Part shown: piece by piece, positions 1-64,000 of the stretch
Numbering within the stretch: position 1 is the first letter of the stretch
How the letters are laid out: each line of letters opens with the position of its first letter
NCBI GenBank assembly: GCA_963840885.1
Contig: CAWJAN010000001.1
Span: 115,051-179,050 of the forward strand
Length of the DNA: 64,000 nt
Origin: an uncultured bacterium
GTDB lineage: Bacteria > Patescibacteriota > Minisyncoccia > Phycocordibacterales > GWA1-40-21
Direction of reading: 5' to 3'
Program-made: the position numbers and the translations under genes
Notes under the pieces: model-generated
The model's database searches: none
The model's input: the letters and a program-made list of their open reading frames with translations, nothing else
What the model was told of the DNA's origin: nothing

Positions 1-653
1 TGCGGAAGATATCCCGTGCCTAGAAGAGTTTCCCGCCTTACAAGCGACGGCACTATCATGAAAAAATAATCTTTCCTGTTTTCCCTGAAAAAATCCAGGA
101 CAAAATTCCAAAGCGCCATCTCAAGCTCCGCGCCTTCATTCTTGAGGAAATATCCGCGGAAGCCGGCGACTTTTGTGCCCATTTCAAAATCGGCAAGGTC
201 ATGGTGCTCCATAAGCTCTATATGATCTTTCGGCCTGAAAGAAAATTTTGGAATCTCGCCCCATTTTCTTACTTCCTTATTGTCTTCTTCGCTGTCGCCT
301 TCCGGCACGGAAATATCCGGCACATTCGGTACGGCAAGCATGAGTTCCTGCCATTTTTTCATGACATCTTTCAGCTCTTCTTCCTGCTTCTGAAGACCTT
401 CTTTTAGGGTTTTCATCTGTCGCAAGAGCTCGGCTTTCTGATTATCGTCCTTGAGCTGTGGCAATCTCGTTGAAACTTCGTTCTGCTCAGCGCGCTTTTT
501 TTCCACTTCCGTGAGAAGCTCTTTTCTTTTGTCATCAAACTTAATAAGGTCGTCAACGTTGAATTTGACTCTCTTTTTTCTTGCGGCTTCGGTGATAAGC
601 TCTTTGTTCTCCCGGATGAATTTGATATCGAGCATGATTTTTTGCTTTTTCAT
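1..653 (-). CDS. serS: seryl-tRNA synthetase, N-terminal part; the gene continues beyond the window start
   Basis: Minus-strand translation reads MKKQKIMLDIKFIRENKELI..., then a long coiled-coil arm, then RPKDHIELMEHHDLADFEMGTKVAGFRGYFLKNEGAELEMALWNF, the typical SerS N-terminal arm and start of the catalytic core. The ORF is open to position 1. An alternative start is the ATG at 633-635 (MLDIKF). Confidence 0.8.
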   Translation of the reverse strand, partial: MKKQKIMLDIKFIRENKELITEAARKKRVKFNVDDLIKFDDKRKELLTEVEKKRAEQNEVSTRLPQLKDDNQKAELLRQMKTLKEGLQKQEEELKDVMKKWQELMLAVPNVPDISVPEGDSEEDNKEVRKWGEIPKFSFRPKDHIELMEHHDLADFEMGTKVAGFRGYFLKNEGAELEMALWNFVLDFFRENRKDYFFMIVPSLVRRETLLGTGYLP

Positions 654-682
654 TCTATCAAATGTTAGAATAAATTCAAAAT

Positions 683-1552
683 ATGAAAAGTTCTTCAATC
701 AAAATACTCGAAGGAAATGAAATTCCTGAAATGCTCCGGGAGATTCCAGATGCGCCGGAAAAGCTCTGGCTTGAAGGCTCTCTGCCCGGCCCGGAAACGA
801 AAATACTCTGTGTCGTCGGCTCAAGAAAATTCACTCCCTATGGCAAGGACGCCTGCGAAAAGCTTATCTCAGGTCTTCGCGGATACGACGTAGTTATCGT
901 CTCAGGCCTGGCTCTCGGCATTGATGCCATCGCCCACAAAGCCGCACTTGATGCAGGTTTGAAGACAATCGCTGTTCCCGGCTCAGGCCTAGACCGCTCT
1001 GTGCTTTATCCGAGTACAAACCGCCAGCTTGCCGAAAAGATTTTGGAATCCGGCGGAGCGCTCGTTTCAGAATTTGAACCGAAATTCCGCGCCACTCCTT
1101 ACAGCTTTCCGCAAAGAAATAGGATTATGGCCGGGCTCTCTCATGCCGTGCTTGTAATAGAAGCGGAAATAAAATCCGGCACGCTCATCACTTCGAAATT
1201 TGCCACGGAATACAATCGCGATGTGCTCACCGTTCCAGGCTCGATTTTCTCCAGGAATTCTGACGGGCCGAATATGCTCATCCGCCTCGGCGCTACGCCG
1301 ATGCGAACAAGTGAAGATATTCTTGAAGCTCTTGGATTCAAAATCGACGAAACTCCTCAAAATCTAGAGTTAAAATATTCTGATTGCTCACCAGAAGAAT
1401 TGCTTGTAATAAAAATACTTGCGGAGCCTATGCCAAAAGATGAACTTATTCGAACTATGAAAATGCCTACTTCAAAAGCAAGCACTGTGCTTTCAATAAT
1501 GGAGATTAAAGGATTGATAAAGGAAAGTATGGGAGAAGTTAGATTGGTTTAA
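683..1552 (+). CDS. dprA: DNA processing protein DprA/Smf
   Basis: Rossmann-like DprA motifs are present: GSRKFTPYG, VSGLALGIDAIAHKAAL and PQRNRIMAGLSHAVLVIEA..SGTLITSKFATEYNRDVLTVPG. There is a C-terminal winged-helix-like tail. Confidence 0.85.
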   Translation: MKSSSIKILEGNEIPEMLREIPDAPEKLWLEGSLPGPETKILCVVGSRKFTPYGKDACEKLISGLRGYDVVIVSGLALGIDAIAHKAALDAGLKTIAVPGSGLDRSVLYPSTNRQLAEKILESGGALVSEFEPKFRATPYSFPQRNRIMAGLSHAVLVIEAEIKSGTLITSKFATEYNRDVLTVPGSIFSRNSDGPNMLIRLGATPMRTSEDILEALGFKIDETPQNLELKYSDCSPEELLVIKILAEPMPKDELIRTMKMPTSKASTVLSIMEIKGLIKESMGEVRLV

Positions 1553-2385
1553 TTACTGTATAAAATTTGTTGATATTGAGCTACTAAAAGATTATAGTCC
1601 ATTTGGTATTTTTGAGTGATCATATTTTTTCTTCCCTCAACTATACTTGAAAGCTCACCTTCTCCTGATACTTGCGCTATATCGTTTGCATATTTTAAAT
1701 TAAGATCTGCTATCTGTTTATTTATGGCATCTAATTTTCCCTGTTTTATATTTTGAGCTTGGGTATTTGCAAAATTTGCAGCATCTTGAGCTGTTTGTTC
1801 TTGCATTGCTTGTAGATTTGAATTAGTAATAATTACTGCACTATTGCAAATATTAGTTGCAACTTGTCCTGAAGAATTAATAACTTTTACATTGGCACTT
1901 TTTATACCATCAGTCGTATATGTCCACGATATTGATTTATTATTACCACTTAAACCATCATCGCCTGACCAAATATATTGATGTGCAGCATCACCATCTG
2001 ATGGTTGCGCTGTCCATGTAACTGGCTCTGTTCCAACAACAGAATTTTTATCAGGAGAACAGTTAACGGTAAACGGTTGTGCTACTGTTTGGGAAATTGA
2101 ATTTGAAATATTTTGAGTATTTTGTTGAGTATTATTTATATCTTCATTTATTGTTGGAGTGTTAATTCCACCTTCAGTTTTGGAATTTGTATTATTTACT
2201 TTAGTAGTTGACGTGGAAGCAACTACGGTTGAAGTTGCAATTTCACTATTTTCTGTTTTTACAGATGAGTGAAACCAAGAAAAAATATTCCAGGTGAAAG
2301 GATTCCACCATGCTGCAAATGCTAAGTTTGGAACAATTAGTGAGACAAATATTGAGGATATGACCAATTTATGTATCTTACTCAT
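1549..2385 (-). CDS. secreted Ser/Thr/Asn-rich protein with a PKD/Ig-like module and a C-terminal coiled coil
   Basis: It has an N-terminal signal peptide (MSKIHKLVISSIFVSLIVPNLAFA) and a low-complexity S/T/N linker. A beta-sandwich-like segment reads FTVNCSPDK...WTAQPSDGD..YIWSGDDG. Its stop overlaps the dprA stop by 4 nt. Confidence 0.5.
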   Translation of the reverse strand: MSKIHKLVISSIFVSLIVPNLAFAAWWNPFTWNIFSWFHSSVKTENSEIATSTVVASTSTTKVNNTNSKTEGGINTPTINEDINNTQQNTQNISNSISQTVAQPFTVNCSPDKNSVVGTEPVTWTAQPSDGDAAHQYIWSGDDGLSGNNKSISWTYTTDGIKSANVKVINSSGQVATNICNSAVIITNSNLQAMQEQTAQDAANFANTQAQNIKQGKLDAINKQIADLNLKYANDIAQVSGEGELSSIVEGRKNMITQKYQMDYNLLVAQYQQILYSN

Positions 2386-2447
2386 AATTCAAAAAGTATA
2401 CCAAAATTTGCATTAAATTTAAATGTGTTATATTACTTATCAAACTT

Positions 2448-4628
2448 ATGAAGCTGGTAATCGTTGAATCGCCGTCAAAAGCGAAAACAATAGAAAAATA
2501 TTTAGGAAGCGACTATACCGTTCGCGCCTCCATCGGCCATGTCCGCGATTTGCCTAAATCAAACAAAGACGCCATCGATGTAAAAGGTGGATTCATTCCC
2601 CGCTATGTCGTTTCTCCTGGAAAAGAAAAAGTCATTTCCGAAATAAAAAGTCTTTCAAAGAAAGCCTCTGAAGTGCTCCTCGCAACCGACCCTGACCGAG
2701 AAGGAGAAGCTATCGCCTGGCATATAAAGGAAGCTGTCGGCCTGAAAAACCCGAAAAGAGTCCGATTTTATGAAATCACTAAAGACGCGGTAAAAGAAGC
2801 GATTCAGCATCCTACAGATATAGACGAAAATCTCCGCAAAGCCCAGGAAGCAAGAAGAGTTCTCGACCGACTTGTCGGCTATGATCTTTCCGGCCTTATC
2901 TGGAAAAAAGTCCGCTACGGCCTTTCAGCCGGACGCGTGCAGTCCCCCGCACTCCGCATAATAATGGAGCGTGAAAGAGAAATACGCGCATTCGTGCCCG
3001 AGCAATATTGGGTCATTGAAGCGGATGTCTCGACGAAATCGAAAGAAAAAATCACAGTTGTATGCGATAAAGAACCGCGAGACCTGAAAGAAGTGGAAAA
3101 AATACTTGCCGCCGGAAACAAAGAAGCATGGTCGGTGAAAAGCGTCACAGAAACTGAAGCGAAGAGAAGTCCGAAAGCGCCCTTTACCACTTCCACGCTC
3201 CAGCAATCGGCTTCTACGAGGCTAGGGCTTTCCCCTTCAAACACAATGCGCATAGCGCAGAAGCTTTATGAAGCCGGTTACATTACATATATGAGGACGG
3301 ACAGCACAAACCTTGCCGAATCGGCGCTGAGTCAGATTGCCGCAGTGGTAAGCAAAAAATACGGCACAAATTACGCAAAGAAAACGATTTACGCGACAAA
3401 ATCAAAAAACGCCCAAGAAGCGCATGAGGCAATAAGGCCGACGGACGCGGCAAACGAAATCGCCGGCCTTGCCGATGACCAGAAAAAACTTTATCGCCTC
3501 ATATGGCAGCGAACAGTTGCCTCGCAGATGGCCGATGCAAAAATCTTAAGGACGAAAGTCTCGGCTGGTGTAGAAAATAAAGACGTTCCAAGCTTTTCCG
3601 CAAACGGCTCGAGAACTCTCTTTGACGGCTGGCTCCGCGCCGACCCTGATGCACGTGGCGAAGACGTGGAATTGCCGAAAGTGTCAGAAGGCAATGCGCT
3701 CAAGCTTTTGGATATAAGAAGCGGAGAAAAATTCACCGAAGCGCCGAACAGATACACCGAGGCCGGACTCATCAAAGAGCTCGAGAAAAGAGGTATCGGC
3801 AGGCCTTCCACTTACGCTTCTATCATGAGAACGCTTGAAGAGCGTGGCTACGTGGAAAAACAGAACAGGACTCTAATGCCGACAGACACAGGAGACGTGG
3901 TCAGCACATTCCTCGAGAATAATTTCGCAAACTACATAAGCGATACTTTTACTGCGGAAATGGAAGATGAGCTCGATGATATCGCTACCGGAAAAAGAGA
4001 TTATACGAAAACTCTTAAAGACTTTTACGGGCCATTTGCAAAAGAGGTCAAAGAAAAAGAAAAGCTGGACAAGGCGACCACTCTTGGTGAAGCCGATGCG
4101 AAATTCAAATGCCCTATTTGCGGCTCGCCGATGATCATCAAGCTTGGAAGAAACGGAAAGTTTCTGTCATGTTCGAGATATCCGGACTGCACCGGAGCGC
4201 TTATGATAAACGGCGAAGAATTGCCTAAAGATAAAATCATAGGAAAAGATCCGGAAACAGGACTCGATATAACACTGAAGACCGGAAAATACGGGCCTTA
4301 TGTCCAGCTCGGCGAAGATACAGGAAAGGGCAAAAAGAAAGTGAAATCCAGGAAAGCCAGCATTCCGAAAGAAGTCAATCCCGACGATGTCACACTTCCG
4401 ATGGCGCTCAAATACCTGAGCCTGCCGAGACTTCTTGGAACTCATCCGGAAACCGGAAAAAATATTACGGCAAGCATCGGACGCTTCGGGCCGTATATAG
4501 TGCACGACGGAGATTTCAGATCGCTGAAAACCGACGACGTTTATGCAATAGAGCTGGAACGTGCGCTCGGAATACTCAAGGAAGAAAAGAAAGTTGGCAG
4601 AGGAAGGTTTGCAAAAAAGAAAAAATAA
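2448..4628 (+). CDS. topA: DNA topoisomerase I
   Basis: The N-terminus reads MKLVIVESPSKAKTIEKYLG (Toprim). The active-site region is present, and C-terminal zinc-ribbon motifs read CPICGSPM...CSRYPDC. Confidence 0.95.
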   Translation: MKLVIVESPSKAKTIEKYLGSDYTVRASIGHVRDLPKSNKDAIDVKGGFIPRYVVSPGKEKVISEIKSLSKKASEVLLATDPDREGEAIAWHIKEAVGLKNPKRVRFYEITKDAVKEAIQHPTDIDENLRKAQEARRVLDRLVGYDLSGLIWKKVRYGLSAGRVQSPALRIIMEREREIRAFVPEQYWVIEADVSTKSKEKITVVCDKEPRDLKEVEKILAAGNKEAWSVKSVTETEAKRSPKAPFTTSTLQQSASTRLGLSPSNTMRIAQKLYEAGYITYMRTDSTNLAESALSQIAAVVSKKYGTNYAKKTIYATKSKNAQEAHEAIRPTDAANEIAGLADDQKKLYRLIWQRTVASQMADAKILRTKVSAGVENKDVPSFSANGSRTLFDGWLRADPDARGEDVELPKVSEGNALKLLDIRSGEKFTEAPNRYTEAGLIKELEKRGIGRPSTYASIMRTLEERGYVEKQNRTLMPTDTGDVVSTFLENNFANYISDTFTAEMEDELDDIATGKRDYTKTLKDFYGPFAKEVKEKEKLDKATTLGEADAKFKCPICGSPMIIKLGRNGKFLSCSRYPDCTGALMINGEELPKDKIIGKDPETGLDITLKTGKYGPYVQLGEDTGKGKKKVKSRKASIPKEVNPDDVTLPMALKYLSLPRLLGTHPETGKNITASIGRFGPYIVHDGDFRSLKTDDVYAIELERALGILKEEKKVGRGRFAKKKK

Positions 4629-4631
4629 GAG

Positions 4632-4670
4632 AATGAGGCCGAGGGCAACGCCCTCGGCCTCATTTTTCGA
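4632..4670 (+). terminator. rho-independent terminator after topA
   Basis: A GC-rich perfect hairpin aatgaggccgagggc-aacg-gccctcggcctcatt is followed by TTTTT. Confidence 0.8.
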
Positions 4671-4709
4671 AGTTGATTTTAATGTTTTTAAAATATACTA
4701 TTACTACCC

Positions 4710-6239
4710 ATGAATATCGAGGAAATTTTCAAGCTTCTCGGCTCGCCTAAGGAAGAAGAGAAAAAGCTGATTAAAAAAGCGCATGATTTTGCCTTAAAAG
4801 CCCATCAAGGACAAAAAAGATTGTCCGGGGAGCCGTATTTTAATCATGTTTTTGAAGTGGTTAAAATCCTGGCCGAATTGCAGATGTCTCCCACCACTAT
4901 AGTAGCCGGCTTTCTTCATGACACGATAGAAGACAAAGTTGCCACGGAAGACGAGATAAGAAAAGAATTCGGAGATGAAGTGCTGTTTCTTGTAAAGGGA
5001 GTAACCAAGCTCGACAATGTCAAATACAAAGGATCCGACAGGCATATTGAATCTTTGCGAAAATTCTTCGTAGCCACGGCGCAGGATATACGCGTACTCA
5101 TCATAAAATTCGCCGACCGCCTCCACAATATGCGCACGCTACAATATCTGCCTGAAGAAAAGCAAAAAAGGATAGCGCTTGAAACTCTTGAGATATACGC
5201 TCCCCTTGCCGACAGGCTTTCTATCAGGCTTGTGGCAAGAGAGCTGGAAGATTTGGCATTCAAATTCGCCTATCCTAAAGAATATGAAGAAACGGTGAAG
5301 CTCCTGAAAAGCAAGGAGAAGGAATCTTTTCCGTATCTGGAAAAATTCACAAGAGAAGTAAAGAAGGCTCTGGCGAAAGAAAATATGATAAATTTCAGGA
5401 CTGACTTCAGGGAAAAAGGCATCTATAGCCTTTACAAAAAGCTCAAGGCAAAGAAAAATGATATAGAAAAAATATATGACATACTGGCCGTCAGGATTTA
5501 TGTCGACACGGTCGCAGACTGCTATAAGGTGCTCGGGATAATACACGGCATATGGAGGCCTCTTCCAGGCAGGATTAAAGATTATATAGCCTATCCAAAA
5601 CCGAACGGCTATCAAAGCCTTCACACCACTATACTGACAAGCGACGGAGCCATAATCGAAGTGCAGATAAGGACGAATGAGATGCATTACAATGCCGAAT
5701 ACGGTATCGCTTCGCATATATCGTATAAAAAATATGTCGGATCAAAACTGAAAAAAGAAGATGCTGAAACTAAATGGTTCAAGCAATTTCTTCCAAAGAT
5801 AATAAATTATTCCGGCAAGGAGAGCGAAATCGTGAACAGCGAAGCCGTGCCTGGATGGATGAAGGAGCTCGCCGATATGCAGGCGAATATAAAAACTGCG
5901 GAAGAAAAAGAAGAGATGATGGACAATCTAAAAGCTGATTTTTTCAATGAAAGGATTTTTGTAATGACTCCCAAGGGTGATGTCATAGACCTGCCGAAAG
6001 ATTCCAAGGTATTGGACTTTGCTTATGCAATACATTCGAAGATCGGCGACCACACGAACGGTGCGCGAATAAACGGCAAGATGGTATCGCTCGATACCGT
6101 GCTCGATAACGGCGACATAGTTGAGATAATAACCAGGGAATCTTCAAAGCCTAGCGCCAAGTGGCTCGATATAGTGAAAACCAGCATGGCAAAAAGGCAT
6201 ATAAACAACTCTCTGGAAAAACTGAAAAACAAGAAATAA
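4710..6239 (+). CDS. rel: bifunctional (p)ppGpp synthetase/hydrolase, short RelA/SpoT-homolog form
   Basis: An HD hydrolase motif (HDTIEDK) is followed by a RelA/SpoT synthetase domain (YQSLHTTI) and a TGS domain (GDVIDLPKDSKVLDFAYAIHSKIGDH..INGKMVSLDTVLDNGDIVEIIT). No ACT domain is present, and the protein is only 509 aa. Confidence 0.85.
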   Translation: MNIEEIFKLLGSPKEEEKKLIKKAHDFALKAHQGQKRLSGEPYFNHVFEVVKILAELQMSPTTIVAGFLHDTIEDKVATEDEIRKEFGDEVLFLVKGVTKLDNVKYKGSDRHIESLRKFFVATAQDIRVLIIKFADRLHNMRTLQYLPEEKQKRIALETLEIYAPLADRLSIRLVARELEDLAFKFAYPKEYEETVKLLKSKEKESFPYLEKFTREVKKALAKENMINFRTDFREKGIYSLYKKLKAKKNDIEKIYDILAVRIYVDTVADCYKVLGIIHGIWRPLPGRIKDYIAYPKPNGYQSLHTTILTSDGAIIEVQIRTNEMHYNAEYGIASHISYKKYVGSKLKKEDAETKWFKQFLPKIINYSGKESEIVNSEAVPGWMKELADMQANIKTAEEKEEMMDNLKADFFNERIFVMTPKGDVIDLPKDSKVLDFAYAIHSKIGDHTNGARINGKMVSLDTVLDNGDIVEIITRESSKPSAKWLDIVKTSMAKRHINNSLEKLKNKK

Positions 6240-6272
6240 AAAGCGGCGCCCTTCGGGCGCCGCTTTTTATTT
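6240..6272. terminator. bidirectional intrinsic terminator between rel (+) and parB (-)
   Basis: Hairpin agcggcgccc-ttcg-ggcgccgct has T-runs on the plus strand and A-runs upstream, so it is a T-run on the minus strand. Confidence 0.8.
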
Positions 6273-6277
6273 CTTGT

Positions 6278-7291
6278 TTACAGAGAAAAATTTTTCACCG
6301 AGTATATATCTTCCCCTTCTTCATTTTTTGCGCTTGAATCATCATCCATTTCAATCGCCTCTTCTTCACTTAGCTTAGGCGCTGATTCTACGCTTCCAAC
6401 TTCTGAAATATGCTTATCAAGAAGCTCATCGATTTTTTTCTTGTCTTTGCTGTTTATAAGGTCGAGTATGGCTTTAACATCTGCATTTGAAAAGAAATCT
6501 ATCTTTATCGTTCCGCCATTCTGCCCTTTTTCTATATGCACTCTTGTGCCGAGCGATTCCGCAAATTTCTTTTCTAAATCCATTATTTCCGGATCGATTA
6601 TATTTTCCTTCTTTCTTGATTTTTCAACGGCAATCTTTCTTGCTATGAGCTCCGCGTCCCTGACGGTAATTTTTTTATATACTATCTCCTTGAAAAGAGT
6701 TTCCTGCTCGTCCGGCCTGTCTATAAGCATCAGAAGCGGCCTTGTATGGCCTTCGAGTATTTTTCCTTCAGAAATCGCGGTTAGCATATGTTCTGGGAGC
6801 GAAAGAATCCTCAAGCTATTGGAAACATATTCGCGCGATCTTCCTATCTTTTGGGCAATCTGCGTATGTTTGAGGTTGAAATCTTCGGCAAGCTTTTGGA
6901 ATGCTTTCGCCCTGTCAACGCAGTTGAGGTCTTCTCTCTGTAGGTTTTCTATGATTGCAAGCTCAAGCTTCATCAAGTCTGATTCTTCATTTGAACGGAT
7001 AACAACAGGTATCTGCGCAAGCCCGGCTATTTTGGAAGCGCGCAGTCTCCTTTCTCCGGATATAAGCTCGTATTCCACGCCGAGTCCGCCGTCAGTTTTC
7101 TGAAATTCTTTTCTTGTGACGACAATCGGCTGAAGAACGCCGTATTGGCGTATCGATTCCGAAAGATCCTTGAGCTTTGATTCGTCAAATTCTTTTCTTG
7201 GCTGAAACGGATTCGGTCTGACCTTATCGAGCTCGACCCAAAAGATCGAGTCGTTGTAAAATTGTCCTGACATATCGCAGTATTTTATCAC
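6278..7291 (-). CDS. parB: ParB/Spo0J-family partition protein with an acidic C-terminal extension
   Basis: ParB box GERRLRASKIAGL..IPVVIR is present. The HTH reads KHTQIAQKIGRSREYVSNSLRILSLPEHMLTAISEGKILEGHTRPLL. Confidence 0.85.
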   Translation of the reverse strand: MIKYCDMSGQFYNDSIFWVELDKVRPNPFQPRKEFDESKLKDLSESIRQYGVLQPIVVTRKEFQKTDGGLGVEYELISGERRLRASKIAGLAQIPVVIRSNEESDLMKLELAIIENLQREDLNCVDRAKAFQKLAEDFNLKHTQIAQKIGRSREYVSNSLRILSLPEHMLTAISEGKILEGHTRPLLMLIDRPDEQETLFKEIVYKKITVRDAELIARKIAVEKSRKKENIIDPEIMDLEKKFAESLGTRVHIEKGQNGGTIKIDFFSNADVKAILDLINSKDKKKIDELLDKHISEVGSVESAPKLSEEEAIEMDDDSSAKNEEGEDIYSVKNFSL

Positions 7292-7472
7292 AGCCGATTG
7301 CCAAATAGAAATTGATTTTTGTTCATAAATTAAGTATTATGCATTCGATGCCGGGATGGATGAAAAGTGAACTGCTTCACTTTTCATCCGAGCGTAGCGA
7401 GGTGGCCGCCATCCCGGCATAGGTTCCGCCATACTTGGCGGAATCAAAAATTCGCAGTATATTTTTGAATAT

Positions 7473-7554
7473 GCCGGGATGGCGGAATTGGTAGACGCAC
7501 ACGACTCAAAATCGTGCGGAGCAATCCATGGGAGTTCGATTCTCCCTCCCGGCA
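7473..7554 (+). tRNA. tRNA-Leu(CAA)
   Basis: Cloverleaf: acceptor gccggga/tcccggc, D-arm, anticodon loop cuCAAaa, long variable arm ggagcaatccatggga, T-arm gagttcgattctc. No encoded CCA. Confidence 0.85.
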
Positions 7555-7671
7555 CAACAAACACAAAGCACTTCTATGTGCTTTTTTGTTTTGCAAATTT
7601 AAATTATTTGACAACGTAAAGTAAAAGATGTAAATTATTAAAGGAAAAACAATAACTCCGGAGGTGTTCTC

Positions 7672-8226
7672 TTGAAAAGCGAAAAAATCGTTTATCTTCT
7701 TGTTGGACAAAGAGGATCGGGCAAAAGCGGTTACATAGAAAAAATCTTGAAGAACCAAAACGGCTTTTATATTATAAGCCGGGATGAGATTCTCATTCGT
7801 CTTTTCGGTTCCACGGATTTGAATCCTTATACGGGCGGGCATTGCTATGCATTTAAAATCATGCGTCGCCTTATTAGTATGAAACTGTCATCTTCCGGCA
7901 ATATTAAATTGATTCTTGATTGCTGGACGGGCAACAGTTCTGAGAGAAAAGCGCTTATTAAAGGATTGCAATCCTGCGGCGCAACCAAGATCATTGCATT
8001 ATATTTTATGACTCCGCTTGAAACAGTAAAGGAATGGTTTTGGAAAAAACCGGGGATTAAAAAGATAGGTCAGAAGGCCGACGATGAAGAGCATACCGTC
8101 TTTTTTTCTGAGGATGCTCCTGAGCGAGATTATGAAATATTCCATAATCTTGCCAAAGATATCAACTCGGACGGTTTTGATAAAGTTGTGAGGATTGATC
8201 CCACACAACCAGTTGTTGTTCTTTAA
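7672..8226 (+). CDS. P-loop NTPase/kinase-like protein (AAA_33/zeta-toxin-like fold)
   Basis: Walker A motif VGQRGSGKSGY is present. TTG start at 7672 has a GGAGGTG RBS 6-12 nt upstream. Size is typical of small nucleotide/polynucleotide kinases. Confidence 0.55.
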   Translation: MKSEKIVYLLVGQRGSGKSGYIEKILKNQNGFYIISRDEILIRLFGSTDLNPYTGGHCYAFKIMRRLISMKLSSSGNIKLILDCWTGNSSERKALIKGLQSCGATKIIALYFMTPLETVKEWFWKKPGIKKIGQKADDEEHTVFFSEDAPERDYEIFHNLAKDINSDGFDKVVRIDPTQPVVVL

Positions 8227-8237
8227 CCTGTTGTTAA

Positions 8238-8272
8238 GGAACCGTCTGTTATTCAGACGGTTCTTTTTTATT
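8238..8272 (+). terminator. rho-independent terminator
   Basis: Hairpin gaaccgtctg-ttattc-agacggttc is followed by a T-run. Confidence 0.75.
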
Positions 8273-8292
8273 TTTATGATACTATCTTTCTC

Positions 8293-9177
8293 ATGAAGCC
8301 AAAGATCTTAGTCATCCTCGGTCCGACCGCCACCGGCAAAAGCGGACTTGCCGTAAAAATCGCAAAAAAATTCAATGGCGAAATAATAAGCGCCGATTCT
8401 CGCCAGGTCTATAAGGGTATGAATCTTGGTAGCGGAAAAATTACCAAAAAAGAGATGCTTGGTATTCCCCATCACCTTATTGATGTCGTTTTGCCGAATA
8501 CTCGGTTTTCAGTTGCCGAGTATAAGAAACTTGCCGAAAAATCCATTGAAAAAATAATCGCAAAGGGAAAACTTCCTATAATCTGCGGCGGAACGGGATT
8601 CTACATAGACAGCATCATAAAAAATATTGAGCTTCCGGAAGTGCCGCCGAATCAAAAATTAAGAAAGATTTTGAATAAAAAATCAGCCGAAAGCCTCTTT
8701 AAGATGCTCGGAAAGCTTTCTCCTTCTCGCGCAAAAAATATTGATAGATATAACAAAGTCCGCCTTATACGAGCCATCGAAATAGCCAAAGCGCTCGGCA
8801 ATGTTCCGGAAATAAAGGAATTGCCAGGCAAATATGATTTTATTTTTATCGGACTCGATTTGCCTGATAAAGATTTGAAGAACAAGATAAGCATTCGGCT
8901 GTTGGCGCGAATAAAGACAGGAATGATTAATGAAGTTAAGAGACTTCATAAAGAAGGTGTTTCCTGGAAGCGGCTTGAATCTTTCGGCCTTGAATACCGC
9001 CAAATCTCTATGTATCTGCAAGGAAAAATTTCAAAGAATAAGATGATAGAAAACCTCAAAAACGATATCTGGCATTTCGCCAAACGGCAAAGGACCTGGT
9101 TCAAAAGAAACGAAGATATTAAGTGGTTCGGGCTGGAAGAATATAAAAAAATTATAAGGTATCTTTCTTCAAAATAG
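8293..9177 (+). CDS. miaA: tRNA dimethylallyltransferase
   Basis: Motifs GPTATGKSGLAV, ISADSRQVYKGMNLGSGK and the conserved MiaA core are present. Confidence 0.9.
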   Translation: MKPKILVILGPTATGKSGLAVKIAKKFNGEIISADSRQVYKGMNLGSGKITKKEMLGIPHHLIDVVLPNTRFSVAEYKKLAEKSIEKIIAKGKLPIICGGTGFYIDSIIKNIELPEVPPNQKLRKILNKKSAESLFKMLGKLSPSRAKNIDRYNKVRLIRAIEIAKALGNVPEIKELPGKYDFIFIGLDLPDKDLKNKISIRLLARIKTGMINEVKRLHKEGVSWKRLESFGLEYRQISMYLQGKISKNKMIENLKNDIWHFAKRQRTWFKRNEDIKWFGLEEYKKIIRYLSSK

Positions 9178-9757
9178 TCTGTTTTTTCCTTAAATGTTCA
9201 GGCAAAATAATTGCAAGAATAAGGAGCGTATTTATAATGTTCAGATAAATAAGAAATCCCGCCTCTGAAAAGCTGTATGTCTGTATGGCAAAAAAACCGG
9301 TCAAAGAATTGAACAGGCTTGCTGCATAAATATTCACTGATTCGGTTTCCGGATATTTCCATGACTTGATAAGGGTCGGTATAGCGGCCGTAAAATCGCC
9401 GGCTATGGCGAAGAGGACGGCCAGACCGGGATTCTTAGTAATTATCCACAACAGAAGAGCGACAACGGAAAATGAGCCGCACAGATAATCGAACCATTTC
9501 AGCTCCCAATGGGACTTCGGATTCATGAATGAGAATGCCAGAACTGGAAAAGAGACTAGTCCGGTTATGAAAACCGGCAATACGATAAGGCCTGCGCCTT
9601 TGGATAATGCGGCTGCGGTGGCAATCATCGGAGAAATCGTCCACATAAGCCAGCTTATCTTATTCGGCCTGTTTTTCTCCAATATGATTCCATGAATATA
9701 CGGAAACATTCCGATTATATTCACGAGTGCCCCTATCAATACAAGATATTCCAACAT
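9152..9757 (-). CDS. polytopic membrane protein, unknown function
   Basis: 201 aa with about 6 predicted hydrophobic helices. No motif recognised. Confidence 0.45.
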   Translation of the reverse strand: MLEYLVLIGALVNIIGMFPYIHGIILEKNRPNKISWLMWTISPMIATAAALSKGAGLIVLPVFITGLVSFPVLAFSFMNPKSHWELKWFDYLCGSFSVVALLLWIITKNPGLAVLFAIAGDFTAAIPTLIKSWKYPETESVNIYAASLFNSLTGFFAIQTYSFSEAGFLIYLNIINTLLILAIILPEHLRKKQTILKKDTL

Positions 9758-9775
9758 GCGGTTTGCATTTAAAGA

Positions 9776-10273
9776 TTAAAATCCGATAATTTCTATCTTG
9801 TCTATTTCCCCGTCGCCGATATGTCTGAAGCTTTCGACAAGTTTTTTAAGCCACTTTCTTTTCTTTTCCACGGCATCTTTGAAAGTAAATATATAGATAT
9901 TATCGAATCCGTTGTAGGCCGACAAGACTTTTATGTCTCCGTTCACGTGGCATATGACCGAGGCTATATCATCCACCGGTATAATCACCTTGGCGTTTAT
10001 GCCTTCCATATCAAGCATATCCTGTATCATTTCCTGGTTTTTTTCGAGCACATCGCGCGCCAGCTGTTTCTGCATGAATGTCTTTGTAATCCTGCCGAGA
10101 GGGCTGAATTTCACCTTCCACCCTTTTTTCCGAAAAGCATTGTTTATCTGCTCTCCTCCGCCAATAAGAATCACGGTAAAATATTTTTTCGATATCTTTT
10201 TTATTTCCGCTATCGCCTTCTTATTTTTCAGTAGCGAGCCTGAAATTTTTATCAGAGCGTTTTGTTTTGCCAT
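9776..10273 (-). CDS. small amino-acid-kinase-fold (PyrH/UMP-kinase-like) protein, apparently truncated
   Basis: LIKISGSLL and VILIGGGEQINNAF resemble the N-terminal half of uridylate/carbamate kinase folds. At 165 aa it is shorter than PyrH. Confidence 0.35.
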   Translation of the reverse strand: MAKQNALIKISGSLLKNKKAIAEIKKISKKYFTVILIGGGEQINNAFRKKGWKVKFSPLGRITKTFMQKQLARDVLEKNQEMIQDMLDMEGINAKVIIPVDDIASVICHVNGDIKVLSAYNGFDNIYIFTFKDAVEKKRKWLKKLVESFRHIGDGEIDKIEIIGF

Positions 10274-10277
10274 TTTG

Positions 10278-10348
10278 CGGGAGATGGAGGAATCGGACCT
10301 CCGACAGCGGTTTTGGAGACCGCAGTTATACCACTTAACTAATCTCCC
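10278..10348 (-). tRNA. tRNA-Trp(CCA)
   Basis: Minus-strand cloverleaf GGGAGAT..AGTGGTA..GCGGT-CTCCAAA-ACCGC..GGAGG-TCCGATT-CCTCC-ATCTCCC-G. It lies in the conserved rpmG-tRNA-Trp arrangement. Confidence 0.8.
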
Positions 10349-10372
10349 ATCGCGAATAAATATAACACAAAT

Positions 10373-10398
10373 AAAAACCGCCCGAAAGGGCGGTTTTT
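10373..10398. terminator. bidirectional intrinsic terminator downstream of rpmG
   Basis: Hairpin aaaaaccgccc-gaaa-gggcggttttt has U-runs on both strands. Confidence 0.75.
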
Positions 10399-10409
10399 AT
10401 TTGTGAATT

Positions 10410-10568
10410 TTATTTCTTCACCTCCTTATGGACGGTATTTTTCTTGCACCATTTGCAAAACTTCTTGAGCTCTATCTTTCGCTCAACGAGTTTTTTATTT
10501 TTTCTTGACCAGTAATTGACTCTTTTGCAATCTTTACAGGCAAGCTTTATGAGTTGTATCTGAGGCAT
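10410..10568 (-). CDS. rpmG: 50S ribosomal protein L33
   Basis: MPQIQLIKLACKDCKRVNYWSRKNKKLVERKIELKKFCKWCKKNTVHKEVKK carries the CxxC...CxxC zinc-ribbon L33 signature. The longer ORF reaching 10703 is probably not the real N-terminus. Confidence 0.75.
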   Translation of the reverse strand: MPQIQLIKLACKDCKRVNYWSRKNKKLVERKIELKKFCKWCKKNTVHKEVKK

Positions 10569-10633
10569 AATTGATTTATTTAACGTTTCAGAGTATAGCC
10601 TAAAATAAGGAAGAAAGCAATGTTTTTTAGTCT

Positions 10634-12313
10634 TTATAGGCTCGTGGGCTCCGCTGGCATTACGCCTTTGGCTTTGAAAATTTTGCTTTTCAAAGTCTGC
10701 CACACGTCTGTAATTTCCTTATTTTTAAGAAGCACGAGGACAAAGATTCCGACAGCGATGGCTATTATCCCGGACAAAAATCCCTGCATGAATATTCCGA
10801 ATGTCGTATTCTGGTTGAACGCGTAGGCAAAAAGATTAAGAGCAAAATAGCTCACTACCCCTATCGACAACGAGCTTATGACCACCTGCCAAAATGTCCT
10901 GAGCACCGGCTTTGAAAAATTCTTGAAATCCTTTTCAAATACAAACCATAATGCCACGCTGTTTATTATCTCTCCGACTGTCCAGCCGAGAGGAAGCGCA
11001 AGCACTATTGTCCCTGGAATATCTTTTATTCTGAGCAAAGTTTCCATTATATTTTTAAATGCCGGATTATTCTTGTACATTACGATAAATAAAAATCCCA
11101 AAATTACCGTGGAAGCGGCGTTTGCAAATTTTGCCCAGAAAGGCTTCTTGGTGTTTCCTGCTGCATAATATGCGCGGACAAAAAGCAATGTCAGATTCTG
11201 AAATGCTATGGAAACAACAAAAACAGCTAGCGACGCAGCTGTAAGACGCGTCTGATACCAGTTGAAAAGGCCTGCGCCGAGAATGGTTCTTACTATCTGC
11301 GCGCGCAGGGTTATAAAAAGCACCGCCGCCGGGACAGACCAGAAAATTATATGCTGAGCAGAAAGCACCGCCTGGTCCACAAATTTCTTATTATCCCCGT
11401 CAGCGAAAGATTGTATTAGTATCGGAAATGCCGCAAGAGAATAACTGACGCCGATGATGGAAAGTAAGACGGACTGCAGGTTGTATGAAAGATTGAAAAT
11501 GGATATTGATCCGGCAGCCATTGTGGAAGCGAAGGATATGAGGAATATTGCGGAAATATTATCAGAACCTAGAGTAAGAGTCCTGGGTACAGATACGAAT
11601 AAGACTTTTTTTATCTCAGCGAAATCGAATTTAAAGCTCGGTCTCGGCACAAGGCCGTGTTCCATGATGAACGGAACCTGTATCAAAAGATGCATAAGAG
11701 CTCCGAAAATAACCCCGTATGCAAGGCCTTTTAAGCCGAATATCGGGAAAAACAGGAGTACCCCCATGATTATTCCCACATTGTATAAAATTGGGCTAAG
11801 AGAATATATGATGAATCTCTTGTAAGTCTGGGTAAGAGTGCCAAAAATATTCGAAAGCCCCAAAAGTATCGGAGAAAGAAGCAGGATTCTTGTCATCATT
11901 ATGACTTTGTCTATATCTTCATGGCTGAAGCCGTTGAAAAGCAGCTGGCTTATCGATGGCACCAGAAAAAAAGCGATGATGCTTACGGCGATTATGAGAA
12001 GGAAAAAGAATGTAAATATGTTTCCTATGAATCGCTTCCCTTCTTCCGGCCCGTCTTTCATCTTGTGCATCAGAAACGGAATAAGGACGGAAACGGAAAC
12101 CATGGAACCGACAGTTATGAAAATAAAATCCGGAATCCTGAAAGACGCGTAATAGATATCGAGCGTCTGTCCTGCGCCGAAATATGCCGCAAGCAGCCTG
12201 TCTCTTACCAAGGCTAGAATCTGGGAAGCAATGGCAAAAAAAGCCAAAAGATAAGCTGCCTGATGCAAACCGCCGACCTCCTTGTTTATAGCGCTGAAAA
12301 ATTTCTTGACCAT
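10634..12313 (-). CDS. murJ: lipid II flippase MurJ/MviN
   Basis: 559 aa with about 14 TM helices. The conserved MurJ N-terminus reads LAFFAIASQILALVRDRLLAAYFGAGQTLDIYYASFRIPDF. Confidence 0.9.
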   Translation of the reverse strand: MVKKFFSAINKEVGGLHQAAYLLAFFAIASQILALVRDRLLAAYFGAGQTLDIYYASFRIPDFIFITVGSMVSVSVLIPFLMHKMKDGPEEGKRFIGNIFTFFFLLIIAVSIIAFFLVPSISQLLFNGFSHEDIDKVIMMTRILLLSPILLGLSNIFGTLTQTYKRFIIYSLSPILYNVGIIMGVLLFFPIFGLKGLAYGVIFGALMHLLIQVPFIMEHGLVPRPSFKFDFAEIKKVLFVSVPRTLTLGSDNISAIFLISFASTMAAGSISIFNLSYNLQSVLLSIIGVSYSLAAFPILIQSFADGDNKKFVDQAVLSAQHIIFWSVPAAVLFITLRAQIVRTILGAGLFNWYQTRLTAASLAVFVVSIAFQNLTLLFVRAYYAAGNTKKPFWAKFANAASTVILGFLFIVMYKNNPAFKNIMETLLRIKDIPGTIVLALPLGWTVGEIINSVALWFVFEKDFKNFSKPVLRTFWQVVISSLSIGVVSYFALNLFAYAFNQNTTFGIFMQGFLSGIIAIAVGIFVLVLLKNKEITDVWQTLKSKIFKAKGVMPAEPTSL

Positions 12314-12361
12314 TTTTTAAAAATATTCAGAGCTTAGTATACTAAATTAAACTTATAAGAC

Positions 12362-12392
12362 AAATGAAAAGGGCCCGCTTTAGGCGGACCCT
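12362..12392 (-). terminator. intrinsic terminator at the 3' end of RNase P RNA
   Basis: Minus strand GGGTCCGCC-TAAA-GGCGGGCCC is followed by TTTTCATTTG. Confidence 0.7.
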
Positions 12393-12394
12393 AT

Positions 12395-12735
12395 TCATGA
12401 ACCTTTATATCTGTAAGCCGAATTCTGTTTGCCGGTTGCCCGGCAAGATAGCCATCTATCTAGGCCAAAAATTGCTTTTTAGCTCGAGCGGCGCTTCCGC
12501 ATAAAGCGGACACGGCCTTGCACAAAGGTAAGGATTTAGCCGTTGCACTTTCACCTTTCGGTGAAATTATTCCCGAAGGAACCCTAGCCTTTCGGCATCG
12601 GCGTCACTGTTCGCACCTCGTGGATTGCTCCAGACGGGCGTTACCCGCTACCCTGCTCCGAGCCTTGCGGCCCGGTTGTGTTCGGACTTTCCTCCCCGGG
12701 AAAATCCCGGAGCAGCTATCCGATACAGAGGCGCT
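12395..12735 (-). ncRNA. rnpB: RNase P RNA (bacterial type)
   Basis: The minus strand contains the universally conserved P4 5' strand GGAGGAAAGTCCG (plus-strand cggactttcctcc at 12682-12694). It also contains the 3' P4 strand ACAGAATTCGGCTTACAG (plus-strand ctgtaagccgaattctgtt at 12411-12429). The region between is GC-rich, stem-rich and ORF-poor. The ends are approximate. Confidence 0.8.
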
Positions 12736-12772
12736 AAAAATTATACAATGATCATTTAATATATGCAAATAT

Positions 12773-12810
12773 AAAACCGCCGCGGCAGAAGCCGCGGCGG
12801 TTTTATATTG
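12773..12810. terminator. bidirectional intrinsic terminator downstream of the pilin-like gene array
   Basis: A perfect 14-bp hairpin aaaaccgccgcggc-agaa-gccgcggcggtttt is present. Confidence 0.8.
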
Positions 12811-12813
12811 ATT

Positions 12814-13056
12814 TTATCTCAAGCCAAGCGTGGAAAGTATGAAGTTTATTATACCTTTTGCGCTAAGCATGATGAATAGGCCGACGATGCCCCAGATCAT
12901 ATGGCTTATGCCTTCCTGCCTTTTGCTTTCATTATCTGCATTCTTTATGAACATGACCACTCCCCACATGAAATACAATATTGCCAAGGCGAATACAAGG
13001 TATTCGGCCGGCGTGAGTATATTGTTGACTATGTTCGTAAAAAGTTTGTCAAACAT
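12814..13056 (-). CDS. small two-TM protein, TrbC/VirB2-pilin-like family, paralog 1 (no signal peptide)
   Basis: 80 aa. TM1 is followed by a charged loop (NADNESKRQEG) and a TM2 carrying the MIWGIVGLFIMLSAKG motif shared with four upstream paralogs. Confidence 0.6.
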   Translation of the reverse strand: MFDKLFTNIVNNILTPAEYLVFALAILYFMWGVVMFIKNADNESKRQEGISHMIWGIVGLFIMLSAKGIINFILSTLGLR

Positions 13057-13081
13057 CTGGTTTGTCTCGTTTGTTTAAAAC

Positions 13082-13426
13082 TTAAGGGAGAGTTGGCAAA
13101 GTTACGGAAGAATTGCCGGTGCCAAACGTATTTACGAGTATTGCTACAAGTCCCCAGACAGAAACCATGACGAAGATTCCCACGATACCCCAGATCATCT
13201 GACCTTTGGCTTTCGACTTCTTTTCATCGCTGTCGGCAATGACAAATACGAAAACTTGCCATATGAAATAAACGACGGCAACCGCAATAAGAACAGGAAG
13301 AATAAGGTTTGCCAGCTGGTGGACATAATTGATGAGTCCGACTACTCCCTGGGTAGGCGTATATTGCGCAAGAGCCACTAAAGGCAAGAAGCTCGATACG
13401 GCCACTGCTGATATCTTTTTTAACAT
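13082..13426 (-). CDS. TrbC/VirB2-pilin-like small secreted membrane protein, paralog 2
   Basis: Signal peptide MLKKISAVAVSSFLPLVALA, then TM1, loop DSDEKKSKAKGQ, and TM2 MIWGIVGIFVMVSVWGLV. The internal ATG at 13424-13426 is the preferred start. Confidence 0.6.
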   Translation of the reverse strand: MLKKISAVAVSSFLPLVALAQYTPTQGVVGLINYVHQLANLILPVLIAVAVVYFIWQVFVFVIADSDEKKSKAKGQMIWGIVGIFVMVSVWGLVAILVNTFGTGNSSVTLPTLP

Positions 13427-13537
13427 AAACTGATTGTTTTTAAATAAACTATTAAATTTTAAAGCGACCAAAATTACGACTTTACATAATTATAAACTGA
13501 CTTATATAAGAGGGCAAGTCTCGTTATCTACACAAAA

Positions 13538-13945
13538 CTAAGGGGTTGGGACATTAACAGGCCTTATCTGTATCTGGGTATCATTGAGCCTGAAAGTATA
13601 TTGGAGAATATTCACGAGCCCCCATACGGAAACCATGACGAAAAGGCCTATGATTCCGTAGATTATGAAATCCTTGGCTTTCTTTTTATTGTCACCTTCG
13701 GCTCTTATGAAAGTGAAAACTCCCCAAAGAAAAGCCAGCACCGCTACAGCCATAAGAACTGGAACAAGAGGATTTATTATGCATCCTATAAACATATTCA
13801 TTACAAGTTCCTTGAAATTTCTCGGGGCCAAGCTGCAGGTAAAACCAGTGAGCGACAAATTGCTCTGGGCATATGAAGAGCCGTAAAACATTCCGAATAC
13901 GAGTGGAGAAACGGATATTGCAAAAATTTTAGCTCTTTTTTTCAT
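13538..13945 (-). CDS. TrbC/VirB2-pilin-like small secreted membrane protein, paralog 3
   Basis: Signal peptide MKKRAKIFAISVSPLVFGMFYGSSYA, then TM1, loop EGDNKKKAKD, and TM2 FIIYGIIGLFVMVSVWGLV. Confidence 0.6.
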   Translation of the reverse strand: MKKRAKIFAISVSPLVFGMFYGSSYAQSNLSLTGFTCSLAPRNFKELVMNMFIGCIINPLVPVLMAVAVLAFLWGVFTFIRAEGDNKKKAKDFIIYGIIGLFVMVSVWGLVNILQYTFRLNDTQIQIRPVNVPTP

Positions 13946-13950
13946 AAAAA

Positions 13951-14292
13951 TTATTGTCCAACTGACTTAATGGTTCCAACAACAAGTGACGCCAGAAGCT
14001 GTGCTCCGAGAAGTATTGCAACGCCTATTACTGTATAAAAGAAGAGTTCTTTTGCTTTCTGAATTTCAGCCGGTTTACCCTGTGCGCGTACGAATACAAA
14101 GCCAGACCAAATAAAGGCAACAATCGCTACAACTACTCCTACTCTTGTAATATAAGTAAGGACTATAGAGACAAGATTTGGAACATTTGTAGTACCTAAA
14201 GGATTTACTATCTGAGCGAAAGAAACAAATGGCATAGCAAGCTGAACAAGAGTTAGACCGCCTATTTTTTTAAACTGTAATATTTTTTTCAT
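13951..14292 (-). CDS. TrbC/VirB2-pilin-like small secreted membrane protein, paralog 4
   Basis: Signal peptide MKKILQFKKIGGLTLVQLAMPFVSFA, then two TM segments separated by the QGKPAEIQKAKE loop. The start is set at the internal ATG at 14290-14292 to avoid overlap with paralog 5. Confidence 0.55.
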   Translation of the reverse strand: MKKILQFKKIGGLTLVQLAMPFVSFAQIVNPLGTTNVPNLVSIVLTYITRVGVVVAIVAFIWSGFVFVRAQGKPAEIQKAKELFFYTVIGVAILLGAQLLASLVVGTIKSVGQ

Positions 14293-14312
14293 ATTTTTAT
14301 TTTTAATAAATT

Positions 14313-14702
14313 TTATTGACCGCCCAAGAATCTGAGCGCCGAGCCGGCATTCGGAACTATCCACTTGATAACCGTATAAACCGCAAGCCAAGAACAAAGG
14401 ACTATAATCATTCCTATAATGGTATTTTTGAACATATTTTTGGCTGCAGTTCTTTCTCCAGGGTTATTAGGATGCAAAAGCATTTTTCCTCCGGCTATTG
14501 CAAATGTAACAGCCGCAACTGAAATTGAAATGCCTAAAAAATATTTTAAGATATTATTTATCAGCTGTATGAAACTGTTGAAATTGCAATCCTGACCATT
14601 ACAAGGAATCACTCCTCCGCTTGATTGCGCGTAAGCCAAAAGCGGCAGAAAAACAAGCGAAGATACGGAGAATGCCAGGATTTTAGAAATATTTCTTTTC
14701 AT
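14313..14702 (-). CDS. TrbC/VirB2-pilin-like small secreted membrane protein, paralog 5 (Cys-containing)
   Basis: Signal peptide MKRNISKILAFSVSSLVFLPLLAYA, a CNGQDC motif, then TM1, loop NPGERTAAKNMFKN, and TM2 TIIGMIIVLCSWLAV. Confidence 0.55.
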   Translation of the reverse strand: MKRNISKILAFSVSSLVFLPLLAYAQSSGGVIPCNGQDCNFNSFIQLINNILKYFLGISISVAAVTFAIAGGKMLLHPNNPGERTAAKNMFKNTIIGMIIVLCSWLAVYTVIKWIVPNAGSALRFLGGQ

Positions 14703-14710
14703 TTGAATGA

Positions 14711-16003
14711 TTATAACAAATTATCCAGTTCTCCGCTTGCATTCTGAACGGAACTATCTACATCAAGACGTCCACTCGTTATATTTTGAATCATTTCCTT
14801 GAATATCTGGTCTGTCTTTGTCATATCCGGGTCAAGCCATCCTTCTGATATAAGAGCTGAGTTGAAAAATACGGTTTTTGCTGGATCTTTGGAACCTTGG
14901 GATATAAGATCCCTTCTTGCCGGGGCAAAATCGGAAACATTGGAAAATTCAGCTTCAGCCTGCGCGCTTGTAAGTGTCGAGATCAGCTGGAATGCAGGAA
15001 CTATATTAGGCGAATTCTTGACCAGAGAGAATCCGTAAAGCTCGCCGAATGTCAGCTTGTTTTTTGTACCGACAACCTGAGGAATCATGGAAACGTCAAA
15101 ATTCAAATTCGGATTCTTGTTCTTTATATCGCCGTATTCCGAAGCAAAGCCGAAATAAACCGCCAAGTTTTCGGCAAGGAAAGACTGCTTTGATGAAGGC
15201 AGGGATATATTCCATGAATAAACAGTTTTCTGGGGATTGGCATAATCCGTATAAAAAGTCATTGCCGAAACTGCAGGCACCGATACGTCCGTCAAAGACC
15301 TGGAATAAAGATCGGACTTAAGTGAGCCATTGTCATTTGCAACTATCTGACTTCCCGCCTGAAGTATGAGGTTGCTGACGATGGCTTTTGCATTATCTAT
15401 ATTGCCGTATTCGCCGAGAGCAACCGCGCTCTGCGTTATATTTCCGCTCTGATCAAGCTTTGTGAGCTTATCGGCAAGCGATGGAAATTCAGCCCATGTT
15501 GCCGGAGGCGTAGCGATGGCCGCACTTCCAAATAGATCTTTGTTCCAATACATCACGAGCGGATCGACAGCAAAAGGAAGAGCGAATGTTCCGCTTGCCT
15601 GAAGATAAAGGTCTGATTCAGGAACAAATGTATCCTGTATTGTGCGCACCGGAATGGACGTCATCAGATACACTTTATCCAGGTATCTTTCTTCAAGATC
15701 TTGCGGCACAAGTATGACATCAGGCTCCTTGCCAGTAGCTATGGCTTCAACCAAATCCCCGTCTATGGTATCAATGCTTTTCTGCGTATATTGTAGCCTG
15801 AGCGATGCATTGTAATCCTGATCGTATTGCTGGATAAAACTGTTGAATGTCGTGCTGTCTATAGTTCCCCAAATAGTTACTTCGACATTGGAATTTGTCG
15901 TGCTTGAGGATTTGTAAGTGGCAAAAACTACAAGCCCGACCACTATCAGAAGCCCGAATACGGCCAGCAATATCAATTTGAATTTATTATCTTCTTTTGG
16001 CAT
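14711..16003 (-). CDS. membrane-anchored extracellular solute-binding-protein-like (SBP family 1-like) protein
   Basis: N-terminal TM anchor followed by a domain of about 400 aa with SBP-like segments (VILVPQDL, YWNKDLFG, and a bilobed alpha/beta pattern). No permease or ATPase partner is adjacent. Confidence 0.5.
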   Translation of the reverse strand: MPKEDNKFKLILLAVFGLLIVVGLVVFATYKSSSTTNSNVEVTIWGTIDSTTFNSFIQQYDQDYNASLRLQYTQKSIDTIDGDLVEAIATGKEPDVILVPQDLEERYLDKVYLMTSIPVRTIQDTFVPESDLYLQASGTFALPFAVDPLVMYWNKDLFGSAAIATPPATWAEFPSLADKLTKLDQSGNITQSAVALGEYGNIDNAKAIVSNLILQAGSQIVANDNGSLKSDLYSRSLTDVSVPAVSAMTFYTDYANPQKTVYSWNISLPSSKQSFLAENLAVYFGFASEYGDIKNKNPNLNFDVSMIPQVVGTKNKLTFGELYGFSLVKNSPNIVPAFQLISTLTSAQAEAEFSNVSDFAPARRDLISQGSKDPAKTVFFNSALISEGWLDPDMTKTDQIFKEMIQNITSGRLDVDSSVQNASGELDNLL

Positions 16004-16024
16004 ATTTTATTAAAATTATTTTTC

Positions 16025-16552
16025 TTATTTTTTTCTGAATACCAATCCATAATGATGGGTGCCGGCATTTATGTCCCGCTCGTATTCGAAGCCGTGCTTT
16101 TCAAAAAGTTCCTTGGCTTTTTGTCCGCTGAAAACAGCTTGTGGCTCTGGTCCCATTCCTCCGAAAGATTCCGACCAGTCTATAACAAGAACCCTTCCGC
16201 CGCGCTTCAATATCCTCTTTATTTCCATGGCTGCATAGTCTTTCTGCTCAAGCTGAAAAAATATATTCGAGGCAATTATGGCATCGAGATATCCTTCCCT
16301 TAATTTTGTTCCGCCAAGATTATCCAAGTCGGTCCATATATTTTCAATATTCAGCAGATGCATTTCTTGGATATGCTTTTTAAGCTTATCAAGCAAGTCT
16401 TTCTGGACATCTATAGCATAAACCTTGCCTGATTCCCCTACGGCTTTGGACAATGCAAGAGCATAGCTGCCTGAACCTGTTCCGAAATCGGCAACCAGGC
16501 TTCCTTTCCCTATATTGAATTGTTCGATATTTTTTTCTGGATCGGAAAACAT
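16025..16552 (-). CDS. class I SAM-dependent methyltransferase
   Basis: Motif I VADFGTGSGSYAL is present, followed by acidic motif II (AIDV) and motif III (LKRGGRVLVID). Confidence 0.75.
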   Translation of the reverse strand: MFSDPEKNIEQFNIGKGSLVADFGTGSGSYALALSKAVGESGKVYAIDVQKDLLDKLKKHIQEMHLLNIENIWTDLDNLGGTKLREGYLDAIIASNIFFQLEQKDYAAMEIKRILKRGGRVLVIDWSESFGGMGPEPQAVFSGQKAKELFEKHGFEYERDINAGTHHYGLVFRKK

Positions 16553-16607
16553 ACGATTATCGAATAATTATAGCTTTATTGGCAAAAGAAGTCCATGAAT
16601 CGGCTAT

Positions 16608-16636
16608 TATAAAACCGCATAATACGCGGTTTTATA
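16608..16636. terminator. bidirectional intrinsic terminator
   Basis: Hairpin aaaaccgc-ataatac-gcggtttt. Confidence 0.7.
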
Positions 16637-16639
16637 AAG

Positions 16640-18109
16640 CTATTTTTTATTTTTCCACTTCTCTATCTCTTTGACTTCTTTTCTGATATATAGTTCTGCG
16701 TCTTCTAAATCATTCTTGAGCTCATTGTTGATTTCTTCTTCCTCCTCGGTCAGCTCTCTTCTGTTTTTGACTTTTTCCAGCTTTCTGATCTGCTCCACTA
16801 CACTTTCTTTAAGCAGATCAAAAGCCTTATGAATCGCATCCTCCGCTTCATCGACTTTTTTGTCTATCAGGAAGAATCTGCGCCATGCATACCATAGCAA
16901 AAGTATCAGAAGTATAATCAAGGAAAGAAGAGGAATGAATATGTCCAAGAAGCTTATGGCCCAGTTTCCTATTATGATTATAGCTGGAGGCCTGACGCTT
17001 ATGCTTATTTCCTTGCTTGACGAGCTTACCGCGCCGCGGCTATCGGTTATCTCTGCCCATATCGTATATGTGCCGTCTTTTAATCCTTCAGTCGATACTA
17101 CCGTGAAATTGCCGCTTGAATCTACACTCGAAATATATTTCCTGATATATCCGCTTGAGTCTTTCAGATAAAGATCCGCTTCGGAATTAAAATATTTCGT
17201 TGTTCCGGACACCGACAAGATGTCGTCTGTTTTTAGGTTTATAGGATAATTGGTTATTATAGGGGCTTCAAGCGATTGCACGAAGAACTGTGCGGAATTT
17301 ATCAGGATATTTCCAAGCTTGCTTACAGCTTTTACCAAAAGAGTATGATTGCCGGCTTCTTGTATCGGAGTCTTATAAATATGGCTGCCGTCGTCATTCC
17401 AGATTTCACTGCTATTATTGTCTATCTGGATTTCGTAATGATCTACGGAATAAGTGCTGTCGGATACGGAAAGCTTGAAGCTTGCCACTGGATCCGTAAG
17501 ATCAGTTCTTTTTATTTCAGTTATATTTAAAACGGCTTGCCCCGTAGACGGAGTAGGCGTCGGCTGATTTTTTACATCCAAAATTGTATATGATGCCTGG
17601 CCGGTGCCCGTAGTTATATCGGTGCCGGAACCGTCGGCTGCAAGGACCGATCCTGAGGTAAAAGACAAGTTTGCCGTCCCGGGTGCCAAAGCCTTAAACG
17701 TAATCGATATTATATTTCCCGAGGAACCTTGGTACCATGGCGGCAAAACTACGCCTTCAAAACTTATTGTGCCTTCAATATTAGAAGAAGCCGGTTCTTG
17801 CGCCCAAAAACCGAATATTGAGCTGCTTTTTGAAATAGAAGAAACTGAAATCAGGTTTGCAGGAAAAGAAATGATTCCTGAAGCGGCATTCATGACTTTG
17901 TCAGCGCTCGAAACCAATACATTTACGGTAAAATAAGAGCCTTTGGTATATGTGCCTGAATTCGGAGACAGCAAGAGCGTAGCCGCCGAAGCTTTAAAGG
18001 CATTTGGAATAAAAAAGGCCGTGATAATGGATAGCAGAAAAAATGTTTTAATAAAAATATCATTAAAACGGCTACAGGAATTTTTTATGTTTGGCTTAAA
18101 CGTTCCCAT
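16640..18109 (-). CDS. cohesin-like domain surface protein with C-terminal TM anchor and coiled coil
   Basis: Signal peptide, then a beta-sandwich segment reading LLLSPNSGTYTKGSYFTVNVLVSS...ISFPANLISV...ISITFKALAPGTANLSFTSGSVLAADGSG, a cohesin-type pattern. A C-terminal TM helix and a charged coiled coil follow. The ATG overlaps the stop of the upstream gene (TAATG). Confidence 0.5.
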   Translation of the reverse strand: MGTFKPNIKNSCSRFNDIFIKTFFLLSIITAFFIPNAFKASAATLLLSPNSGTYTKGSYFTVNVLVSSADKVMNAASGIISFPANLISVSSISKSSSIFGFWAQEPASSNIEGTISFEGVVLPPWYQGSSGNIISITFKALAPGTANLSFTSGSVLAADGSGTDITTGTGQASYTILDVKNQPTPTPSTGQAVLNITEIKRTDLTDPVASFKLSVSDSTYSVDHYEIQIDNNSSEIWNDDGSHIYKTPIQEAGNHTLLVKAVSKLGNILINSAQFFVQSLEAPIITNYPINLKTDDILSVSGTTKYFNSEADLYLKDSSGYIRKYISSVDSSGNFTVVSTEGLKDGTYTIWAEITDSRGAVSSSSKEISISVRPPAIIIIGNWAISFLDIFIPLLSLIILLILLLWYAWRRFFLIDKKVDEAEDAIHKAFDLLKESVVEQIRKLEKVKNRRELTEEEEEINNELKNDLEDAELYIRKEVKEIEKWKNKK

Positions 18110-18993
18110 TATTTTTTATTCTTCCTTCTTTGAAATATGAAATATGCGCAAGCAACTGAAATTACCATTATAATTATAAACCAGACTTCTATATTTTCAT
18201 ACCAAGGCAACGGATTTTGTGGGGATAATTTTTCAATCCTGGTATTTCCTTTCTTATCGATGGCTTTAACGTAAATATAGCTCCTTAAATCCTGATCGGC
18301 CAATACGTACGGGCTTGTTGCAGGAACCCATTTTGAAAAATCAAATATAAAGTACCTGGATTCCTTTACCTCATATCCTGCTATACCAGAACCTTTGTCT
18401 TCGGCCGCAAAAGATAAAAACCATTTGCCGTCAAAAATATTCGGATCACGTGATATCTCCGGCTTGAAAGCTTCCGGGGGCTCGTTATCGGCAATATTAA
18501 GAGATGGTGAGCTTGTAGGAATGACGGAACTTGAAATATTCAAATTCAGGTCGGATGTCTTTATTTTATCCGCAGTACCGTTGCCATCATTCAGCAAAGC
18601 GCTTGCATTTGTAATTTTTATCGGAGCGCTTCCCTCTTTCTTCGTTTTAAATATAAGAGACAGTACAAAACCTTTATCCAAAATGAATCCGCCTGGAGTT
18701 ATCCCGGAGAAAACTATTTCTCCGTTAAGGAGTGCCGGCTGGTCCACCCAGAAATTTACAACGGAATTACCTATTCTTATTTCTGACAGATCCAATAAGT
18801 TCGCAGGAAAATATATCTTTCCGCTTACTGCATTTATATTCTCCTTTTCCGTATTTATGTTCAGATCAACCTCAAATTCCTGCCCTATAGATAAGCTTTT
18901 GCTTGCGGTATCAAAAGAAAATTCAGAACCGAATGCCGATTTCGGGCAAAAAATCACTAAAAATAATAAGGTTATATAAAATTTATTTTTCAT
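18109..18993 (-). CDS. cohesin-like domain surface protein with C-terminal TM anchor
   Basis: Signal peptide, then LSIGQEFEVDLNINTEKENINAVSGKIYFPANLLDL...LSLIFKTKKEGSAPIKITNASALLNDGNGT, which parallels the neighbouring cohesin-like gene. The C-terminus is VWFIIIMVISVACAYFIFQRRKNKK. Confidence 0.5.
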   Translation of the reverse strand: MKNKFYITLLFLVIFCPKSAFGSEFSFDTASKSLSIGQEFEVDLNINTEKENINAVSGKIYFPANLLDLSEIRIGNSVVNFWVDQPALLNGEIVFSGITPGGFILDKGFVLSLIFKTKKEGSAPIKITNASALLNDGNGTADKIKTSDLNLNISSSVIPTSSPSLNIADNEPPEAFKPEISRDPNIFDGKWFLSFAAEDKGSGIAGYEVKESRYFIFDFSKWVPATSPYVLADQDLRSYIYVKAIDKKGNTRIEKLSPQNPLPWYENIEVWFIIIMVISVACAYFIFQRRKNKK

Positions 18994-19050
18994 CTTGTGA
19001 TAATTGTTTTCATTTTAATTTTATGGTTCTCCTGGATTTTTAGATTTGCC

Positions 19051-20385
19051 TTATCCGGTCCAATAATATGCCATTATGGAAAAGTCTACGAGATCGATCT
19101 TTCCGTCTCCGTTCAGTTCTGTTTTTTCTATCTTACTGAAAGCATCGCTTAAAGTATTTTTATACCAATACGATCCTATGGAAAAATCTACGAGATTTAC
19201 TTTACAATCCCCGTTTAAATCTCCCTTTATGGGACATTTTATGACGGGCAATGCGGCGACATTCTGGTCTCCGACCAAAAATGATACGGTCTGGCTGAAA
19301 TCGGATATCGATTGATCTGATGCCGAAGCTTTTGATTTTGTCATGTGCGTTCCCAGATCGACTTGCGAAGTGTCGAAATTATAAAGATATATTCCATTTT
19401 TATCTGAAGATGTGGTGGCAAAAATCTCTTGCGGAGAATGAACGGATATTATTATATTCGCATCATCGGCAGATTGCCCGAAAATCGCTATATTGTCCCC
19501 TTGTTTCACTTCGCTTTTATCCACGGCTATTGTTGGAGCTATAAAAATTCCGCTGACATTTGTGGTTGCTCCGTAAGTAACGCTTACCGGAAATGTCAGG
19601 CTTGTTGACCTGTTTCCCTGATAATCTTCCGAATAGACGCTGAAGAAATAATTCCCTCCTGAAATTCCGTTCAATGTTATTTGGAAATTGGAATCCGTGC
19701 CGGCAACAGTAGAAGCCGCAACTTGCGCATCCTTCAGCAAAGTTACTGTGCTTTGAGGATAGGCTCTTCCAGAAAATACAACTGATGTTGCGCCGCCTCC
19801 TCCGCCTCCTCCTCCGCCCCCGCCTCCTCCGCCTGCAGGCGGCGGCGCAGCAGGCGTGGAAGAAACTTGCGTTGATGTAGCTATTATATTTCCGAATGCG
19901 TCTTCGACTCTTATTACAAAATAATACGCCGTTCCGTTCGATAATCCGGTCTTTACATAAGAAAGGACGTTTCCCAAAGATGGGCCGAAAGTATAGGGGC
20001 CTCCGGATAGGGTGGAAACGCCTACGTCATAACCGGATGCTGTCCAGCCTAAAATGCCTGTGGCTGATGTCCACAACAAAGTTACTTGGGAATCGCCAGC
20101 TGTTGCCGATACTGCAGGAGTGCTTACAAAAGGAAAATATAAAAATCCCGAGTTTATTTTAAAATCCGTGGCGGTACTCGTGCCTATTCCGATTTGTCCT
20201 AGAGTGCTTATAAGGGTATAGCTTGTCGACGAAGAGAGTCCGCCGCCGTTTGATTCCACTGGATCCAGTATTTTATAATCGACGGAGGAATATTCCGCTG
20301 CGAAAAGATTTCTGCCTGTAAAAATAGCGGCAAACAAAAAAAATAATATTGCCGACAGCCTTATTTTTTTGTGCAACTTGTTCAT
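19051..20385 (-). CDS. secreted FN3/Ig-like protein with poly-Gly tract and C-terminal type I dockerin
   Basis: Signal peptide present. An FN3-like segment reads YDVGVSTLSGGPY...GTAYYFVIRVEDAFGN. There is a run of 14 Gly. The C-terminus carries duplicated calcium-binding dockerin segments DLNGDCKVNLVDFSI and LNGDGKIDLVDFSIMAYYW. Confidence 0.6.
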   Translation of the reverse strand: MNKLHKKIRLSAILFFLFAAIFTGRNLFAAEYSSVDYKILDPVESNGGGLSSSTSYTLISTLGQIGIGTSTATDFKINSGFLYFPFVSTPAVSATAGDSQVTLLWTSATGILGWTASGYDVGVSTLSGGPYTFGPSLGNVLSYVKTGLSNGTAYYFVIRVEDAFGNIIATSTQVSSTPAAPPPAGGGGGGGGGGGGGGATSVVFSGRAYPQSTVTLLKDAQVAASTVAGTDSNFQITLNGISGGNYFFSVYSEDYQGNRSTSLTFPVSVTYGATTNVSGIFIAPTIAVDKSEVKQGDNIAIFGQSADDANIIISVHSPQEIFATTSSDKNGIYLYNFDTSQVDLGTHMTKSKASASDQSISDFSQTVSFLVGDQNVAALPVIKCPIKGDLNGDCKVNLVDFSIGSYWYKNTLSDAFSKIEKTELNGDGKIDLVDFSIMAYYWTG

Positions 20386-20410
20386 ATCCTTAAAAATCTG
20401 CCGCGAAAAA

Positions 20411-20824
20411 TTAATTGCCCTTTGGTGTTGCAGCTGTTGCCGTAGTGGTGGAAATTTCGCTTGTATCTATAGGAGCTATTTCAACCACTTTATCTTCGCT
20501 TGGGTCAAATAATATGGCCTTCTGGGCTTTTATATAAATGAGTATCTTGTCGCCGACTTTAGCATTCTCGAAAAACGGCTGGCCTTTGAGCGCATTCGTA
20601 TCGGTTACTGTGGCTATGGTAGGAGTTTCATCTGTAGGCAAAACAACGAGCTTGCTAACCGATGATACTAGCTGATTTATCTCATTCTGTGCGGCCTGGT
20701 CAGATGTTTTTGGAACTTGCGCAAGCTTGATACATAAGAAGACTATAACTGCGAGCGATAAGAAAAACAGAAACCAAGGAATCATTATCTGATATTTGCT
20801 TTTGAGTTTTATTTGAGGGAACAT
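20411..20824 (-). CDS. small N-terminally anchored membrane protein, unknown function
   Basis: Single N-terminal TM (IMIPWFLFFLSLAVIVFLCI) with an extracytoplasmic tail. Confidence 0.4.
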   Translation of the reverse strand: MFPQIKLKSKYQIMIPWFLFFLSLAVIVFLCIKLAQVPKTSDQAAQNEINQLVSSVSKLVVLPTDETPTIATVTDTNALKGQPFFENAKVGDKILIYIKAQKAILFDPSEDKVVEIAPIDTSEISTTTATAATPKGN

Positions 20825-20867
20825 CTTTAATTTTAATATTTTTATTACTTTCTATTATATTAGCTTT

Positions 20868-23800
20868 TTAAAAGACTGCGGTAAATACCTTTTTTATAAA
20901 ATCCCAAATATAATCCGTGAACTGGCCTGAGATGGCGGCTGTCGCCAGCATAAATATACTGTCTCCTTTTATAAGGCCTACATCTCCGCCTCCTCCTCCC
21001 TCATTTTGAGTCGTTGTCGATGTGGTAGTGGCTGTTGATGATGATTGCTCCGTGCCTGAACCTCCTCCAAAATTTCCGCCGGACTGAGAGCCGTTCGGCG
21101 CATTGCCTGATTCTACATTTGAGCCGCCTCTCGGCTTGATAATAACTGGGGCAGCAACAGAAATCTGCGGCTGTACCGTATATGTGAATTTAGACGCATC
21201 GCCGGCATTTGTCACCCTGAAGCAATAATTTGATCCAGTTACGACATTGCTTGTGGAGCGTACCGAATACTCGAGCTCGGTAAACTGGCTATTGGTTAAT
21301 GTTATTGCGGGAGTCTGATTGCTTGAAGTCTTAACATAACCTGGCACGAATGTCTTATTTGCCGGATCGGCAATGCCTGCGGAATCAGTTGTCAGAGAAT
21401 TATCGGCTACATTGCTCGACCAATCCATTGTCCATGGACCGGTAGAAGTTGAAGATGGCACGGCAGTCCAGGTAGAGCAGGAATCGCTTGGCGATGCGTA
21501 TTCCAGGCGGTACTGATAATTTGTGGCCGTATTGCTCCCTGTATTTGAAATCTGCACTCTCAATCTATCGCGGTCTCCTATTACAACGCCGGACGTCAAA
21601 GCCGTGTTTGTAGCGGCGGCATAGCTTGCATTTACTTCATTGCTATCATCTAATCTCCAGCGGTAATTCAGCTGCGTCAGAGCTGCAGTTCCGTTGCCCC
21701 AGCTGACTTCCCAATCATTAAGGTTTGGCGTACCGCCTCCGAGATCTGAAAGCGTAGCTTTAAGATATAGCGTTGCATTATTTCCTGTAGTCGAGATATC
21801 CGAAAGGTCTATAGAGCATGAGCTTGCGCCATTTTGTATAGTGCAGGTTTTTCCGCTTATGGCAGATTGCGTCGAATCAAGAACCTGTACAATGATGTTC
21901 GAATTAAGAGTAGTCGTGGCATCAACTGCAACTCCACCCCATGATGCAACGCCTGGAACAAAATTAAATTTTATTGCCGGAGAAATTATCGTTCCCTGAG
22001 ATCCTGCGGCTGCAGTCGAAGTCGGAGCCGAAGCGCCGTTTAATCCTACACCGAAAACATCAAAGCTTGCACCAGTTCCATCATTGTGAAAATCAAATAT
22101 TCCTATCCATCCGGCAGCGGTAATGAGACTTGATGTGGCTGTTAAATCCCATGTTGCAGGTTCAGGATTGGAATCCAGCCATGTTTTATAGCTAAAATTA
22201 GTTCCTTCAAAACTGGCTCTTGCATCATACCAAGTATTTGTTGACGGTGTGAATAAAGATGAAGAAAGAGTGGTAAATGAGTTAGAACTAAAGTAACCGA
22301 TTTGTTCTCCGTTTGATGGCTGATTAAAACCTGATCTTAGCGTGGTAATAGCTCCTGACGTAGCTCCACTGGCTCGATCAAGAACATCGGCATCATCATT
22401 TGTTGACGGAACCTTATATCTGAAAAATATCTCGGCATCAGGAGAAACATTATCCAATAAATTCCAAGATAAAGCTCTTCTCAAACTTGAATTTGCTCCG
22501 CCTACCTGAAGAACTTTGCTTCCAGTTGCTGTGACATCACTTTGCACAAGCCAAGAAGAAGTGGCTTCGCTATCGTATCGTTTTGTCCAATCGCTCGGCG
22601 CGCTTCCTGTAGCATATCCGGAAAAATCCGTGAAATATGTCGAGACGGTATGAGAACCCAATATTAAAGATTCTGATCCCGTAGCCATCAGAGTTTGCGG
22701 ATCGGAAATGCTGTTATAAAATGTTGCCGGCGAATTCTGGTCGTTATATTCCGTGGCAATCCAGCCCGAAGAAAGGGCGGTATTAGAAATCTGGACTTCG
22801 TCCAGCAAGCCGCTGTTAAAAAAGCTGCTTCCTCCTCGCGACATAAGATATACCGGAACATTGCCGAAGTTATTGGTATTGTCGGTATTTGTAGGATACG
22901 AAGTTGGCGTTTGTAGCGTTCCGTCTATATACAATGCTACTTCATTGACAGCTTGGCTCTTATCAAACACTGCAACATACTGGTGCCAAGCTCCTGCACT
23001 CGGCCTCGTATAGCATGCTTGGTTATATCCGACATCTCCTAATATAGAAATCTGAACATATCCTGAACACGGAGCGGAGCTATTCGGATCAATGAAATAA
23101 CCGGTTGTATAAAGATTGGAGTTAGTCGTTCCCTCTATAGCCATCTGATCTCCGGTTCCAAACGAACTCTGATTCAACCAAAGCGAAACAGTTATGGCAT
23201 TCGTCGCGCTAGAATCTACGGCTGGTGCAGAAACGGAATTGCTTGTTCCATTGAAATTCAAGCTTCCATCAATCTTTCCGGGGACTTGGGCACTGGAAAG
23301 CATGGATCCGATAGATGTTCCGTTGTTAGCGTTTGAGGTGCTGTCCTTCATCTGAGGAGCAACCCCGGCAGGATTTTCTTCCAAATGCCATACTGCCCTA
23401 TAATTTGAGTTCCAAGTGCTGGTGCTATTTTCTTGGTCAGGAGCGGTGCTCGAGCCGTAGTACATATATATCTGGGTATCAGCAGATGACGAAAGAGACG
23501 GAATATTGACCCAGGCATTAAGGGCTCCGGTACTGCTTGAATATGATTCTCGCTGGTATGGAAGAGTGGTGGTGCCGTTTGATGATGTGAAAACTATGTC
23601 ATTGCCGCTTGACTCTGCGTGAGAAGCGAGATCTGAATCGGTCAAACTGATAAGGGCTGGAAAATTCGCATACGAAGCGCTGTTGCTGCTCACTTTCGTA
23701 TGATCGATAGTGATAAGCTTTCGGTATGGAAAACTCGTATTGTACCAATTAGTTGATGAAACGGCGGACGAACCAGTGGCTTGCGTGCTGCTCAAAGTTC

Positions 23801-26800
23801 CGGTATTGAATTGCGCGCTTGATGTCTGGAACCAATCAGGATTTCCTGTAGGAGATGATGAGGCATATGTGAATGTCCAAGTCCCTGATGACCAGCTCCC
23901 ATAAGTGCCTCCTCCGTCATTAGAAGCTCTTGCGCGGACATAATATGTTTCCCCATCCGTTGTAGACAGAGCAGGCGAAAGGCTTGCGGCTGAAAGATTA
24001 TAAGCGGTGCCTGAAGTATATGTTCCTGAAAAAGTTTCCCTGTGAGCCGTTCCGGTGAAATCAGATACGTCATTGAGTTCAATCTGAAAACTGTTGGAGC
24101 TTATGGAACTTGTGGCTGATACTCTGAAAATCGGCGTGGTCGTAGCCTGCCTTATATTATTGAAAGCGATTTGGTTTGAACCTCCATCATCATTATAAAA
24201 CACAGGGGCATTAGGAGCTGTCACAGTCTTATAAGCAACTGTCCAGTCATTAAGAGTGGCTCCGGATGTGATGGAAGCTTTCAAGCAAATGGTTGAATAA
24301 GTCGAGGTGCTGAGCCCGGAAAGATTTATTGGGCTGCTTGCAAAACCCGTGCTGTTTCCCGAGAGATCGCCGTCTGGAATTATTGTGCTGCAGCTAGCTC
24401 CATAATAGACCTGCATGGATACGGTTCCTGAAGTTGCGGTTTTTGACCATGATGCAGAATCCCAGCTCGTCGCGCCTGGTACGAAACTATAATTTATCGG
24501 GGATGACATAATGGAACCAGAACTGGAAGGATTAATTAAAACGGTTGCAGCATCGGGAGAGGTTGCTGAACCAGAAAGGGTCCAAGTATTTGATATGCCG
24601 GTCGATGTATCGGTCGTTAAAGCATTTCGTGAAGCTGCATAAGTTGCGTGATACTGCGGCCTTGCTGTTTGGTCTTCAGTCCAGCCTCCGCTGACGCTGC
24701 TGAGTGTCAGACCGCCGGCTGAGCCATCATCTGTTTCCATGCTCGACAAAGCCAAGGTGCCGATGACGCTTGGAGTAACCGTCGGTGAAGTTTGCGTGCC
24801 AGTATTTGAACTGCTTTGGTTTATGGGAGTAACCGAATTTTCACCTTGAATTTCATACAATACGCCAGACTGCCATTCAACTGTCCCGCTAATCGGAAAG
24901 GTATATCCTGTCCCGTCTCCTCCTTGAACTATTTTCCACCAAACAGTAAGCTGTGCGGTGCCGTTTGTTTGATCTTGAATCTTAGTCCAGGTTCCATCCG
25001 GAGCCGATGTGGTTCTGTCCAGCGAATAATCGGAATTTCCGACAAACGCGACCAAAAGATCTCCGACAGCCGGCTGCAAACTTAATGTAAACGGAACTGA
25101 TGTCCCTGTTACAGCTGGTTCCCATTTTGTACTCTGGACTATTCCTAATGTCTGGCTGCTTGATACTCCGACTGAACCAGAACCTGTTGTTGTTGCAGAA
25201 GATAAAGTTCCTGTATTAAACTGCGCATCCGTAGTCTGAAACCATGCCGGACTGCCGCTTGATTCATAAGTGAAAGATTGCGTCGATGTCGACCAGTTGG
25301 AATAATTTGATCCGTCTGCCGATGCCCTTGCCCTTACATAATATGTGATTCCGTTTGTCGTAGGCAAGCTTGGCGACAAGCTTGACGCCAATAAATTGTA
25401 TACCGTGCCTGAAGCGTATGTGCTTGAAAAAGTCTGGGAATATGTAGTTCCGCTGAAATTAGTGGTGGTGCTGAGCTGTAATTGGAAATTCGTGAAATTC
25501 GTAGGGCTTGTAGCCGAAACCCTGAACAAAGGAGTGGTCGTGCTTTGTATTATATTGTTGAATGCGATTTGGTTTGTTCCGTCACTGTTTGAAAAAGTCG
25601 GGGTGTTTGGTTTTATAATGGCAGAAGAATAAGTTACCGTCCAATCGTTAAGAGTGGCTCCGGATGTGATGGAAGCTTTCAAGCAAATGGTTGAATAAGT
25701 CGAGGTGCTGAGCCCGGAAAGATTTATTGGGCTGCTTGCAAAACCCGTGCTGTTTCCCGAGAGATCGCCGTCTGGAATTATTGTGCTGCAGCTAGCTCCA
25801 TAATAGACTTGCATGGATACGGTTCCTGAAGTTTCTGTTTCCGACCATGTAGCCTGGCTCCATATTACCGAGCCGGGAACGAAACTGAAATTTATCGGGG
25901 ATGACATTATCGTTCCGGTTGAAGATGTGGAATATGGATATTTGACTATTACGATTCCTGAGCCTCCGGCGCCTCCGGTGTCGCTTGATCCGGAACCATT
26001 TTGTCCAGCTCCTCCTCCTCCGCCTCCTGTATTAACAGTTCCCGCTGTTCCGCTTTGGCCGGTATTGCCTCCGGCTCCTCCTCCGCCAGCTCCTCCTGCT
26101 CCGGCATTTCCAGTTCCTGTGCCCAAATGCTGAAGTCCTCCGCCTCCGCCTCCGCCATAAGTAACAGAAGAACCTGAAATAGAAGTTGTGTAGCCGTCTC
26201 CGCCTTTTCCTGCCTGAGTGGCAACTCCATTAGCACCAACTTGCGTTGCTCCTCCTCCGCCTCCGGCGGCAAAAGTTCCGTTCGTTCCGTCTCCGCTGTC
26301 ATAGCCGTTTCCTCCGGAATTTCCTTGCCCTGCCGTTCCGGCTTTACCGGAATCACCGGCATTGTGATATCCTCCTCCGCCGGAACCGCCGGCAGTCGCA
26401 GTTGAACCTTGTTGTCCGCCTCTGCCTCCGCCTATAGCCGTCAATGTTCCAAAAACAGAATTGCTGCCGGCAGTATTTGCCGCTCCTCCGCCTCCTATAG
26501 TAACCGTGTATGACTGCGGAGTTACCGCGTAAGAAGAATTATAAATGACTCCTCCGGCTCCTCCTCCGCCTCCGGTTCTGTCGGGATCATTTCCTCCTCC
26601 GCCTCCGCCGGCAACAACCAGCGCCTCGATATTTCCTGAACCGGATGTGACTTGGAATGTTCCGCTTGAAGTAAAAGAATGATAGCGATAGCCGCCTGTT
26701 GTGGTTATCGTGCCTCCGGTAGCGCTCATGAGAGGAAGCAAAATCACCTGATCGGAGCTTGCGACTGTTCCGGTTAATGTATCCGTATTGAATTGGGCAT

Positions 26801-28052
26801 TAGCTGTCTGAAACCATGCCGGACTGCCGGATGATTCGTAAGTAAAAGTCTGGGTCGATGTAGACCAGCTGCCGTAAGTCGTTCCCCCGTCGGCTGAAGC
26901 GCGGGCACGTACGTAATAGGTCGCGCCATTCGTTGTCGGAAGGCTCGGCGAAAGGCTTGTTGCGGAAAGATTGTATACGGTGCCGGATGCATAGCTACTC
27001 GAATACGTTTCCGTATAAGCGGTGCCGCTGAAATCCGATGCGGTGTTCATCTCGATCTGGAAGCGGTTGAAAGCAGCCGAACTCGTAGCCGATACCCGGA
27101 AGATCGGCGTGGTCGTGCTTTGCATTATATTATTGAAAGCTATCTGGTTGGTGCCATCGGAATCGGAAAAAGATGGTGAGCCAGGAGGAGAAAGCCGGCT
27201 GATTACTATGCCTGTCTGAGATTTTAAACATGTTCCGCTCCATGTTGTTCCTCCGTCTTCTGTTGTATTTGAAGATGATGTTGCGAAAACTCCGACCGCA
27301 TATCTCCATGCAGCGCTTGTGCCTGATGCACCGGTAACTTGAGTTACTGCAGATGTCCAATTTGTTCCGATGCTACTGATGGTTCTCGCCGTACCGCTTC
27401 CGGTTCTTAATCCGTTTGTTATTTTAATGGCTAAATTTCCGGCGTTTACATTAAGATTCGGACTAAAAACTATTGGGCTTGTGCCTGTTGTTGTAAGCTG
27501 GTTAACGTTTTGCGAATCAGCGATTGGGTTTGATGTATCGACTCCGCTGTATACCGCTTTAAATACGCTCGTATAGTAGTCGGTTCCGCCGCTCATAGAA
27601 ATTGCCAAAGTTTTTGCGGTGCCATCCATGACCGCATTATCGGTCAGATAATATATATATGTATGCTGTTGTGCAGAAGATCCGGCGTCCCCCGCGGCAA
27701 GTGTCATTGCAACTCCTCCGTAAGTAACACTTGTCATTGTTTGCGTTCCGGCTGTCGATCTTGATGATGCTATTGCCACTACCAAAAGCCTGTTCGAACT
27801 TGTCGTCGATACAGCAAAAGATGCGGCTGTTGCTCCAGGATATGCAGTGGCTCCATAAACAGAAGCCCAGGCATCAAGCGTTGCCACTTCCGCGTTTGCA
27901 TAATTCGGACTTGCAGGGAAATTCAACAAGCTCAAAAAACCCTGTCCGGAAAAGCCGATCGGATATTGGAATACCCAGCTGAAAATCAAAACAAAAATAA
28001 AAGCCGATTTAAACGTTTTCCTTATTATTTTGTTTATGAGTTTAAGCTTCAT
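20868..28052 (-). CDS. giant secreted surface protein (2394 aa) with repeated FN3/Ig-like modules, Gly-rich region and a LamG/ConA-like lectin domain
   Basis: A single uninterrupted 7.2-kb ORF with an N-terminal signal peptide. A module of about 130 aa (SDGTNQIAFNNI.QSTTTP.FRVSATS...YYVRARAS.DG..YS.WS..TQ.FTYESSGSPAWFQT..AQFNTGTL) is present three times. A 60-aa block is exactly duplicated. An internal region of about 230 aa is extremely Gly-rich. The LamG-like segment reads NFNGTSNSVSAP...ITVSLWLNQSS...ALYIDGTLQ. Confidence 0.75.
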   Translation of the reverse strand: MKLKLINKIIRKTFKSAFIFVLIFSWVFQYPIGFSGQGFLSLLNFPASPNYANAEVATLDAWASVYGATAYPGATAASFAVSTTSSNRLLVVAIASSRSTAGTQTMTSVTYGGVAMTLAAGDAGSSAQQHTYIYYLTDNAVMDGTAKTLAISMSGGTDYYTSVFKAVYSGVDTSNPIADSQNVNQLTTTGTSPIVFSPNLNVNAGNLAIKITNGLRTGSGTARTISSIGTNWTSAVTQVTGASGTSAAWRYAVGVFATSSSNTTEDGGTTWSGTCLKSQTGIVISRLSPPGSPSFSDSDGTNQIAFNNIMQSTTTPIFRVSATSSAAFNRFQIEMNTASDFSGTAYTETYSSSYASGTVYNLSATSLSPSLPTTNGATYYVRARASADGGTTYGSWSTSTQTFTYESSGSPAWFQTANAQFNTDTLTGTVASSDQVILLPLMSATGGTITTTGGYRYHSFTSSGTFQVTSGSGNIEALVVAGGGGGGNDPDRTGGGGGAGGVIYNSSYAVTPQSYTVTIGGGGAANTAGSNSVFGTLTAIGGGRGGQQGSTATAGGSGGGGYHNAGDSGKAGTAGQGNSGGNGYDSGDGTNGTFAAGGGGGATQVGANGVATQAGKGGDGYTTSISGSSVTYGGGGGGGLQHLGTGTGNAGAGGAGGGGAGGNTGQSGTAGTVNTGGGGGGAGQNGSGSSDTGGAGGSGIVIVKYPYSTSSTGTIMSSPINFSFVPGSVIWSQATWSETETSGTVSMQVYYGASCSTIIPDGDLSGNSTGFASSPINLSGLSTSTYSTICLKASITSGATLNDWTVTYSSAIIKPNTPTFSNSDGTNQIAFNNIIQSTTTPLFRVSATSPTNFTNFQLQLSTTTNFSGTTYSQTFSSTYASGTVYNLLASSLSPSLPTTNGITYYVRARASADGSNYSNWSTSTQSFTYESSGSPAWFQTTDAQFNTGTLSSATTTGSGSVGVSSSQTLGIVQSTKWEPAVTGTSVPFTLSLQPAVGDLLVAFVGNSDYSLDRTTSAPDGTWTKIQDQTNGTAQLTVWWKIVQGGDGTGYTFPISGTVEWQSGVLYEIQGENSVTPINQSSSNTGTQTSPTVTPSVIGTLALSSMETDDGSAGGLTLSSVSGGWTEDQTARPQYHATYAASRNALTTDTSTGISNTWTLSGSATSPDAATVLINPSSSGSIMSSPINYSFVPGATSWDSASWSKTATSGTVSMQVYYGASCSTIIPDGDLSGNSTGFASSPINLSGLSTSTYSTICLKASITSGATLNDWTVAYKTVTAPNAPVFYNDDGGSNQIAFNNIRQATTTPIFRVSATSSISSNSFQIELNDVSDFTGTAHRETFSGTYTSGTAYNLSAASLSPALSTTDGETYYVRARASNDGGGTYGSWSSGTWTFTYASSSPTGNPDWFQTSSAQFNTGTLSSTQATGSSAVSSTNWYNTSFPYRKLITIDHTKVSSNSASYANFPALISLTDSDLASHAESSGNDIVFTSSNGTTTLPYQRESYSSSTGALNAWVNIPSLSSSADTQIYMYYGSSTAPDQENSTSTWNSNYRAVWHLEENPAGVAPQMKDSTSNANNGTSIGSMLSSAQVPGKIDGSLNFNGTSNSVSAPAVDSSATNAITVSLWLNQSSFGTGDQMAIEGTTNSNLYTTGYFIDPNSSAPCSGYVQISILGDVGYNQACYTRPSAGAWHQYVAVFDKSQAVNEVALYIDGTLQTPTSYPTNTDNTNNFGNVPVYLMSRGGSSFFNSGLLDEVQISNTALSSGWIATEYNDQNSPATFYNSISDPQTLMATGSESLILGSHTVSTYFTDFSGYATGSAPSDWTKRYDSEATSSWLVQSDVTATGSKVLQVGGANSSLRRALSWNLLDNVSPDAEIFFRYKVPSTNDDADVLDRASGATSGAITTLRSGFNQPSNGEQIGYFSSNSFTTLSSSLFTPSTNTWYDARASFEGTNFSYKTWLDSNPEPATWDLTATSSLITAAGWIGIFDFHNDGTGASFDVFGVGLNGASAPTSTAAAGSQGTIISPAIKFNFVPGVASWGGVAVDATTTLNSNIIVQVLDSTQSAISGKTCTIQNGASSCSIDLSDISTTGNNATLYLKATLSDLGGGTPNLNDWEVSWGNGTAALTQLNYRWRLDDSNEVNASYAAATNTALTSGVVIGDRDRLRVQISNTGSNTATNYQYRLEYASPSDSCSTWTAVPSSTSTGPWTMDWSSNVADNSLTTDSAGIADPANKTFVPGYVKTSSNQTPAITLTNSQFTELEYSVRSTSNVVTGSNYCFRVTNAGDASKFTYTVQPQISVAAPVIIKPRGGSNVESGNAPNGSQSGGNFGGGSGTEQSSSTATTTSTTTQNEGGGGGDVGLIKGDSIFMLATAAISGQFTDYIWDFIKKVFTAVF

Positions 28053-28093
28053 TTTTATGCTTAAATTATATCAATGGCGATTGATATTGTCTA

Positions 28094-31090
28094 TTATTTG
28101 CTTATAAATAACGGCGACAGGCTTGATCCGACTGCATTTATAACGTTCACATATCCGTCAAATACCCTATTGACCGGAGAAACCAGCCATATAACTGAAT
28201 CACCAAAAGCTATAACATGCTGTTCTAATTTAAGCCCGACATCGCCTCCTCCGCCTCCGTTTGAAGGCGGAGTGGTTGTTGAAACTGTCGTCGTTGCGGT
28301 TGATGAAGACTGCTCTGTGCCGCTTCCGCCGTTTTCGTTTCCTCCGGACTTGCCTGAATTTGCCGCCGCTGAAGACTCGACATTTTTTCCTCCCCTGTTT
28401 TTGACAACCGGCGCGACAACGGACACTTCCGGCAAATTGCCGTATACAAAATTTGACGAGTCGCCGGCGTTCGTTACCCTGAAGCAATAGGCCGATGATG
28501 TATCGATATTTGATATGGAATATATAGAATATTCAAGCTCTGTAAACTGAGAAGTTGTCAGGCTCATTGCCGTCGTCTGGTCTTCCTGCGTCTTTACATA
28601 TCCAGGAACAAAAGTTTTTCCGGCTGGATCAGTAATTTTGGAAGAATTTGTCGTAGAAGTATTATTACCTACCTTTGATATGCTCATGGCCCATGGCCCC
28701 ATCGTATTGTCGAAAGCCGGCACCGGATACCAGCTCGTGCATGAGTCATCGCTTGAAGCGTATTCAAGGCGGTATTGATAATTTGAAGCTATGCCCGTGC
28801 CGGTATTTGAAACCTGAATCCTGAGTCTCAATTGATCTCCCATATTTACTCCGGAAGTCAGCGGCGCATTTACCGAAGCATAGCTTTCGCTGTTTTGATT
28901 CGGATCATTCGTCCTCCAGCCGTAATTGTCTGTCTGAGTTATCTGCGCGGTTCCGCTAGCATTTCGCCAGCTTACAGACCAGTCATTTAATGATGGAGAT
29001 GTTGTGCCTGTGCCGTTTAGAGTAGCTTTTAGGCATATACTATTATATGTGGTGGTGCTTAATCCTGATAAATCTAGGGGGCTCGTTGATGAAGAAAATC
29101 CTGCGCTGTTTCCGGAAAGCGCGCTGTCCGGAATAATCGTATCGCAAGGAGCCGTGCTTGAATAATAGACTTGGACTGAAGTAGATCCGTATGTCTCATC
29201 TGCCGACCAAGATGCCTGATTCCAAGAAATCATTCCTGGAACGTAATTGAAATTAACCGGCGGAGAGATGATCGAGCCTGTATCGGTGGCTGCGGAAATC
29301 GGCGCTGAACCTCCGCCTACATTTACGCCGAAAGCGCCGAAGCTCGTTCCGGTTGCCGCGGAAATTGAGCTCATGAGCCCTATCCATCCTGCGCTTGTGG
29401 TCGCGCTTGAAGTAGATTGAATATCCCAAGATGAAGGCTCATTGTCAGCCGCAAGCCAAGTCTTATATTTAAAATAATTTCCTGAAAAACTTGCGCGCGC
29501 TTTATACCATCTATTAGCCGAAGGGCTGAATGAAGAACTGGCATTTACAGCAGAACTACCTGAATCATAATATCCTATATCTTCCGTGCTTGATGAAGAA
29601 TCATATCCTCCTATAACTCCCGTTGCGCTTACGTAACTCGTTCCCGAAGCCCTTGCCACGGCAAAAGCGTCGGTATTTGTCGCCGGGACTTTATAAATAA
29701 AAAATATATTCGCGTCTCCGGAAACGCCGTCTAGGACATTCCATGATAAAAGATTGAATGGGCTTGTCGTCGATTCTGAACGCAGAACCTTTCCTCCCGC
29801 TGCTGTCGCATCGTCCCGTATAAACCAGTCATTCGCGCTTGCAGACCACTTTTCCGTCCAATCACTTGGCTTTGAGCCTGTGGCATACCCTGAAAAATCA
29901 GTAAAATATATCTTGCTTGTATCCAAAAGGTCTGCTGTTCCGGAACTTGTCGTTTCAATGCTGCCGGACAAAGATCCGGTATTGAATTGCGGTCCCGTAG
30001 TCTCGAACCAGTCCGGATTGCCTCCTGTTTTATAAGTGAAAGATTGCGTAGCTGCAGACCAGGAAGAATAATTCGTTCCGCCGTCTGATGAAGCGCGCGC
30101 TCGGACATAGTAAGTTGCGCCATCTGTGGCAGGCAAGCTTGGCGACAATGCGGCTGCCAATAAATTGTATTTTGTTCCCGAGGCATACGCTCCTGAAAAA
30201 GTCTCCGTATACGATGTGCTGCTGAAATCGGATACGGAATTCAATTCCAATTGGAAAGCATCAAAAGAAGACGAAGAGACGGCAGATACGATAAAATCAG
30301 GAGTGGTAGTGCTCTCTCGTATATTGTTGAAAGAAATTTGGTTTGTTCCGTCGCTGTCCGAAAAGATCGGAGCGGACGGAGGGATTGCCAATGGCTTGAT
30401 AGCTATAGTAAATGCTTCCGGGCTGTCTATCGTTCCGGAAGTCGTAAAAGTCCCCGGATCATCAGAAGAGGCGGTCAATGAACGATTGGCAGTTGAAACT
30501 CGCGAGCGAGAAGTCGCTCCAGATCCGTTCTCCGCTATCGTAATCAAATTGGAATAATTTGCAGGAGCTGCGGTTACTGAAGAGTTAGAAATGCGGTTTG
30601 TCATGCCGGCAATCCAAAGAGTATCTGCAGTTCCCCAAGACGGAGAAAGAGCCGGCGGATCATTTGTTGTGGATGTGGCTATTTCTGGTGTTCCGGTCCA
30701 TCCGCTTATGCGGTATCCGATGGCGGCAACACGGATATTTGTGGATGTTATGGCAACTGTCGCTCCTTCCGATCCGCTTGCCGTTTTATACCATATATAT
30801 GTATGGCCAAGAGTTGTTGAGTCTATGGAACTAAGCAAAGACCATCCGCTAGGCGTTGATGCGGTTGCAGTTGATCCTCCCCTAAAAACAAGCATGAGCA
30901 GATCGCCAGCCTGGATGCCGGAAGGCAAGGTGACATTGTTCGATGTCGCGGCGCTACTGTTTTGATATGTGCTCGTAGCTGCAATTGCAGGATAACCTGC
31001 TGCTAATGCATTGGCGTGAATATTGAATATTCCCAAAATAATAAAAACAAATATTGATTTTAAAAATAGCTTTTCCAAGTGATTGTTCAT
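28094..31090 (-). CDS. large secreted surface protein (998 aa), paralogous to the 2394-aa protein
   Basis: Signal peptide MNNHLEKLFLKSIFVFIILGIFNIHANA. It shares the FN3-like AQFNTG module, the YFTDFSGYATGS.PSDWT jelly-roll-like domain, and a C-terminal S/T/G tail ending GGGGGDVGL plus a hydrophobic segment, all with the 2394-aa protein. Confidence 0.75.
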   Translation of the reverse strand: MNNHLEKLFLKSIFVFIILGIFNIHANALAAGYPAIAATSTYQNSSAATSNNVTLPSGIQAGDLLMLVFRGGSTATASTPSGWSLLSSIDSTTLGHTYIWYKTASGSEGATVAITSTNIRVAAIGYRISGWTGTPEIATSTTNDPPALSPSWGTADTLWIAGMTNRISNSSVTAAPANYSNLITIAENGSGATSRSRVSTANRSLTASSDDPGTFTTSGTIDSPEAFTIAIKPLAIPPSAPIFSDSDGTNQISFNNIRESTTTPDFIVSAVSSSSFDAFQLELNSVSDFSSTSYTETFSGAYASGTKYNLLAAALSPSLPATDGATYYVRARASSDGGTNYSSWSAATQSFTYKTGGNPDWFETTGPQFNTGSLSGSIETTSSGTADLLDTSKIYFTDFSGYATGSKPSDWTEKWSASANDWFIRDDATAAGGKVLRSESTTSPFNLLSWNVLDGVSGDANIFFIYKVPATNTDAFAVARASGTSYVSATGVIGGYDSSSSTEDIGYYDSGSSAVNASSSFSPSANRWYKARASFSGNYFKYKTWLAADNEPSSWDIQSTSSATTSAGWIGLMSSISAATGTSFGAFGVNVGGGSAPISAATDTGSIISPPVNFNYVPGMISWNQASWSADETYGSTSVQVYYSSTAPCDTIIPDSALSGNSAGFSSSTSPLDLSGLSTTTYNSICLKATLNGTGTTSPSLNDWSVSWRNASGTAQITQTDNYGWRTNDPNQNSESYASVNAPLTSGVNMGDQLRLRIQVSNTGTGIASNYQYRLEYASSDDSCTSWYPVPAFDNTMGPWAMSISKVGNNTSTTNSSKITDPAGKTFVPGYVKTQEDQTTAMSLTTSQFTELEYSIYSISNIDTSSAYCFRVTNAGDSSNFVYGNLPEVSVVAPVVKNRGGKNVESSAAANSGKSGGNENGGSGTEQSSSTATTTVSTTTPPSNGGGGGDVGLKLEQHVIAFGDSVIWLVSPVNRVFDGYVNVINAVGSSLSPLFISK

Positions 31091-31117
31091 TTATTATCTT
31101 CTATTGATATAAATTTA

Positions 31118-34100
31118 TTATTGGCTGGAGCTTGTAGCTTCTGTACTCGTGCTGTCTGTAGTGCCGGTTGTCGTCGCCTGTTCCGTTTGAACCGGTTCGG
31201 TAACATCCACTTCTCTCGTTGCTTTTGCATTATTACCTGCAGCATCTGTTGCGGAATACGTTATCGCATATGTTCCCGCTGTGCTCGTATCTACAGTTCC
31301 GGAAGTTGTAACGGAAACGTTTCCGTCGACATCATCTGTCGCTGTCGCGCCGGCATCCGCATATGTGTCGCCCACGGTAAGGTTTACAGGATTTGAACCG
31401 TTCAGTGTTATGACCGGAGCCGTGGTGTCGGCTGGCGCTGGCGGAGTGGTTGTAGCTTCCGTATCGGTAGTCGTCGATGTCGTATCTGTTGTTGAGGCTG
31501 TATCGTCAGCCGAAGTCGTATCCGTGCTCGTTGAAGTGGTGTCGGTGCTTGTCGATGTTGTATCGGTCGAAGTTGATGTCGTGGATGATGAAGTTTCCGA
31601 GGTATCGGACGACTGATCGCTTCCCTGTCCCATTGCCGGAGACGGCGATGAAGGAATTATGGACATAAAATCTTTTGCGCCTTTCACAGCAAATGCCGTC
31701 CAGCTGAACTCGATATCTTCGGGCGCAGGATTATTTATCATTATCGTGAATCCATTCGTTGATTTATCGGCCACCAAATATTTGATCTCATTGTTGAATA
31801 TTGCGACAGAAACGGCGGCAGCATCAACTGAGCTGTCAAGAGAAATCGTGGCGTTCACTACAGGATCGACAAGATACGGCTTGTCGAATGTCACATCCAC
31901 GCTGGTAGCGCCTTTATATATGGTGGCAAATCCTGCTGTATCGGAATTGAAGTAAGGAGTGCCGAAGAAAATGGTATCCGAATTGAACGAAATTGCGTCA
32001 CTCAAAGAATTTACATGGTCTATCGTCAAGCCGTTTGCCGTTATCTGCGGCGTTATTATTTCCACTCCGGCGGCAAGCCTGCCGGTGAACAGTTCCGAGG
32101 AATTTTCTGCCGTTGATGTTCCGTTGAGAAGCTTGTCCAAAACTTGTTTTGCAAAATCGTCAGGATATATTCCATTGTCTATGTTTATTCCGGCAAATTC
32201 GCTTATGCTCTGTCCATTGTAATATCCTTGTTCAACATAAACCATTACCGTTGTCGATGTCGACGACGGAGACCATGAGCCGAGGGCTTTACCTATTACG
32301 AATCCCGCTCCGGTCGCTTTCATCGCTTTTCCAGGATCGTTTGAAGTCGTAAGATAATCTCCGGGATTTATTTCTTCCGAACTAGAGGAAATTTTTACAG
32401 GAACGCGTCCGTTAAGGGCTATCGGCATAGGATTGTCTTCCTTCTTTATATTATATCCGGCTGATGTGAAATTGCCGTGGTTGTCGGAAACTATTCCTAC
32501 AGTATTTTTCTGGTAAGGGCTGTTTGATTTTACGAGCTCTGTGATCTGGCCGAGAACATTATTGTAGTCTACAGACGTATCGGTTGCTGTGCCGTATGTG
32601 TTTACCAATTGCGAGCCGGTAACGACTATGTCGCCGTATTCGGTTCCTGTGGCGACCGGATAATTTTCAGCGTAGTCGGCGGATGGCGCTGAACTGCAAT
32701 CTCCGAGCGTATATATGCTGCCGGCCGAAGGAGATGTTCCTGTGGCCAATGTCGAACATACCGCCGTTGAAACGGTTGTAGTTGCAAGGCCGATGCTTAC
32801 TATTCCATTGCTGTTTACTGTAAATAATGACGTGTCGTTTTTCTTAAGATCTATGAAGTTTCCTGTAAACGATCCTCCGCCTTTTCCGAAATTCATCGTA
32901 AGCCCTTCTCCGGAGAATGCGGAGGTTTCCTGATAAAAGCTTGCCACTGACGTAGCTGTCGTCATGGTATTGGTGTAAAGCCTCAAGACATCTCCTTGCG
33001 TAGTTCCGTCATTTTCTGCATACAGCGCAGCAGGTAAAAGAACTCCTCCAGCATTTCCGGCAGTGATTGCCTGCAAGCCGAATGTCGCGCCGGTGGTTCT
33101 GATGCCGGTATTCACGCCGGAAGTGTTTGAACCTGCGTTCGAGACTATTTCCATTCCGCGCGTAGTATTTGCAAGAGTGGTGTTATCAACCATTCTCATG
33201 ATTTCTCCTACGACCGTATTTGCATTCGTGGTCGGCTGAACATTTACAACGAAACGGTTACCGACTTGAACGCCTCCGGCAGTAGGATTTACATTATAAT
33301 TTCCATTGATACCGGCGATGGCATTTGTAGCGCCGTCAGCCGAAACCGAACCGTCTATCAAAAGTTTCGCCAGAGAAAAAGATGTCGTTGTACCTATCAT
33401 CGCCTGGCCGCTTTGCGATATTGTGAAAAGATTTGCGCCTGTAGATGAGGAAACTGCGAACGGATTAATACCTGATGCTCCTTGTACCAAGAAACTTGAT
33501 GTTGAAGTCGTGGCGTTCACGCCAGCAACTGTTCCGTTATCGAAAAGGACGCCGGAACTTAGAGTTGAAGTGGATGTCCAGCGCGCCACCTTTCCATTAG
33601 TGCCTCCTGAAAGAATTGGTGAGGTTGTTGAAATAACATTTCCGCTTCCATCAACTGCAAGGAATGAGCCGACAAGTCCGTTGCCGAGTTTAAGATTTGA
33701 GATTGTTGTTGTTGCAAGTGTCGTCGTTCCGTTAATGGTAACTGAACCTGTGAATGTTGCTCCTGTAAGAGCTGCGAAGGTCGATGAAGCGTAAGTATAT
33801 GTCGGATAATTCGCGATTGTCGCATACGTTGATGTTCCATATGCGTATGTGGAGAATGTTGAAGATGCGTATGTGTATGTCGGATAATTCGTAAGGGTGC
33901 TAACGGTATTTGTTATGTATCCAGACGGATTAGATGCGAAATAATATGTGGAAGAAGCATAGCCAAATGATGGGAAGGTCGAGGATGCATACGTATATGT
34001 AGGAGTGTTTGCAAGAAGCGCATATGTGGAAGTTCCATAAGCATAAGTGACAAATGTTGATGATGCGTAAGTGAATGATGGGAAAGTTGAGGATGCGTAT

Positions 34101-37100
34101 GTATTCGTAACATATCCGGACAAAAGATTTGCAGTCGAAGTTGCAATGACATTTCCCAAAGAATCAGCCGCGAGAAGAGTTGAAGCTATTCCGTTTCCTA
34201 GAGAAAGCTGGCTGATGCTTGTTGTAGCGAGATTAGAACTTCCTAAAACGCTTAATATGGATGAAAGATTAGCTGATCCTGAAATGGTTGTTGTGGAAAA
34301 AGTAGAAGTGCCGGAAACAGTAAGCTGATTTGAACCAAGATTTACATTGGAGCTTGCTCCCGTATAGGGAACATAATTGGCAAGCGCAGCAGAAGTTGCA
34401 TATGTTGATGAGCCGTAAGCATATGTCACGAAAGTTGATGAAGCGTAAGTGAATGTCGGATATGTGGCTGTGGCGTTTGCGATTGTCAGGTATGTGGAAG
34501 CGGCGGAAGTGGTGGAAAGGTATCCTCCGAGTGTTGTTGCCAATGTTCCCGTGGAGACGTAATTGATGGCAGCCTGAAGCTGGGAAAGATATGTCGAAGA
34601 TCCGTAAGTGAATGTCGGATATGTGGCTGTGGCGTTTGCGATTGTCAGGTATGTGGAAGCGGCGGAAGTGGTGGAAAGATACGGTGCGAGAGCGGAAGCC
34701 GTGATGAATCCTGAAGTAGAGTTGTCAGCGGTGGAAAGGTCTTGTCCGGAGATGTTTGAGATGTATCCAGACGGATTCGAAGCAAGGTAGAAGTCGGATG
34801 ATGAAGCGCTTGGAATATACGGAAGCGATGTCGAAGCGGAAAGAGGAAGGTATGTTGCTGCTGCAGATGTTGTTGAAAGGTATCCTCCGAGTGTTGTTGC
34901 CAATGTTCCCGTGGAGACGTAATCGATGGCAGCCTGAAGCTGGGAAAGATATGTCGAAGATCCGTAAGTGAATGTCGGATATGTGGCTGTGGCGTTTGCG
35001 ATTGTCAGGTATGTGGAAGCGGCGGAAGTGGTGGAAAGATACGGTGCGAGAGCGGAAGCCGTGATGAATCCTGAAGTAGAGTTGTCAGCGGTGGAAAGGT
35101 CTTGTCCGGAGATGTTTGAGATGTATCCAGACGGATTCGAAGCAAGGTAGAAGTCGGATGATGAAGCGCTTGGAATATACGGAAGCGATGTCGAAGCGGA
35201 AAGAGGAAGGTATGTTGCTGCTGCAGATGTTGTTGAAAGGTATCCTCCGAGTGTTGTTGCCAATGTTCCCGTGGAGACGTAATCGATGGCAGCCTGAAGC
35301 TGGGAAAGATATGTCGAAGATCCGTAAGTGAATGTCGGATATGTGGCTGTGGCGTTTGCGATTGTCAGGTATGTGGAAGCTGCGGAAGTGGTGGAAAGAT
35401 ACGGTGCGAGAGCGGAAGCCGTGATGAATCCTGAAGTAGAGTTGTCAGCGGTGGAAAGGTCTTGTCCGGAGATGTTTGAGATGTATCCAGACGGATTCGA
35501 AGCAAGGTAGAAGTCGGATGATGAAGCGCTTGGAATATACGGAAGCGATGTCGAAGCGGAAAGAGGAAGGTATGTTGCTGCTGCAGATGTTGTTGAAAGG
35601 TATCCTCCGAGTGTTGTTGCCAATGTTCCCGTGGAGACGTAATCGATGGCAGCCTGAAGCTGGGAAAGATATGTCGAAGATCCGTAAGTGAATGTCGGAT
35701 ATGTGGCTGTGGCGTTTGCGATTGTCAGGTATGTGGAAGCTGCGGAAGTGGTGGAAAGATACGGTGCGAGAGCGGAAGCCGTGATGAATCCTGAAGTAGA
35801 GTTGTCAGCGGTGGAAAGGTCTTGTCCGGAGATGTTTGAGATGTATCCAGACGGATTCGAAGCAAGGTAGAAGTCGGATGATGAAGCGCTTGGAATATAC
35901 GGAAGCGATGTCGAAGCGGAAAGAGGAAGGTATGTTGCTGCTGCAGATGTTGTTGAAAGGTATCCTCCGAGTGTTGTTGCCAATGTTCCCGTGGAGACGT
36001 AATTGATGGCAGCCTGAAGCTGGGAAAGATATGTCGAAGATCCGTAAGTGAATGTCGGATATGTGGCTGTGGCGTTTGCGATTGTCAGGTATGTTGCTGC
36101 TGCAGATGTTGTTGAAAGGTATCCTCCGAGAGAAGAGATGGTTGCGAATGTCGTCGAAGCGTAAGTGAATGTCGGATATGTGGCTGTGGCGTTTGCGATT
36201 GTCAGGTATGTGGAAGCGGCGGAAGTGGTGGAAAGGTATCCTCCGAGAGAAGAGATGGTTGCGAATGTCGTCGAAGCGTAAGTGAATGTCGGATATGTGG
36301 CTGTGGCGTTTGCGATTGTCAGGTATGTGGAAGCGGCGGAAGTGGTGGAAAGTTTTGCATCAAGTGCGGCTTGCAAATCGGTTTGATCAGAAAGTAAACC
36401 GGTGATGGCTCCCCATGCGACGGTTGCTGACCCGCTTGAAGCAAAAGCCCAGGCATATCCGTTTGGTGCAGTGCTTGATGCCTGAAGAAATTGTCCGGCT
36501 GTTCCCGTTGCGATAGATGTAAGTCCTGAAGAAGAATTGAATATTGCGATTTGTCCTGCTGTTCCCGTCCCCGTTATCGGATTCGTAAGCGTAGTCTGAT
36601 ATGTCGAAGATCCGTAATCATATGTGACAAAAGTTGATGATGCGTATGTATATGGAACATATGTCGAAGCTGCCGTTGCCGAAGTAAGATACGGTGCGAG
36701 AGCTGATGAATCAATGTATCCAGACGGATTCGAAGCAAGGTAGAAGTCGGATGATGAAGCGCTTGGAATATACGGAAGCGATGTCGAAGCGGAAAGAGGA
36801 AGGTATGTTGCTGCTGCAGATGTTGTTGAAAGGTATCCTCCGAGAGAAGAGATGGTTGCGAATGTCGTCGAAGCGTAAGTGAATGTCGGATATGTGGCTG
36901 TGGCGTTTGCGATTGTCAGGTATGTGGAAGCTGCGGAAGTGGTGGAAAGATACGGTGCGAGAGCGGAAGCCGTGATGAATCCTGAAGTAGAGTTGTCAGC
37001 GGTGGAAAGGTCTTGTCCGGAGATGTTTGAGATGTATCCAGACGGATTCGAAGCAAGGTAGAAGTCGGATGATGAAGCGCTTGGAATATACGGAAGCGAT

Positions 37101-40100
37101 GTCGAAGCGGAAAGAGGAAGGTATGTTGCTGCTGCAGATGTTGTTGAAAGGTATCCTCCGAGTGTTGTTGCCAATGTTCCCGTGGAGACGTAATCGATGG
37201 CAGCCTGAAGCTGGGAAAGATATGTCGAAGATCCGTAAGTGAATGTCGGATATGTGGCTGTGGCGTTTGCGATTGTCAGGTATGTGGAAGCTGCAGATGT
37301 TGTTGAAAGGTATCCTCCGAGAGAAGAGATGGTTGCGAATGTCGTCGAAGCGTAAGTGAATGTCGGATATGTGGCTGTGGCGTTTGCGATTGTCAGGTAT
37401 GTGGAAGCGGCGGAAGTGGTGGAAAGATACGGTGCGAGAGCGGAAGCCGTGATGAATCCTGAAGTAGAGTTGTCAGCGGTGGAAAGGTCTTGTCCGGAGA
37501 TGTTTGAGATGTATCCAGACGGATTCGAAGCAAGGTAGAAGTCGGATGATGAAGCGCTTGGAATATACGGAAGCGATGTCGAAGCGGAAAGAGGAAGGTA
37601 TGTTGCTGCTGCAGATGTTGTTGAAAGGTATCCTCCGAGTGTTGTTGCCAATGTTCCCGTGGAGACGTAATCGATGGCAGCCTGAAGCTGGGAAAGATAT
37701 GTCGAAGATCCGTAAGTGAATGTCGGATATGTGGCTGTGGCGTTTGCGATTGTCAGGTATGTTGCTGCTGCAGATGTTGTTGAAAGGTATCCTCCGAGAG
37801 AAGAGATGGTTGCGAATGTCGTCGAAGCGTAAGTGAATGTCGGATATGTGGCTGTGGCGTTTGCGATTGTCAGGTATGTGGAAGCGGCGGAAGTGGTGGA
37901 AAGTTTTGCATCAAGTGCGGCTTGCAAATCGGTTTGATCAGAAAGTAAACCGGTGATGGCTCCCCATGCGACGGTTGCTGACCCGCTTGAAGCAAAAGCC
38001 CAGGCATATCCGTTTGGTGCAGTGCTTGATGCCTGAAGAAATTGTCCGGCTGTTCCCGTTGCGATAGATGTAAGTCCTGAAGAAGAATTGAATATTGCGA
38101 TTTGTCCTGCTGTTCCCGTCCCCGTTATCGGATTCGTAAGCGTAGTCTGATATGTCGAAGATCCGTAATCATATGTGACAAAAGTTGATGATGCGTATGT
38201 ATATGGAACATATGTCGAAGCTGCCGTTGCTGAAGTAAGATACGGTGCGAGCGCTGATGAATCAATGTATCCAGACGGATTCGAAGCAAGGTAGAAGTCG
38301 GATGATGAAGCGCTTGGAATATACGGAAGCGATGTCGAAGCGGAAAGAGGAAGGTATGTTGCTGCTGCAGATGTTGTTGAAAGGTATCCTCCGAGTGTTG
38401 TTGCCAATGTTCCCGTGGAGACGTAATCGATGGCAGCCTGAAGCTGGGAAAGATATGTCGAAGATCCGTAAGTGAATGTCGGATATGTGGCTGTGGCGTT
38501 TGCGATTGTCAGGTATGTGGAAGCTGCAGATGTGGTTGAAAGGTATCCTCCGAGAGAAGAGATGGTTGCGAATGTCGTCGAAGCGTAAGTGAATGTCGGA
38601 TATGTGGCTGTGGCGTTTGCGATTGTCAGGTATGTGGAAGCTGCGGAAGTGGTGGAAAGATACGGTGCGAGAGCGGAAGCCGTGATGAATCCTGAAGTAG
38701 AGTTGTCAGCGGTGGAAAGGTCTTGTCCGGAGATGTTTGAGATGTATCCAGACGGATTCGAAGCAAGGTAGAAGTCGGATGATGAAGCGCTTGGAATATA
38801 CGGAAGCGATGTCGAAGCGGAAAGAGGAAGGTATGTTGCTGCTGCAGATGTTGTTGAAAGGTATCCTCCGAGTGTTGTTGCCAATGTTCCCGTGGAGACG
38901 TAATCGATGGCAGCCTGAAGCTGGGAAAGATATGTCGAAGATCCGTAAGTGAATGTCGGATATGTGGCTGTGGCGTTTGCGATTGTCAGGTATGTTGCTG
39001 CTGCAGATGTTGTTGAAAGGTATCCTCCGAGTGTTGTTGCCAATGTTCCCGTGGAGACGTAATCGATGGCAGCCTGAAGCTGGGAAAGATATGTCGAAGA
39101 TCCGTAAGTGAATGTCGGATATGTGGCTGTGGCGTTTGCGATTGTCAGGTATGTGGAAGCTGCGGAAGTGGTGGAAAGTTTTGCATCAAGTGCGGCTTGC
39201 AAATCGGTTTGATTGGAAAGCGTACCAGTGATTGCACCCCACACTCCGTTTCCTCCACTACTGCTTGCAAGCACCCAATCATATCCAGTAGGAGAAGTTG
39301 AAGATGCTCTCAAAAACATTCCGTCTGTGGAAGTGCCTATGCTCGACAATGTTCCAGTTGCTGTCCAGTAAGAAAGTTGTCCTGCGACTCCGCTGCCGGA
39401 AATTTTATTATTAAAATTTGTCCAATCTGATGATGAAAGATATCCGTCATTTGTCGATGAGGCAATACCAAGCTTTGTTCTTATTGATGAAGAAGATTCA
39501 TCTCCGGTATTTATTCCTGTTGAAGTTCCTGTAAAATTTGAAGCGGAAATATTTCCGGAAAAGTTTGCGTCCGCGGCGCTTAAAAGTCCATTGCTGTCTA
39601 TGGAAAAAATATTTGTTCCTGTCGAATCTTGAATTTGAAAAATATTTGCAACCTGTCCCAGAAAAGCCCTGACGGTAAGCGCGGTGGAATCCGTGGATGT
39701 AGAAAGTATACTCACCACGGAATTATCTATTGGGGTTGTAGTTCCGAAAGATGATTGCCCTGCTCCGCTTACGGCTCCAGCCACCTGAGAAAATGCTGCG
39801 GAAGTTATTTTTTGTCTTGGGCTAAGAGTTTGGAATGTAACATTGTCGGAAGAAACTTCAATCTGCAGATATATGGAATTATTCGTATTGAAATTGTAAT
39901 CCAAAATATCAGGGTAGCCGGCTACAGTATCTCCGATATTTACATTAAAAACTCCCTGGCGGACTTGCGAAGAAAAAGATGTTGGCGCCGATGCTGGCCA
40001 GAGTTTTGTGCCAGAACCGACGGTAGAATTATCCCAAATTGAAAATTTAAAATAATAATTTGTTCCGGTTCCTCCCAAAAGATTTCCGCTTGAATCCGCA

Positions 40101-40231
40101 AGCCTGCCTTGATAAGAAAGGATGGTAGGAACTCCATTTTGTGCAAAAACAAAATTTTCGCTTAATAACGGAGAAAAAGCGAAACAGAGGACAAACAATA
40201 AAATTAGTGATTTTTTATAGGTTTTTACCAT
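31118..40231 (-). CDS. giant repeat-rich secreted protein (about 3038 aa from the signal-peptide ATG) with fiber-like Tyr/Ser/Thr repeats and a C-terminal Ig-like (DUF5011-type) domain
   Basis: One uninterrupted 9.1-kb ORF. The signal peptide MVKTYKKSLILLFVLCFAFSPLLS starts at the ATG at 40229-40231. The central region of about 4.8 kb consists of near-identical tandem repeats with unit LSTTSAA(S/A)TYLTIANATATYPTFTY(G/A)SSTYLSQLQAAIDYVSTGTLATTLGGY. The C-terminus has a TSTSTDTT S/T linker. It ends in a segment PVITLNGSNPVNLTVGDTYADAGATATDDVDGNVSV...GTYAITYSATDAAGN, typical of bacterial Ig-like surface domains. Confidence 0.75.
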   Translation of the reverse strand: MVKTYKKSLILLFVLCFAFSPLLSENFVFAQNGVPTILSYQGRLADSSGNLLGGTGTNYYFKFSIWDNSTVGSGTKLWPASAPTSFSSQVRQGVFNVNIGDTVAGYPDILDYNFNTNNSIYLQIEVSSDNVTFQTLSPRQKITSAAFSQVAGAVSGAGQSSFGTTTPIDNSVVSILSTSTDSTALTVRAFLGQVANIFQIQDSTGTNIFSIDSNGLLSAADANFSGNISASNFTGTSTGINTGDESSSSIRTKLGIASSTNDGYLSSSDWTNFNNKISGSGVAGQLSYWTATGTLSSIGTSTDGMFLRASSTSPTGYDWVLASSSGGNGVWGAITGTLSNQTDLQAALDAKLSTTSAASTYLTIANATATYPTFTYGSSTYLSQLQAAIDYVSTGTLATTLGGYLSTTSAAATYLTIANATATYPTFTYGSSTYLSQLQAAIDYVSTGTLATTLGGYLSTTSAAATYLPLSASTSLPYIPSASSSDFYLASNPSGYISNISGQDLSTADNSTSGFITASALAPYLSTTSAASTYLTIANATATYPTFTYASTTFATISSLGGYLSTTSAASTYLTIANATATYPTFTYGSSTYLSQLQAAIDYVSTGTLATTLGGYLSTTSAAATYLPLSASTSLPYIPSASSSDFYLASNPSGYIDSSALAPYLTSATAASTYVPYTYASSTFVTYDYGSSTYQTTLTNPITGTGTAGQIAIFNSSSGLTSIATGTAGQFLQASSTAPNGYAWAFASSGSATVAWGAITGLLSDQTDLQAALDAKLSTTSAASTYLTIANATATYPTFTYASTTFATISSLGGYLSTTSAAATYLTIANATATYPTFTYGSSTYLSQLQAAIDYVSTGTLATTLGGYLSTTSAAATYLPLSASTSLPYIPSASSSDFYLASNPSGYISNISGQDLSTADNSTSGFITASALAPYLSTTSAASTYLTIANATATYPTFTYASTTFATISSLGGYLSTTSAASTYLTIANATATYPTFTYGSSTYLSQLQAAIDYVSTGTLATTLGGYLSTTSAAATYLPLSASTSLPYIPSASSSDFYLASNPSGYISNISGQDLSTADNSTSGFITASALAPYLSTTSAASTYLTIANATATYPTFTYASTTFATISSLGGYLSTTSAAATYLPLSASTSLPYIPSASSSDFYLASNPSGYIDSSALAPYLTSATAASTYVPYTYASSTFVTYDYGSSTYQTTLTNPITGTGTAGQIAIFNSSSGLTSIATGTAGQFLQASSTAPNGYAWAFASSGSATVAWGAITGLLSDQTDLQAALDAKLSTTSAASTYLTIANATATYPTFTYASTTFATISSLGGYLSTTSAASTYLTIANATATYPTFTYASTTFATISSLGGYLSTTSAAATYLTIANATATYPTFTYGSSTYLSQLQAAINYVSTGTLATTLGGYLSTTSAAATYLPLSASTSLPYIPSASSSDFYLASNPSGYISNISGQDLSTADNSTSGFITASALAPYLSTTSAASTYLTIANATATYPTFTYGSSTYLSQLQAAIDYVSTGTLATTLGGYLSTTSAAATYLPLSASTSLPYIPSASSSDFYLASNPSGYISNISGQDLSTADNSTSGFITASALAPYLSTTSAASTYLTIANATATYPTFTYGSSTYLSQLQAAIDYVSTGTLATTLGGYLSTTSAAATYLPLSASTSLPYIPSASSSDFYLASNPSGYISNISGQDLSTADNSTSGFITASALAPYLSTTSAASTYLTIANATATYPTFTYGSSTYLSQLQAAIDYVSTGTLATTLGGYLSTTSAAATYLPLSASTSLPYIPSASSSDFYLASNPSGYISNISGQDLSTADNSTSGFITASALAPYLSTTSAASTYLTIANATATYPTFTYGSSTYLSQLQAAINYVSTGTLATTLGGYLSTTSAASTYLTIANATATYPTFTYASSTFVTYAYGSSTYATSAALANYVPYTGASSNVNLGSNQLTVSGTSTFSTTTISGSANLSSILSVLGSSNLATTSISQLSLGNGIASTLLAADSLGNVIATSTANLLSGYVTNTYASSTFPSFTYASSTFVTYAYGTSTYALLANTPTYTYASSTFPSFGYASSTYYFASNPSGYITNTVSTLTNYPTYTYASSTFSTYAYGTSTYATIANYPTYTYASSTFAALTGATFTGSVTINGTTTLATTTISNLKLGNGLVGSFLAVDGSGNVISTTSPILSGGTNGKVARWTSTSTLSSGVLFDNGTVAGVNATTSTSSFLVQGASGINPFAVSSSTGANLFTISQSGQAMIGTTTSFSLAKLLIDGSVSADGATNAIAGINGNYNVNPTAGGVQVGNRFVVNVQPTTNANTVVGEIMRMVDNTTLANTTRGMEIVSNAGSNTSGVNTGIRTTGATFGLQAITAGNAGGVLLPAALYAENDGTTQGDVLRLYTNTMTTATSVASFYQETSAFSGEGLTMNFGKGGGSFTGNFIDLKKNDTSLFTVNSNGIVSIGLATTTVSTAVCSTLATGTSPSAGSIYTLGDCSSAPSADYAENYPVATGTEYGDIVVTGSQLVNTYGTATDTSVDYNNVLGQITELVKSNSPYQKNTVGIVSDNHGNFTSAGYNIKKEDNPMPIALNGRVPVKISSSSEEINPGDYLTTSNDPGKAMKATGAGFVIGKALGSWSPSSTSTTVMVYVEQGYYNGQSISEFAGINIDNGIYPDDFAKQVLDKLLNGTSTAENSSELFTGRLAAGVEIITPQITANGLTIDHVNSLSDAISFNSDTIFFGTPYFNSDTAGFATIYKGATSVDVTFDKPYLVDPVVNATISLDSSVDAAAVSVAIFNNEIKYLVADKSTNGFTIMINNPAPEDIEFSWTAFAVKGAKDFMSIIPSSPSPAMGQGSDQSSDTSETSSSTTSTSTDTTSTSTDTTSTSTDTTSADDTASTTDTTSTTTDTEATTTPPAPADTTAPVITLNGSNPVNLTVGDTYADAGATATDDVDGNVSVTTSGTVDTSTAGTYAITYSATDAAGNNAKATREVDVTEPVQTEQATTTGTTDSTSTEATSSSQ
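34400..39250. repeat. nested near-perfect tandem repeat array inside the giant gene (117-nt subunit, 360-nt unit, about 1.5-kb higher-order unit)
   Basis: Antisense ORFs at 34608, 34968, 35328 and 35688 are exactly 360 nt apart, and their translated proteins are identical. The 360-nt unit recurs at 34561, 34921, 35281, 35641 and 36001. A 117-nt subunit dominates 36060-36360. Blocks starting at about 36351 and 37902 are identical over several hundred bp (offset 1551 nt). A third divergent copy starts near 39177. Confidence 0.9.
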
Positions 40232-40363
40232 ACAAATAATGCCTGTACACTCAAATAAATGCCTTATTTGATCAACTGGCATTATTATAACACTGTATGC
40301 ATAGAATATACAAATATATGTTGATAAAAATACGTTTAAAAATATGGATATTTTATTCCATTG

Positions 40364-40410
40364 ACAAAAAAACCGGTTCTTAGCTTAAGAAATCCGGTTT
40401 TTTATTTTTT
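40364..40410 (-). terminator. intrinsic terminator downstream of gyrA
   Basis: Hairpin aaaaaaccgg-ttcttagcttaagaaat-ccggtttttt. Confidence 0.7.
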
Positions 40411-40428
40411 ATGGCTTAAAATAAAGAC

Positions 40429-42906
40429 TTATATGCAGGTCACTGAAGCGATTGAATCACCCTCATAAAGCTTCATTATTCTTACCCCCTGAGTCTGTCT
40501 TCCGAGCGAAGGAATCTCTTTCGCATTGATTCTTATGACTTGGCTTTTCTTGGAAATAGTCGCTACTTCTTCGACATCGTCGGTCAAAACTCTTGATGCG
40601 ATTATTTCTCCGGTCTTCGGCGTAACTTTCATCGTCTTTATTCCTGATCCTCCTCTGCCTTGGACTTTGTATTCCTTGATAGCCGTTTTTTTCCCATAAC
40701 CATTTTTACTGACTACGAAAAATTCAGGATTTTTCATTTCTTTATTTATGACATCGGCTCCGACAATATAATCGCCTTTACTAAGTTTCATTCCGCGGAC
40801 TCCGGCGGCGCCTCTTCCCATAACCCTTATGTCTTTTCCTTTGAATCTTATGGACTGGCCTTTCGCTGAAGCAAGAATTACCTCATCTGTATCTGTCATG
40901 AAAAGCGCAGAGGAAAGTTCATCTCCGGTATCAAGTGATATAGCGATGAGTCCGCTTCTTCGTACATCCTTGAAACTGTCTGCATCGACTCTTTTCGTCG
41001 TTCCATTTTTTGTAATCAGGATGAGCGAGAGTTTTAAATTTTTCAAAGTTTTCGGCATCGCAAGAACAGAAGTTATTTTTTCATCGGCGGAAACTGCAAG
41101 ATAATTTACGATGGCTTTTCCTTTCGTCGCCCGCTTGCCTTCCGGAAGTTCATACATCTTAAGCTGATATGCTTTTCCTTTGTTCGTAAAAAACAAAATA
41201 TCATTGTGGGTTGTCGCAGTCAGGAAATGAGTTATGAAATCCTCCTCTTTGGTATCAAGATCGACAACGCCGACTCCTCCTCTTTTCTGTTTTTTGTATT
41301 CGTCGGGATTTGTCCTCTTTACGTATCCTCCGGCAGTAAGCACGAGCATCGAAGGTTCGTCTGCTATCAGATCTTCCTGAGAAAAAATCTTTGCTCCGCC
41401 TTTTACGACCTTGGTCAGCCTTTCATCGCCGTATTTTTCTTTTATTTCCTTAAGCTCGTCTTTTATGATCTGCAGAATCCTTTTCGGCTTTGACAAAATG
41501 TCTTTTAGATCTTTTATGAGGTTCTGCACTTCGAGAAGCTCGTCCTCCACTTTCTTCCTTTCAAGACCGGCAAGCTTCTGCAACCGCATTTCCAAAATGG
41601 CATTGGCCTGGATTTCCGAAAACTTGAAAGTTTTCATGAGGCTTGATCTCGCATCATCAACATCTTTTGATTTTTTTATGAGTTTTATTATTTCATCTAT
41701 ATGATCGAGGGCTTTCTTGAGTCCTAGAAGTATATGTTCCCTTGCTTCGGCTTTCCTCAAATCGTATTCTGTCCTTCTCTTTACAACGATTTTCCTGTGC
41801 ACGATAAATTCGTCCAGGAATGTCTTGAGCGACAATGTCTTCGGGACTCCTCCGACAAGAGCTACCAGGTTGAAATGGAAAGCTTCCTCAAGCTGCGTAT
41901 GCTTATACAAATAATTCAAAACTGAGTTCGGCTCGGCATTATTCTTGAGTTCAATGACAATTCTTATATCTTTTGCCGATTCGTCGCGAAGGCCCTTTAT
42001 TCCCTCGACTTTCTTGTCGCGCACAAGATTTGCAATAGCTATGATGAGCTCGGCTTTATTAACCCTGTAAGGAATCGAGGATATTATTATCTGCATCTCC
42101 CCGCCTTTTTTTCCTTCCACTATTTCTGCATTTCCTCTTGTAACGACTCCTCCGCGGCCAGTAGCATAGGCATGATTTATATCTGTCTGATTGAAAATAG
42201 TTCCGCCAGTGGGAAAATCCGGGCCTTTTATGAATTCAAGAAGGTCTTCCGTGGTAGCCTCAGGATTATCTGCCAAATGGAGCGTTGCATCAACGACTTC
42301 ATTTAGATTATGAGGAGGAATATTCGTAGCCATGCCTACGGCAATACCCAGAGTTCCATTCAGAAGAAGATTCGGCACTGCAGCAGGAAGAACATCCGGC
42401 TCTTTTTTCGTATTGTCATAGTTTGGCCTCCAGTCAACAGTATCTTTTTCAAGATCTTTAAGCATCTCTCCGGAAATCTTGGACATTTTTGCTTCTGTAT
42501 ACCTCATAGCGGCCGCTCCGTCTCCATCTATATTCCCAAAGTTTCCTTGTCCTATTATGAGAGGGTATCTGAAAGAAAAATCTTGGGCCATCTTTACCAT
42601 GGATTCATAAATGGCGACGTCGCCATGAGGGTGGTAATTTCCCATGACTTCTCCTACTACAGTAGCGGATTTCCTTGTTTTTCCTCCAGATGTAATACCC
42701 ATCTGACCCATCGCATACAAAATCCTCCTGTGAATCGGCTTTAGCCCGTCTCGTATATCCGGCAGCGCTCTCTGTGTAATGACTGACATGGCATAGTCCA
42801 AATACGACTCCTTCATTTCAGTCGTAATGCTCCTCGGAGAAATAGCTTTAGCTTCTATTTTTTTCTCTTCGTGTGAATCTTCCTTTTTCGTATTCGTCTT
42901 TGCCAT
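40429..42906 (-). CDS. gyrA: DNA gyrase subunit A
   Basis: The GyrA N-terminal catalytic region reads [32 protein letters not shown], with AAMRYTE around the active-site Tyr. C-terminal beta-pinwheel repeats are present. Confidence 0.95.
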
Positions 42907-42931
42907 TTTTTTATAATCTTATGATTTTTAA

Positions 42932-43231
42932 TTATTTTGTGCTTGTTGCCGATGTGGCCGTATCCGTTGATTCCATTAAATCAGTACTGCTTGCCGTGCT
43001 CGTCCCAAAAAACTCATCCTTGGATTCATTCAATTTTTCAGAGAAATCCGATATGGACTGCTTGATATTTTCTAACCCTCTGTTGTCTGCCGGACTGCTT
43101 TCGTTGAAATAGCTTATCTGCGATTTCACGAAAAACCACCCTGCGGCAATGGCAATCGTAATCACGATTGCCGCCATTACGGAAAAATTTTTCTTTTTGC
43201 CGTCCGGCCAATTTTTCATGTCTTTGAACAT
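42932..43231 (-). CDS. small membrane-anchored protein, unknown
   Basis: 99 aa with a single TM (VMAAIVITIAIAAGWFFV) and an S/T-rich tail. Confidence 0.4.
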   Translation of the reverse strand: MFKDMKNWPDGKKKNFSVMAAIVITIAIAAGWFFVKSQISYFNESSPADNRGLENIKQSISDFSEKLNESKDEFFGTSTASSTDLMESTDTATSATSTK

Positions 43232-43244
43232 CGGATTTCAATTA

Positions 43245-43910
43245 TTACTGAACTGAAAGAACAACCACATCTCCTTCCCTTCCTTCCAAATCTTTTCTTT
43301 TTATCGTCAGCTTGTCCGTAGGCTTTACGCTCTCTTCTCCGGCTTCTTTCAAATATTTCTTGAGTGCGTCTTTGGCTCCGACTTCTCCCTGGCCGGACAG
43401 GCCGTAATGCATAGGTATGATTATTTTAGGCTCTATTTCCACCGAAAGCTTTTCAGCTTGCGCCGAATCTATTACCCCTTCTCCTCCGATAGGAAGAAAC
43501 AATATATCCACATCACCCAATGATTCTTTTACATCACTTGAAAGATTTATATCGCTAAGCGCTCCAAGAAAACATATATTTATATTTTCAAGAGTAACGG
43601 AATAAATTGTATTTATCTTATCTTTGCCACCCTGGCCGGTCAGGCCATAATTTGATTTTGAAGCGAATCCCTTTATGAAAACATTTTTTGCTTCATATTC
43701 TCCTGGACCTGAAATGACTATTGGCTCTTTCCCATTATAGGATAAGTTTTCCGCGCCGTTCATATCTTTGTTATTCAGGCTTACAAGGGCGATATCGGCA
43801 AAAAACCTTGTAGTCTTGAATTTTGATTCTTTGGAAATAGGGTTAAAAGCGAGGGTAATATCGCCAAATTGGACTTTAAAAAACTCCACCCCTTGGTAAG
43901 TTATTATCAT
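43245..43910 (-). CDS. MBL-fold metallo-hydrolase (UPF0173-like)
   Basis: The beta-lactamase-fold pattern is present, with DILFLPIGG and a C-terminal PKIIIPMHY metal-binding segment. Confidence 0.65.
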   Translation of the reverse strand: MIITYQGVEFFKVQFGDITLAFNPISKESKFKTTRFFADIALVSLNNKDMNGAENLSYNGKEPIVISGPGEYEAKNVFIKGFASKSNYGLTGQGGKDKINTIYSVTLENINICFLGALSDINLSSDVKESLGDVDILFLPIGGEGVIDSAQAEKLSVEIEPKIIIPMHYGLSGQGEVGAKDALKKYLKEAGEESVKPTDKLTIKRKDLEGREGDVVVLSVQ

Positions 43911-44105
43911 GCTGTAATTATAGCAAATATTGCGGCAGATTAAAAGGGAAAAATACTATTTTAAGTCTTTACAGCGGCTATTAATTCTGATAGCATGAGC
44001 CCATTATCAGGTTGCGCAAAAAGCTGACCTCATCAGGCCCGAGAGCGGATGAAACTTTTTGGCAAAGTTTGCGCGCCTTAACAGGCGCATTTTTTTATCA
44101 AATAT

Positions 44106-45266
44106 ATGGGTTTATTTTCAAAAAAAACAAAAGAAGAAAAAGAGGAAGTTAAAGAAACAAAGACAGCAAAGGTTTCTAAGACCGATACTGTAGTTTCCGA
44201 AAAAGCAATGAAGGATAGCGTGATGTCCAAATATTTCGCCGAAACGAAAAATCTTCCTATGCCGGGAGAAGTCGTTGAAGGAAAAGTTTCAGGAATAGAA
44301 AAAGCCAGGGTTTACGTCGATCTTACTCCTTACGGAACAGGCCTCATTTACGGAAAAGAATTCATAACGGCAAGAGACGTCATAAAAAAAATCGGCGTCG
44401 GAGATACCGTTTCCGCAAAAGTAGTTGATTACGCAAATAAAGAAGGATACATAGAGCTTTCGCTCAAAGAAGCCAGACAAGCGCAGATATGGGGAGAGGC
44501 GGAAAAAGGCATAAGAGAAAAAACTGTTTTCGAACTTCCTGTTGAGGAAGCTAACAAGGGTGGACTTATAGTTTCGTGGCAAGGAATAAAAGGATTTTTG
44601 CCTGCTTCACAGCTGAAAGCCGAACATTATCCGAAAGTAGAAGAAGGCGACAAGGATAAGATTCTTGATGAGCTAAAAAAGCTTGTCGGGCAGAAAATCG
44701 CCGTCAGCATCATTACTGCTGATCCTAAAGAAGGAAAGCTCATTTTTTCTGAAAAGAATCTCGAGAAGAAAGAGAAGCTTAAAATGGCTGACAAATATAA
44801 AGTCGGCGATGTTCTGGACGGCGTTGTAACTGGTGCCGTAGATTTCGGAGTATTCGTAAAGCTTGAAGACGGCCTTGAAGGACTTGTTCATATTTCTGAA
44901 ATAGACTGGGGACTTGTTGAAGATCCTAAAATAATGTTCAAAGTCGGAGACAAGGTTAAAGTCAAAGTCATAGACGTCAAAGACGGAAAAGTTTCGCTTT
45001 CCATAAAAGCCCTTAAAACCAATCCTTGGGTTGAGGCCGAGAAAAAATACAAGAAAGGAGACGAAGTTGAAGGCGTCATAATAAAATTCAACAAATACGG
45101 AGCCCTTGCTTCAATTGAGGAAGGAGTTTCCGGGCTTGTCCATGTTTCCGATTTCGGTTCGGAAACGAAGATGAAAGAAGCCATCAGCCTTGGAAAAAGC
45201 TATAAATTCAAAATAAATCTTTTTGAGCCTAAAAATCAGAAGATGGGATTGAGTTTTGCAAAGTAA
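44106..45266 (+). CDS. rpsA: 30S ribosomal protein S1-like, with about four S1 domains
   Basis: Repeated S1 OB-fold segments are present (GEVVEGKVSGIEKARVYVDL, VGDVLDGVVTGAVDFGVFVKL, KGDEVEGVIIKFNKYGALASI). Confidence 0.8.
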   Translation: MGLFSKKTKEEKEEVKETKTAKVSKTDTVVSEKAMKDSVMSKYFAETKNLPMPGEVVEGKVSGIEKARVYVDLTPYGTGLIYGKEFITARDVIKKIGVGDTVSAKVVDYANKEGYIELSLKEARQAQIWGEAEKGIREKTVFELPVEEANKGGLIVSWQGIKGFLPASQLKAEHYPKVEEGDKDKILDELKKLVGQKIAVSIITADPKEGKLIFSEKNLEKKEKLKMADKYKVGDVLDGVVTGAVDFGVFVKLEDGLEGLVHISEIDWGLVEDPKIMFKVGDKVKVKVIDVKDGKVSLSIKALKTNPWVEAEKKYKKGDEVEGVIIKFNKYGALASIEEGVSGLVHVSDFGSETKMKEAISLGKSYKFKINLFEPKNQKMGLSFAK

Positions 45267-45275
45267 CTGTAAAAA

Positions 45276-45312
45276 TAAAAAGCGGCGCCTTACGGCGTCG
45301 CTTTTTATTTTT
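45276..45312. terminator. bidirectional intrinsic terminator between rpsA (+) and pth (-)
   Basis: Hairpin aaagcggcgcc-ttac-ggcgtcgcttt is followed by a T-run. Confidence 0.75.
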
Positions 45313-45317
45313 TATTA

Positions 45318-45917
45318 TTAGTTTCCAGAATTGACCTGTGCAGTTGCAATATCTCTTCCTTCTTTCAAAAGAGTTTCGAGCCCCTCCGCCGCTCTTTTCA
45401 TTATTTTTTTCAGCTCATCCTGCTCGCTTGGCTTGAATTTTCCTAGAATAAAATCTCCCACTGCTTTTTCTCCCTGAGGTTTTTTTACCATACCTTTTGC
45501 ATTAGCCGGAGAAATTCCTATTCTCATTCTTATGAATCCTTCCGTTTTAACTGCTTTGATTATGGATTCCACTCCTCTGTGCCCGCCGGAGCTTTTGTTG
45601 TATGAAAGTTTTATTTTTCCGAAAGGAATATCCATGTCGTCGTGAATGACTACCAGAGTTTCAGCCGCTTTCTTGCTTTTTATGAGCGATCTGACGGCAT
45701 CGCCTGATTTGTTCATGAAAGTATTTGGCTTTATCAATGTCACAGTATTTTTCCCGACTTTCGTTTTTGCGATTTCTGATTTTATTTTCTTGTCTTCCTT
45801 CCACTCATATACGCCTTCTTTTTTCGCAAAAGCATCCATTGCGATTCTTCCTGTATTGTGGCGCGTGCCTTCATATTCAGCGCCTGGATTTCCTAAACCA
45901 ACTATTATGTAATTCAT
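45318..45917 (-). CDS. pth: peptidyl-tRNA hydrolase
   Basis: The N-terminus MNYIIVGLGNPGAEYEGTRHNTG and the conserved Pth core are present. Confidence 0.9.
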   Translation of the reverse strand: MNYIIVGLGNPGAEYEGTRHNTGRIAMDAFAKKEGVYEWKEDKKIKSEIAKTKVGKNTVTLIKPNTFMNKSGDAVRSLIKSKKAAETLVVIHDDMDIPFGKIKLSYNKSSGGHRGVESIIKAVKTEGFIRMRIGISPANAKGMVKKPQGEKAVGDFILGKFKPSEQDELKKIMKRAAEGLETLLKEGRDIATAQVNSGN

Positions 45918-46037
45918 AGTTCATAATTTTAAGGCAAACAAAAAAGATGTAAAGGGTGTTTTTTCTTTAAAATTTTGCAAAATGGCATTTTTATGGTAAA
46001 ATCTTCCTTTAACCTTAATTAAAGCCGCAAAAACAGG

Positions 46038-46670
46038 ATGCAGAACGCAAAAAATTTTATAAAGGAAGTTGTTGGCATAGCTATTTTATCTTTCATAATA
46101 GTTCTTCCCATAAGAGTATTTATCGCTCAGCCATTTGTCGTATCCGGAGAATCGATGAGCCAGACTTTCCAAGACGGCAATTATCTTATAGTAAATGAGT
46201 TAGGCTATGATTTCCATAAGCCTGCCCGCGGAGACGTAATAGTGTTCAAAGTTCCTCCTGCCGGCCTTGCGCTTCAGAATGTCGATATAACAAAAACCGT
46301 TTACTATATAAAAAGAGTTATAGGTCTTCCTGGAGAAACCGTTGAAATAGACGGTGATGAAGTAAAGATTTACAATTCTGCAAATCCTGGCGGATTTGTG
46401 CTGGACGAACCTTACATATATATAGACAAAAGCGTAACATCCGCATTCTCGCAAATACATGAAAAGACTACTCTCGGACCGAACGAATATTTCGTCATGG
46501 GCGACAACAGGCATAACAGCTCTGATTCCAGATTATGGGGAATATTGCCTGGAGATAACATAAAAGGACAGGTTTTAGCCCGTCTATTCCCATTGAATGA
46601 AATTTCTATCTCGCCTGGAGAATTCAGCTTCGGTTCATCAACGCCGATTTCAACTTCAACATCAAAATAA
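46038..46670 (+). CDS. lepB: signal peptidase I
   Basis: N-terminal TM; catalytic Ser box GESMSQTF; and YIKRVIGLPGE...GDNRHNSSDSRLWG boxes. Confidence 0.9.
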   Translation: MQNAKNFIKEVVGIAILSFIIVLPIRVFIAQPFVVSGESMSQTFQDGNYLIVNELGYDFHKPARGDVIVFKVPPAGLALQNVDITKTVYYIKRVIGLPGETVEIDGDEVKIYNSANPGGFVLDEPYIYIDKSVTSAFSQIHEKTTLGPNEYFVMGDNRHNSSDSRLWGILPGDNIKGQVLARLFPLNEISISPGEFSFGSSTPISTSTSK

Positions 46671-46672
46671 AT

Positions 46673-47896
46673 ATGGCAAAAAAGAACAATAAACAAAAAA
46701 TGAAAAAATCTTCTCCTAAAAAAGAATTCGTAAGCTTTTTGCCTGTAAATAAATCGGCCGAGGCGGCCCTATATTTTGGATTTACTCCGATAAAAACTCT
46801 CCGCATAGCAAAAGACGATATCAGCAAAGCATCGGCGCTTAAAGAAAGCTGGGCAAAAAACTGCGCCGGAATGCCCTGGCTTTTTTCTCAGCCTTTCGTG
46901 GAAGAAAGGATAGCCATGCTCCGCGAATATACCGACCAAAAAATGATTTCCCAGCCGCAGCCGGTAATGTTTATACATGAAACGGAAATAATAAAAGAAA
47001 GGGCAAAATCCACCATTAATCTTGAAGTCGTCGGAACGGAAAAAGCTATAGCCGAAGCTCTTCTCATAAAAACTACGGTTTCAATACTTAAAGACAGCGG
47101 CTATAAGAATATTTCCATAGAAATAAATTCCGTCGGGGACAAAGAATCGATAAGCAAGTTTTCAAGAGATCTTACGAATTATTACAAGAAAAATCTCAAT
47201 CAGCTTGGAAGCCACTGCAGGCAGAACTTCAAGAAAGATTCATTTTATGTGCTTCCATGCTGCGAATGCGATCCCGCAGGAAAAATAAAAGAAGTCGCTC
47301 CAACGTCCATTGCTTCCCTTTCAGACATAAGCCGCCTGCAGTTCAAAGAAGTGCTCGAGTACATAGAGACTATGGAAATTCCGTACAAAATAAACAATTG
47401 CCTGGTGCCGGACAGGAAATACGGTTCAGGAACAGTCTTCGAAATAAGGGAGGTGTTGTCAGACGGCAAAGAAGGAGAAGTCATCGCTGTCGGCTTCAGA
47501 TACGACGGCCTAGCGCAAAAGATAGGATATAAAAGGGATATTCCGGGAGCAGGCGTAAAGATATTCCTCAAGAAAAAAGCTTCCGTTAAAAAAATATCTA
47601 AGCTTCCTAAGCCAAATGCATTTTATATACAGCTAGGCGATGAAGCTAAGCACAAGAGCCTGCAAGTCATAGAAAGGCTCAGGAACGACGGCATTTTCAT
47701 ATACCATATGCTCGGACGAGATAAGTTCGGAAGCCAGTTCTCTCTTGTGGAAAAATCCAAAGTTCCATACGTCATAATCATGGGCAAAAAGGAATTTTTG
47801 GAAAACGCCGTTATGGTGCGCGACAATACCACGAGAATACAGGAAACCGTTCCCATAGAAAATCTATCGGAATACCTCAATAAGCTCAAGAAATAG
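46673..47896 (+). CDS. histidyl-tRNA synthetase-like protein (HisRS/HisZ family) with degenerate catalytic motifs
   Basis: The HisRS-type block LNLEVVG..ISIEINSVGD is present, as is the histidine-A-like motif VGFRYDGL. A clear class II anticodon-binding domain follows (VKIFLKK..VPYVIIMGKKEF..VMVRD). The N-terminal third lacks a recognisable motif 1 and motif 2. Confidence 0.5.
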   Translation: MAKKNNKQKMKKSSPKKEFVSFLPVNKSAEAALYFGFTPIKTLRIAKDDISKASALKESWAKNCAGMPWLFSQPFVEERIAMLREYTDQKMISQPQPVMFIHETEIIKERAKSTINLEVVGTEKAIAEALLIKTTVSILKDSGYKNISIEINSVGDKESISKFSRDLTNYYKKNLNQLGSHCRQNFKKDSFYVLPCCECDPAGKIKEVAPTSIASLSDISRLQFKEVLEYIETMEIPYKINNCLVPDRKYGSGTVFEIREVLSDGKEGEVIAVGFRYDGLAQKIGYKRDIPGAGVKIFLKKKASVKKISKLPKPNAFYIQLGDEAKHKSLQVIERLRNDGIFIYHMLGRDKFGSQFSLVEKSKVPYVIIMGKKEFLENAVMVRDNTTRIQETVPIENLSEYLNKLKK

Positions 47897-47954
47897 GCTG
47901 TTGTTTTAAATCAACATTGCATTGATACTGAAAAAATGCTATTCTTTTTCGGCT

Positions 47955-48200
47955 ATGATAACGAATATAGAAATAGACAAAAAATCCAACGAGAGCAATG
48001 CAAGCATGCTCAGGCGCTTTACGAAAGCCGTGCAAGGCTCGGGAATCTTGCCAAGAGTAAGATCTATCAGATATTCAACTAGAAAACTCTCCCACTACAA
48101 ATTGAAGATGCAGAGGCTTTCCAAAATAGAGAAAAAAACAAAGATAGAAGAACTCATTAAGCTCGGCAAGATGGGCGAAAGGAATGAAAACCGCAGATAA
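47955..48200 (+). CDS. rpsU: 30S ribosomal protein S21
   Basis: IEIDKKSNESNASMLRRFTKAVQGSGILPRVRSIRYSTRKLSHYKLK matches the S21 pattern (LRRF.K....G.L...R....Y..P...R). The start is set at the internal ATG. The ORF extends to 47922. Confidence 0.7.
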   Translation: MITNIEIDKKSNESNASMLRRFTKAVQGSGILPRVRSIRYSTRKLSHYKLKMQRLSKIEKKTKIEELIKLGKMGERNENRR

Positions 48201-48205
48201 GTTCG

Positions 48206-48589
48206 ATGATAAATAATTTCTCCACAACAAATGAGACCAGAGGCAAGCTACCAAGCTTGCCTTTTGCCAAAATCAAAAATAAGATACTGGGAAAAGGCTA
48301 CGATCTTTGCCTTATCTTTACCAGCCCGCAAAAAATTCGGAGGCTTAATAAGGTTTATAGAAAAATAAATAAGCCGACGGATATACTCAGCTTCCCTGTT
48401 TCAAGGAAATCCGGGGAGGTTTTTATCTGCCTTTCCGAAGCAAGGAAAGAAGCGGTCAGATTTGAAAGGGGGTATGAAAATTTCATTGCATTTCTGTTCA
48501 TACACGGCTGCGTGCATCTTTTGGGATATGATCATGGAAGAAAAATGGAGAATCTGGAAAAAAAACGCAGAAAGGATTTCGGCGTCTGA
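48206..48589 (+). CDS. ybeY: rRNA maturation endoribonuclease YbeY
   Basis: DILSFP and the zinc site HGCVHLLGYDH are present. Confidence 0.85.
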   Translation: MINNFSTTNETRGKLPSLPFAKIKNKILGKGYDLCLIFTSPQKIRRLNKVYRKINKPTDILSFPVSRKSGEVFICLSEARKEAVRFERGYENFIAFLFIHGCVHLLGYDHGRKMENLEKKRRKDFGV

Positions 48590-48673
48590 TATGCATATTT
48601 GTCCACACAGAGCTTTTCTCGCATTTAGAAAATAATTTTGCTAAAATAAGGCTAACTTAACCTTATTTTAAAA

Positions 48674-49858
48674 ATGTCCAGAAAAATTTCAGTCGGAATA
48701 GGAATAGGAACATACCAGATAAAAGTGGTTGTTACCGAGGATATAAAGACTGAGAACGGAGAATTCAGCCCCCAAATAATTGGTACCGGAATTGCGGAAT
48801 CCAAAGGACTCAGGCACGGCTACATAATAAACGTGAACGATGCGGTAAGATGCGTAAAGCATGCCGTGGCGCAAGCGGAAAAATCGTCGGGAATGAAAAT
48901 AAAGAGAGCTTATATCGCCGTAGGAGGAATAGGCCTATCTTCCATAGTCAGCAAAAGCACTGTTCCGGTAGCTAAAGCCGATTCTGAAATAAGCGAACTT
49001 GATGTAAAAAATGCCATAGCGACTGCTGAAAATGATCTTCCTAAAAGCGTTCTCAATAATAAAAGAATACTGAATGCAATACCTATCGGCTATAAAATAG
49101 ACAACGAGGCTGTAATGGGAAGGCCTGTAGGAATGCACGGCACGAAGCTCGAGGCAAAAGTCCTTTTTGTGCTTTGCATAGAACAGCATCTGAACGACTT
49201 GATATCGGCTGTTGAAACAGCCGGCATCGAAGTTGCAGACGTCGTAGCTTCTCCTATCGCCGCAAGCATAGTTAATCTTTCAAAAACACAGAAAATCGCC
49301 GGATGCGTTCTGGTAAATATCGGTGCCGAAACCGTTTCTCTTGTCGTATATGAAAACAATGTTCCCATTTCACTTGAAGTCTTCCCTATCGGCAGCGCAG
49401 ACATAACGAATGATATCGCTTTGGGATTCAGAATCCCAATAGATGAGGCAGAGAACATAAAAATCGGTTCTGAAAATGGCAGCAAGCAGGAAAAGAAAAA
49501 ACTGGATGAAATTATAGGAAGAAAACTTTCAGATATTTTCAACCTTGTAGAAGCTCATCTCAAGAAAATAGGCAGGAGCAATCTTCTGCCTGCCGGAATA
49601 GTCCTTACAGGAGGAGGCTCTCTTGTGGAATCTGTTGAAGAAATGGCAAAAACATCGCTAAAACTCCCGTCAAAGATAGCTTCGATTAACTTCGCGCCGA
49701 ATATAAAAAATTTTCAGCTCAAGGATCCTTCGTGGTCTGTAGCTTACGGCCTGTCGATTCTCGGGCTTGAAAGCGACGACAGCTCCATAATCACGATAAA
49801 AAGAGGCGATGGAATAGGAAAAACTGTCGGCGGATGGTTCAAAAAGCTTCTCCCTTAA
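48674..49858 (+). CDS. ftsA: cell division protein FtsA
   Basis: Actin-like ATPase fold: VGIGIGTYQIKVVV, IAVGGIG and VLTGGGSL. Confidence 0.9.
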   Translation: MSRKISVGIGIGTYQIKVVVTEDIKTENGEFSPQIIGTGIAESKGLRHGYIINVNDAVRCVKHAVAQAEKSSGMKIKRAYIAVGGIGLSSIVSKSTVPVAKADSEISELDVKNAIATAENDLPKSVLNNKRILNAIPIGYKIDNEAVMGRPVGMHGTKLEAKVLFVLCIEQHLNDLISAVETAGIEVADVVASPIAASIVNLSKTQKIAGCVLVNIGAETVSLVVYENNVPISLEVFPIGSADITNDIALGFRIPIDEAENIKIGSENGSKQEKKKLDEIIGRKLSDIFNLVEAHLKKIGRSNLLPAGIVLTGGGSLVESVEEMAKTSLKLPSKIASINFAPNIKNFQLKDPSWSVAYGLSILGLESDDSSIITIKRGDGIGKTVGGWFKKLLP

Positions 49859-50064
49859 ACTTTCCTTCCGCCGGTTTTCCGCAATTGTGCGAAAGACCGG
49901 CTTTTTCTTTCTTCAACACGAAAAAAAACTTAAGACAACATTTCCATTTTAGGCTGTTTTTTGATATTATATTGCTACAAATAAGTTGTTTAAATTATCA
50001 AGTTTATTAAATTTTGCTTAACGCTTAGGTTAGAAGACCGGAAGAGCTGAAAGCCGTTTTAAAA

Positions 50065-51252
50065 ATGCCACAAATAAAACCAGACGTAGAGACTTTTGCC
50101 AGAATTAAAGTTATCGGTATCGGCGGATCGGGAAAAAATGCCACAAATCACATGATCAATTCCAAAGTAAAAGGAGTTGAGTTCATTGTCGTAAATACCG
50201 ACGTGCAGGATCTCCACCATTCTCTTGCGCCAAAAAAGATTCATATAGGAAAAAATCTCACTCGAGGCCTCGGAACCGGAATGAACGCTGAGCTCGGTAA
50301 GCGCGCCGCTGAAGAGACTAAAGAAGAAATACAGGAGGCATTGAAGGGTGCGGATATGGTATTCATAGCCGGAGGAGAAGGAGGAGGGACATGCACTGGA
50401 GCTGCTCCGTTTGTGGCAAAAACCGCAAAAGAACTTGGCATACTTACGATAGCTGTGGTCACAAAGCCATTTTCTTTCGAAGGCGCCCAGAGAAGCAAGC
50501 TTGCTGAATTAGGAATAGACGAACTTCGAAAAAATGTCGACGCTATAATAGTGATACCTAACGACAGGATGATGGCGATGGTTGGTAAAGACGCTACCGT
50601 GAAATCAGCTTTTGCCATATGCGATGATGTCCTGAGGCAGGCTGTCGAAGGTATTTCTGACCTAATCACCACTCCTGGGACAATAAATATAGACTTTGCT
50701 GACATTAAAGCTGTCGTTGAAAATGCCGGCTCAGCGCTTATGGGAGTCGGCAAATCAACCGGAGAAAAGAGAGCAGAGGAAGCGGCAAAAATGGCCATCA
50801 ATTCCCCTCTTCTCGAAGTTTCGATTAATGGGGCGAAAGGAGTTCTCTTCTCCATCGCGGGCGGCGACGATCTGACGCTTTTTGAAATCCAGGAAGCGGC
50901 AAAAATAATAACGGAATCCATAGATCCGAATGCGAAAGTCATTTTCGGCACGATTCATACGGACAAGCTCAAAAAGGGAGAGATTCAGATTACCGTCATA
51001 GCTTCTGGATTCTCCGGCGAGTATGTAAACAAGAAAACTTTGTTCTATTCCGCTGCGCCAAAAGAAGAAAAGGAAAGCAAGATAGAAAAGCTTTTTTCAG
51101 CTTCCCCGGCAAGCATGCCAGAAATGAAAGAAACGAAAGAAACTAAAGCCGAGCCGCAAGCTCAGACTGAAAACAAGAAAACGGTAAAAATAGACAATGA
51201 AGACGATGACTGGGGCCCAGTTCCGTCATTTTTAAGGCGTTCAAAAAAATAA
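50065..51252 (+). CDS. ftsZ: cell division GTPase FtsZ
   Basis: IKVIGIGGSGKNATNHM, the tubulin signature GGEGGGTCTGAAP, and a T7 loop NIDFADIK are present. Confidence 0.95.
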   Translation: MPQIKPDVETFARIKVIGIGGSGKNATNHMINSKVKGVEFIVVNTDVQDLHHSLAPKKIHIGKNLTRGLGTGMNAELGKRAAEETKEEIQEALKGADMVFIAGGEGGGTCTGAAPFVAKTAKELGILTIAVVTKPFSFEGAQRSKLAELGIDELRKNVDAIIVIPNDRMMAMVGKDATVKSAFAICDDVLRQAVEGISDLITTPGTINIDFADIKAVVENAGSALMGVGKSTGEKRAEEAAKMAINSPLLEVSINGAKGVLFSIAGGDDLTLFEIQEAAKIITESIDPNAKVIFGTIHTDKLKKGEIQITVIASGFSGEYVNKKTLFYSAAPKEEKESKIEKLFSASPASMPEMKETKETKAEPQAQTENKKTVKIDNEDDDWGPVPSFLRRSKK

Positions 51253-51258
51253 AATAAT

Positions 51259-52179
51259 ATGACTTACGATTTAGCCATTATCGGCGCCGGACCCGCTGGA
51301 ATCGCAGCCGGAGTCTATGCTGCCAGAAAAAAACTCAAGACTGTTTTTATAACGAAAAACTTTGAAAATCAGAGCATTGTTTCAGATAATATACAAAATT
51401 GGATAGGAACTGTTTCCATTCCTGGAGCCGAGCTTGCAAAAAACCTGGAAAATCACCTGCGGGCTTACGCGAAAGATTCTGTTGACATAAAAACTGGAGA
51501 AACCGCAGAAGAAATAAGAAAGGACGCTGGAGCATTTAAAATAAAAACCGGCTCAAATGAATACGCCGCAAAAACCGTTCTTATAACGACCGGCAGCATG
51601 AGAAAAAAACTCACAGTGAAAGGGGCGGATGTGTTCGACAACAAAGGAATCACCTACTGCGCCACATGCGATGCGCCTTTTTTTGAAGACATGGATGTTG
51701 CCGTTATAGGAGGAGGAAATGCCGCATTTGAAACGGCGATGCAGCTCGTTGATATAGCAAAAAGCGTAACCATACTCCAAAGAAGCAAATTTAAAGCTGA
51801 TCCGGTAACGGCAGAAAAAGTCCTTTCAAATCCTAAAGTCAAAGGCTACGAAAATGCCGATCTTATGGAAATAAAGGGTGACAAATTCGTTACAGGGCTT
51901 GTTTACAAGAAAAAAGATACAGGAGAAACAGTTGAGCTTCCCATACAAGGTGTTTTCGCAGAAATCGGCTCCGTTCCTTCGGTAAATTTCCTTAAAAACG
52001 GAATCGTCAAGCTGAACGAATTCAGCCAGATAATCACCGATCCGAAAAACCAGCGCACTTCTGAGCCCGGCATCTGGGCTGCCGGCGACTGCACCGACGG
52101 GCTATATCATCAGAACAATATAGCCGCAGGAGATGCCGTAAAAGCACTCGAGGACGCTTACTACTATCTGAGAGGATAA
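51259..52179 (+). CDS. trxB: thioredoxin-disulfide reductase
   Basis: FAD motif IIGAGPAGIAAGVYAAR, redox-active CATCD, and NADPH motif VIGGGNAA are present. Confidence 0.9.
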   Translation: MTYDLAIIGAGPAGIAAGVYAARKKLKTVFITKNFENQSIVSDNIQNWIGTVSIPGAELAKNLENHLRAYAKDSVDIKTGETAEEIRKDAGAFKIKTGSNEYAAKTVLITTGSMRKKLTVKGADVFDNKGITYCATCDAPFFEDMDVAVIGGGNAAFETAMQLVDIAKSVTILQRSKFKADPVTAEKVLSNPKVKGYENADLMEIKGDKFVTGLVYKKKDTGETVELPIQGVFAEIGSVPSVNFLKNGIVKLNEFSQIITDPKNQRTSEPGIWAAGDCTDGLYHQNNIAAGDAVKALEDAYYYLRG

Positions 52180-52182
52180 ATA

Positions 52183-52212
52183 AAAAGCCGACCGTAAAAA
52201 CCGGCCGGCTTT
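52183..52212. terminator. intrinsic terminator shared by trxB (+) and the Nudix gene (-)
   Basis: Hairpin aaagccgaccg-taaaaa-ccggccggcttt. Confidence 0.6.
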
Positions 52213-52751
52213 TAAAAATCTCTGATATTGCTTATGCGCTGTATCTGCACATCGCCTTTAAGGCTTTCCTGGCGCGGACCATATACAGCCTTACCAAAAA
52301 TCTTCTGTCCGCCAAGAACGATCGGAACCCAATACTTATCCGCAAGCATCATCCTATCAAAAGGCAGGTTGTCTATGAGGCATAAGTTTGGCTCCGACAT
52401 TTCGTCGCTTGGCACGATAGTGCCGGTCCATTTTTTTGTAACATAAACATGGACCTTGCAGACGAATGTGATTTTCTCTTCCGTGGTATTGCGGAAGAAC
52501 ATTACGGCGAATTTTTCCAGATCTTTTTCTTCGATATCGACTCCTCCGATATCTCCGTTTGATGTTTCCTGGAAGACTTCACGTATGGCTGCCTGCTTCG
52601 GCGTTTCACCCTCTTCGATTCCGCCGCCATATCCATTCAGCTTGCCGGCGCCGATTCCCTTATTCTTAACCGCAAGAGTCACATAGCGGCCAGAAACAAG
52701 AAAAATCAAAACGGCATCGCGCAGAATCTTTTCCTTTTCCCTTGTTTTCAT
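52212..52751 (-). CDS. Nudix hydrolase
   Basis: Nudix box GGGIEEGETPKQAAIREVFQETS. The start is set at the ATG at 52749-52751, which has a strong AGGAGGTGA RBS. The longer ORF to 52892 is rejected. Confidence 0.8.
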   Translation of the reverse strand: MKTREKEKILRDAVLIFLVSGRYVTLAVKNKGIGAGKLNGYGGGIEEGETPKQAAIREVFQETSNGDIGGVDIEEKDLEKFAVMFFRNTTEEKITFVCKVHVYVTKKWTGTIVPSDEMSEPNLCLIDNLPFDRMMLADKYWVPIVLGGQKIFGKAVYGPRQESLKGDVQIQRISNIRDF

Positions 52752-52833
52752 AGAGCTCACCTCCTTTCTTTTTAAATAAGCATCACTCCTGATTATTAGA
52801 CTATAACTTATTCGGCATTTGTAAAGCAAAATC

Positions 52834-52862
52834 AAAAAACGGCCTTCCGGCCGTTTTTTGAT
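52834..52862. terminator. intrinsic terminator
   Basis: Hairpin aaaaaacggcc-ttcc-ggccgtttttt. Confidence 0.75.
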
Positions 52863-52863
52863 T

Positions 52864-53097
52864 TTACATCTGCGCTGTCTTGTTTCCGACAACCATATTG
52901 TAAATCCAAGCCACTATTGCAGCTCCGATTCCCCAGTCGAAGAATCCCCAGATGCCTCCGATGATTCCTCCGACAAATGTCGGGGCATATCCTATATAAA
53001 GCGGCGATAGCAAATTAACTATGCTGTTTCCCCAGCCATATGAAGCAAGCCATCCGAGAATCATTATCCAAAGACCGAATGATAGCCCCCCAAGCAA
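52864..53097 (-). CDS. small Gly-rich two-TM membrane protein, unknown
   Basis: 77 aa with two hydrophobic helices carrying GxxxG-type repeats (GGIIGGIWGFFDWGIGAAIVAWIY). Confidence 0.4.
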   Translation of the reverse strand: MLGGLSFGLWIMILGWLASYGWGNSIVNLLSPLYIGYAPTFVGGIIGGIWGFFDWGIGAAIVAWIYNMVVGNKTAQM

Positions 53098-53237
53098 GAG
53101 CGAAAGCTTTTACGTTAAGTTTCATAAACAAAGTCAATTAAACTTATAATGAATCAACCGCATTAATTATACAAAGATGATTTTTTACGCACAAATAGCT
53201 ATTGTTAATAAAAAATCCGCCGGAGCGGATTATTTTG

Positions 53238-53310
53238 TGGGCGGTACAGGATTCGAACCTATGACCCTCTCTACGTCAAAGAGATGCTCTACCAACTGAG
53301 CTAACCGCCC
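53238..53310 (-). tRNA. tRNA-Val(GAC)
   Basis: Minus-strand cloverleaf GGGCGGT-TA-GCTCAGTTGGTAGAGC-A-TCTCT-TTGACGT-AGAGA-GGGTC-ATAGG-TTCGAAT-CCTGT-ACCGCCC-A. Confidence 0.8.
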
Positions 53311-53429
53311 ATATTATTTTTCTTTTTAAATTTGCTTCGCGATATTATCTGCCAGAACAGCTAACCGCCCAAAATATAAAATTACCTAAAAGATACTAGC
53401 ATAAAAAATTCAAAAGACAATTTTTGAAT

Positions 53430-54176
53430 TTAAATCTCTATTTTGGAGAATGACCAGCTTCCCAGCACCAAAAATACCAGTGTAAATAAAGAGAGGACGA
53501 GTATATCAAGTCCCAGCCCGAAATGAGTTGCGCCATCCAGAAGAGTCCTGAAAGCGTCTATTCCATATGAAAGAGGGTCCAGCCTGGCAAGAATATCTAT
53601 GACTTTAGGAAGGCCGTCGAGCGGAAAGATGGCGCCTGAGAGAAAGAATAATGGCATTATCAAAAAGTTTGATATGAGCTGGAATCCCTGCATATCATCA
53701 AGGTGGGATGCTATGAGAGTTCCGAGACAATTGAAGAGAAGTGCCACGAGAAACATTATGAATATTGCCGGAATAAGCATCAGCCAATTCCCTGGCCTGA
53801 AGCCTACGAAAAGCGATAGGAAAAATACGACAAGGCCCTGAAGGGTCGAGGTCGTTGCCCCGCCCATGGTCCTTCCTATCATTATATTGAATCTTGAAAC
53901 GGGGGCGGCCAACGTTTCCTTAAGGAAACCGAATTGCTTATCCCATATTACCTCTATACCGGAAAAGAAAGATGAGAAAATTATTCCCATGCCGATGATT
54001 CCCGGGACAAGAAAGCTCAGGTAATTCCCTTCTCCGGCTTTTTGGAAAACTGGGCCGAGTCCAAATCCTAAAGCCACCATGAAAAGAAGCGGCTGCGCCA
54101 AAGAACCGAGCATCCTCGATTTTGACCTGAAATATCTTTTAACCTGCCTAAGCCATAAAATGTAAATCGCTCTCAT
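53430..54176 (-). CDS. ABC-2 family transporter permease
   Basis: Six TM helices with the ABC-2 signature. Translationally adjacent to the ATPase gene. Confidence 0.8.
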   Translation of the reverse strand: MRAIYILWLRQVKRYFRSKSRMLGSLAQPLLFMVALGFGLGPVFQKAGEGNYLSFLVPGIIGMGIIFSSFFSGIEVIWDKQFGFLKETLAAPVSRFNIMIGRTMGGATTSTLQGLVVFFLSLFVGFRPGNWLMLIPAIFIMFLVALLFNCLGTLIASHLDDMQGFQLISNFLIMPLFFLSGAIFPLDGLPKVIDILARLDPLSYGIDAFRTLLDGATHFGLGLDILVLSLFTLVFLVLGSWSFSKIEI

Positions 54177-54184
54177 ATTTTTTA

Positions 54185-54988
54185 TTATCGTTTATTCCCG
54201 CCTCCCCACATTCTCCTTCCCATCCTCATATGGTCGACTCCCTTCGCTTCCTCTTCCCTTATCACTTTTCCTGTAAGCGAAAGAAAAGCTTCTTCCAAGC
54301 TGTTTGTGCCGGTTTTTTGTTTTAATTCCGACGAAGAACCCATGGCGATGATTTTACCGTGGTCTATGACGGCTATCCTTTGCGCCACTTTGTCGGCTTC
54401 TTCCATATAATGAGTCGTAAAGAAAATCGTAGTTCCTTCCGTCCTATTGAGTTCTTTGAGGTATTCCCACATGTGATTTCTGGTCTGCGGATCAAGGCCG
54501 AGCGTAGGTTCATCCAGAAACATTACTTTTGGGTGATGCAAAAGCCCCCGTGCAATCTCCAATCTTCTTTTCATTCCTCCGGAAAAAGTTTTTACAAGAC
54601 TGTCCTTCCTGTCCCAAAGTTCCACAAAATTCATAAGCTTCTCTATTCTTTCTTTTATGGTCTTCCTATCCATGCCGTAAAGCACCCCGTGAAATTCCAT
54701 ATTTTCATATGCCGTAAGCTCATCATCAAGAGATGGATCCTGAAAAACTATTCCGAAAGAATGCCTTACGCCGTTTGGATCTTCCTGAACATTAAAACTG
54801 TTCAATGTTATGTGTCCGGATGTCGGAGAAAGCAATGTGGTGAGTATCTTTATAGTGGTGGATTTTCCGGCGCCATTCGGGCCCAAAAACGCAAATATCT
54901 CTCCTTTGGCTACGGAGAAAGAGATATTATCTACCGCGGTAAAATCTCCGAATTTCTTTGTTAGATTTTCAACTTTGATTATGCTCAT
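54185..54988 (-). CDS. ABC transporter ATP-binding protein
   Basis: Walker A GPNGAGKST, signature LSGGMKRRLEIA, and Walker B VMFLDEPT are present. Confidence 0.9.
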   Translation of the reverse strand: MSIIKVENLTKKFGDFTAVDNISFSVAKGEIFAFLGPNGAGKSTTIKILTTLLSPTSGHITLNSFNVQEDPNGVRHSFGIVFQDPSLDDELTAYENMEFHGVLYGMDRKTIKERIEKLMNFVELWDRKDSLVKTFSGGMKRRLEIARGLLHHPKVMFLDEPTLGLDPQTRNHMWEYLKELNRTEGTTIFFTTHYMEEADKVAQRIAVIDHGKIIAMGSSSELKQKTGTNSLEEAFLSLTGKVIREEEAKGVDHMRMGRRMWGGGNKR

Positions 54989-55037
54989 TATTGTTTAGTA
55001 CGTTCCATTCTTAAAACAGATGCTTATATCTTATCAT

Positions 55038-55065
55038 AAAAACTGCGGAGAGGGGGAGATTCGAA
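55038..55065. repeat. 28-nt direct repeat of the 3' end plus trailer of tRNA-Ser (att-like scar)
   Basis: aaaaactgcggagagggggagattcgaa occurs at 55038-55065 and again at 55195-55222, where it forms the last ~20 nt of tRNA-Ser plus its trailer. The 129-bp spacer contains a degenerate T-arm-like motif (ggtttcgaatctcgc) and a nested inverted repeat. Confidence 0.7.
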
Positions 55066-55202
55066 GCTTACAGCTTCAGTACCCTCATTGGATATTTTAC
55101 TTCATTGTATTCGTAAAATATACACAATGAGGTTTCGAATCTCGCACGGAAGCGCCCCGCGCTTCCTCCTCTCGAAGTTTTTACACTGCGTTTAAAAAAC
55201 TG

Positions 55203-55289
55203 CGGAGAGGGGGAGATTCGAACTCCCGAGACCCTTTCGAGCCTACCGCTTTTCGAGAGCGGCGCTTTCAACCACTCAGCCACCTCTCC
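55203..55289 (-). tRNA. tRNA-Ser(CGA)
   Basis: GGAGAGG-T-GGCTGAGTGGTTGAAAGC-GCCGCT-CTCGAAA-AGCGGT-long variable arm-GGGAG-TTCGAAT-CTCCC-CCTCTCC-G. Confidence 0.8.
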
Positions 55290-55365
55290 AGTGTTAAGTG
55301 AACCGAAAAACATTAGCATTTTTTTGCCTTTTTTACAAAAAGTTGTTATATTATCTCGGCTGTTT

Positions 55366-55440
55366 GGCCCTATCGTCTAACGGTTAGGACACGGCCTTTT
55401 CAAGGCTGTAATCGGGGTTCGATTCCCCGTAGGGTCACCA
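55366..55440 (+). tRNA. tRNA-Glu(UUC), CCA encoded
   Basis: GGCCCTA..GTCTAACGGTTAGGAC-A-CGGCC-TTTTCAA-GGCTG..CGGGG-TTCGATT-CCCCG-TAGGGTC-A-CCA. Confidence 0.85.
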
Positions 55441-55473
55441 CTAGTATTTAAATACCAGTATTAAAATAAGACT

Positions 55474-56079
55474 ATGGATTTCAAAGTAAAATGTGAAAAT
55501 TGTGGAAAGATAACTCCACACACCCAAAGAGGTGAAGCTGTACAAAATGATGAGATAGATTGGGGGGAAGATGAACCAGCCCAAGAAATACATTGGAACA
55601 ATCTTTTATTACAATGCGACCTATGTGAAAGTGTTTCTTTGCACTATTTTTCTCCAGAAGTACGCGAGGAGTTAACTCAACAGTTTCCCATTATAAAAAA
55701 TTTAAATGGTGTACCTGCTAATGTGGCGAAATCTTATTCGGAAGCAAAAAAGGTAAAAAATATCTCGTCTTTAGCTTTTTCAACGTTAATAAGAAGAGCT
55801 TTAGAATCTGTATGTATAGACCAAAAGGCTGTAGGGAAAGATTTAAATAAAAAACTAGAAGATCTGGGTAAAAAAGGAATTATTCCTCAAACTCTATCAA
55901 AAATGTCTCATGCGATAAGATATTTTGGAAATATCGGCGCTCATGCTTCAGATATTGAAATTAGTGTTGAAGAAGTTCAAACCATGGATGATTTTTTTGT
56001 AGCAGTGCTAGAGTACGTATATATAGCTCCTCAGAAATTAAAAAGAGTAGAAGAACTTATGAAAAAGAAGAATAAATAG
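55474..56079 (+). CDS. zinc-ribbon plus DUF4145-like domain protein (defence-island-associated family)
   Basis: N-terminal CENCGK...CDLC zinc ribbon. The C-terminal helical domain has the DUF4145-type motif IRYFGNIGAHASD. It starts 34 nt after tRNA-Glu. Confidence 0.5.
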   Translation: MDFKVKCENCGKITPHTQRGEAVQNDEIDWGEDEPAQEIHWNNLLLQCDLCESVSLHYFSPEVREELTQQFPIIKNLNGVPANVAKSYSEAKKVKNISSLAFSTLIRRALESVCIDQKAVGKDLNKKLEDLGKKGIIPQTLSKMSHAIRYFGNIGAHASDIEISVEEVQTMDDFFVAVLEYVYIAPQKLKRVEELMKKKNK

Positions 56080-56106
56080 TTTTATAGATTACTTACAAAT
56101 ATTTTA

Positions 56107-56871
56107 ATGAGTAACAAAAATGAACAGATTACAGAAGATCAACATTATGTTCCCCAATTTTATCTAAGGCAGTGGCTGGATGAAACCGGCGGTTTCTATC
56201 CTGTAAAGATTGAAGAAAAACAACCTCCAAAATTAAAAATCTTTTCTGATAAATCAGATCAGAGTAGGTTTTGTTACGAAAACTTCTTCTATGCCCAACA
56301 CACAGGAGTTGAAGATGAAATAAGTCAAATTATTGAAAAGGAATTTGCAAAGATTGAAACAATATTTTCTCAAGAATTACCAGTTCTTGAGAAGAAGATT
56401 TTGAATTATGAGCATATTAACAATGGTGTTGTAGGAGATACCGGATAATCTGGATAGATCCTCTTGATACAGACCTTTCTCTTTCCTATACCTCCGTATT
56501 GCCTCACCTATATGGTTTTCATTGTTCATAGGATGAATTGTAGTTAGTTAATAAAAAAATGGTAAGACTGTGAAATGTATCCATTTGGACATGTTTTGTG
56601 GATAACTTTATTAGCTTTAAGAACAAATACTATGATTAGTCTTGAACAATTGAGAGAAGTTGAGCCTGCATTAAAAGATATGTTTGATAAAGAGGTAGAG
56701 CGTATTCGGGATCTCCTCTATGCCCAAGCCAAGATGGCCCTTGAATGCTTCCTGGAAGAGAAAACTGGTACTAAACAAGAGGTGCATGTTCCTGATTTTA
56801 GTTTTGACTCAAGAGAACGGGATGCACTCAAACGCTGTCAGGAGATTATGGATCTGAAAAAGAAAAAATAG
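56107..56871 (+). pseudogene. disrupted DUF4238-like gene (N-terminal fragment 56107-56448, possible C-terminal fragment 56575-56871)
   Basis: The N-terminal fragment starts with the DUF4238 hallmark HYVPQFYLRQW, but the ORF ends after 113 aa. A second 98-aa ORF follows in another frame after a 126-nt gap. Together they would make a protein of about 250 aa. Confidence 0.35.
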
Positions 56872-56889
56872 TGCTGTTGAGCGGATTTT

Positions 56890-57470
56890 GACTTTATTTT
56901 CCTATCCTATACAATTGGATTAACACCACAATTTTTTTCCTCTGCATTTGGGCATAATGCAAACACTGTAGATTTAGGTGTTCGGGAAAAGTGGTGCTGG
57001 ACCTAGCCCAAGTGGAGCCAACCATAAAAAAGCTAGCCGACTAAGCGTGTAGTCTAGACTCTAAGCTTATAGGCGAAATAAAATAGGAGTCACTTACTGG
57101 TGCCAATGCAGTTAAAAGGGGCTAGCCTCGTTAGCGATTTGGGAGACGATTTCCGGCTTTCTCTGAGGCGAAAAAAACAGGAAACAGTATAGTCCGTTGC
57201 TTTAGCCTTTGTGCTCGTACAAACAAAGGTAGCGGGGTTTTAACCTTTGTGTACCCGACTAAACGACAAAGGGAAGGGATTTTCTCTCTCTTGTATCCAG
57301 CGAACCAAACAAGTGAGAAAAAAGTTTATCTCTTGTACTGAACAAGGATAGCCAAAGAAGCGGCTCACGGCTTTAGGGCGAAACAGACAGTGGCTTCGGT
57401 TATTGCGTATAAGCTGAGCGCAATACATGATGAGCAAAACCCAGTTCTCGAGAACTGGGTTTATTTATTC
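56890..57470 (+). ncRNA. candidate large structured ncRNA (about 580 nt) of unknown class, ending in an intrinsic terminator
   Basis: No ORF of 60 aa or more on either strand across about 850 bp. Local GC is higher than the flanking island. Repeated stem motifs are present (cctttgt..acaaagg twice, gctagcc box twice). It ends in the perfect terminator aaacccagttc-tcga-gaactgggttt-ATTTATT at 57437-57470. Confidence 0.35.
57436..57470 (+). terminator. rho-independent terminator closing the candidate ncRNA
   Basis: 11-bp perfect stem, tcga tetraloop, T-rich tail. Confidence 0.8.
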
Positions 57471-57891
57471 CCCGAAACAGATATCTACTTTTTCTTTCTG
57501 CATGAAATTCTGGAAACTACGGAGATGTATTATAATGGCGTTCCAATTCTGGATAACGAGGGTCACCAACGTTGATATTGTGTGTAAAAATTCAATAATA
57601 CCTTGCAACTAAGCCACCCTTAAGGGGTTCCAAATCCAATTTTTCAAAAAGAGATTATTTAATTCTCTTAGTGATTAAAGGATACCCCTTCGGGGATTGG
57701 AACCGATAGCTAACTAAGGAGGATTGGAACTACTATTTTTTGATGTTAAACATCAGACCTTCTTTTTCAGAAAAAGGTTGCAAGATCGCAGTATTCAACT
57801 CCCTGTTCTTTACATAACGGAGGTATTTTTGGCTTGTTTTGATTGCAATCTGGTATCTCATATGTAACAAGAATACATTTGTGGATATATG

Positions 57892-59046
57892 CTACCGCAA
57901 CCGCAAATGTGTCGGCGCTATAAACTTTTGGATCTTTATACTCAGAAATTTGAGGGTATTTATAGACCATGTTCTCTGAGTTTCAAGATAATCTCTATAA
58001 AGGCCAATTAAATTTAATCTGAAAATATCATCGTTTTCTGGTTTAAATCTTGAAATTATGGATTCAAAAACATCATAAAGAAAAATACCTGTTTTCTCAC
58101 GTAATTTTTTGCTTTTATCCTTCGTTCTCACACCCCAACTGTAATTCCAACCAATACTAGACAAAGCTTTTAAAAGTAAATTACGATTCTCTTGTTCAAA
58201 TTCACTCTCAAAAAACCTTTTTATATTCTCAAAAAATGCAAAAATAAGATCATCATTATAATCAAGTTTTTTCTCATAACCCTCCTGGTTGTGAGCCATG
58301 TTCGCTCTGTGAATAAGTTCAAAATAATGACCGGCAAGTTTAATAAATGAAATTTTTCCATCAATACCAAGACCATTAAAACTGATTTCCTCAAATAGAA
58401 AATGAGAATGGTCAATTTCAGGATGCTTAACAAAAAGTTCGTCTAGATAAAATGACGAATTTGGATATATATGTTCATCTAGATAACCATTAAGGAATGA
58501 TTTCTGATTGTTCAAAGACAAGACAAAAAGATTGTTTGTGAATTGATTGATATGACGTAGTTTTTCCAAGGGAGTAGTTTTTATTTTTTTGAAGCCAAAT
58601 TCTAAAGTTTTTTCAAAAAGAAAAGCATGCTCAGAAAATAATGTTAATAATAAATTACTTCTGAAATAAGTAATAAAAACGGTCCTGGCATCATTATTTT
58701 CCAAAGAAAACTCTAAAAGAGAATCGTAAAAATAAACTATGTCGCCAAGATATTTCAGTACATCTTCCCCGTTTTTTTGTGTAAGTAATTTATTCAAATC
58801 TATAATAAAAAGTTTGATGTTGTACTTATTAAATTTTTTGAATGGTATAAATACAACAGAAGCATAAATAGTTATAGAACCTAACATGAAAATTCCACCC
58901 GTTATTTGGAGAAGAAATGGCTGAAAAATTTGAGTAAATTCAGCTAATAGAGTTGCTAGGACACTTGCTATACAAAAATAAATTGCAATAGAAACTGATA
59001 TTTTTCTAAGTTTAAATCGTAAACCAAGTCGCGTATCAAGCGACAA
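57892..59046 (-). CDS. AT-rich membrane protein (two N-terminal TM helices plus cytoplasmic domain), unknown; likely horizontally acquired
   Basis: 384-aa ORF with markedly lower GC than the rest of the window. N-terminal TM pair. No recognisable catalytic motif. A 67-aa ORF at 57767-57970 overlaps its 3' end in another frame. Confidence 0.5.
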   Translation of the reverse strand: MSLDTRLGLRFKLRKISVSIAIYFCIASVLATLLAEFTQIFQPFLLQITGGIFMLGSITIYASVVFIPFKKFNKYNIKLFIIDLNKLLTQKNGEDVLKYLGDIVYFYDSLLEFSLENNDARTVFITYFRSNLLLTLFSEHAFLFEKTLEFGFKKIKTTPLEKLRHINQFTNNLFVLSLNNQKSFLNGYLDEHIYPNSSFYLDELFVKHPEIDHSHFLFEEISFNGLGIDGKISFIKLAGHYFELIHRANMAHNQEGYEKKLDYNDDLIFAFFENIKRFFESEFEQENRNLLLKALSSIGWNYSWGVRTKDKSKKLREKTGIFLYDVFESIISRFKPENDDIFRLNLIGLYRDYLETQRTWSINTLKFLSIKIQKFIAPTHLRLR

Positions 59047-59099
59047 ACCGATAAGGGAAACTAAAATGGAGATTGCAGTTATAGCGACACCTAAATTAA

Positions 59100-59640
59100 A
59101 AGAAGAGACCGTTTCTTGTATTATTTTAATGCCCTAATTCAAAATCTTTTAATAATTCAAGATATTTGGCTTTTATATGTCGCTCTACCCAATTATCTGA
59201 AAGCTGACTTATTTCGCCGTTACTGCTGACAATTGAACTGCATGGCGCAAAATAAGAATCCCGAGTTGGTGTTGCGATAGAATAACCATGAAGGATCCGC
59301 ATGTTTTCATGAGTCTGTTCTAGACAATTTCCTTTATTTCCTTCGGATGCAAACTTGATGCTATATTTTACCTCTACAGATAGAAAACGTTCAACTTTCC
59401 ATCAGTTTTCTTTATCAATAAGAATGAAGTCGGGGGCATTTCTGAATATTGATTTAACGACTTTTTTAACTTCTACCGAAGTTTTGATATTGGGCTAACT
59501 CAGGAAGTGTGTATTCATAAGCAAAACGAAGTATGGTAAATTTCCCAACATCTCTGAACATAAGTGCGAAGATTAGTTCAGCGACTTTCCCTTTGATAAG
59601 GTCATGCGAAAATTTTTCAGTAGATTCCATTTATTTAGTA
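59100..59640 (-). pseudogene. frameshifted PD-(D/E)xK-type nuclease-like gene
   Basis: The minus strand reads MESTEKFSHDLIKGKVAELIFALMFRDVGKFTILRFAYEYTLPELAQ.., then a stop, and then in other frames ..PDFILIDKEN.. and WKVERFLSVEVKYSIKFASEGNKGN.... The D..E.K spacing (PDFILID...VEVKY) fits a restriction-endonuclease-like core. At least two frame breaks are present. Confidence 0.4.
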
Positions 59641-59674
59641 ATTTAAAGTCCAATAGCTTTAATTTTCTCGTCAA

Positions 59675-60341
59675 TTATAGCTGAACCTTTTGATTCCCGA
59701 GGAAATGAACCATCCTTATTGAAAAGGAAATTTCATGAGATGGGTGATTAACTTTCTTTGGAAATAGGGATGTAATTTTTTCAATATCAGTAAATGGTGC
59801 CACTTCTAACTTTTCTCCTGCAACTGCTGAAGTATGGCGACCAGAGGAGAGTGACCCCGTATTTGGGTTTTCCTCTATAAGTTTTCCCATTTCCGTGGCA
59901 GCTAACTGCCAATAGGTAGTAAGGGCTATTTCGTGTTCAGTGATAGACCCTTCATGAAATTTTTCGAGATGTTCTAATAACTCTTTCGTAGCATTCCAGA
60001 GAGAATCGTATTTCATTGATCCATCAGAGCTGAATCAATTCGTTGTCGATTCGACTCTACCATGAGAAAAAACATAACCTTTAACGAAAGGAATTCCATT
60101 TTTTACATCTAATTCAAATACTTGGATCCAACTGTCATCGATTTTTCCAAATAGGTGAGGATAATCGTTTAAACATTTTGCTTTCTGAGTTTCTCAGTGC
60201 TCGCGATTCAGCAGATGCAAACTCGTCTACGTGTAGCAATTGCGTTCTTTCTCGTCGTCTTTCTGACGATAAATACGATACGACCGTACCCACTTCAAGC
60301 GTATGCATGCGCCACAACAAAGGACTATAAGTGTTGTCCAA
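59675..60341 (-). pseudogene. fragments of a second decayed gene (ORFs 59675-60016 and 60135-60341)
   Basis: Contiguous minus-strand ORF fragments are separated by stops and frameshifts. No family recognised. Confidence 0.3.
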
Positions 60342-60644
60342 GTTCGACGGAGGATTTATGTCCTATTAGTTCAATTATAAGTTTTTTCGTAGAAAAATCG
60401 CAAATGTTGTCTATGTAGAATTGCAATACGGGATTAGACTGTTCTGACAAAGGTTACCAAGTTTGGTAACTTTCGACCCCTTGGCAAAAATTTCTTCAGG
60501 AGTATAGATCCAAATGAAGGAAGATATTTAGTCAACCAGTTTTTGGCAGGTCATTATCCTCATGTTTCTCAGAATCTTTAAAATGTAAAAAGTTTTTGAC
60601 CTGTCTCCAAATCTGGTTCCAATTTTCTAAACAGAGTGTCACCA

Positions 60645-61826
60645 ATGAGAATACTTGGAATTGAAACTTCGTGCGACGAAACTGCCGTCTGTATCATTGA
60701 AACGGGCGGCGATTTTCCTGAATCAAAAATAAAAATCCTGGGAAATGAGCTGTATTCTCAGATTGCCTTGCATGCGCAATATGGCGGAGTCTTCCCTAAT
60801 CTTGCAAAAAGAGAACATGAGAAAAATCTTGTTCCCCTGCTTTTGAAATGCCTTGAAGAAGCCGGCTTACTTAAACTGAATACCGACGCTTTGGTCGGGA
60901 CTACGACCAAAAGCGTCGGAGAAATAAAAGAAATGCTTTCCCATGAAAAAGAGCTTTTTGAAGCTCTTCAAAAAGAAGTTTTCAAAATCGGCAAGCCTGA
61001 AATAGATCTTATTGCCGTCACAAACGGCCCTGGCCTTGAGCCGGCGCTATGGGTCGGAGTAAATTTTGCAAAAGCATTGTCGCAGATATGGGGCATTCCA
61101 GTTATGCCCGTAAACCATATGGAAGGACACATTGTGGTTGCAGCGCTTGAACAAATAAAAAAAACTGAATATGAAATGAGGGCTGTAAACTTTCCAGCGA
61201 TGGCGCTTCTAATAAGCGGCGGTCATACGCAGCTTGTTCTTGTGAAAGATTGGCTTCATTACGAAATAGTCGGCAATACCAAAGACGATGCGGTCGGCGA
61301 AGCTTTCGACAAAGTCGCTCGTATTCTCGGGCTTCCTTATCCGGGCGGACCTGAAATATCAAAGCTTGCGGAAAAAGAAAGGACTGAATATACCGGCAAA
61401 AAAACTCCCTATCCGCTGACAAGGCCGATGATTCACTCAAAGGATCTTAATTTTTCTTTTTCCGGAATAAAGACAGCTGTTCTTTATCTGACAAAAAAGA
61501 TTCCGGATATGACGGATGTAATAAGGCAAGAAATCGCAAAAGAGTTCGAAGATGCCGTAACGGAAATACTTGTAAAAAAAACAAGTGAAGCTGCGGAAGA
61601 ATATAATGCCAAAACAATAATCCTAGGCGGAGGAGTGAGCGCAAACAAAAAAATAAGGGCTGATTTTATAGCTCTTGCCGGAGAATTAGGCTTAAATCTC
61701 ATGATACCTGAAATAAGTGCTTCCACCGACAATGCCCTCATGATAGCCGTTGCCGGATATTTTAACGCCAAAAATGGCAAAAAAACGTCTTCAGACTTCG
61801 AAGCTGACGGTAATTTGTCTTTATAA
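60645..61826 (+). CDS. tsaD: tRNA N6-adenosine threonylcarbamoyltransferase TsaD (Kae1/YgjD family)
   Basis: MRILGIETSCDETAVCI, metal-binding HMEGHI, and the ASKH-fold C-terminal half are present. A GTG at 60636 is a possible alternative start. Confidence 0.9.
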   Translation: MRILGIETSCDETAVCIIETGGDFPESKIKILGNELYSQIALHAQYGGVFPNLAKREHEKNLVPLLLKCLEEAGLLKLNTDALVGTTTKSVGEIKEMLSHEKELFEALQKEVFKIGKPEIDLIAVTNGPGLEPALWVGVNFAKALSQIWGIPVMPVNHMEGHIVVAALEQIKKTEYEMRAVNFPAMALLISGGHTQLVLVKDWLHYEIVGNTKDDAVGEAFDKVARILGLPYPGGPEISKLAEKERTEYTGKKTPYPLTRPMIHSKDLNFSFSGIKTAVLYLTKKIPDMTDVIRQEIAKEFEDAVTEILVKKTSEAAEEYNAKTIILGGGVSANKKIRADFIALAGELGLNLMIPEISASTDNALMIAVAGYFNAKNGKKTSSDFEADGNLSL

Positions 61827-61849
61827 CCTGGCACTTGATTTTTTTCTTG

Positions 61850-62031
61850 CCATCAATTATGATACTGGCAGACAGACATCGAACCGGGGTCTTTGGCTGG
61901 AGACCCGGAAGAGGATAGCCCACACTTCCCTCTTTCAACGACAAAACGGCAAGAGCCCGTTGAGTTTTCTTTCAGGGAGAAAACGCAACCTAGCGCTCGG
62001 GGCCCTACCGACTCGGAGGGCCCTTTTTTAT
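61850..62031 (+). ncRNA. candidate small ncRNA (about 180 nt) with its own terminator, possibly SRP RNA-like
   Basis: ORF-free and structured: hairpin GTTG-AGTTTTC..GAGAAAAC-GCAAC, and a GGAA-tetraloop hairpin CCCGGAAGAGGATAGCC resembling SRP RNA helix 8 (GUCCGGAAGGAAGCAGCC). It ends with the terminator ggggccct-accgactcgg-agggccc-TTTTTTA at 61998-62031. Confidence 0.3.
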
Positions 62032-62088
62032 TGCGACAGAATATAAAAATATTTCCAAAAAACATTATTTTTGCTAATATAAGCTGAA

Positions 62089-64000
62089 ATGAATGAAAAG
62101 TTTTTAAAGCCGTACGACCCGAAAGAAACTGAACCGAGAATATACAAAACCTGGGAAAATTCAGGATTTTTTAATCCTGACAATCTTCCAAAAAGTCATA
62201 AGGAAAAATATTCGATAATAATGCCTCCTCCGAATGCAACCGGCGTGCTTCATATGGGCCATGCTCTTGGAATGACCATTGAAGATCTTATGATCCGTTA
62301 TCAAAGAATGCGCGGCAAAAAAGCACTCTGGCTGCCAGGCACTGACCATGCAGCTATGGCCACTCAGTCAAAAGTCGAAAAAGACATAAGAAAAAAAGAA
62401 AATAAATCCAGATACGATCTCGGCCGCGAAGAGCTTCTGAGAAGGATAGACGAATTCGTCGAAGGAAGCAGAAATACCATGACTTCCCAGATGAGGATTA
62501 TGGGTGCGTCTTGCGACTGGTCGCGGGAAGCTTTCACGCTGGATGAAAAAAGAAGCTTTGCTGTCCGCACTGTTTTCAAAAAAATGTACGATGACGGGCT
62601 TATTTACCGCGGATACAGGATAGTGAACTGGGATCCTAAAGGCCAGACGACTATTTCCGACGACGAGATAGACCACGAGGAACGAGACGCAAAAATGTAT
62701 ACCTTCAAATACTCTAAAGACTTCCCTATTTCCATTTCAACAACAAGGCCGGAAACGAAAGTCGGCGATGTCGCCGTTGCGGTCCATCCTGAAGATCCGA
62801 GATACGAAAAATTCGTAGGAAAGGAATATGACGCCGTTTTCTGCTCCGTTCCCATACACATAAAAATTATTGCCGATAAGGAAGTGGACAAGGATTTCGG
62901 CACGGGCGCTCTTGGCGTCACTCCTGCGCATAGCATGATCGACTGGGAGATGGCTGAGAGGCATGATCTTCCTAAAGATAAAATAGTAATAGATGAAAGA
63001 GCAAGGATGACGGTCGGAGATGAAAATATAAAGGAAAAGAAAACGACTGAAGCGAGAGAAGCCGTAGTCGAATGGCTTAAAAAAGAAGGGCTGCTGGAGA
63101 AGGAGGAAACAATAAAGCAGAATGTTTCGCTTTCGGACAGGACGGGGGCCTTGGTTGAACCGCTTCCAAAGCTTCAATGGTTTATCGGGGTTAACAAGCC
63201 TTTCAAGATTGAACACTCGGAAATACAAGGCATAAAATCAGGGCAAGAAACTACGCTGAAAGATATGATGAAAAACTCCGTGGAAAGCGGGCAGATTAAG
63301 ATAATTCCAGATTATTTTTCAAAAACTTATTTCCATTGGGTGAATAATCTGCGCGACTGGTGCATTTCTAGGCAAATCTGGTATGGACACAGGATTCCAG
63401 TCTGGTATAAGGGCGATTCTATTTATTGCGGAATTGAAGCTCCAAAAGGCGACGGCTGGACTCAAGACGAGGATACTTTGGATACCTGGTTTTCTTCCGC
63501 TCTTTGGACATTCTCCACGCTCGGCTGGCCGGAAAAAACCGAAGACCTGAAAATCTATCATCCCACTGATGTTATGGAAACAGGCTATGATATTTTGCCT
63601 ATCTGGGTGGCAAAAATGATACTGATGACGAATTATAATCTTGGCACTATACCCTTCAGCAAAGTCTATCTTCATGGCATAGTCCGCGATTCAAAAGGCA
63701 GAAAAATGTCCAAATCCCTGGATAACAATGTCGATCCCATAGATGTGGTGAATAAATTTGGCGCCGATGCCGCAAGAATGGCGCTCATCGTCGGCAATAC
63801 TCCGGGCACGGATTCAAAATGGTCGGAAGACAAAGTAAAGGGATATAAAAATTTTGCCAATAAGATATGGAATATATCCAGATTCGTGCTCGAATCGGCC
63901 ACTGATGAAAAATTTGACGAGAAATTCAGCGCATACTCTGATAACGATTCCAAGCTCGTAAAAGAAAGGGATGATTTTATTTCGGATGTAACCAAAGACA
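62089..64000 (+). CDS. valS: valyl-tRNA synthetase, N-terminal about 637 aa; the gene continues beyond the window end
   Basis: MNEKFLKPYDP..IIMPPPNATGVLHMGHALG carries the class I HIGH motif. The editing domain and the KMSKS motif (GRKMSKSLDNNVDP at about 63700) are present. The ORF is open at position 64000. Confidence 0.9.
   Translation, partial: MNEKFLKPYDPKETEPRIYKTWENSGFFNPDNLPKSHKEKYSIIMPPPNATGVLHMGHALGMTIEDLMIRYQRMRGKKALWLPGTDHAAMATQSKVEKDIRKKENKSRYDLGREELLRRIDEFVEGSRNTMTSQMRIMGASCDWSREAFTLDEKRSFAVRTVFKKMYDDGLIYRGYRIVNWDPKGQTTISDDEIDHEERDAKMYTFKYSKDFPISISTTRPETKVGDVAVAVHPEDPRYEKFVGKEYDAVFCSVPIHIKIIADKEVDKDFGTGALGVTPAHSMIDWEMAERHDLPKDKIVIDERARMTVGDENIKEKKTTEAREAVVEWLKKEGLLEKEETIKQNVSLSDRTGALVEPLPKLQWFIGVNKPFKIEHSEIQGIKSGQETTLKDMMKNSVESGQIKIIPDYFSKTYFHWVNNLRDWCISRQIWYGHRIPVWYKGDSIYCGIEAPKGDGWTQDEDTLDTWFSSALWTFSTLGWPEKTEDLKIYHPTDVMETGYDILPIWVAKMILMTNYNLGTIPFSKVYLHGIVRDSKGRKMSKSLDNNVDPIDVVNKFGADAARMALIVGNTPGTDSKWSEDKVKGYKNFANKIWNISRFVLESATDEKFDEKFSAYSDNDSKLVKERDDFISDVTKD

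Follow-up and report, generated by a model that had tools for sequence, protein, structure and literature searches.

The minus-strand block at positions 12814-40282 of the 64-kb window, by which we mean the whole stretch of DNA analysed here, very likely consists of two independent transcription units that are both widely conserved in Paceibacteria (Parcubacteria) and whose juxtaposition is specific to this lineage. Module A (12814-16552) would comprise a methyltransferase, an anchored solute-binding protein (SBP) and five positionally conserved VirB2/TrbC-like paralogues, with an ancestral site directly past gyrA. Module B (16640-40282) would be a non-cellulosomal cohesin-dockerin surface cassette.

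Gene content and boundaries of the block

The ORF listing resolves 12814-40282 into an unbroken series of 14 minus-strand genes, g1-g14 (Table 1). The initial annotation had claimed 16 genes, but its own list likewise sums to 14. The strong terminators that it placed at both block ends are borne out by the fold energies and z-scores of two hairpins, of which the one closing module A is located just upstream of the RNase P RNA (12398-12731), and so is the surface character of the locus, as all products but the methyltransferase are predicted envelope or surface proteins. Its statement that intergenic space is close to zero applies to a one-strand ORF run with short spacers, but not to the 87 nt that separate g8 from g7, which contain a terminator hairpin and sigma-70-like promoter matches. 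The minus-strand run itself is wider than the block, spanning 9152-43910 and including MurJ, the RNase P RNA, gyrA and others, and co-orientation is thus not specific to the block.

Table 1. Genes and other features of the block, with window coordinates
Feature	Position	Strand	Description	Basis
Terminator hairpin	12768..12809	-	Strong, palindromic; closes module A	dG -34.5, z -8.8
g1	12814..13056	-	VirB2-like pilin core, 80 aa, two transmembrane segments, without signal peptide	PF18895
g2	13082..13426	-	VirB2-like pilin, likely ATG 13426	PF18895
g3	13538..13945	-	VirB2-like pilin	PF18895
g4	13951..14292	-	VirB2/TrbC-like pilin, likely ATG 14292	PF18895 + PF04956
g5	14313..14702	-	VirB2/TrbC-like pilin	PF18895
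g6	14711..16003	-	Family-1 SBP, N-terminal transmembrane anchor	SBP_bac_1 profile
g7	16025..16552	-	Class-I SAM methyltransferase, 175 aa; first gene of module A	Directly upstream of the SBP gene in 78/80 relatives
Promoter-like sites	16556..16595	-	Before the methyltransferase gene; ATAAAG-YTATAAT also upstream of the L169 orthologue	Sigma-70-like matches
Terminator hairpin	16607..16637	-	Palindromic, 3 nt past g8 stop; module B/A seam	dG -19.1, z -4.9
g8	16640..18109	-	Signal peptide, cohesin (aa ~44-180), Big_13/Ig-like domains, TM helix (387-405), charged cytoplasmic tail
g9	18109..18993	-	Signal peptide, then cohesin and an FN3/Ig-like domain, with a TM helix at the C-terminus (aa 268-286)
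g10	19051..20385	-	Signal peptide, then a conserved N-terminal domain (30-88), an FN3 module, a Gly linker and a pair of Ig-like domains, with the dockerin at the C-terminus (~385-444)
g11	20411..20824	-	137 aa, N-terminal membrane anchor	Homologues just upstream of g10 homologues (29/68 loci)
g12	20868..28052	-	2394-aa giant	Gly_rich_2 (aa 461-705), DUF2341, Laminin_G_3 lectin-like (aa ~1480-1770)
g13	28094..31090	-	998-aa secreted g12 paralogue, without Pfam domain
g14	31118..40231	-	3037-aa giant, Ser/Thr/Ala/Tyr-rich
Tandem repeats in g14	34515..39154	-	Near-identical	Periods 360, 117, 477, 159 nt; 95-100% identity
Promoter-like region for g14	40283..40367	-	TTGTCA-17-TATTTT; TGnTATAAT at 40284-40292	Consensus matches only
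Terminator hairpin	40365..40402	-	Past gyrA stop; upstream boundary of module B	dG -14.1, z -3.5

Synteny of the two modules in related genomes

We compared module A by tblastn with 80 species-representative Paceibacteria loci. The methyltransferase gene lies directly upstream of the SBP gene in 78 of the 80 relatives, gyrA is found upstream of the module in 69 and pilin genes downstream of it in 62-74. In the relatives, gyrA and the methyltransferase gene are separated by 166 nt in the median and by 3.5 kb at most, compared to 23.9 kb here, and none of these relatives (0/80) carries g8-g14 at this place. In the closest relative, L169, whose gyrA is 93% and whose g1 and g2 are 80% identical to those of the window, 88 nt separate gyrA from the methyltransferase gene with no insertion. 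For module B, 84 loci with a g10 homologue in other genomes were examined. In 80 of them the g10 homologue is followed by a further gene, which is cohesin-like in every case (80/80), with two or more cohesin-like genes in 52, and any module A (pilin-operon) gene occurs at just one of the 84. A 733-kb contig carries the two modules about 100 kb apart (L012, L086), and the MAG GCA_964412245.1 has them on separate contigs, where their neighbours differ (L010, L170). Among about 165 loci, only the present one shows the two modules side by side.

These data bear on the initial proposal of one dedicated 27-kb apparatus, co-transcribed and integrating pilins, a cohesin-dockerin scaffold and giant proteins for attachment or host interaction, for which conserved synteny of the whole block had been set beforehand as a check. 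All genes do lie on the same strand with short spacers, envelope proteins are encoded throughout except for g7, and single relatives show a pilin-like ORF past a g8-like gene (L102) or one additional pilin gene that precedes the methyltransferase gene (L055). However, the synteny of the block is not conserved in relatives, and the proposal fails for this reason. It is further contradicted by the separation of the modules in two relatives, by a same-strand run that reaches well past the block and by the seam itself, where a terminator and an independent, conserved methyltransferase promoter fall exactly between g8 and g7, though some transcripts might still read through the seam hairpin. Hence, we consider a single apparatus very unlikely.

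Origin of the juxtaposition

An equally small chance is given to an assembly artefact, that is, a chimeric join within the metagenome contig. The source contig (247.9 kb) is of metagenomic origin, every tested protein is a singleton on it, g14 contains long near-identical repeats, and the arrangement has no counterpart among the loci compared. On the other hand, no repeat is located at, or common to, the two seams of module B, each seam is an ordinary terminator-promoter spacer, the two modules have their nearest relatives in the same lineages and the same sample, and codon GC3 stays even throughout the region.

At least as improbable is a reading of g8-g14 as an island gained by horizontal transfer, or as the decayed remains of a prophage/tail-fibre cassette, that entered between gyrA and the methyltransferase gene: residues 71-711 of g12 match phrog_2295 (E 8e-59), the only PHROG match and a family without assigned function, g14 has fibre-like repeats and a counterpart in a relative with Peptidase_S74, bulk GC is raised across 20-40 kb of the window and the junction carries 0.4-3.5 kb of extra ORFs in 22 of 68 relatives, but the block holds no integrase, capsid or terminase genes and no flanking repeats, tblastn against 50,697 phage records gave no match, the Parcubacteria families of g10 (more than 1754 proteins) and g9 (6224 clusters) are very large, with identities that match housekeeping divergence, the cassette is present at other chromosomal sites in relatives, and the GC3 of the module B genes (0.36-0.42) is the same as in the flanks. 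Because GC3 equals that of the flanks, the rise in bulk GC is an effect of amino-acid composition.

Within the preferred reading of two juxtaposed units, module B appears to be vertically inherited, as judged from its flank-like GC3, the lack of junction repeats and the identities of g10, g9 and g8 to relatives, which track those of the SBP and the methyltransferase. The adjacency of the modules could be selectively favoured in this lineage.

Module A encodes a pilin array, an anchored SBP and a methyltransferase

Five VirB2/TrbC-like proteins had been noted initially, and g1-g5 all exceed the cut-off of the T4SS_pilin family PF18895 (33.4-53.6 bits vs 26.6), with g4 additionally passing that of TrbC (PF04956; 29.8 vs 27.9). 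Each of the five proteins (80-135 aa) contains two hydrophobic segments, the N-terminal leaders of g2-g5 end in AQ or AYAQ, g1 has no leader, and pairwise identity amounts to 21-49%. Relatives possess 3-7 pilin genes per locus, and the order g5-g4-g3/g2-g1 is kept across them.

Arrays of 2-11 VirB2-like pilin genes have already been published for Patescibacteria, with a mean pairwise identity of 25% and a maximum of 54% (Quinonero-Coronel et al. 2025, PMC12102498), and the pilin series is essential in Ca. Southlakia epibionticum (Wang et al. 2023, PMC10633639). The array described here resembles the published ones in its tandem, small PF18895/PF04956 proteins with two hydrophobic helices each, in its gene number, which is inside the published range, and in its similarly low identity. 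It differs in its operon-like fusion to an anchored SBP and a methyltransferase at the site directly past gyrA, an arrangement on which PMC12102498 is silent (the terms 'solute-binding', 'substrate-binding' and 'gyrase' are absent from it), and in the lack of virB4, virB6, coupling-protein or any other T4SS genes in the 64-kb window. In the relatives L001 and L002, the 10 kb on either side of module A likewise lack VirB3, VirB4, VirB6 and coupling-protein genes. With no T4SS machinery nearby, it is the family assignment of g1-g5 that points to a T4SS role, and module A may supply pilin subunits to a patescibacterial T4SS whose ATPase and channel genes would be located elsewhere.

The remaining two genes were also named correctly at the outset: g6 matches SBP_bac_1 (E 8.6e-21), has a single N-terminal transmembrane segment and homologues named extracellular solute-binding protein, and g7 is a class-I SAM methyltransferase. 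No ABC permease or ATPase gene accompanies g6 in the window, nor in L001, L002 and L169. That the anchored SBP, the methyltransferase and the five VirB2-like proteins form an uptake device without a classical T4SS seems to us less likely than the surface-display function considered below for module B.

Module B encodes predicted membrane-anchored cohesins and a dockerin protein

Two anchored cohesin-like proteins and a dockerin-FN3 protein had been proposed from the sequence, and these calls survived structural and profile tests. Scores for Pfam Cohesin (PF00963) are weak for g8 and g9 (17.5 and 17.8 bits vs a cut-off of 24.1), and Cohesin is the sole recurrent Pfam match of their family (6 of 49 members, best E 3.3e-6). 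A Foldseek search with the AlphaFold model of g9 (pLDDT 94.6) returned cohesins for all of the top 50 PDB matches, with a TM to target of 0.6-0.8 and an rmsd of 2.5-3.7 Å over about 140 residues (e.g. 2vo8 with TM 0.80 and rmsd 2.6 Å), and the best match is the cohesin-FN3 pair 2w1n. The N-terminal region of g8 matches the cohesin HMM of the family (E 1e-26), and the family profile matches only cohesins in the PDB (E 0.002-0.03). Judged by model and profiles, the predicted fold of g8 and g9 is a true cohesin fold.

The dockerin of g10 reaches 22.7 bits with Dockerin_1 (PF00404; cut-off 22.9), many homologues carry a precomputed PF00404 match and some are named dockerin type I repeat-containing protein by NCBI. 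It consists of two conserved DxNxDxxxxxxD-VDFSI segments, with the invariant residues D389, N391, D393 and D400 in one and N425, D427 and D434 in the other, each set being followed by VDFSI. The model places three C-terminal helices at 398-407, 414-423 and 432-443, and the best PDB sequence matches are type I dockerins covering both repeats (E 3e-5 to 1e-4), which upholds a type-I-like dockerin. The conserved N-terminal domain of g10 is not folded alone by AlphaFold. The small anchored protein g11 fits its first description, and its homologues are found just upstream of g10 homologues in 29 of 68 loci.

In the arrangement that we infer, g8 and g9 would be type-I membrane proteins presenting an N-terminal cohesin on an Ig/FN3 stalk, and the internally symmetric dockerin of the secreted g10 would dock onto these cohesins in a Ca2+-dependent manner, so that the Ig/FN3 rod and the conserved N-terminal domain would be exposed on the surface of the cell. 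Cohesin-dockerin anchoring of g10 is, in our estimate, somewhat probable.

Cohesin-dockerin pairs also occur in known systems other than cellulosomes. Together with the published pilin arrays they leave the initial claim that no described system matches only partly true. The glycoside-hydrolase/toxin complexes of Clostridium perfringens (2w1n, 2vo8, 2jh2) share the cohesin beta-sandwich, with TM values reaching 0.80, and 2w1n shows the same succession of cohesin and FN3-like module. A further non-cellulosomal case for comparison is the cohesin of Archaeoglobus fulgidus (2xdh). Common to such pairs and module B are a dockerin of two Ca-binding repeats and the lack of cellulose-degrading enzymes. 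In contrast to them, the cohesins here, which would bind the dockerin, are on C-terminally membrane-anchored proteins, the single dockerin protein is enzyme-free with Ig/FN3 modules and a conserved N-terminal domain only, and the genes form a fixed operon beside giant surface proteins in an ultra-small episymbiont lineage. Such a cohesin-dockerin operon with giant fibre/lectin proteins appears undescribed in Patescibacteria and is the more interesting half of the block.

With the cellulosome, module B shares both module types and, presumably, a secreted partner anchored at the cell surface, but glycoside hydrolases, carbohydrate-binding modules and a scaffoldin with several cohesins are all absent. 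One to three single-cohesin proteins are encoded per locus (double cohesins occur in 4 of 148 proteins), along with one dockerin, on a non-enzymatic protein, and a cellulosome identity was rejected on these grounds.

The giant proteins g12-g14

The three giants had been described as sharing modules. Their sizes of 2394, 998 and 3037 or 3054 aa stand, and g12 and g13 do share sequence (52-65% identity), including a common C-terminal region of about 550 aa, but g14 shows no significant similarity to either when composition is corrected for. An internal module of about 150 aa is present in three copies in g12, and only 40 homologues of g13 were found among 5.8 billion proteins. In g14, the repeat core lies between two conserved parts, an N-terminal domain (aa ~10-350) and a C-terminal region (aa ~2560-2940), and the latter is followed by a Bact_surface_Ig-like domain (aa 2958-3027). 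Most of the giants' length falls outside any solved or Pfam-defined domain.

ORFs of at least 1000 aa were found at 23 of 31 loci around g10 homologues compared to 5 of 49 control loci, so the association of giants with the cohesin-dockerin genes is not random, and the N- and C-terminal domains of g14 recur in giants beside g10 homologues at 27 of 84 loci. Since no cohesin or dockerin domains were found in the giants, it is synteny that suggests a physical link to the g8-g11 anchor set, which we regard as doubtful. The giants resemble giant fibre adhesins and phage-tail-fibre-like proteins in their length (>2000 aa), their Ser/Thr/Gly/Ala-rich composition with near-identical tandem repeats, their Ig-like and lectin-like (Laminin_G_3) domains and their rapid mosaic evolution, as exemplified by g13. 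Unlike giant fibre adhesins, they show no RTX, LPXTG or autotransporter signature and have in common an unusual C-terminal motif, 'GGGGGDVGL', with a hydrophobic tail after it. The repeat-rich fibre g14 and the lectin-/Gly-rich-domain paralogues g12 and g13 may be fast-evolving adhesins made together with the anchor set, probably for contact with host or partner cells.

Taken further, the g11-g10-g9-g8 operon and the hypervariable giants might constitute a hitherto undescribed, Paceibacteria-wide surface-display system and the main host-attachment organelle of these episymbionts, which we put forward as a tentative and rather unlikely possibility. Membrane-anchored cohesins would then hold a dockerin-tipped Ig/FN3 rod, the N-terminal domain of which would capture or organise the giants.

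A match of 11/12 to a promoter precedes g12. The TGnTATAAT element upstream of g14 abuts the ATG at 40282, and translation probably starts at 40231 instead. The 99%-identical repeats of g14 may have been collapsed or expanded by assembly, and the repeat stretch displays a strong GC skew.

Gene content and boundaries of the block

ORF calling filled 12814-40282 with 14 consecutive minus-strand ORFs, transcribed from g14 to g1, and not with the 16 genes stated in the initial annotation, whose own list of items likewise totals 14. We refer to g7-g1 as module A, to g14-g8 as module B and to the boundary between g8 and g7 as the seam (see table). Pfam searches bore out most of the protein identities assigned earlier. 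All five small proteins g1-g5 matched PF18895 (T4SS_pilin) above threshold, g4 additionally matched TrbC, g6 is a family-1 solute-binding protein (SBP) and g7 a class-I SAM methyltransferase. The Cohesin matches of g8 and g9 lay below the Pfam threshold, and the Dockerin_1 score of g10, 22.7 bits, fell just short of the cut-off (22.9). Among the giant proteins, g12 contains Gly_rich_2 and DUF2341 and g14 ends in a Bact_surface_Ig-like domain; searching the giants in sub-segments brought up nothing new except Laminin_G_3 in g12. Hydrophobicity profiles show two hydrophobic helices in each pilin, an N-terminal anchor in g6 and g11, a C-terminal transmembrane helix in g8 and g9, followed in g8 by a charged cytoplasmic tail, and only a signal peptide in g10.

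Features of the block and its surroundings (window positions)
Feature	Position	Strand	Length	Remark
ORF with PKD-like domain	1549-2385	-	278 aa	between dprA and topA
Minus-strand run	9152-43910	-	~35 kb	~21 features, including housekeeping genes
RNase P RNA	12398-12731	-		bacterial class A, 116.8 bits
Boundary hairpin	12768-12809			dG -34.5, z -8.8
Module A	12814-16552	-		g7-g1
g5 to g1		-	each 80-135 aa	pilins
g6		-	430 aa	SBP
g7		-	175 aa	methyltransferase
Third hairpin	16607-16637			3 nt past g8 stop codon; dG -19.1, z -4.9
Module B	16640-40282	-		g14-g8
g8		-	489 aa	cohesin protein
g9		-	294 aa	cohesin protein
g10		-	444 aa	dockerin protein
g10 aa 30-88	20122-20298	-		conserved N-terminal segment
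g11		-	137 aa	small anchored protein
g12		-	2394 aa	giant protein
g12 C-terminus	20868-21000	-		linker, motif and tail
g13		-	998 aa	giant protein
g13 C-terminus	28094-28230	-		linker, motif and tail
g14	31118-40231 (alternative start 40282)	-	3037 aa	giant protein
g14 tandem repeats	34515-39154	-		GC skew ~+0.4
Boundary hairpin	40365-40402			dG -14.1, z -3.5
gyrA	40429-42906			upstream flank
Low-GC stretch	57892-60016			384-aa ORF

Folding confirmed the hairpins of both terminators that had been proposed as boundaries and revealed a third, overlooked one directly behind g8. Sigma-70-like promoter matches lie between this hairpin and g7, and an 11/12 promoter match precedes g12. The flanks consist of housekeeping genes, gyrA upstream and the RNase P RNA followed by MurJ downstream; the RNA gene comes after the terminator behind g1 and before MurJ. 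As the run of same-strand genes extends past the block on both sides, co-orientation is no evidence for a single unit, and the strand bias is regional rather than specific to the locus.

Module A and module B are independent units

More than 1284 homologues of the SBP were found at 45-68% identity, the named ones being labelled Paceibacterota or Patescibacteria. We compared 80 loci from a scan of species-representative genomes by tblastn with every protein of the window. The methyltransferase lies immediately upstream of the SBP in 78 of these loci, gyrA is located upstream and nearby in 69, and pilins follow downstream in 62-74, a count to be read with the limited detectability of divergent pilins, and likewise of g11, owing to their small size. 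The pilin order g5-g4-g3/g2-g1 is kept by position across relatives, and hence the five pilins are old and probably non-redundant paralogues. None of g8-g14 was detected near the SBP at any of the 80 loci. Across 68 loci, gyrA and the methyltransferase are a median 166 nt and at most 3.5 kb apart, versus 23.9 kb in the window. Two relatives with contigs of ~0.7 Mb share the flanks of the window (S1, Lactamase_B_3 and gyrA upstream; MurJ, IPPT, ParB, RelA and TopA downstream) together with the methyltransferase, the SBP and five pilins, and their gyrA-methyltransferase interval is empty. In the closest relative found (L169; gyrA 93%, g1 and g2 80%, SBP 68% identical), 88 nt separate gyrA and the methyltransferase, and this spacer is laid out like the seam, with a hairpin followed by an ATAAAG-YTATAAT motif, except that the gene upstream is gyrA instead of g8.

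Homologues of g10 number more than 1754 at 53-70% identity, among them several named as Parcubacteria or Taylorbacteria proteins and some called "dockerin type I repeat-containing". The g9 family comprises 6224 50%-identity clusters at E <= 1e-3. In 84 loci around g10 homologues, with ORFs called by a simple longest-ORF procedure, at least one cohesin-like gene directly follows the g10 homologue in all 80 loci having a downstream gene, with two or more such genes in 52 loci and three or more in 11. A g11-like gene lies just upstream in 29/68 and a giant ORF upstream in 19 of the 26 loci with at least 6 kb available on that side. One or more ORFs reaching 1000 aa are present in 23 of 31 g10 loci (loci of at least 15 kb) versus 5 of 49 pilin-operon loci used as control, corresponding to densities of 4.5 and 0.5 per 100 kb and thus to an approximately nine-fold enrichment. 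Both non-repetitive domains of g14, one N-terminal (aa ~10-350) and one C-terminal (aa ~2560-2940), are found again in giants neighbouring g10 homologues. One locus (L084) even repeats the full order of the window, with a g14-like C-terminus, a g12/g13-like giant and g11-, g10-, g9- and g8-like genes at 38-68% identity, but continues past the g8-like gene with tRNA-Ser (directly after it), RuvX and PilM in place of the methyltransferase. Type IV pilus genes (PilM, PilB) follow the cassette in the two closest relatives, L084 (10258-10345) and L086 (16355-21395); a fixed link to such genes was rejected as a rule, with 2 of 44 loci having enough downstream sequence.

A module A gene was present at 1 of the 84 g10 loci, L102, where a 191-aa pilin-like ORF matching g1 stands after a g8-like cohesin gene; this is the only other locus with a pilin beside module B. 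Moreover, the modules lie apart within one genome in two relatives. On a 733-kb contig, module A occupies 387-409 kb (L012) while module B is found at 282-304 kb (L086), and in the MAG GCA_964412245.1 they belong to separate contigs, 34 (L010, A) and 10 (L170, B), with differing neighbours. The initial annotation had read the 27 kb as one single-strand super-locus. The counts from both sets of loci, the separation in these two genomes and the hairpin and promoter matches at the seam leave that reading unsupported; the block consists of two independent operons rather than one large system.

Origin of the juxtaposition

The GC3 of the module B genes (0.36-0.42) is the same as that of gyrA (0.42) and of g6/g7, and the raised bulk GC of the giants stems from their richness in Ser, Thr, Gly and Ala. 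Neither seam holds repeats, tRNA genes or mobile-element genes, and the identities of g8-g10 to relatives parallel those of the SBP and the methyltransferase. The matching GC3, the clean seams and the parallel identities fit an intragenomic translocation, in which a vertically inherited cassette would have moved into the gyrA-methyltransferase spacer. A misassembly is a possible but unlikely source of the juxtaposition. Horizontal transfer of module B fits less well, given a GC3 as in the flanks and seams free of repeats and mobile-element genes; neither GC3 nor junction repeats gave a foreign signature. A prophage origin, which also fits less well, was rejected after the part of g12 that matches phrog_2295 gave no tblastn hit in phage genomes.

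Extra ORFs of 0.4-3.5 kb occupy the gyrA-methyltransferase spacer in 22 of 68 relatives (including L011, L023, L048, L055 and L081), and small insertions may land preferentially at this site. These ORFs are mostly unannotated, and we rejected the idea that they represent surface cassettes. In L055, the spacer contains an extra T4SS_pilin gene.

Module B encodes a cohesin-dockerin set

AlphaFold, supplied with 48 representatives of the family, modelled g9 very confidently (pLDDT 94.6). For this model, the 50 best PDB matches in Foldseek are all cohesin modules, with a cohesin-FN3 pair on top (2w1n, E 3e-11) and 2vo8 superposing with a TM of 0.80 and an rmsd of 2.6 Å. Likewise, the g9 family profile matched cohesins only among PDB sequences, Cohesin is the sole recurrent Pfam family among its members, and g8 matched the cohesin HMM of this family with an E of 1e-26. 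The two anchored proteins thus are cohesin-like, as had been proposed.

The C-terminus of g10 contains two nearly symmetric, strongly conserved repeats of a Ca-loop and a VDFSI-helix. Since Foldseek with the whole g10 model returned generic FN3 tandems only and nothing on the dockerin, we assessed this region by sequence search, in which the best PDB matches are type I dockerins (E 3e-5); it is modelled as three helices. The proposed dockerin-FN3 protein is therefore corroborated. Apart from the dockerin, g10 contains a highly conserved segment near its N-terminus (aa 30-88), an FN3 domain, a Gly linker and a pair of Ig-like domains. Nowhere is conservation within the g10 family stronger than in the N-terminal segment, yet AlphaFold leaves it unfolded (pLDDT <50), and its HMM matches g10-like proteins only; its folding may thus require a partner.

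Across the window and all 84 loci, family HMMs confine dockerins to g10-like and cohesins to g8/g9-like proteins. They find neither in the giants, and docking of the giants via a cohesin or dockerin of their own was rejected. Unlike a cellulosome, module B is not accompanied by any glycoside hydrolase or carbohydrate-binding module in the window, and hence it is not one; it belongs to the non-cellulosomal cohesin-dockerin pairs, a kind known from the PDB matches, and varies this known theme. In the literature searchable outside subscription journals, cohesin or dockerin in Patescibacteria or Parcubacteria came up only in rumen and other metagenome surveys, and we found no description of the operon for these groups there.

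The giant proteins

The initial annotation had all three giants sharing modules. This holds for g12 and g13, which are clear paralogues with an N-terminal module, a ~150-aa module (three copies in g12) and a ~550-aa C-terminal region in common, all at 52-65% identity, but not for g14, which shows no significant similarity to either when composition is corrected for. Instead, g14 is dominated by tandem repeats of 95-100% identical DNA with periods of 360, 117, 477 and 159 nt, which could be due to variation in length or to repeats collapsed or expanded during assembly, so that their copy number may be wrong. PDB sequence searches with g12, g13 and the N- and C-terminal parts of g14 retrieved only the terminal Ig-like domain, and g13 has only 40 homologues among 5.8 billion proteins. 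The C-termini of g12 and g13, and of two further proteins (P0122 and P0123), share an S/T-rich linker, the motif 'GGGGGDVGL' and a hydrophobic or amphipathic tail of ~40 aa, a combination that could represent a signal for sorting or anchoring not recognised so far.

Possible roles of the two operons

The products of module B comprise cohesins anchored in the membrane, a single secreted dockerin protein and secreted giants in which lectin-like and Ig-like domains occur. We infer that g10 would dock on g8 and g9 by Ca2+-dependent cohesin-dockerin binding and form a surface-exposed stalk. The giants, made together with g10, would be fast-evolving adhesins or fibres, and the set as a whole would serve contact with partner cells. 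On attachment to partner cells and their exploitation, nearly all mechanistic work we are aware of comes from Saccharibacteria and not from uncultivated Paceibacteria (Parcubacteria). If the cohesin-dockerin pair truly anchors surface proteins, it would offer a defined protein-protein interaction testable in vitro without culture, and a genomic marker for the fast-evolving host-recognition proteins of the group. The two-operon reading alters the annotation of the region and yields two very widely conserved, testable gene sets, namely the cohesin-dockerin operon and the gyrA-linked operon of methyltransferase, SBP and five pilins.

Module A most likely supplies VirB2-like subunits to the patescibacterial T4SS; the 64-kb window itself holds no T4SS ATPase or channel gene. 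This T4SS has been described, with pilin arrays of 2-11 genes in Patescibacteria (PMC12102498), and in Ca. S. epibionticum it proved to be essential (PMC10633639). The fixed arrangement of gyrA, methyltransferase, SBP and five pilins in Paceibacteria is not mentioned in PMC12102498.

Two further features lie outside the block. The 278-aa ORF with a PKD-like domain between dprA and topA probably encodes another surface protein. The low-GC stretch (0.32 over 58-60 kb), whose 384-aa ORF has no Pfam match, may be a small island.

What the first reader, a model, noticed from the sequence alone, without database searches (positions are those of the whole stretch)
12814..14702. Tandem array of five paralogous VirB2/TrbC-pilin-like small proteins without visible secretion machinery
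Five adjacent genes encode proteins of 80-130 aa with the same architecture. Each has a signal peptide (four of five), a hydrophobic helix, a short Lys-rich loop, and a second helix carrying a conserved aromatic-Gly motif ((I/M)IWGIVG(L/I)FVMVSVWGLV). This is the topology of conjugative T4SS pilins. No VirB4, VirB6 or relaxase is in the window, and the array sits next to the surface-protein genes. Sequence divergence between the copies suggests diversification, for example antigenic or phase variation, or several pilus subunits.
Basis: partly seen in the sequence, partly recalled or inferred. Interest (0 to 1): 0.7.

Follow-up and report, generated by a model that had tools for sequence, protein, structure and literature searches.

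The report
Five-gene VirB2-like pilin operon
Five neighbouring genes encode small two-helix membrane "pilin" proteins of the type IV secretion family; ultra-small Patescibacteria (CPR) bacteria are already known to carry such genes in tandem arrays, so the feature is real but of a described kind, here with a fixed gene order and a conserved partner gene.

Summary
Window 12814-14702 (minus strand) carries five tandem genes (80, 114, 135, 113 and 129 aa). All five score above Pfam's cutoff for PF18895 T4SS_pilin, and one also passes PF04956 TrbC/VirB2. Four have A-x-A|Q signal peptides. All have two hydrophobic helices around a short Lys-rich loop. The window is the chromosomal core of a Patescibacteria genome (Paceibacteria-like relatives) and holds no VirB4, VirB6, VirD4 or relaxase.

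This kind of array is published. Quinonero-Coronel et al. 2025 counted 441 VirB2 arrays of 2-11 genes in Patescibacteria, and Wang et al. 2023 showed one to be essential.

New here:
- The paralogues are positional orthologues across about 60 related loci, in the order P5-P4-(P3)-P2-P1. There is no recombination substrate. This argues against antigenic or phase variation and for distinct subunits.
- A membrane-anchored SBP_bac_1 protein directly precedes the array in nearly every relative, usually with a methyltransferase upstream of it.
- A conserved promoter and leader precede the P2-P1 pair.
- The adjacent surface-protein genes are a 24-kb insertion absent from all relatives examined.

Pilus formation and the location of the secretion machinery remain inferred. 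Verdict: new member of a known kind, of moderate interest.

The parts
16607..16637 (.). Hairpin terminator that closes the upstream surface-protein gene and marks the 5' boundary of the operon
   Evidence: 12-bp stem followed by a T run, inverted repeat I5.
16556..16595 (-). Two overlapping sigma-70-like promoter matches upstream of the methyltransferase gene (TGGACT-17-TATAAT and TTGCCA-18-GATAAT)
   Evidence: These are consensus matches only; function is inferred.
16025..16552 (-). SAM-dependent methyltransferase (175 aa), the first gene of the conserved MTase-SBP-pilin block
   Evidence: Pfam Methyltransf_25/11/31. An orthologue lies upstream of the SBP gene in most related loci.
14711..16003 (-). 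Membrane-anchored solute-binding-protein homologue (430 aa, SBP_bac_1) whose stop codon lies 8 nt before the P5 start
   Evidence: Pfam SBP_bac_1, 75.7 bits. Weak MalE-like NCBIfam match. It directly precedes the pilin array in 28 of 29 pilin-side loci with upstream sequence. Every full-length orthologue with downstream sequence is followed by pilin genes.
14313..14702 (-). Pilin P5 (129 aa): signal peptide, Cys-x4-Cys N-terminal segment and 2-TM hairpin. This class is always first in the array.
   Evidence: PF18895 44.3 bits and PF04956 26.1 bits. First position is P5-like in 26 of 28 complete arrays.
13951..14292 (-). Pilin P4 (113 aa): signal peptide and 2-TM hairpin. This class is always second.
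   Evidence: PF18895 34.3 bits; PF04956 TrbC/VirB2 29.3 bits, above the 27.9 cutoff. Second position is P4-like in 27 of 28 arrays.
13538..13945 (-). Pilin P3 (135 aa): the middle position, a closer paralogue of P2 (51% identity)
   Evidence: PF18895 34.0 bits. The middle position is variable in relatives: duplicated, or fused into a di-pilin.
13489..13517 (-). Internal sigma-70-like promoter TTGCCC-17-TATAAT in the only long intergenic gap of the array
   Evidence: A gap of about 75-150 nt falls before the P2-type gene in nearly all related arrays, and many carry TTGCTT-17-TATAAT there.
13464..13469 (-). Conserved GGTCGC leader motif 18-35 nt downstream of the -10 hexamer
   Evidence: Present in about 22 of 36 leaders. 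Function unknown.
13082..13426 (-). Pilin P2 (114 aa): signal peptide with A-x-A|Q site and 2-TM hairpin carrying MIWGIVGIFVMVSVWGLV. This class is always penultimate.
   Evidence: PF18895 46.9 bits. AlphaFold2 helical hairpin. Penultimate position is P2-like in 27 of 28 arrays. 101 homologues, nearly all annotated PF18895.
12814..13056 (-). Pilin P1 (80 aa): no classical signal peptide. This class is always last.
   Evidence: PF18895 53.6 bits, the best of the five. Last position is P1-like in 27 of 28 arrays. The orthologues inspected also lack a K/R-plus-hydrophobic leader.
12768..12809 (.). Perfect 19-bp GC-rich hairpin that acts as a bidirectional intrinsic terminator ending the operon
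   Evidence: inverted repeat I1.

Best explanation
The five genes are the pilin set of the chromosomal, Patescibacteria-type type IV secretion system (T4SS).

Shown:
- They are five members of the T4SS_pilin (VirB2/TrbC-like) family.
- They are arranged as one tightly packed unit: methyltransferase, membrane-anchored SBP homologue, P5, P4, P3, an internal promoter with a conserved leader, P2, P1, then a terminator.
- The paralogue classes and their order are conserved across related Paceibacteria-like genomes.

Inferred:
- P2-P5 are exported by Sec and cut by signal peptidase I after A-x-A, leaving an N-terminal Gln.
- All five sit in the membrane as helical hairpins with the Lys-rich loop in the cytoplasm.
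- A VirB4/VirB3/VirB6/TrsD machine encoded elsewhere in the genome then extracts them and assembles them into one heteromeric pilus-like filament or conduit that contacts the host cell. In Paceibacteria this machine usually lies near dnaA (PMC12102498).
- P2 and P1, which have their own promoter and are the best conserved, are the candidate bulk subunits. P5 and P4 are candidate minor, initiating or tip subunits.
- The co-transcribed SBP homologue is a candidate accessory, either a ligand or host-surface receptor or an assembly factor.
For: Family membership:
- All five exceed the PF18895 gathering score, and P4 also exceeds that of PF04956.
- NCBIfam gives sub-threshold matches to the mycoplasma ICE pilin-like protein NF045849.
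- Nearly all of the 101 P2 homologues carry PF18895, and NCBI names some of them 'pilin'.
- A profile of the family finds 34,674 cluster representatives.

Topology:
- Signal peptides with A(-3) in 48/61, A(-1) in 59/61 and Q(+1) in 54/61 sequences of the P2 class.
- Two hydrophobic helices and a Lys-rich loop.
- AlphaFold2 hairpin.

Distinct subunits rather than interchangeable variants:
- In 28 complete arrays the first gene is P5-like in 26, the second P4-like in 27, the penultimate P2-like in 27 and the last P1-like in 27.
- The same core order appears in the loci retrieved through the SBP.
- 12 of 35 loci fuse two pilin domains into one ORF at the middle position.

Operon structure:
- Gaps of 5-25 nt between genes, except one gap of 111 nt that holds TTGCCC-17-TATAAT.
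- That gap and a GGTCGC leader motif are conserved.
- Terminators flank the unit.

Literature:
- VirB4 is present in 2,417 of 3,035 Patescibacteria assemblies.
- VirB2-like genes are away from virB4 in about 40% of assemblies that have both.
- 441 arrays of 2-11 pilins were counted, with mean identity 25% and maximum 54% (PMC12102498).
- The pilin series is essential in Ca. Southlakia epibionticum (PMC10633639).
Against: - No VirB4, VirB3, VirB6, VirD4, TrsD or relaxase lies in the 64-kb window or within 10 kb of the array in any related locus examined. Linkage to a T4SS rests only on family homology and on the literature.
- The source genome outside the window could not be read.
- No filament made of PF18895 proteins has been visualised, to my knowledge.
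- Fold searches cannot tell a helical hairpin from thousands of others. A sequence profile finds no solved pilin.
- The existence of di-, tri- and up to 17-fold fused 'poly-pilins' is awkward for a classical one-subunit-at-a-time pilus model unless they are processed.
- The roles assigned to P1-P5 and to the SBP are inference from position, promoter and conservation only.
Confidence: 0.65

Rival explanations
1. Interchangeable variants. The paralogues are alternative versions of one major pilin, kept for antigenic variation, phase variation or adaptation to different host strains. This was proposed for Bartonella and Anaplasma VirB2 arrays and suggested for Patescibacteria in PMC12102498.
For: Pairwise identity is low, at 21-51%. 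The predicted external N- and C-terminal segments are the most variable parts. Orthologues evolve fast: 33-62% identity where GyrA is 81-86%. Copy number of the P2/P3-type gene varies between lineages.
Against: Four paralogue classes keep their identity and order across about 60 loci from different species, so the divergence is ancient and fixed, not ongoing shuffling. The longest inter-copy DNA repeat is 50 nt at 76% identity. There are no invertible-promoter repeats or homopolymer switches. The genes are packed into one transcription unit with a single internal promoter, so they are probably co-expressed. P1 differs in kind because it lacks a signal peptide. Natural di-pilin fusions imply that two classes are used together.
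Confidence: 0.15
2. Not a pilus. The five hairpin proteins stay in the cytoplasmic membrane and form a hetero-oligomeric membrane complex with the co-transcribed anchored SBP homologue, such as a channel, scaffold or uptake device. This complex would work independently of a VirB4 machine.
For: The SBP orthologue and the array are linked tightly: 8 nt apart in the window, in 28 of 29 pilin-side loci, and at every SBP orthologue with downstream sequence. The link holds even where the GyrA or MTase neighbours differ. No T4SS gene lies within 10 kb in any locus. Fused proteins with 2 to 17 hairpin repeats look more like polytopic membrane proteins than like polymerising subunits.
Against: The proteins show significant homology to TrbC/VirB2 pilins. 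In Saccharibacteria the homologous pilin series lies inside the T4SS cluster and is essential together with it (PMC10633639). In 1,135 of 1,948 assemblies a VirB2-like gene is near virB4 (PMC12102498). One related array (L024) lacks the SBP. No SBP-dependent ABC permease is nearby.
Confidence: 0.15
3. Remnant of an integrated conjugative element. The array is a leftover mating-pair-formation fragment from an ICE or plasmid that has lost its other genes.
For: Weak matches to a mycoplasma ICE pilin-like family (NF045849, below cutoff). The family name derives from conjugative systems.
Against: The array sits in a housekeeping block (GyrA, MurJ, RNase P RNA, MiaA, ParB, TopA) with conserved synteny across species. 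No integrase, relaxase or T4CP was found, and the array's GC content matches its flanks. The genes are intact and conserved as orthologues, which a decaying remnant would not be.
Confidence: 0.02

Closest known systems
VirB2-like pilin arrays of Patescibacteria (Quinonero-Coronel et al. 2025, PMC12102498; the essential pilin series in the T4SS cluster SEML1_0006-0019 of Ca. Southlakia epibionticum, Wang et al. 2023, PMC10633639; review PMC12857230)
   Same: Same Pfam family (PF18895/PF04956). Tandem array within the reported range of 2-11 genes. Intra-array identity of 21-51% fits the reported mean of 25% and maximum of 54%. Chromosomal location, no relaxase, monoderm CPR host.
   Different: Here the array is not in a T4SS cluster. 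It sits in a GyrA-MTase-SBP-pilin block in a Paceibacteria-like lineage, whereas arrays were reported as most abundant in Microgenomatia and Saccharimonadia. In the passages of those papers that I read, I did not find three features described: the fixed P5-P4-(P3)-P2-P1 order, the SBP partner, and the internal promoter with its leader.
TrbC/VirB2 conjugative pilins of Gram-negative T4SS (PF04956; for example A. tumefaciens VirB2, RP4 TrbC, F TraA)
   Same: Small size, a cleavable signal peptide, two hydrophobic helices and a short basic loop. P4 passes the PF04956 cutoff. The A|Q cleavage site resembles the Ala|Gln site I recall for VirB2 (from memory, not tested).
   Different: The host is a monoderm. 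No adjacent virB3-virB11 genes. Five divergent copies rather than one. P2 and P3 do not reach PF04956 at all. No solved pilin is found by sequence profile. Cyclisation and acetylation status are unknown.
Mbov_0395-family pilin-like conjugal transfer protein of mycoplasma ICEs (NCBIfam NF045849)
   Same: An 80-aa two-helix pilin-like protein in a wall-less or monoderm lineage. All five proteins align over the whole model.
   Different: All scores (17.7-37.2 bits) are below the 40-bit cutoff. There is no ICE context here.
Tandem VirB2 paralogues of Bartonella and Anaplasma T4SS (as cited in PMC12102498)
   Same: Several divergent virB2 copies in tandem.
   Different: Those copies are interpreted as antigenic or host-range variants in intracellular pathogens of animals. 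Here positional orthology and the absence of recombination substrates point to fixed, distinct subunits.

Membership tests
Pfam PF18895 T4SS_pilin | Whole-protein score at or above the curated gathering cutoff (26.6 bits) | tested here: met
   P1 53.6, P2 46.9, P3 34.0, P4 34.3 and P5 44.3 bits.
Pfam PF04956 TrbC/VirB2 pilin | Whole-protein score at or above the curated gathering cutoff (27.9 bits) | tested here: inconclusive
   P4 scores 29.3 bits (met). P5 at 26.1 and P1 at 18.9 are below the cutoff. P2 and P3 give no hit.
VirB2/TrbC-type T4SS pilin (functional class) | Cleavable N-terminal signal peptide, then two hydrophobic helices joined by a short basic loop (helical hairpin) | tested here: met
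   Hydropathy scan and inspection. A-x-A|Q conservation. AlphaFold2 helices 24-63 and 67-101 in P2. P1 lacks the signal peptide. SignalP and TMHMM were not available.
VirB2/TrbC-type T4SS pilin (functional class) | Encoded with, or in the same genome as, a VirB4 ATPase and VirB6/VirB3 channel components | not testable with these tools
   None in the 64-kb window or within 10 kb in the related loci. The rest of the 247.9-kb source contig and the genome could not be fetched. According to PMC12102498, 2,417 of 3,035 Patescibacteria assemblies have VirB4.
VirB2/TrbC-type T4SS pilin (functional class) | Polymerises into an extracellular filament | not testable with these tools
Patescibacteria VirB2 array (as defined in PMC12102498) | 2-11 pilin genes in tandem, or separated by one non-pilin gene, with low intra-array identity (mean 25%, maximum 54%), in a Patescibacteria genome | tested here: met
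   Five tandem genes at 21-51% identity. The nearest relatives are Ca. Paceibacterota, Nomurabacteria and Taylorbacteria MAGs.
NCBIfam NF045849 Mbov_0395 pilin-like conjugal transfer protein | Score at or above 40 bits | tested here: not met
   Best score is 37.2 bits (P1); the others score 17.7-32.1 bits.
Anti-phage defence systems (PADLOC) | Any model hit by the pilins or the SBP | tested here: not met
   No hits for P1-P5 or the SBP. The methyltransferase gives only a generic mad2 match.

The most novel reading that the evidence does not exclude
The SBP homologue plus four ancient pilin classes (P5, P4, P2/P3, P1) form a fixed-composition module, distinct from classical one-pilin T4SS pili. 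This would be a heteromeric VirB2-type conduit whose co-transcribed, membrane-anchored solute-binding protein acts as the substrate or host-surface receptor, so the T4SS-derived apparatus of Paceibacteria would import host-derived nutrients rather than export DNA or effectors. The natural di-pilin fusions, and the tri- to 17-fold poly-pilin fusions seen elsewhere, would reflect subunits that are neighbours in this assembly.
Probability: 0.1. Interest if true: 0.75.

Novelty: new member of a known kind. Interest (0 to 1): 0.33.

Why it matters
The role of the Patescibacteria T4SS and its unusual pilins is an acknowledged open question. [quoted passage not shown]

This locus adds no new kind of element. 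It does give testable constraints:
- The paralogues are fixed, ordered classes and not shuffling variants.
- Two of them (P2 and P1) have their own conserved promoter and leader.
- A dedicated orphan solute-binding protein travels with them.

These points suggest concrete experiments: the stoichiometry of the five proteins, the ligand of the SBP, and regulation through the leader. They bear on how ultra-small epibionts connect to and feed on their hosts.

Tried and rejected
- Exact-protein look-ups to recover the source contig failed for P3 and for the SBP.
A single-protein query (P2) was used instead.
- A sequence profile against PDB chains gave only chance matches with E >= 0.25.
- PADLOC gave no defence-system link.
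- Rfam at gathering thresholds found no known RNA family in the array or its leader. It found only RNase P RNA and tRNAs elsewhere in the window.
- A search for recombination or inversion substrates within the array found nothing beyond the terminator hairpins and short, weak coding-sequence similarity.
- ICE-remnant and defence-island readings were considered and rejected because of the housekeeping synteny.
- The large unknown ORFs near related arrays turned out to be ClpB, IF-2, PEP synthase, Band_7 and similar, not VirB4.
Full report
**1. What is there**

Window 12814-14702 holds five tandem ORFs on the minus strand:

| Gene | Coordinates | Length |
|---|---|---|
| P5 | 14313-14702 | 129 aa |
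| P4 | 13951-14292 | 113 aa |
| P3 | 13538-13945 | 135 aa |
| P2 | 13082-13426 | 114 aa |
| P1 | 12814-13056 | 80 aa |

These exact products, with these start codons, are already in the public protein collection on one 247.9-kb contig. The gaps between genes are 5-25 nt, except for 111 nt between P3 and P2. A perfect 19-bp GC-rich hairpin followed by a T run (12768-12809) comes directly after P1.

**2. Family**

All five proteins exceed the curated cutoff of Pfam PF18895 'Type IV secretion system pilin', scoring 34.0-53.6 bits against a 26.6-bit cutoff. P4 also exceeds the cutoff of PF04956 TrbC/VirB2 (29.3 against 27.9), and P5 is just under it. NCBIfam gives only sub-threshold matches, to the mycoplasma ICE pilin-like family NF045849.

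P2 has 101 homologues, nearly all annotated PF18895. NCBI names some of them 'pilin [Candidatus Paceibacterota bacterium]'. A profile of the P2 class finds 34,674 cluster representatives at E <= 0.001 among 1.84 billion. A recent preprint notes PF18895 as the dominant domain of freshwater-specific protein clusters (10.1101/2025.04.23.650224).

**3. Anatomy of the proteins**

- P2-P5 begin with a K/R-rich segment, a hydrophobic stretch and a small-x-small site followed by Gln: ALA|Q, SYA|Q, SFA|Q and AYA|Q.
- In the P2-class alignment, A(-3) occurs in 48/61 sequences, A(-1) in 59/61 and Q(+1) in 54/61.
- P1, and the P1-type orthologues inspected, lack such a leader.
- Every mature part has two hydrophobic stretches of about 25-35 residues separated by a short acidic and Lys-rich loop.
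- AlphaFold2 models P2 as a signal helix plus a helical hairpin, with helices 24-63 and 67-101 and mean pLDDT 77.
Only one Gly of it is invariant.
- Pairwise identity is 21-51%.
- Fold and PDB-sequence searches are uninformative for this simple fold.

**4. Genomic setting**

The window is a housekeeping stretch of a Patescibacteria (CPR) chromosome. It encodes DprA, TopA, RelA/SpoT, ParB, MiaA, MurJ, RNase P RNA, GyrA, S1, Pth, LepB, HisS, FtsA, FtsZ, TrxB, TsaD and five tRNAs. No ORF hits VirB4, VirB6, VirB3, VirD4, VirB11 or a relaxase, and an HMM of the five pilins finds no sixth copy.

The nearest relatives of P2 among species-representative genomes are MAGs labelled Ca. Paceibacterota, Paceibacteria, Nomurabacteria or Taylorbacteria. 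The best identity is 59%, so the source genome itself is not in that set.

**5. Comparative result 1: fixed paralogue classes in a fixed order**

All 35 related genome loci carry a tandem pilin array, mostly of 4-7 genes; a few arrays are cut by contig ends. Each ORF was assigned to its best-matching window paralogue. The 28 arrays that are complete give these counts:

| Position | Best-matching class | Arrays |
|---|---|---|
| First | P5 | 26 of 28 |
| Second | P4 | 27 of 28 |
| Penultimate | P2 | 27 of 28 |
| Last | P1 | 27 of 28 |
| Middle | P2- or P3-like | variable |

Loci retrieved independently through the SBP gene show the same core: P5-P4, a gap, then a P2/P3-type gene followed by P1, sometimes with an extra P2/P3-type copy. 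The closest relative, L040 (GyrA 93% identical), has the identical five-gene order and a 110-nt gap before P2.

Orthologue identity to the nearest relatives is 33-62%, where GyrA is 81-86% and the SBP is 57-61%. P1 and P2 are the best conserved. In 12 of the 35 loci the middle position is one ORF with two complete pilin domains.

Within the window array, the longest inter-copy DNA similarity is 50 nt at 76%. There are no inversion-type repeats.

Taken together, the divergence is ancient and each class is maintained. This argues against antigenic or phase variation and for distinct, jointly used subunits.

**6. Comparative result 2: a conserved partner**

A 430-aa protein with an N-terminal membrane anchor and an SBP_bac_1 domain lies directly upstream on the same strand. 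Its stop codon is 8 nt before the P5 start. A 175-aa SAM-dependent methyltransferase gene precedes it.

- On the pilin side, 28 of the 29 loci with upstream sequence show SBP then pilins, usually as GyrA-MTase-SBP-pilins.
- On the SBP side, every full-length orthologue (32-68% identity; loci L040-L078) with enough downstream sequence is followed at once by pilin genes. Generic SBPs at 23-31% identity never are.
- The SBP-pilin pair persists in three altered contexts: where the upstream neighbour differs (L036, with Formyl_trans_N upstream), where the methyltransferase is missing (L043, L031), and where 4.4 kb separates the methyltransferase from the SBP (L069).
- One array (L024) lacks the SBP.

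No SBP-dependent ABC permease is nearby. Any function for the SBP in this module is inference.

**7. Comparative result 3: internal promoter and leader**

The only long gap in the array holds TTGCCC-17-TATAAT (13517-13489). A gap of about 75-150 nt falls at the same place, before the P2-type gene, in nearly all arrays. Many of these gaps carry TTGCTT-17-TATAAT, followed 18-35 nt later by GGTCGC flanked by ATTATTAG-like repeats.

The pattern ATTATTAG-N(0-14)-GGTCG occurs essentially only there in the loci that have it. I infer that P2 and P1 are additionally, and probably more strongly, transcribed, which fits bulk subunits. The leader motif is a candidate operator or 5'-UTR element of unknown function.

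**8. The neighbouring surface-protein genes**

In all relatives examined, GyrA is followed directly, or after a small ORF or one inserted gene, by the methyltransferase gene. In the window, 23.9 kb lie between them (16640-40282). This block encodes Ig-like, cohesin/dockerin-like and giant proteins of 2,394, 998 and 3,054 aa. Its GC content is 0.44-0.51, against about 0.41 in the flanks.

**9. Comparison with published work**

- Quinonero-Coronel et al. 2025 (PMC12102498) searched 3,035 Patescibacteria genomes with PF04956 and PF18895. They found VirB4 in 2,417 assemblies and VirB2-like pilins in 1,948 VirB4-containing assemblies, near virB4 in 1,135 of them. They counted 441 arrays of 2-11 pilin genes, with mean identity 25% and maximum 54%, and suggested that the variability might aid adaptation to different host strains.
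- Wang et al. 2023 (PMC10633639) showed that a series of predicted pilins inside the T4SS cluster of Ca. Southlakia epibionticum is essential.
- A 2025 review (PMC12857230) speculates about a pilus acting as a conduit for uptake from the host.
- A 2024 perspective calls the role of this T4SS in Saccharibacteria 'completely unknown' (PMC11665869).

The finding is thus a new member of a described kind. I did not find three things in the passages I read: the positional orthology of the classes, the dedicated SBP partner, and the conserved internal promoter and leader. I cannot exclude that they are described elsewhere.

**10. Mechanism**

Most likely (confidence about 0.65), these are the pilin subunits of the chromosomal Patescibacteria T4SS. 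On this model they are exported by Sec and cut by signal peptidase I; a LepB gene is in the window at 46038-46670. They are stored in the membrane as hairpins and assembled by a VirB4 machine encoded elsewhere into one heteromeric filament or conduit at the host interface.

- Shown: family membership, topology, operon layout, and the orthology of the classes.
- Inferred: processing, dependence on VirB4, filament formation, the roles of the individual classes, and the role of the SBP.

Rivals are interchangeable variants (0.15), a VirB4-independent membrane complex with the SBP (0.15) and an ICE remnant (0.02).

**11. Verdict**

Novelty is low, as a new member of a known kind, and interest is about 0.33. 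That score rests on the comparative constraints, which make an open question about CPR biology more testable.

Noticed in passing
window 13427-13537 (minus strand); also the gap before the P2-type gene in L002, L004-L006, L008, L012, L014-L018, L020-L023, L026-L028, L033: A conserved non-coding leader. It has a TTGCTT-17-TATAAT promoter, then GGTCGC 18-35 nt downstream, flanked by ATTATTAG-like repeats. Some leaders add small GC hairpins (CAGCC..GGCTG, CCGCC..GGCGG). No Rfam family matched at gathering thresholds. It may be an operator or a 5'-UTR element for the P2-P1 pair.
   Followed up: partly
L013, L018, L022, L024, L030, L032 (gap before the P2-type gene); window about 13520-13537: A TTATCCACAG sequence, a perfect DnaA-box-like 9-mer, lies just upstream of the -35 region in several related leaders. 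The window has the near-match TGTGTAGATAA (reverse complement TTATCTACACA) overlapping the P3 stop codon. Significance unknown.
   Followed up: no
window 16640-40282: A 23.9-kb block of surface-protein genes is inserted between GyrA and the methyltransferase gene. It is absent from all relatives examined, including L040 (GyrA 93% identical). It encodes Big_13 Ig-like, a weak cohesin match, dockerin, Gly_rich_2, DUF2341 and Bact_surface_Ig-like domains, in proteins of 2,394, 998 and 3,054 aa. GC is 0.44-0.51 against about 0.41 in the flanks. No integrase was seen.
   Followed up: partly
window 34515-39154 (inside the 3,054-aa gene at 31118-40282): Near-perfect (95-100% matches) tandem DNA repeats with periods of 360, 117, 477 and 159 nt, together with a very strong GC skew (+0.24 to +0.40). 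These are recently expanded repeats in a giant surface protein and may vary in length between strains.
   Followed up: no
L010:9123-9899, L014:8841-9893, L015:9215-9892, L017:2981-3706, L020:9965-10771, L021:9145-9828, L023:9096-9845, L025:5671-6534, L026:9164-9799, L027:9092-9811, L028:7992-8708, L034:8780-9376: In 12 of 35 related arrays the middle position is a single ORF with two complete T4SS_pilin domains (four TM helices), a natural di-pilin fusion.
   Followed up: partly
P0126 (L120:6001-11328), P0169, P0106, P0133 and others: 'Poly-pilin' proteins with 3, 5-8, 11 and up to 17 tandem TrbC/T4SS_pilin hairpin repeats in one ORF. P0126 is 1,775 aa and translates as a single ORF under code 11. 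Its contig also encodes ribosomal protein L39e, which suggests an archaeon. Such fusions sit awkwardly with a classical single-subunit pilus model.
   Followed up: partly
window 12398-12731 (minus strand), promoter match at 12740-12769: Bacterial class A RNase P RNA (116.8 bits) lies immediately downstream of the pilin operon terminator, with its own TTTGCA-18-TATAAT promoter match.
   Followed up: no
window 55200-60600: After a tRNA-Ser/tRNA-Glu pair comes a low-GC stretch (down to 0.32 at 58-60 kb). Its ORFs hit only DUF4145 and DUF4238, or nothing (384-aa and 113-aa ORFs). It may be a small variable or mobile island.
   Followed up: no
window P2-P5 N-termini; alignment A3: The predicted signal-peptidase site is almost invariably A-x-A|Q, with Gln at +1 in 54 of 61 P2-class sequences. 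As I recall it (from memory), A. tumefaciens VirB2 is also cut before a Gln and then cyclised. An N-terminal Gln could alternatively form pyroglutamate. The adjacent conserved methyltransferase might modify the pilins; this is speculation.
   Followed up: no

What the first reader, a model, noticed from the sequence alone, without database searches (positions are those of the whole stretch)
16640..20385. Cohesin-dockerin pair in a non-cellulolytic minimal genome, with translationally coupled cohesin genes
The protein at 19051-20385 ends in two canonical calcium-binding dockerin segments (DLNGDCKVNLVDFSI, LNGDGKIDLVDFSIMAYYW). It follows an FN3/Ig module and a run of 14 Gly. The two genes immediately downstream on the minus strand encode signal-peptide proteins with cohesin-like beta-sandwich segments and C-terminal TM anchors. 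Their reading frames overlap as TAATG at 18107-18111, which implies translational coupling. This looks like a minimal scaffold-anchoring system that tethers an FN3 protein to the cell surface, in an organism with no glycoside hydrolases in view.
Basis: partly seen in the sequence, partly recalled or inferred. Interest (0 to 1): 0.75.

Follow-up and report, generated by a model that had tools for sequence, protein, structure and literature searches.

The report
Conserved cohesin–dockerin surface anchor in Patescibacteria
Three neighbouring genes in this tiny-genome (Patescibacteria) bacterium encode a secreted, non-enzymatic protein ending in a dockerin plus two membrane-anchored proteins carrying cohesin modules, and this same gene trio is conserved in hundreds of related species, so it looks like a dedicated "plug-and-socket" system for fixing one surface protein to the cell rather than a cellulose-degrading machine.

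Summary
All three minus-strand ORFs, the two dockerin segments, the 14-Gly run and the TAATG stop/start overlap are at the stated coordinates.

**Domain calls**
- The window's own Pfam scores fall just under threshold: Dockerin_1 22.7 bits (cutoff 22.9), Cohesin about 17.5 (cutoff 24.1).
- Relatives score well. Dockerin_1 is found in 51/57 DocP relatives. Cohesin is found in 25/44 CohB and 13/58 CohA relatives.
- The DocP family profile hits at least six solved dockerins.
- AlphaFold models of both cohesin proteins (pLDDT 87–89) match solved cohesins, best to type I (TM 0.75–0.78).

**Conservation**
- The organism is a Patescibacterium. No glycoside hydrolase is in view.
- Starting from CohA in species genomes, DocP lies directly upstream in 60/61 loci and a CohB-type gene directly downstream in 69/71.
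- Starting from DocP in metagenomes, a cohesin gene follows in 64/65 loci.
- The dockerin subtype is found almost only on the DocP body (Ig–Ig–dockerin). This is a one-cargo anchor, not an enzyme scaffold.

**Limits and verdict**
- Binding, calcium dependence and biological role are inferred, not shown.
- Non-cellulosomal cohesin–dockerin pairs are a known kind, and some relatives already carry automatic cohesin or dockerin names.
- I found no paper describing this operon.
- Verdict: new variant of a known kind, moderate interest.

The parts
19051..20385 (-). DocP gene (444 aa): secreted, non-catalytic all-beta protein that ends in a dockerin
   Evidence: ORF. One N-terminal hydrophobic segment only. 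Pfam hits to Big_6, Dockerin_1 and Big_13. Family of at least 1754 clusters.
20299..20385 (-). DocP signal peptide (residues 1-29, ...NLFA|AE)
   Evidence: Hydrophobic segment at residues 10-30, the only one in the protein. Read from the sequence.
20122..20298 (-). DocP N-terminal conserved module 'DocPN' (residues 30-88), no known family; optional in relatives
   Evidence: No Pfam hit. Family HMM E 2.5e-27. Present in only some DocP relatives.
19852..20121 (-). DocP FN3 domain (residues 89-178)
   Evidence: PDB hits 3mpc, 9vsf, 1k85 and titin FN3. Pfam fn3 in 23/57 relatives.
19792..19833 (-). Run of 14 Gly codons (residues 185-198), a flexible hinge
   Evidence: Gly runs of 3-14 occur at this position in 57 relatives.
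19252..19791 (-). DocP Ig-like domains Ig1 (residues 199-275, Big_6/Big_13) and Ig2 (276-378); with the dockerin they form the conserved core
   Evidence: Pfam Big_6 E 2.2e-5 here and found in 51/57 relatives. Ig1-Ig2-Doc is the commonest architecture among dockerin-subtype hits.
19054..19236 (-). Dockerin module (residues 384-444): Ca loop plus helix at 389-410 and again at 423-444; conserved Cys384/Cys394 pair
   Evidence: Pfam Dockerin_1 at 22.7 bits covering profile positions 1-53 of 57. PDB dockerins 5nrm_B, 2y3n_B, 2yik, 4fl4, 1daq and 2mte. Found in 51/57 relatives. Position frequencies and Cys co-occurrence. Most conserved DocP module at 0.68 mean identity.
18109..18993 (-). CohA gene (294 aa): signal peptide, cohesin, second beta domain, C-terminal TM anchor
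   Evidence: ORF. AF2 model with pLDDT 88.8. Topology.
18529..18927 (-). CohA cohesin module (residues 23-155)
   Evidence: Pfam Cohesin E 3.9e-3 covering profile positions 4-130 of 139. Found in 13/58 relatives, best E 2.9e-6. Foldseek top ~40 hits are almost all solved cohesins, including 2w1n at 4.4e-11 and 2xdh at TM 0.77.
18220..18459 (-). CohA second beta domain (residues 179-258, weak OmpL47-type/Ig-like), a membrane-proximal spacer
   Evidence: NCBIfam NF047446 E 1.5e-4, below its cut-off. Beta strands in the model. Homologous domain in the CohB family.
18124..18201 (-). CohA TM helix (residues 265-290), followed by QRRKNKK
   Evidence: Hydropathy. Model helix at 268-293.
18107..18111 (-). 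TAATG: the CohA stop TAA and the CohB start ATG share base 18109
16640..18109 (-). CohB gene (489 aa): signal peptide, cohesin, two beta domains, TM, cytoplasmic coiled-coil tail; paralogue of CohA
   Evidence: ORF. AF2 model with pLDDT 87.4. BLASTP to CohA E 8e-14. hhalign of the two families E 7.5e-40.
17576..17983 (-). CohB cohesin module (residues 43-178)
   Evidence: Pfam Cohesin E 4.9e-3 here. Found in 25/44 relatives, best E 2.9e-9. Foldseek single-domain matches 3ul4_A TM 0.78, 1g1k TM 0.76, 6kgc TM 0.75.
16991..17530 (-). CohB Ig-like spacer domains (residues 194-373; Big_13)
   Evidence: Pfam Big_13 E 1e-7 here and found in 44/44 relatives. Model strands.
16643..16984 (-). CohB TM segment (residues 376-412) and conserved charged helical tail (413-489)
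   Evidence: Hydropathy and composition, 19 K/R and 23 D/E in 79 aa. Model helices at 376-450 and 455-488. Tail mean identity 0.48.
16607..16637 (-). Terminator-like hairpin immediately after the CohB stop; likely 3' end of the transcription unit
   Evidence: Consensus scan. Sequence. RNA fold -19.1 kcal/mol, z -4.2, with 0/200 shuffles as good.
20411..20824 (-). 137-aa single-TM protein directly upstream of DocP; accessory gene conserved at this position in closer relatives
   Evidence: ORF. TM segment. Homologues directly upstream of DocP in most of the best-scoring of 16 loci.

Best explanation
This is a dedicated, non-cellulosomal cohesin-dockerin anchoring module of the Patescibacterial cell envelope.

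Proposed mechanism:
1. DocP is exported by its signal peptide. Its layout is N-terminal module, FN3, Gly14 hinge, Ig, Ig, dockerin.
2. The C-terminal dockerin folds around Ca2+. Its first loop is fully canonical, and the module is probably stapled by a Cys384-Cys394 disulfide.
3. The dockerin plugs into the membrane-distal, type-I-like cohesin of CohA, CohB or both.
4. CohA and CohB are paralogous type-I membrane proteins. CohA holds its cohesin on a short stalk of one beta domain. CohB holds it on a longer stalk of two, and in most relatives three, beta domains.
5. CohB also has a conserved cytoplasmic coiled-coil tail that could oligomerise or contact a cytoplasmic partner.
6. The two dockerin halves are nearly symmetrical (LVDFSI in both), so either orientation, the 'dual binding mode', is plausible.
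7. The three genes form one unit. The CohA stop and CohB start overlap, and a hairpin follows CohB.

The result is a non-enzymatic Ig/FN3 fibre fixed to the cell surface. Its most likely role is as a constitutive envelope or contact structure of these episymbiotic bacteria.

Shown: domain identities (sequence and predicted fold), predicted topology, strict operon conservation, and one dedicated dockerin cargo.
Inferred: physical binding, Ca dependence, which cohesin is used, and the biological role.
For: Dockerin:
- Pfam Dockerin_1 hit covers the near-full profile.
- At least six different solved dockerins are hit by the family profile.
- Dockerin_1 is found in 51/57 relatives.
- D1, N3, D5 and D12 of loop 1 are invariant, and D5 and D12 of loop 2 are conserved.

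Cohesins:
- Pfam Cohesin is found in 25/44 CohB and 13/58 CohA relatives.
- Confident AF2 models were obtained for both proteins.
- Foldseek top hits are solved cohesins, best to type I, including 3ul4 at TM 0.78 and 2xdh at TM 0.77.

Topology: DocP has only a signal peptide. CohA and CohB each have a signal peptide plus one TM segment followed by basic residues.

Linkage:
- DocP lies directly upstream of CohA in 60/61 genome loci, and CohB lies directly downstream in 69/71.
- Starting from DocP, a cohesin gene follows in 64/65 metagenome loci, with 2-3 cohesin genes in 43/43 loci that have room.
- The flanking genes differ between genomes.

Dedication:
- About 125 of the top 149 clusters carrying this dockerin subtype have the DocP body.
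- There is one dockerin and two cohesins in the whole window.
- The dockerin is the most conserved part of DocP.

Operon signals: the TAATG overlap uses the only available start codon, and a hairpin follows CohB.
Against: - No binding, Ca or localisation data exist, and a model of the complex could not be run.
- The window's own Pfam scores are below the gathering thresholds.
- The CohA family profile hits PDB cohesins only at E 0.08-0.4, and the CohB family profile hits none by sequence.
- The second Ca loop usually lacks an acidic residue at position 1.
- Two or three cohesin types for a single dockerin is unexplained.
- DocP is about 60% identical across very divergent lineages. That fits a structural role better than host-specific adhesion, so the biological role remains open.
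- Only 64 kb of the genome was seen, so other dockerin proteins could be encoded elsewhere.
Confidence: 0.65

Rival explanations
1. These are co-located envelope proteins that merely share the cohesin and dockerin folds and do not bind each other. The dockerin-like tail is a Ca-stabilised EF-hand-type module that binds something else, such as peptidoglycan, a host surface or another DocP. The cohesin-like sandwiches bind other ligands. Synteny would then reflect a shared envelope function only.
For: - The window's own cohesin scores are sub-threshold, and sequence matches of the family profiles to PDB cohesins are weak or absent.
- The second Ca loop is degenerate.
- Animal TMEM132 proteins carry a cohesin-Ig-TM architecture, and no dockerin homologue is detectable in vertebrate proteins (PMC6030884).
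Against: - Adjacency is near-obligate in both directions: 60/61, 69/71 and 64/65.
- The dockerin is the most conserved DocP module, and this subtype is dedicated to DocP.
- The same residues are invariant in both cohesin paralogue families, and they fall in model strands 3, 5, 6 and 8, which form the canonical dockerin-binding sheet of type I cohesins. Whether they face outward was not checked.
- In every system studied, cohesins and dockerins encoded together pair with each other (established knowledge).
Confidence: 0.17
2. It is a minimal cellulosome-like enzyme scaffold. The cohesins would recruit dockerin-bearing hydrolases encoded elsewhere in the genome for polysaccharide or host cell-wall degradation, and DocP would be only one of several cargos.
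For: - Only 64 kb of a contig of at least 248 kb was inspected.
- There are 2-3 cohesin genes per locus.
- One relative carries a second Doc-Coh-Coh cluster (L003).
Against: - DocP has no catalytic domain.
- Each cohesin protein carries a single cohesin, so there is no multi-cohesin scaffoldin.
- In an exhaustive search of 1.84 billion representatives, this dockerin subtype sits almost only on the Ig-Ig body.
- No glycoside hydrolase or other dockerin is present in the window.
Confidence: 0.03
3. It is a trans-envelope coupling device rather than a passive anchor. CohB would link the extracellular DocP fibre to a cytoplasmic partner through its conserved coiled-coil tail and transmit force or occupancy, for example during host attachment. 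CohA would act as a second, tail-less receptor.
For: - The CohB tail is conserved (mean identity 0.48, several positions at 90% or more) and is predicted as long helices continuous with the TM segment.
- The architecture parallels TMEM132, which was proposed to connect the extracellular medium to the actin cytoskeleton (PMC6030884).
- Giant surface proteins and, in one relative, type IV pilus genes lie next to the module.
Against: - No cytoplasmic partner gene is conserved in the neighbourhood.
- The tail matches nothing beyond generic coiled coils such as ATP synthase b, at E about 0.7-1.
- A charged tail can simply be a stop-transfer or oligomerisation element.
Confidence: 0.15

Closest known systems
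Cell-surface anchoring scaffoldins of Clostridium (Acetivibrio) thermocellum (OlpA, OlpC, SdbA, OlpB/Orf2p)
   Same: A single surface-attached protein presents a cohesin that captures a dockerin-bearing partner at the cell surface. The OlpA type I cohesin (3ul4) is the best single-domain structural match to CohB (TM 0.78, rmsd 2.6 A). OlpC (4dh2) is among the CohA hits.
   Different: Those anchors attach through SLH repeats to the cell wall, and they capture enzymes or the enzyme-loaded CipA scaffoldin. Here the anchor is a C-terminal TM helix, with a cytoplasmic tail in CohB. The cargo is a single non-catalytic Ig/FN3 protein, and the organism is not cellulolytic.
Ruminococcus flavefaciens ScaE-CttA type III XDoc-cohesin pair
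   Same: A one-cohesin anchor tethers a non-enzymatic adhesion protein to the cell surface. An Ig-like module directly precedes the dockerin, as Ig2 does in DocP. This comparison rests on my own knowledge of the literature.
   Different: ScaE is sortase-anchored (LPXTG). The CttA dockerin is type III with an X-module and inserts. The models here match type I cohesins better (TM 0.70-0.78) than type II or III ones (0.50-0.62 for most). Whether Ig2 acts as an X-module was not testable.
Non-cellulosomal cohesin-dockerin modules (Peer et al. 2009, as cited in PMC6030884 and PMC10066038): Clostridium perfringens toxin-complex cohesins (2w1n, 2jh2, 2vo8) and the Archaeoglobus fulgidus cohesin (2xdh)
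   Same: Cohesin and dockerin modules are used outside cellulose degradation. 2w1n (a cohesin plus FN3 double module) is the top Foldseek hit for both CohA and CohB. 2xdh gives TM 0.77 for CohA.
   Different: In C. perfringens the modules sit on secreted glycoside hydrolases and assemble enzyme complexes. Here there are no enzymes, the cohesins are membrane-anchored, and the genes form a fixed three-gene operon conserved across a whole lineage.
TMEM132 / choanoflagellate coherin architecture (cohesin, three BIG domains, TM, cytoplasmic tail)
   Same: The domain order is the same as in CohB: a membrane-distal cohesin, Ig-like spacers, a single TM and a cytoplasmic tail. TMEM132 was proposed to be an adhesion molecule (PMC6030884).
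   Different: TMEM132 is eukaryotic and no dockerin partner is detectable. Homology to CohB beyond the shared domain types was not tested here.
Dockerin repeats in giant ORFs of Omnitrophota nanobacteria
   Same: Non-cellulosomal dockerins in ultra-small, host-dependent bacteria, proposed to serve as adhesins (PMC10066038).
   Different: There, nine dockerins sit in one giant ORF and no partner cohesin operon was described. Here there is one terminal dockerin on a 444-aa protein with adjacent cohesin genes, and the giant proteins next door carry no dockerin.

Membership tests
Dockerin (Pfam PF00404, type I-like) | Match to the family profile over the whole ~60-aa module | tested here: met
   The window protein scores 22.7 bits against a cut-off of 22.9, E 1.2e-4, covering profile positions 1-53 of 57. 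That is marginally below the cut-off. 51/57 close relatives match at E<=0.01, best 4.4e-9. The family profile hits the solved dockerins 2y3n_B (8.7e-5), 5nrm_B, 2yik, 4fl4, 1daq and 2mte.
Dockerin (Pfam PF00404, type I-like) | Tandem duplicated ~22-residue segments, each a 12-residue EF-hand-like Ca loop (D1, N/D3, D/N5, D12) followed by a helix | tested here: met
   Segment 1 (389-410) has D1, N3, D5 and D12 invariant in 57/57. Segment 2 (423-444) has N3 in 47/57, D5 in 56/57 and D12 in 57/57, but position 1 is Glu here and K/R in 31/57 relatives. The second loop is therefore one ligand short in most relatives.
Dockerin (Pfam PF00404, type I-like) | Ca2+-dependent folding and binding to a cognate cohesin | not testable with these tools
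   This needs ITC or pull-down with and without EDTA, or complex prediction. Structure-prediction jobs were exhausted, and the tool takes single chains only.
Cohesin (Pfam PF00963) | Match to the family profile | tested here: inconclusive
   The window's CohA scores 17.8 bits and CohB 17.5 bits against a cut-off of 24.1, with E about 4e-3 but near-full coverage. Relatives reach significance: 25/44 in the CohB family (best 2.9e-9) and 13/58 in the CohA family (best 2.9e-6). The two families are clear homologues of each other (hhalign E 7.5e-40). Four of the five weak PDB hits of the CohA profile are cohesins.
Cohesin (Pfam PF00963) | Nine-stranded beta-sandwich (jelly-roll) fold of ~140 aa superposable on solved cohesins | tested here: met
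   CohA model (pLDDT 88.8): the top ~40 Foldseek PDB hits are almost all cohesins, with E from 4e-11 to 2e-5 and TM up to 0.77. CohB model (pLDDT 87.4): the best single-domain hits are type I cohesins at TM 0.72-0.78 and rmsd 2.6-3.0 A. These are predicted structures, not solved ones.
Cohesin type I versus type II/III | Type II/III cohesins carry extra flaps and a helix and are ~170 aa; their dockerins come with an X-module | tested here: inconclusive
   Both models superpose better on type I cohesins (TM 0.70-0.78) than on most type II/III ones (0.50-0.62). An Ig-like domain (Ig2) directly precedes the dockerin, as in X-Doc dyads. No DocP model could be made to test this.
Cellulosome (enzyme-integrating cohesin-dockerin system) | Scaffoldin with multiple cohesins, several dockerin-bearing carbohydrate-active enzymes, and a CBM | tested here: not met
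   Each protein has one cohesin. There is one dockerin in the window, on a non-catalytic protein. No GH or CBM was found in any gene tested. The dockerin subtype is confined to the Ig-Ig body across 1.84 billion representatives.
Surface-anchoring cohesin proteins (SLH- or sortase-anchored) | SLH repeats or an LPXTG sorting signal as the wall anchor | tested here: not met
   No SLH or LPXTG family hit in Pfam or NCBIfam. Each protein instead has a hydrophobic TM helix followed by basic residues. It works like an anchoring cohesin but uses a different anchor.

The most novel reading that the evidence does not exclude
The DocP-CohA-CohB operon encodes a lineage-defining trans-envelope structure of Parcubacteria-type Patescibacteria. 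In this reading, a mechanically strong cohesin-dockerin joint fastens an extracellular Ig/FN3 fibre to a membrane protein whose conserved coiled-coil tail reaches into the cytoplasm. CohB has a TMEM132-like cohesin-Ig-TM-tail architecture. The structure would work together with the neighbouring giant surface proteins as the force-bearing host-attachment or envelope apparatus of these episymbionts. That would make it a new biological use of the cohesin-dockerin pair, and it is testable in the cultivated Minisyncoccus/Microsyncoccus-methanogen co-cultures.
Probability: 0.2. Interest if true: 0.75.

Novelty: new variant of a known kind. Interest (0 to 1): 0.55.

Why it matters
Patescibacteria (CPR) are a very large and mostly uncultivated part of bacterial diversity. 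They live attached to host cells, and little is known about how their envelope is built or how they hold on to hosts.

A three-gene module that is nearly invariant in order, highly conserved in sequence, and present in at least 311 species genomes is a concrete handle on that envelope. One of those genomes belongs to a cultivated archaeal parasite.

If the cohesin-dockerin joint is functional, several things follow:
- This very strong protein-protein lock, best known from cellulosomes, would serve as a core structural anchor in minimal-genome symbionts.
- It would be an easily testable pair of small domains (about 65 aa and about 135 aa) for biochemistry and for labelling CPR cells.
- It would add a membrane-helix-anchored, single-cargo architecture to the known repertoire.

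If the two modules do not bind, the finding reduces to correct domain annotation of three surface proteins.

Tried and rejected
1. Single-sequence PDB searches with CohA and CohB found no cohesin. Family-profile PDB searches were weak for CohA (E 0.08-0.4) and empty for CohB. Fold comparison was needed to settle the cohesin question.
2. The exact-sequence contig look-up for the window's CohA returned nothing. The organism is therefore inferred from its relatives.
3. The 444-aa DocP was not recovered at 100% identity in the protein database (best hit 70%), although CohA and CohB were. The cause is unknown; a candidate cap or a gene-calling problem at the poly-Gly run are possible.
4. Literature searches on cohesin/dockerin with Patescibacteria, CPR, Parcubacteria and DPANN found no description of this operon. 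The hits were rumen or biogas CAZyme surveys and Omnitrophota papers.
5. The Kuroda 2024 and Nakajima 2025 papers on cultivated relatives do not mention these genes. The expression table is truncated in the held copy and PMX.50 had only a few thousand reads, so no expression evidence could be extracted.
6. Peer et al. 2009 is not held. It is cited only through other papers' reference lists and my own knowledge.
7. The cellulosome interpretation was rejected; see the membership test.
8. I first suspected a ~400-nt insertion inside CohA in some loci, because tblastn matches were longer there. This is more simply explained by HSPs to the adjacent paralogous CohB cohesin being joined. ORF/HMM analysis shows intact CohA ORFs there, for example in L047.
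9. Inter-protein covariation was considered and not attempted. The dockerin interface positions are almost invariant, and only about 60-140 pairs were in hand, so the test would have no power.
10. Sigma-70-type promoter matches were not above shuffled expectation (18 found against 13.6 ± 3.9). The 5' end of the transcription unit is undefined.

Full report
**1. What is there**

Region 16640-20385 holds three consecutive minus-strand ORFs. I call them DocP (19051-20385, 444 aa), CohA (18109-18993, 294 aa) and CohB (16640-18109, 489 aa).

- DocP ends in ...GDLNGDCKVNLVDFSI...ELNGDGKIDLVDFSIMAYYWTG.
- It contains a run of exactly 14 Gly at residues 185-198.
- It contains an FN3 domain.
- The CohA stop and the CohB start overlap as TAATG at 18107-18111 and share base 18109.
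- That ATG is the only ATG/GTG/TTG in the first 45 codons of CohB.

Hydropathy gives the following topology:
- DocP has only a signal-type N-terminal segment.
- CohA has a signal segment plus a TM helix at 265-290, followed by QRRKNKK.
- CohB has a signal segment plus a TM segment at 374-416, followed by a 79-aa highly charged tail.

A strong hairpin lies immediately after the CohB stop at 16607-16637 (-19.1 kcal/mol, z -4.2). It probably ends the transcription unit. The 5' boundary is undefined, because all genes from about 42.9 kb down to about 13 kb lie on the same strand.

**2. Is the dockerin a dockerin?**

- The window protein hits Pfam Dockerin_1 over profile positions 1-53 of 57. The score is 22.7 bits, a hair under the 22.9-bit cut-off.
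- It aligns end to end with solved dockerins (5nrm_B, 2y3n_B).
- A profile of 57 family members hits 2y3n_B (8.7e-5), 5nrm_B, 2yik, 4fl4, 1daq and 2mte. At the C-terminus it hits nothing except dockerins.
- 51 of 57 relatives match Dockerin_1 individually, best E 4.4e-9.
- In the first Ca loop, D1, N3, D5 and D12 are invariant in 57/57.
- In the second loop, D5 (56/57) and D12 (57/57) are kept and N3 is usual (47/57).
- Position 1 of the second loop is Glu in this protein and Lys or Arg in 31/57 relatives.
- Cys384 and Cys394 co-occur: both present in 35 relatives, neither in 19, only one in 3. This suggests a disulfide stapling the lead-in to loop 1, which fits an extracellular module.
- The two halves are nearly symmetrical at the helix positions (LVDFSI in both).

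**3. Are the cohesins cohesins?**

Sequence evidence:
- In this genome alone the evidence is weak: Pfam Cohesin 17.8 and 17.5 bits against a cut-off of 24.1, though with near-full coverage.
- Single-sequence PDB searches find nothing.
- The families make the case. Cohesin is detected in 25/44 CohB relatives (best 2.9e-9) and 13/58 CohA relatives (best 2.9e-6).
- CohA and CohB are paralogues: BLASTP 29% identity, E 8e-14, and hhalign E 7.5e-40.

Fold evidence:
- AlphaFold2 models built on these alignments are confident: pLDDT 88.8 for CohA and 87.4 for CohB.
- For CohA, the top ~40 Foldseek PDB hits are almost all solved cohesins. 2w1n scores 4.4e-11, and the A. fulgidus non-cellulosomal cohesin 2xdh gives TM 0.77.
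- For CohB, multi-domain Ig/FN3 arrays appear among the hits, as expected for a protein with several beta domains. All the high-TM single-domain hits are type I cohesins: 3ul4 0.78, 1g1k 0.76, 6kgc 0.75.
- Type II and III cohesins fit less well, at 0.50-0.62 for most.

The residues invariant in both paralogue families are an Asn in strand 3, a Trp in strand 5, Gly/Pro in strand 6, and an N/D-D-G-x-G-T motif after strand 8. These strands form the dockerin-binding sheet of type I cohesins. I could not check which way the side chains face, so this is only suggestive.

**4. Whose genome, and is it non-cellulolytic?**

- All homologues come from Patescibacteria/Parcubacteria-type MAGs.
- The window itself carries DprA, TopA, RelA/SpoT, ParB, MiaA, MurJ, GyrA, S1, Pth, signal peptidase, YbeY, FtsA, FtsZ and TrxB.
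- It also carries an ABC-2 transporter, a solute-binding protein, a methyltransferase, four T4SS-pilin-like genes, RNase P RNA and five tRNAs.
- It carries three very large surface proteins.
- No glycoside hydrolase or CBM was found in any gene tested.

**5. The main result beyond the finding: a conserved, self-contained operon**

Starting from CohA in species genomes:
- The named lineages include Wolfe-, Vogel-, Veblen-, Doudna-, Sung-, Magasanik-, Azam-, Jorgensen-, Nomura-, Campbell- and Portnoybacteria, Paceibacterota and Minisyncoccia.
- One locus (L047) is from the cultivated archaeal parasite Ca. Microsyncoccus archaeolyticus.
- With family HMMs on the 80 fetched loci, a dockerin-bearing DocP homologue lies directly upstream of CohA on the same strand in 60/61 loci with enough upstream DNA. 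The 61st has it too, behind an extra cohesin gene.
- A CohB-type gene lies directly downstream in 69/71 loci.

Starting from DocP in an independent collection of metagenome contigs:
- A cohesin ORF starts within 700 nt downstream in 64/65 loci.
- All 43 loci with enough room carry two (33) or three (10) cohesin genes.

Other points:
- Genes flanking the module differ from genome to genome. They include type IV pilus genes, LepA, two-component systems and an amidase.
- In closer relatives, a 137-aa TM protein (20411-20824 here) is found directly upstream of DocP, and a giant surface protein related to the 3054-aa protein recurs nearby.
- CohA/CohB junctions overlap in 57/75 relatives by a first-ATG heuristic, and in gene calls from public annotation.

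**6. One cargo, not a display platform**

- An exhaustive phmmer search of 1.84 billion representative proteins with the 65-aa dockerin found 1908 clusters at E<=1e-3 and 342 at E<=1e-10. The dockerin is nearly always at the extreme C-terminus of proteins of 300-470 aa.
- Of the top 149, about 125 carry the DocP body, and the commonest architecture is Ig1-Ig2-Doc.
- The N-terminal module and the FN3 are optional.
- The remainder are fragments or distant multi-dockerin repeat proteins at 30-39% identity.
- Within the window, family HMMs with filters off find one dockerin and two cohesins. None are in the giant proteins.
- The dockerin is the most conserved DocP module (0.68 mean pairwise identity). 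All DocP domains are unusually conserved at about 0.6.

**7. Mechanism proposed**

DocP is secreted. Its dockerin folds with Ca2+ and inserts into the cohesin of CohA, CohB or both. These stand on one (CohA) or two to three (CohB) Ig-like spacers above a single TM helix. This displays an Ig-Ig stalk, a Gly hinge and a distal FN3 plus N-terminal module at the cell surface. The CohB conserved coiled-coil tail may oligomerise or contact a cytoplasmic partner.

Shown:
- Domain identity.
- Predicted topology.
- Operon linkage.
- Dedication of the dockerin subtype to DocP.

Inferred:
- Binding.
- Ca dependence.
- Which cohesin is used.
- Biological role.

The high conservation of DocP argues for a constitutive envelope or contact structure rather than a rapidly evolving host-specific adhesin. 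The variable distal end could still be the contact surface.

The rivals are no direct binding, an enzyme display platform, and a trans-envelope coupling device. They are weighed in their own section.

**8. Comparison with what is known**

- Functionally, it works like the cell-surface anchoring cohesins of cellulosomal bacteria (OlpA, OlpC, SdbA, ScaE). In its non-enzymatic cargo it resembles ScaE-CttA.
- It differs in anchor (a TM helix rather than SLH repeats or a sortase signal), in cargo (one dedicated all-beta protein), in gene organisation (a fixed operon) and in host organism.
- It belongs to the known class of non-cellulosomal cohesin-dockerin modules (Peer et al. 2009, as cited in PMC6030884 and PMC10066038; C. 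perfringens and A. fulgidus structures among the top fold hits).
- The CohB domain order parallels eukaryotic TMEM132 (PMC6030884).
- It is not a cellulosome. That membership test fails on multi-cohesin scaffoldin, enzymes and CBM.

**9. Novelty and score**

- NCBI's pipeline already names some relatives 'cohesin domain-containing protein' or 'dockerin type I repeat-containing protein'. The domain calls are therefore not new.
- The window's own CohA has no precomputed Pfam domain, and CohB has only Big_13.
- I found no paper in the searchable library that describes this operon or its conservation in Patescibacteria. That includes the papers on the cultivated relatives.
- I rate it a new variant of a known kind, with interest 0.55. 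It is a solid, testable, lineage-wide surface module in a poorly understood group, but it is built from a well-known interaction pair and has no functional data yet.

Noticed in passing
window 20868-28052, 28094-31090, 31118-40282 (all minus strand): Three very large secreted proteins (2394, 998 and 3054 aa) lie directly upstream of the module on the same strand. Their Pfam hits are Gly_rich_2 and DUF2341 on the 2394-aa protein and Bact_surface_Ig-like on the 3054-aa protein. Relatives of the 3054-aa protein lie within 8 kb of the DocP-Coh module in 16 other loci. None of the three carries a dockerin or a cohesin.
   Followed up: partly
window 20868-21130 and 28094-28360 (C-termini of the 2394-aa and 998-aa proteins): Both proteins end with the same motif...GGSGTEQSSSTATTT(V)STTT...GGGGGDVGL..., followed by a hydrophobic stretch. 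This may be a shared C-terminal sorting or anchoring signal.
   Followed up: no
window 34001-40000: GC skew is very strong (0.24-0.40) inside the 3054-aa gene, far above the rest of the window. It probably reflects repetitive, compositionally biased coding sequence.
   Followed up: no
window 13082-14702 (minus strand): Four tandem small genes encode T4SS-pilin-like (PF18895/TrbC) proteins, just downstream of a solute-binding protein and a methyltransferase. T4SS pilins were among the most highly expressed secreted proteins in cultivated relatives (PMC10936435).
   Followed up: no
P0020, P0021, P0036, P0055, P0142, P0169 and others; L007 4184-5458: In several relatives the CohA or CohB gene product is fused in-frame to a small PF05635/PF22296 domain (four-helix bundle, '23S rRNA intervening-sequence protein') or a PF13366 domain (GxxExxY). 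In L007 it forms an N-terminal extension of CohA. These look like small mobile genes that have landed in the operon's intergenic spacers.
   Followed up: no
L003 14303-17298 (and the giant ORF from 17434): One relative carries a second, divergent Doc-Coh-Coh cluster: a 360-aa dockerin protein plus 204-aa and 415-aa cohesin proteins. It lies immediately next to a giant protein of more than 3400 aa that is homologous to the window's 3054-aa protein.
   Followed up: no
window 16640-18109 versus alignment A2: The window's CohB (489 aa) lacks a domain of about 95 aa (consensus THPD..KWY...W...DG.WYFH) that most CohB relatives (~580 aa) have between the cohesin and the next beta domain.
   Followed up: no
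window 19051-20385: The exact DocP sequence was not returned by the homology search (best 70% identity), although CohA and CohB from the same 247.9-kb contig were found at 100%. The 14-Gly run is the longest among 57 relatives. A gene-calling or assembly difference at the (GGN)14 tract is possible.
   Followed up: no
L001 13488-20725: In one close relative the module is immediately followed by a type IV pilus gene set (PilM, T2SSE/PilB, a second T2SSE, T2SSF/PilC). This adjacency is not seen in the window or in the other loci inspected.
   Followed up: partly
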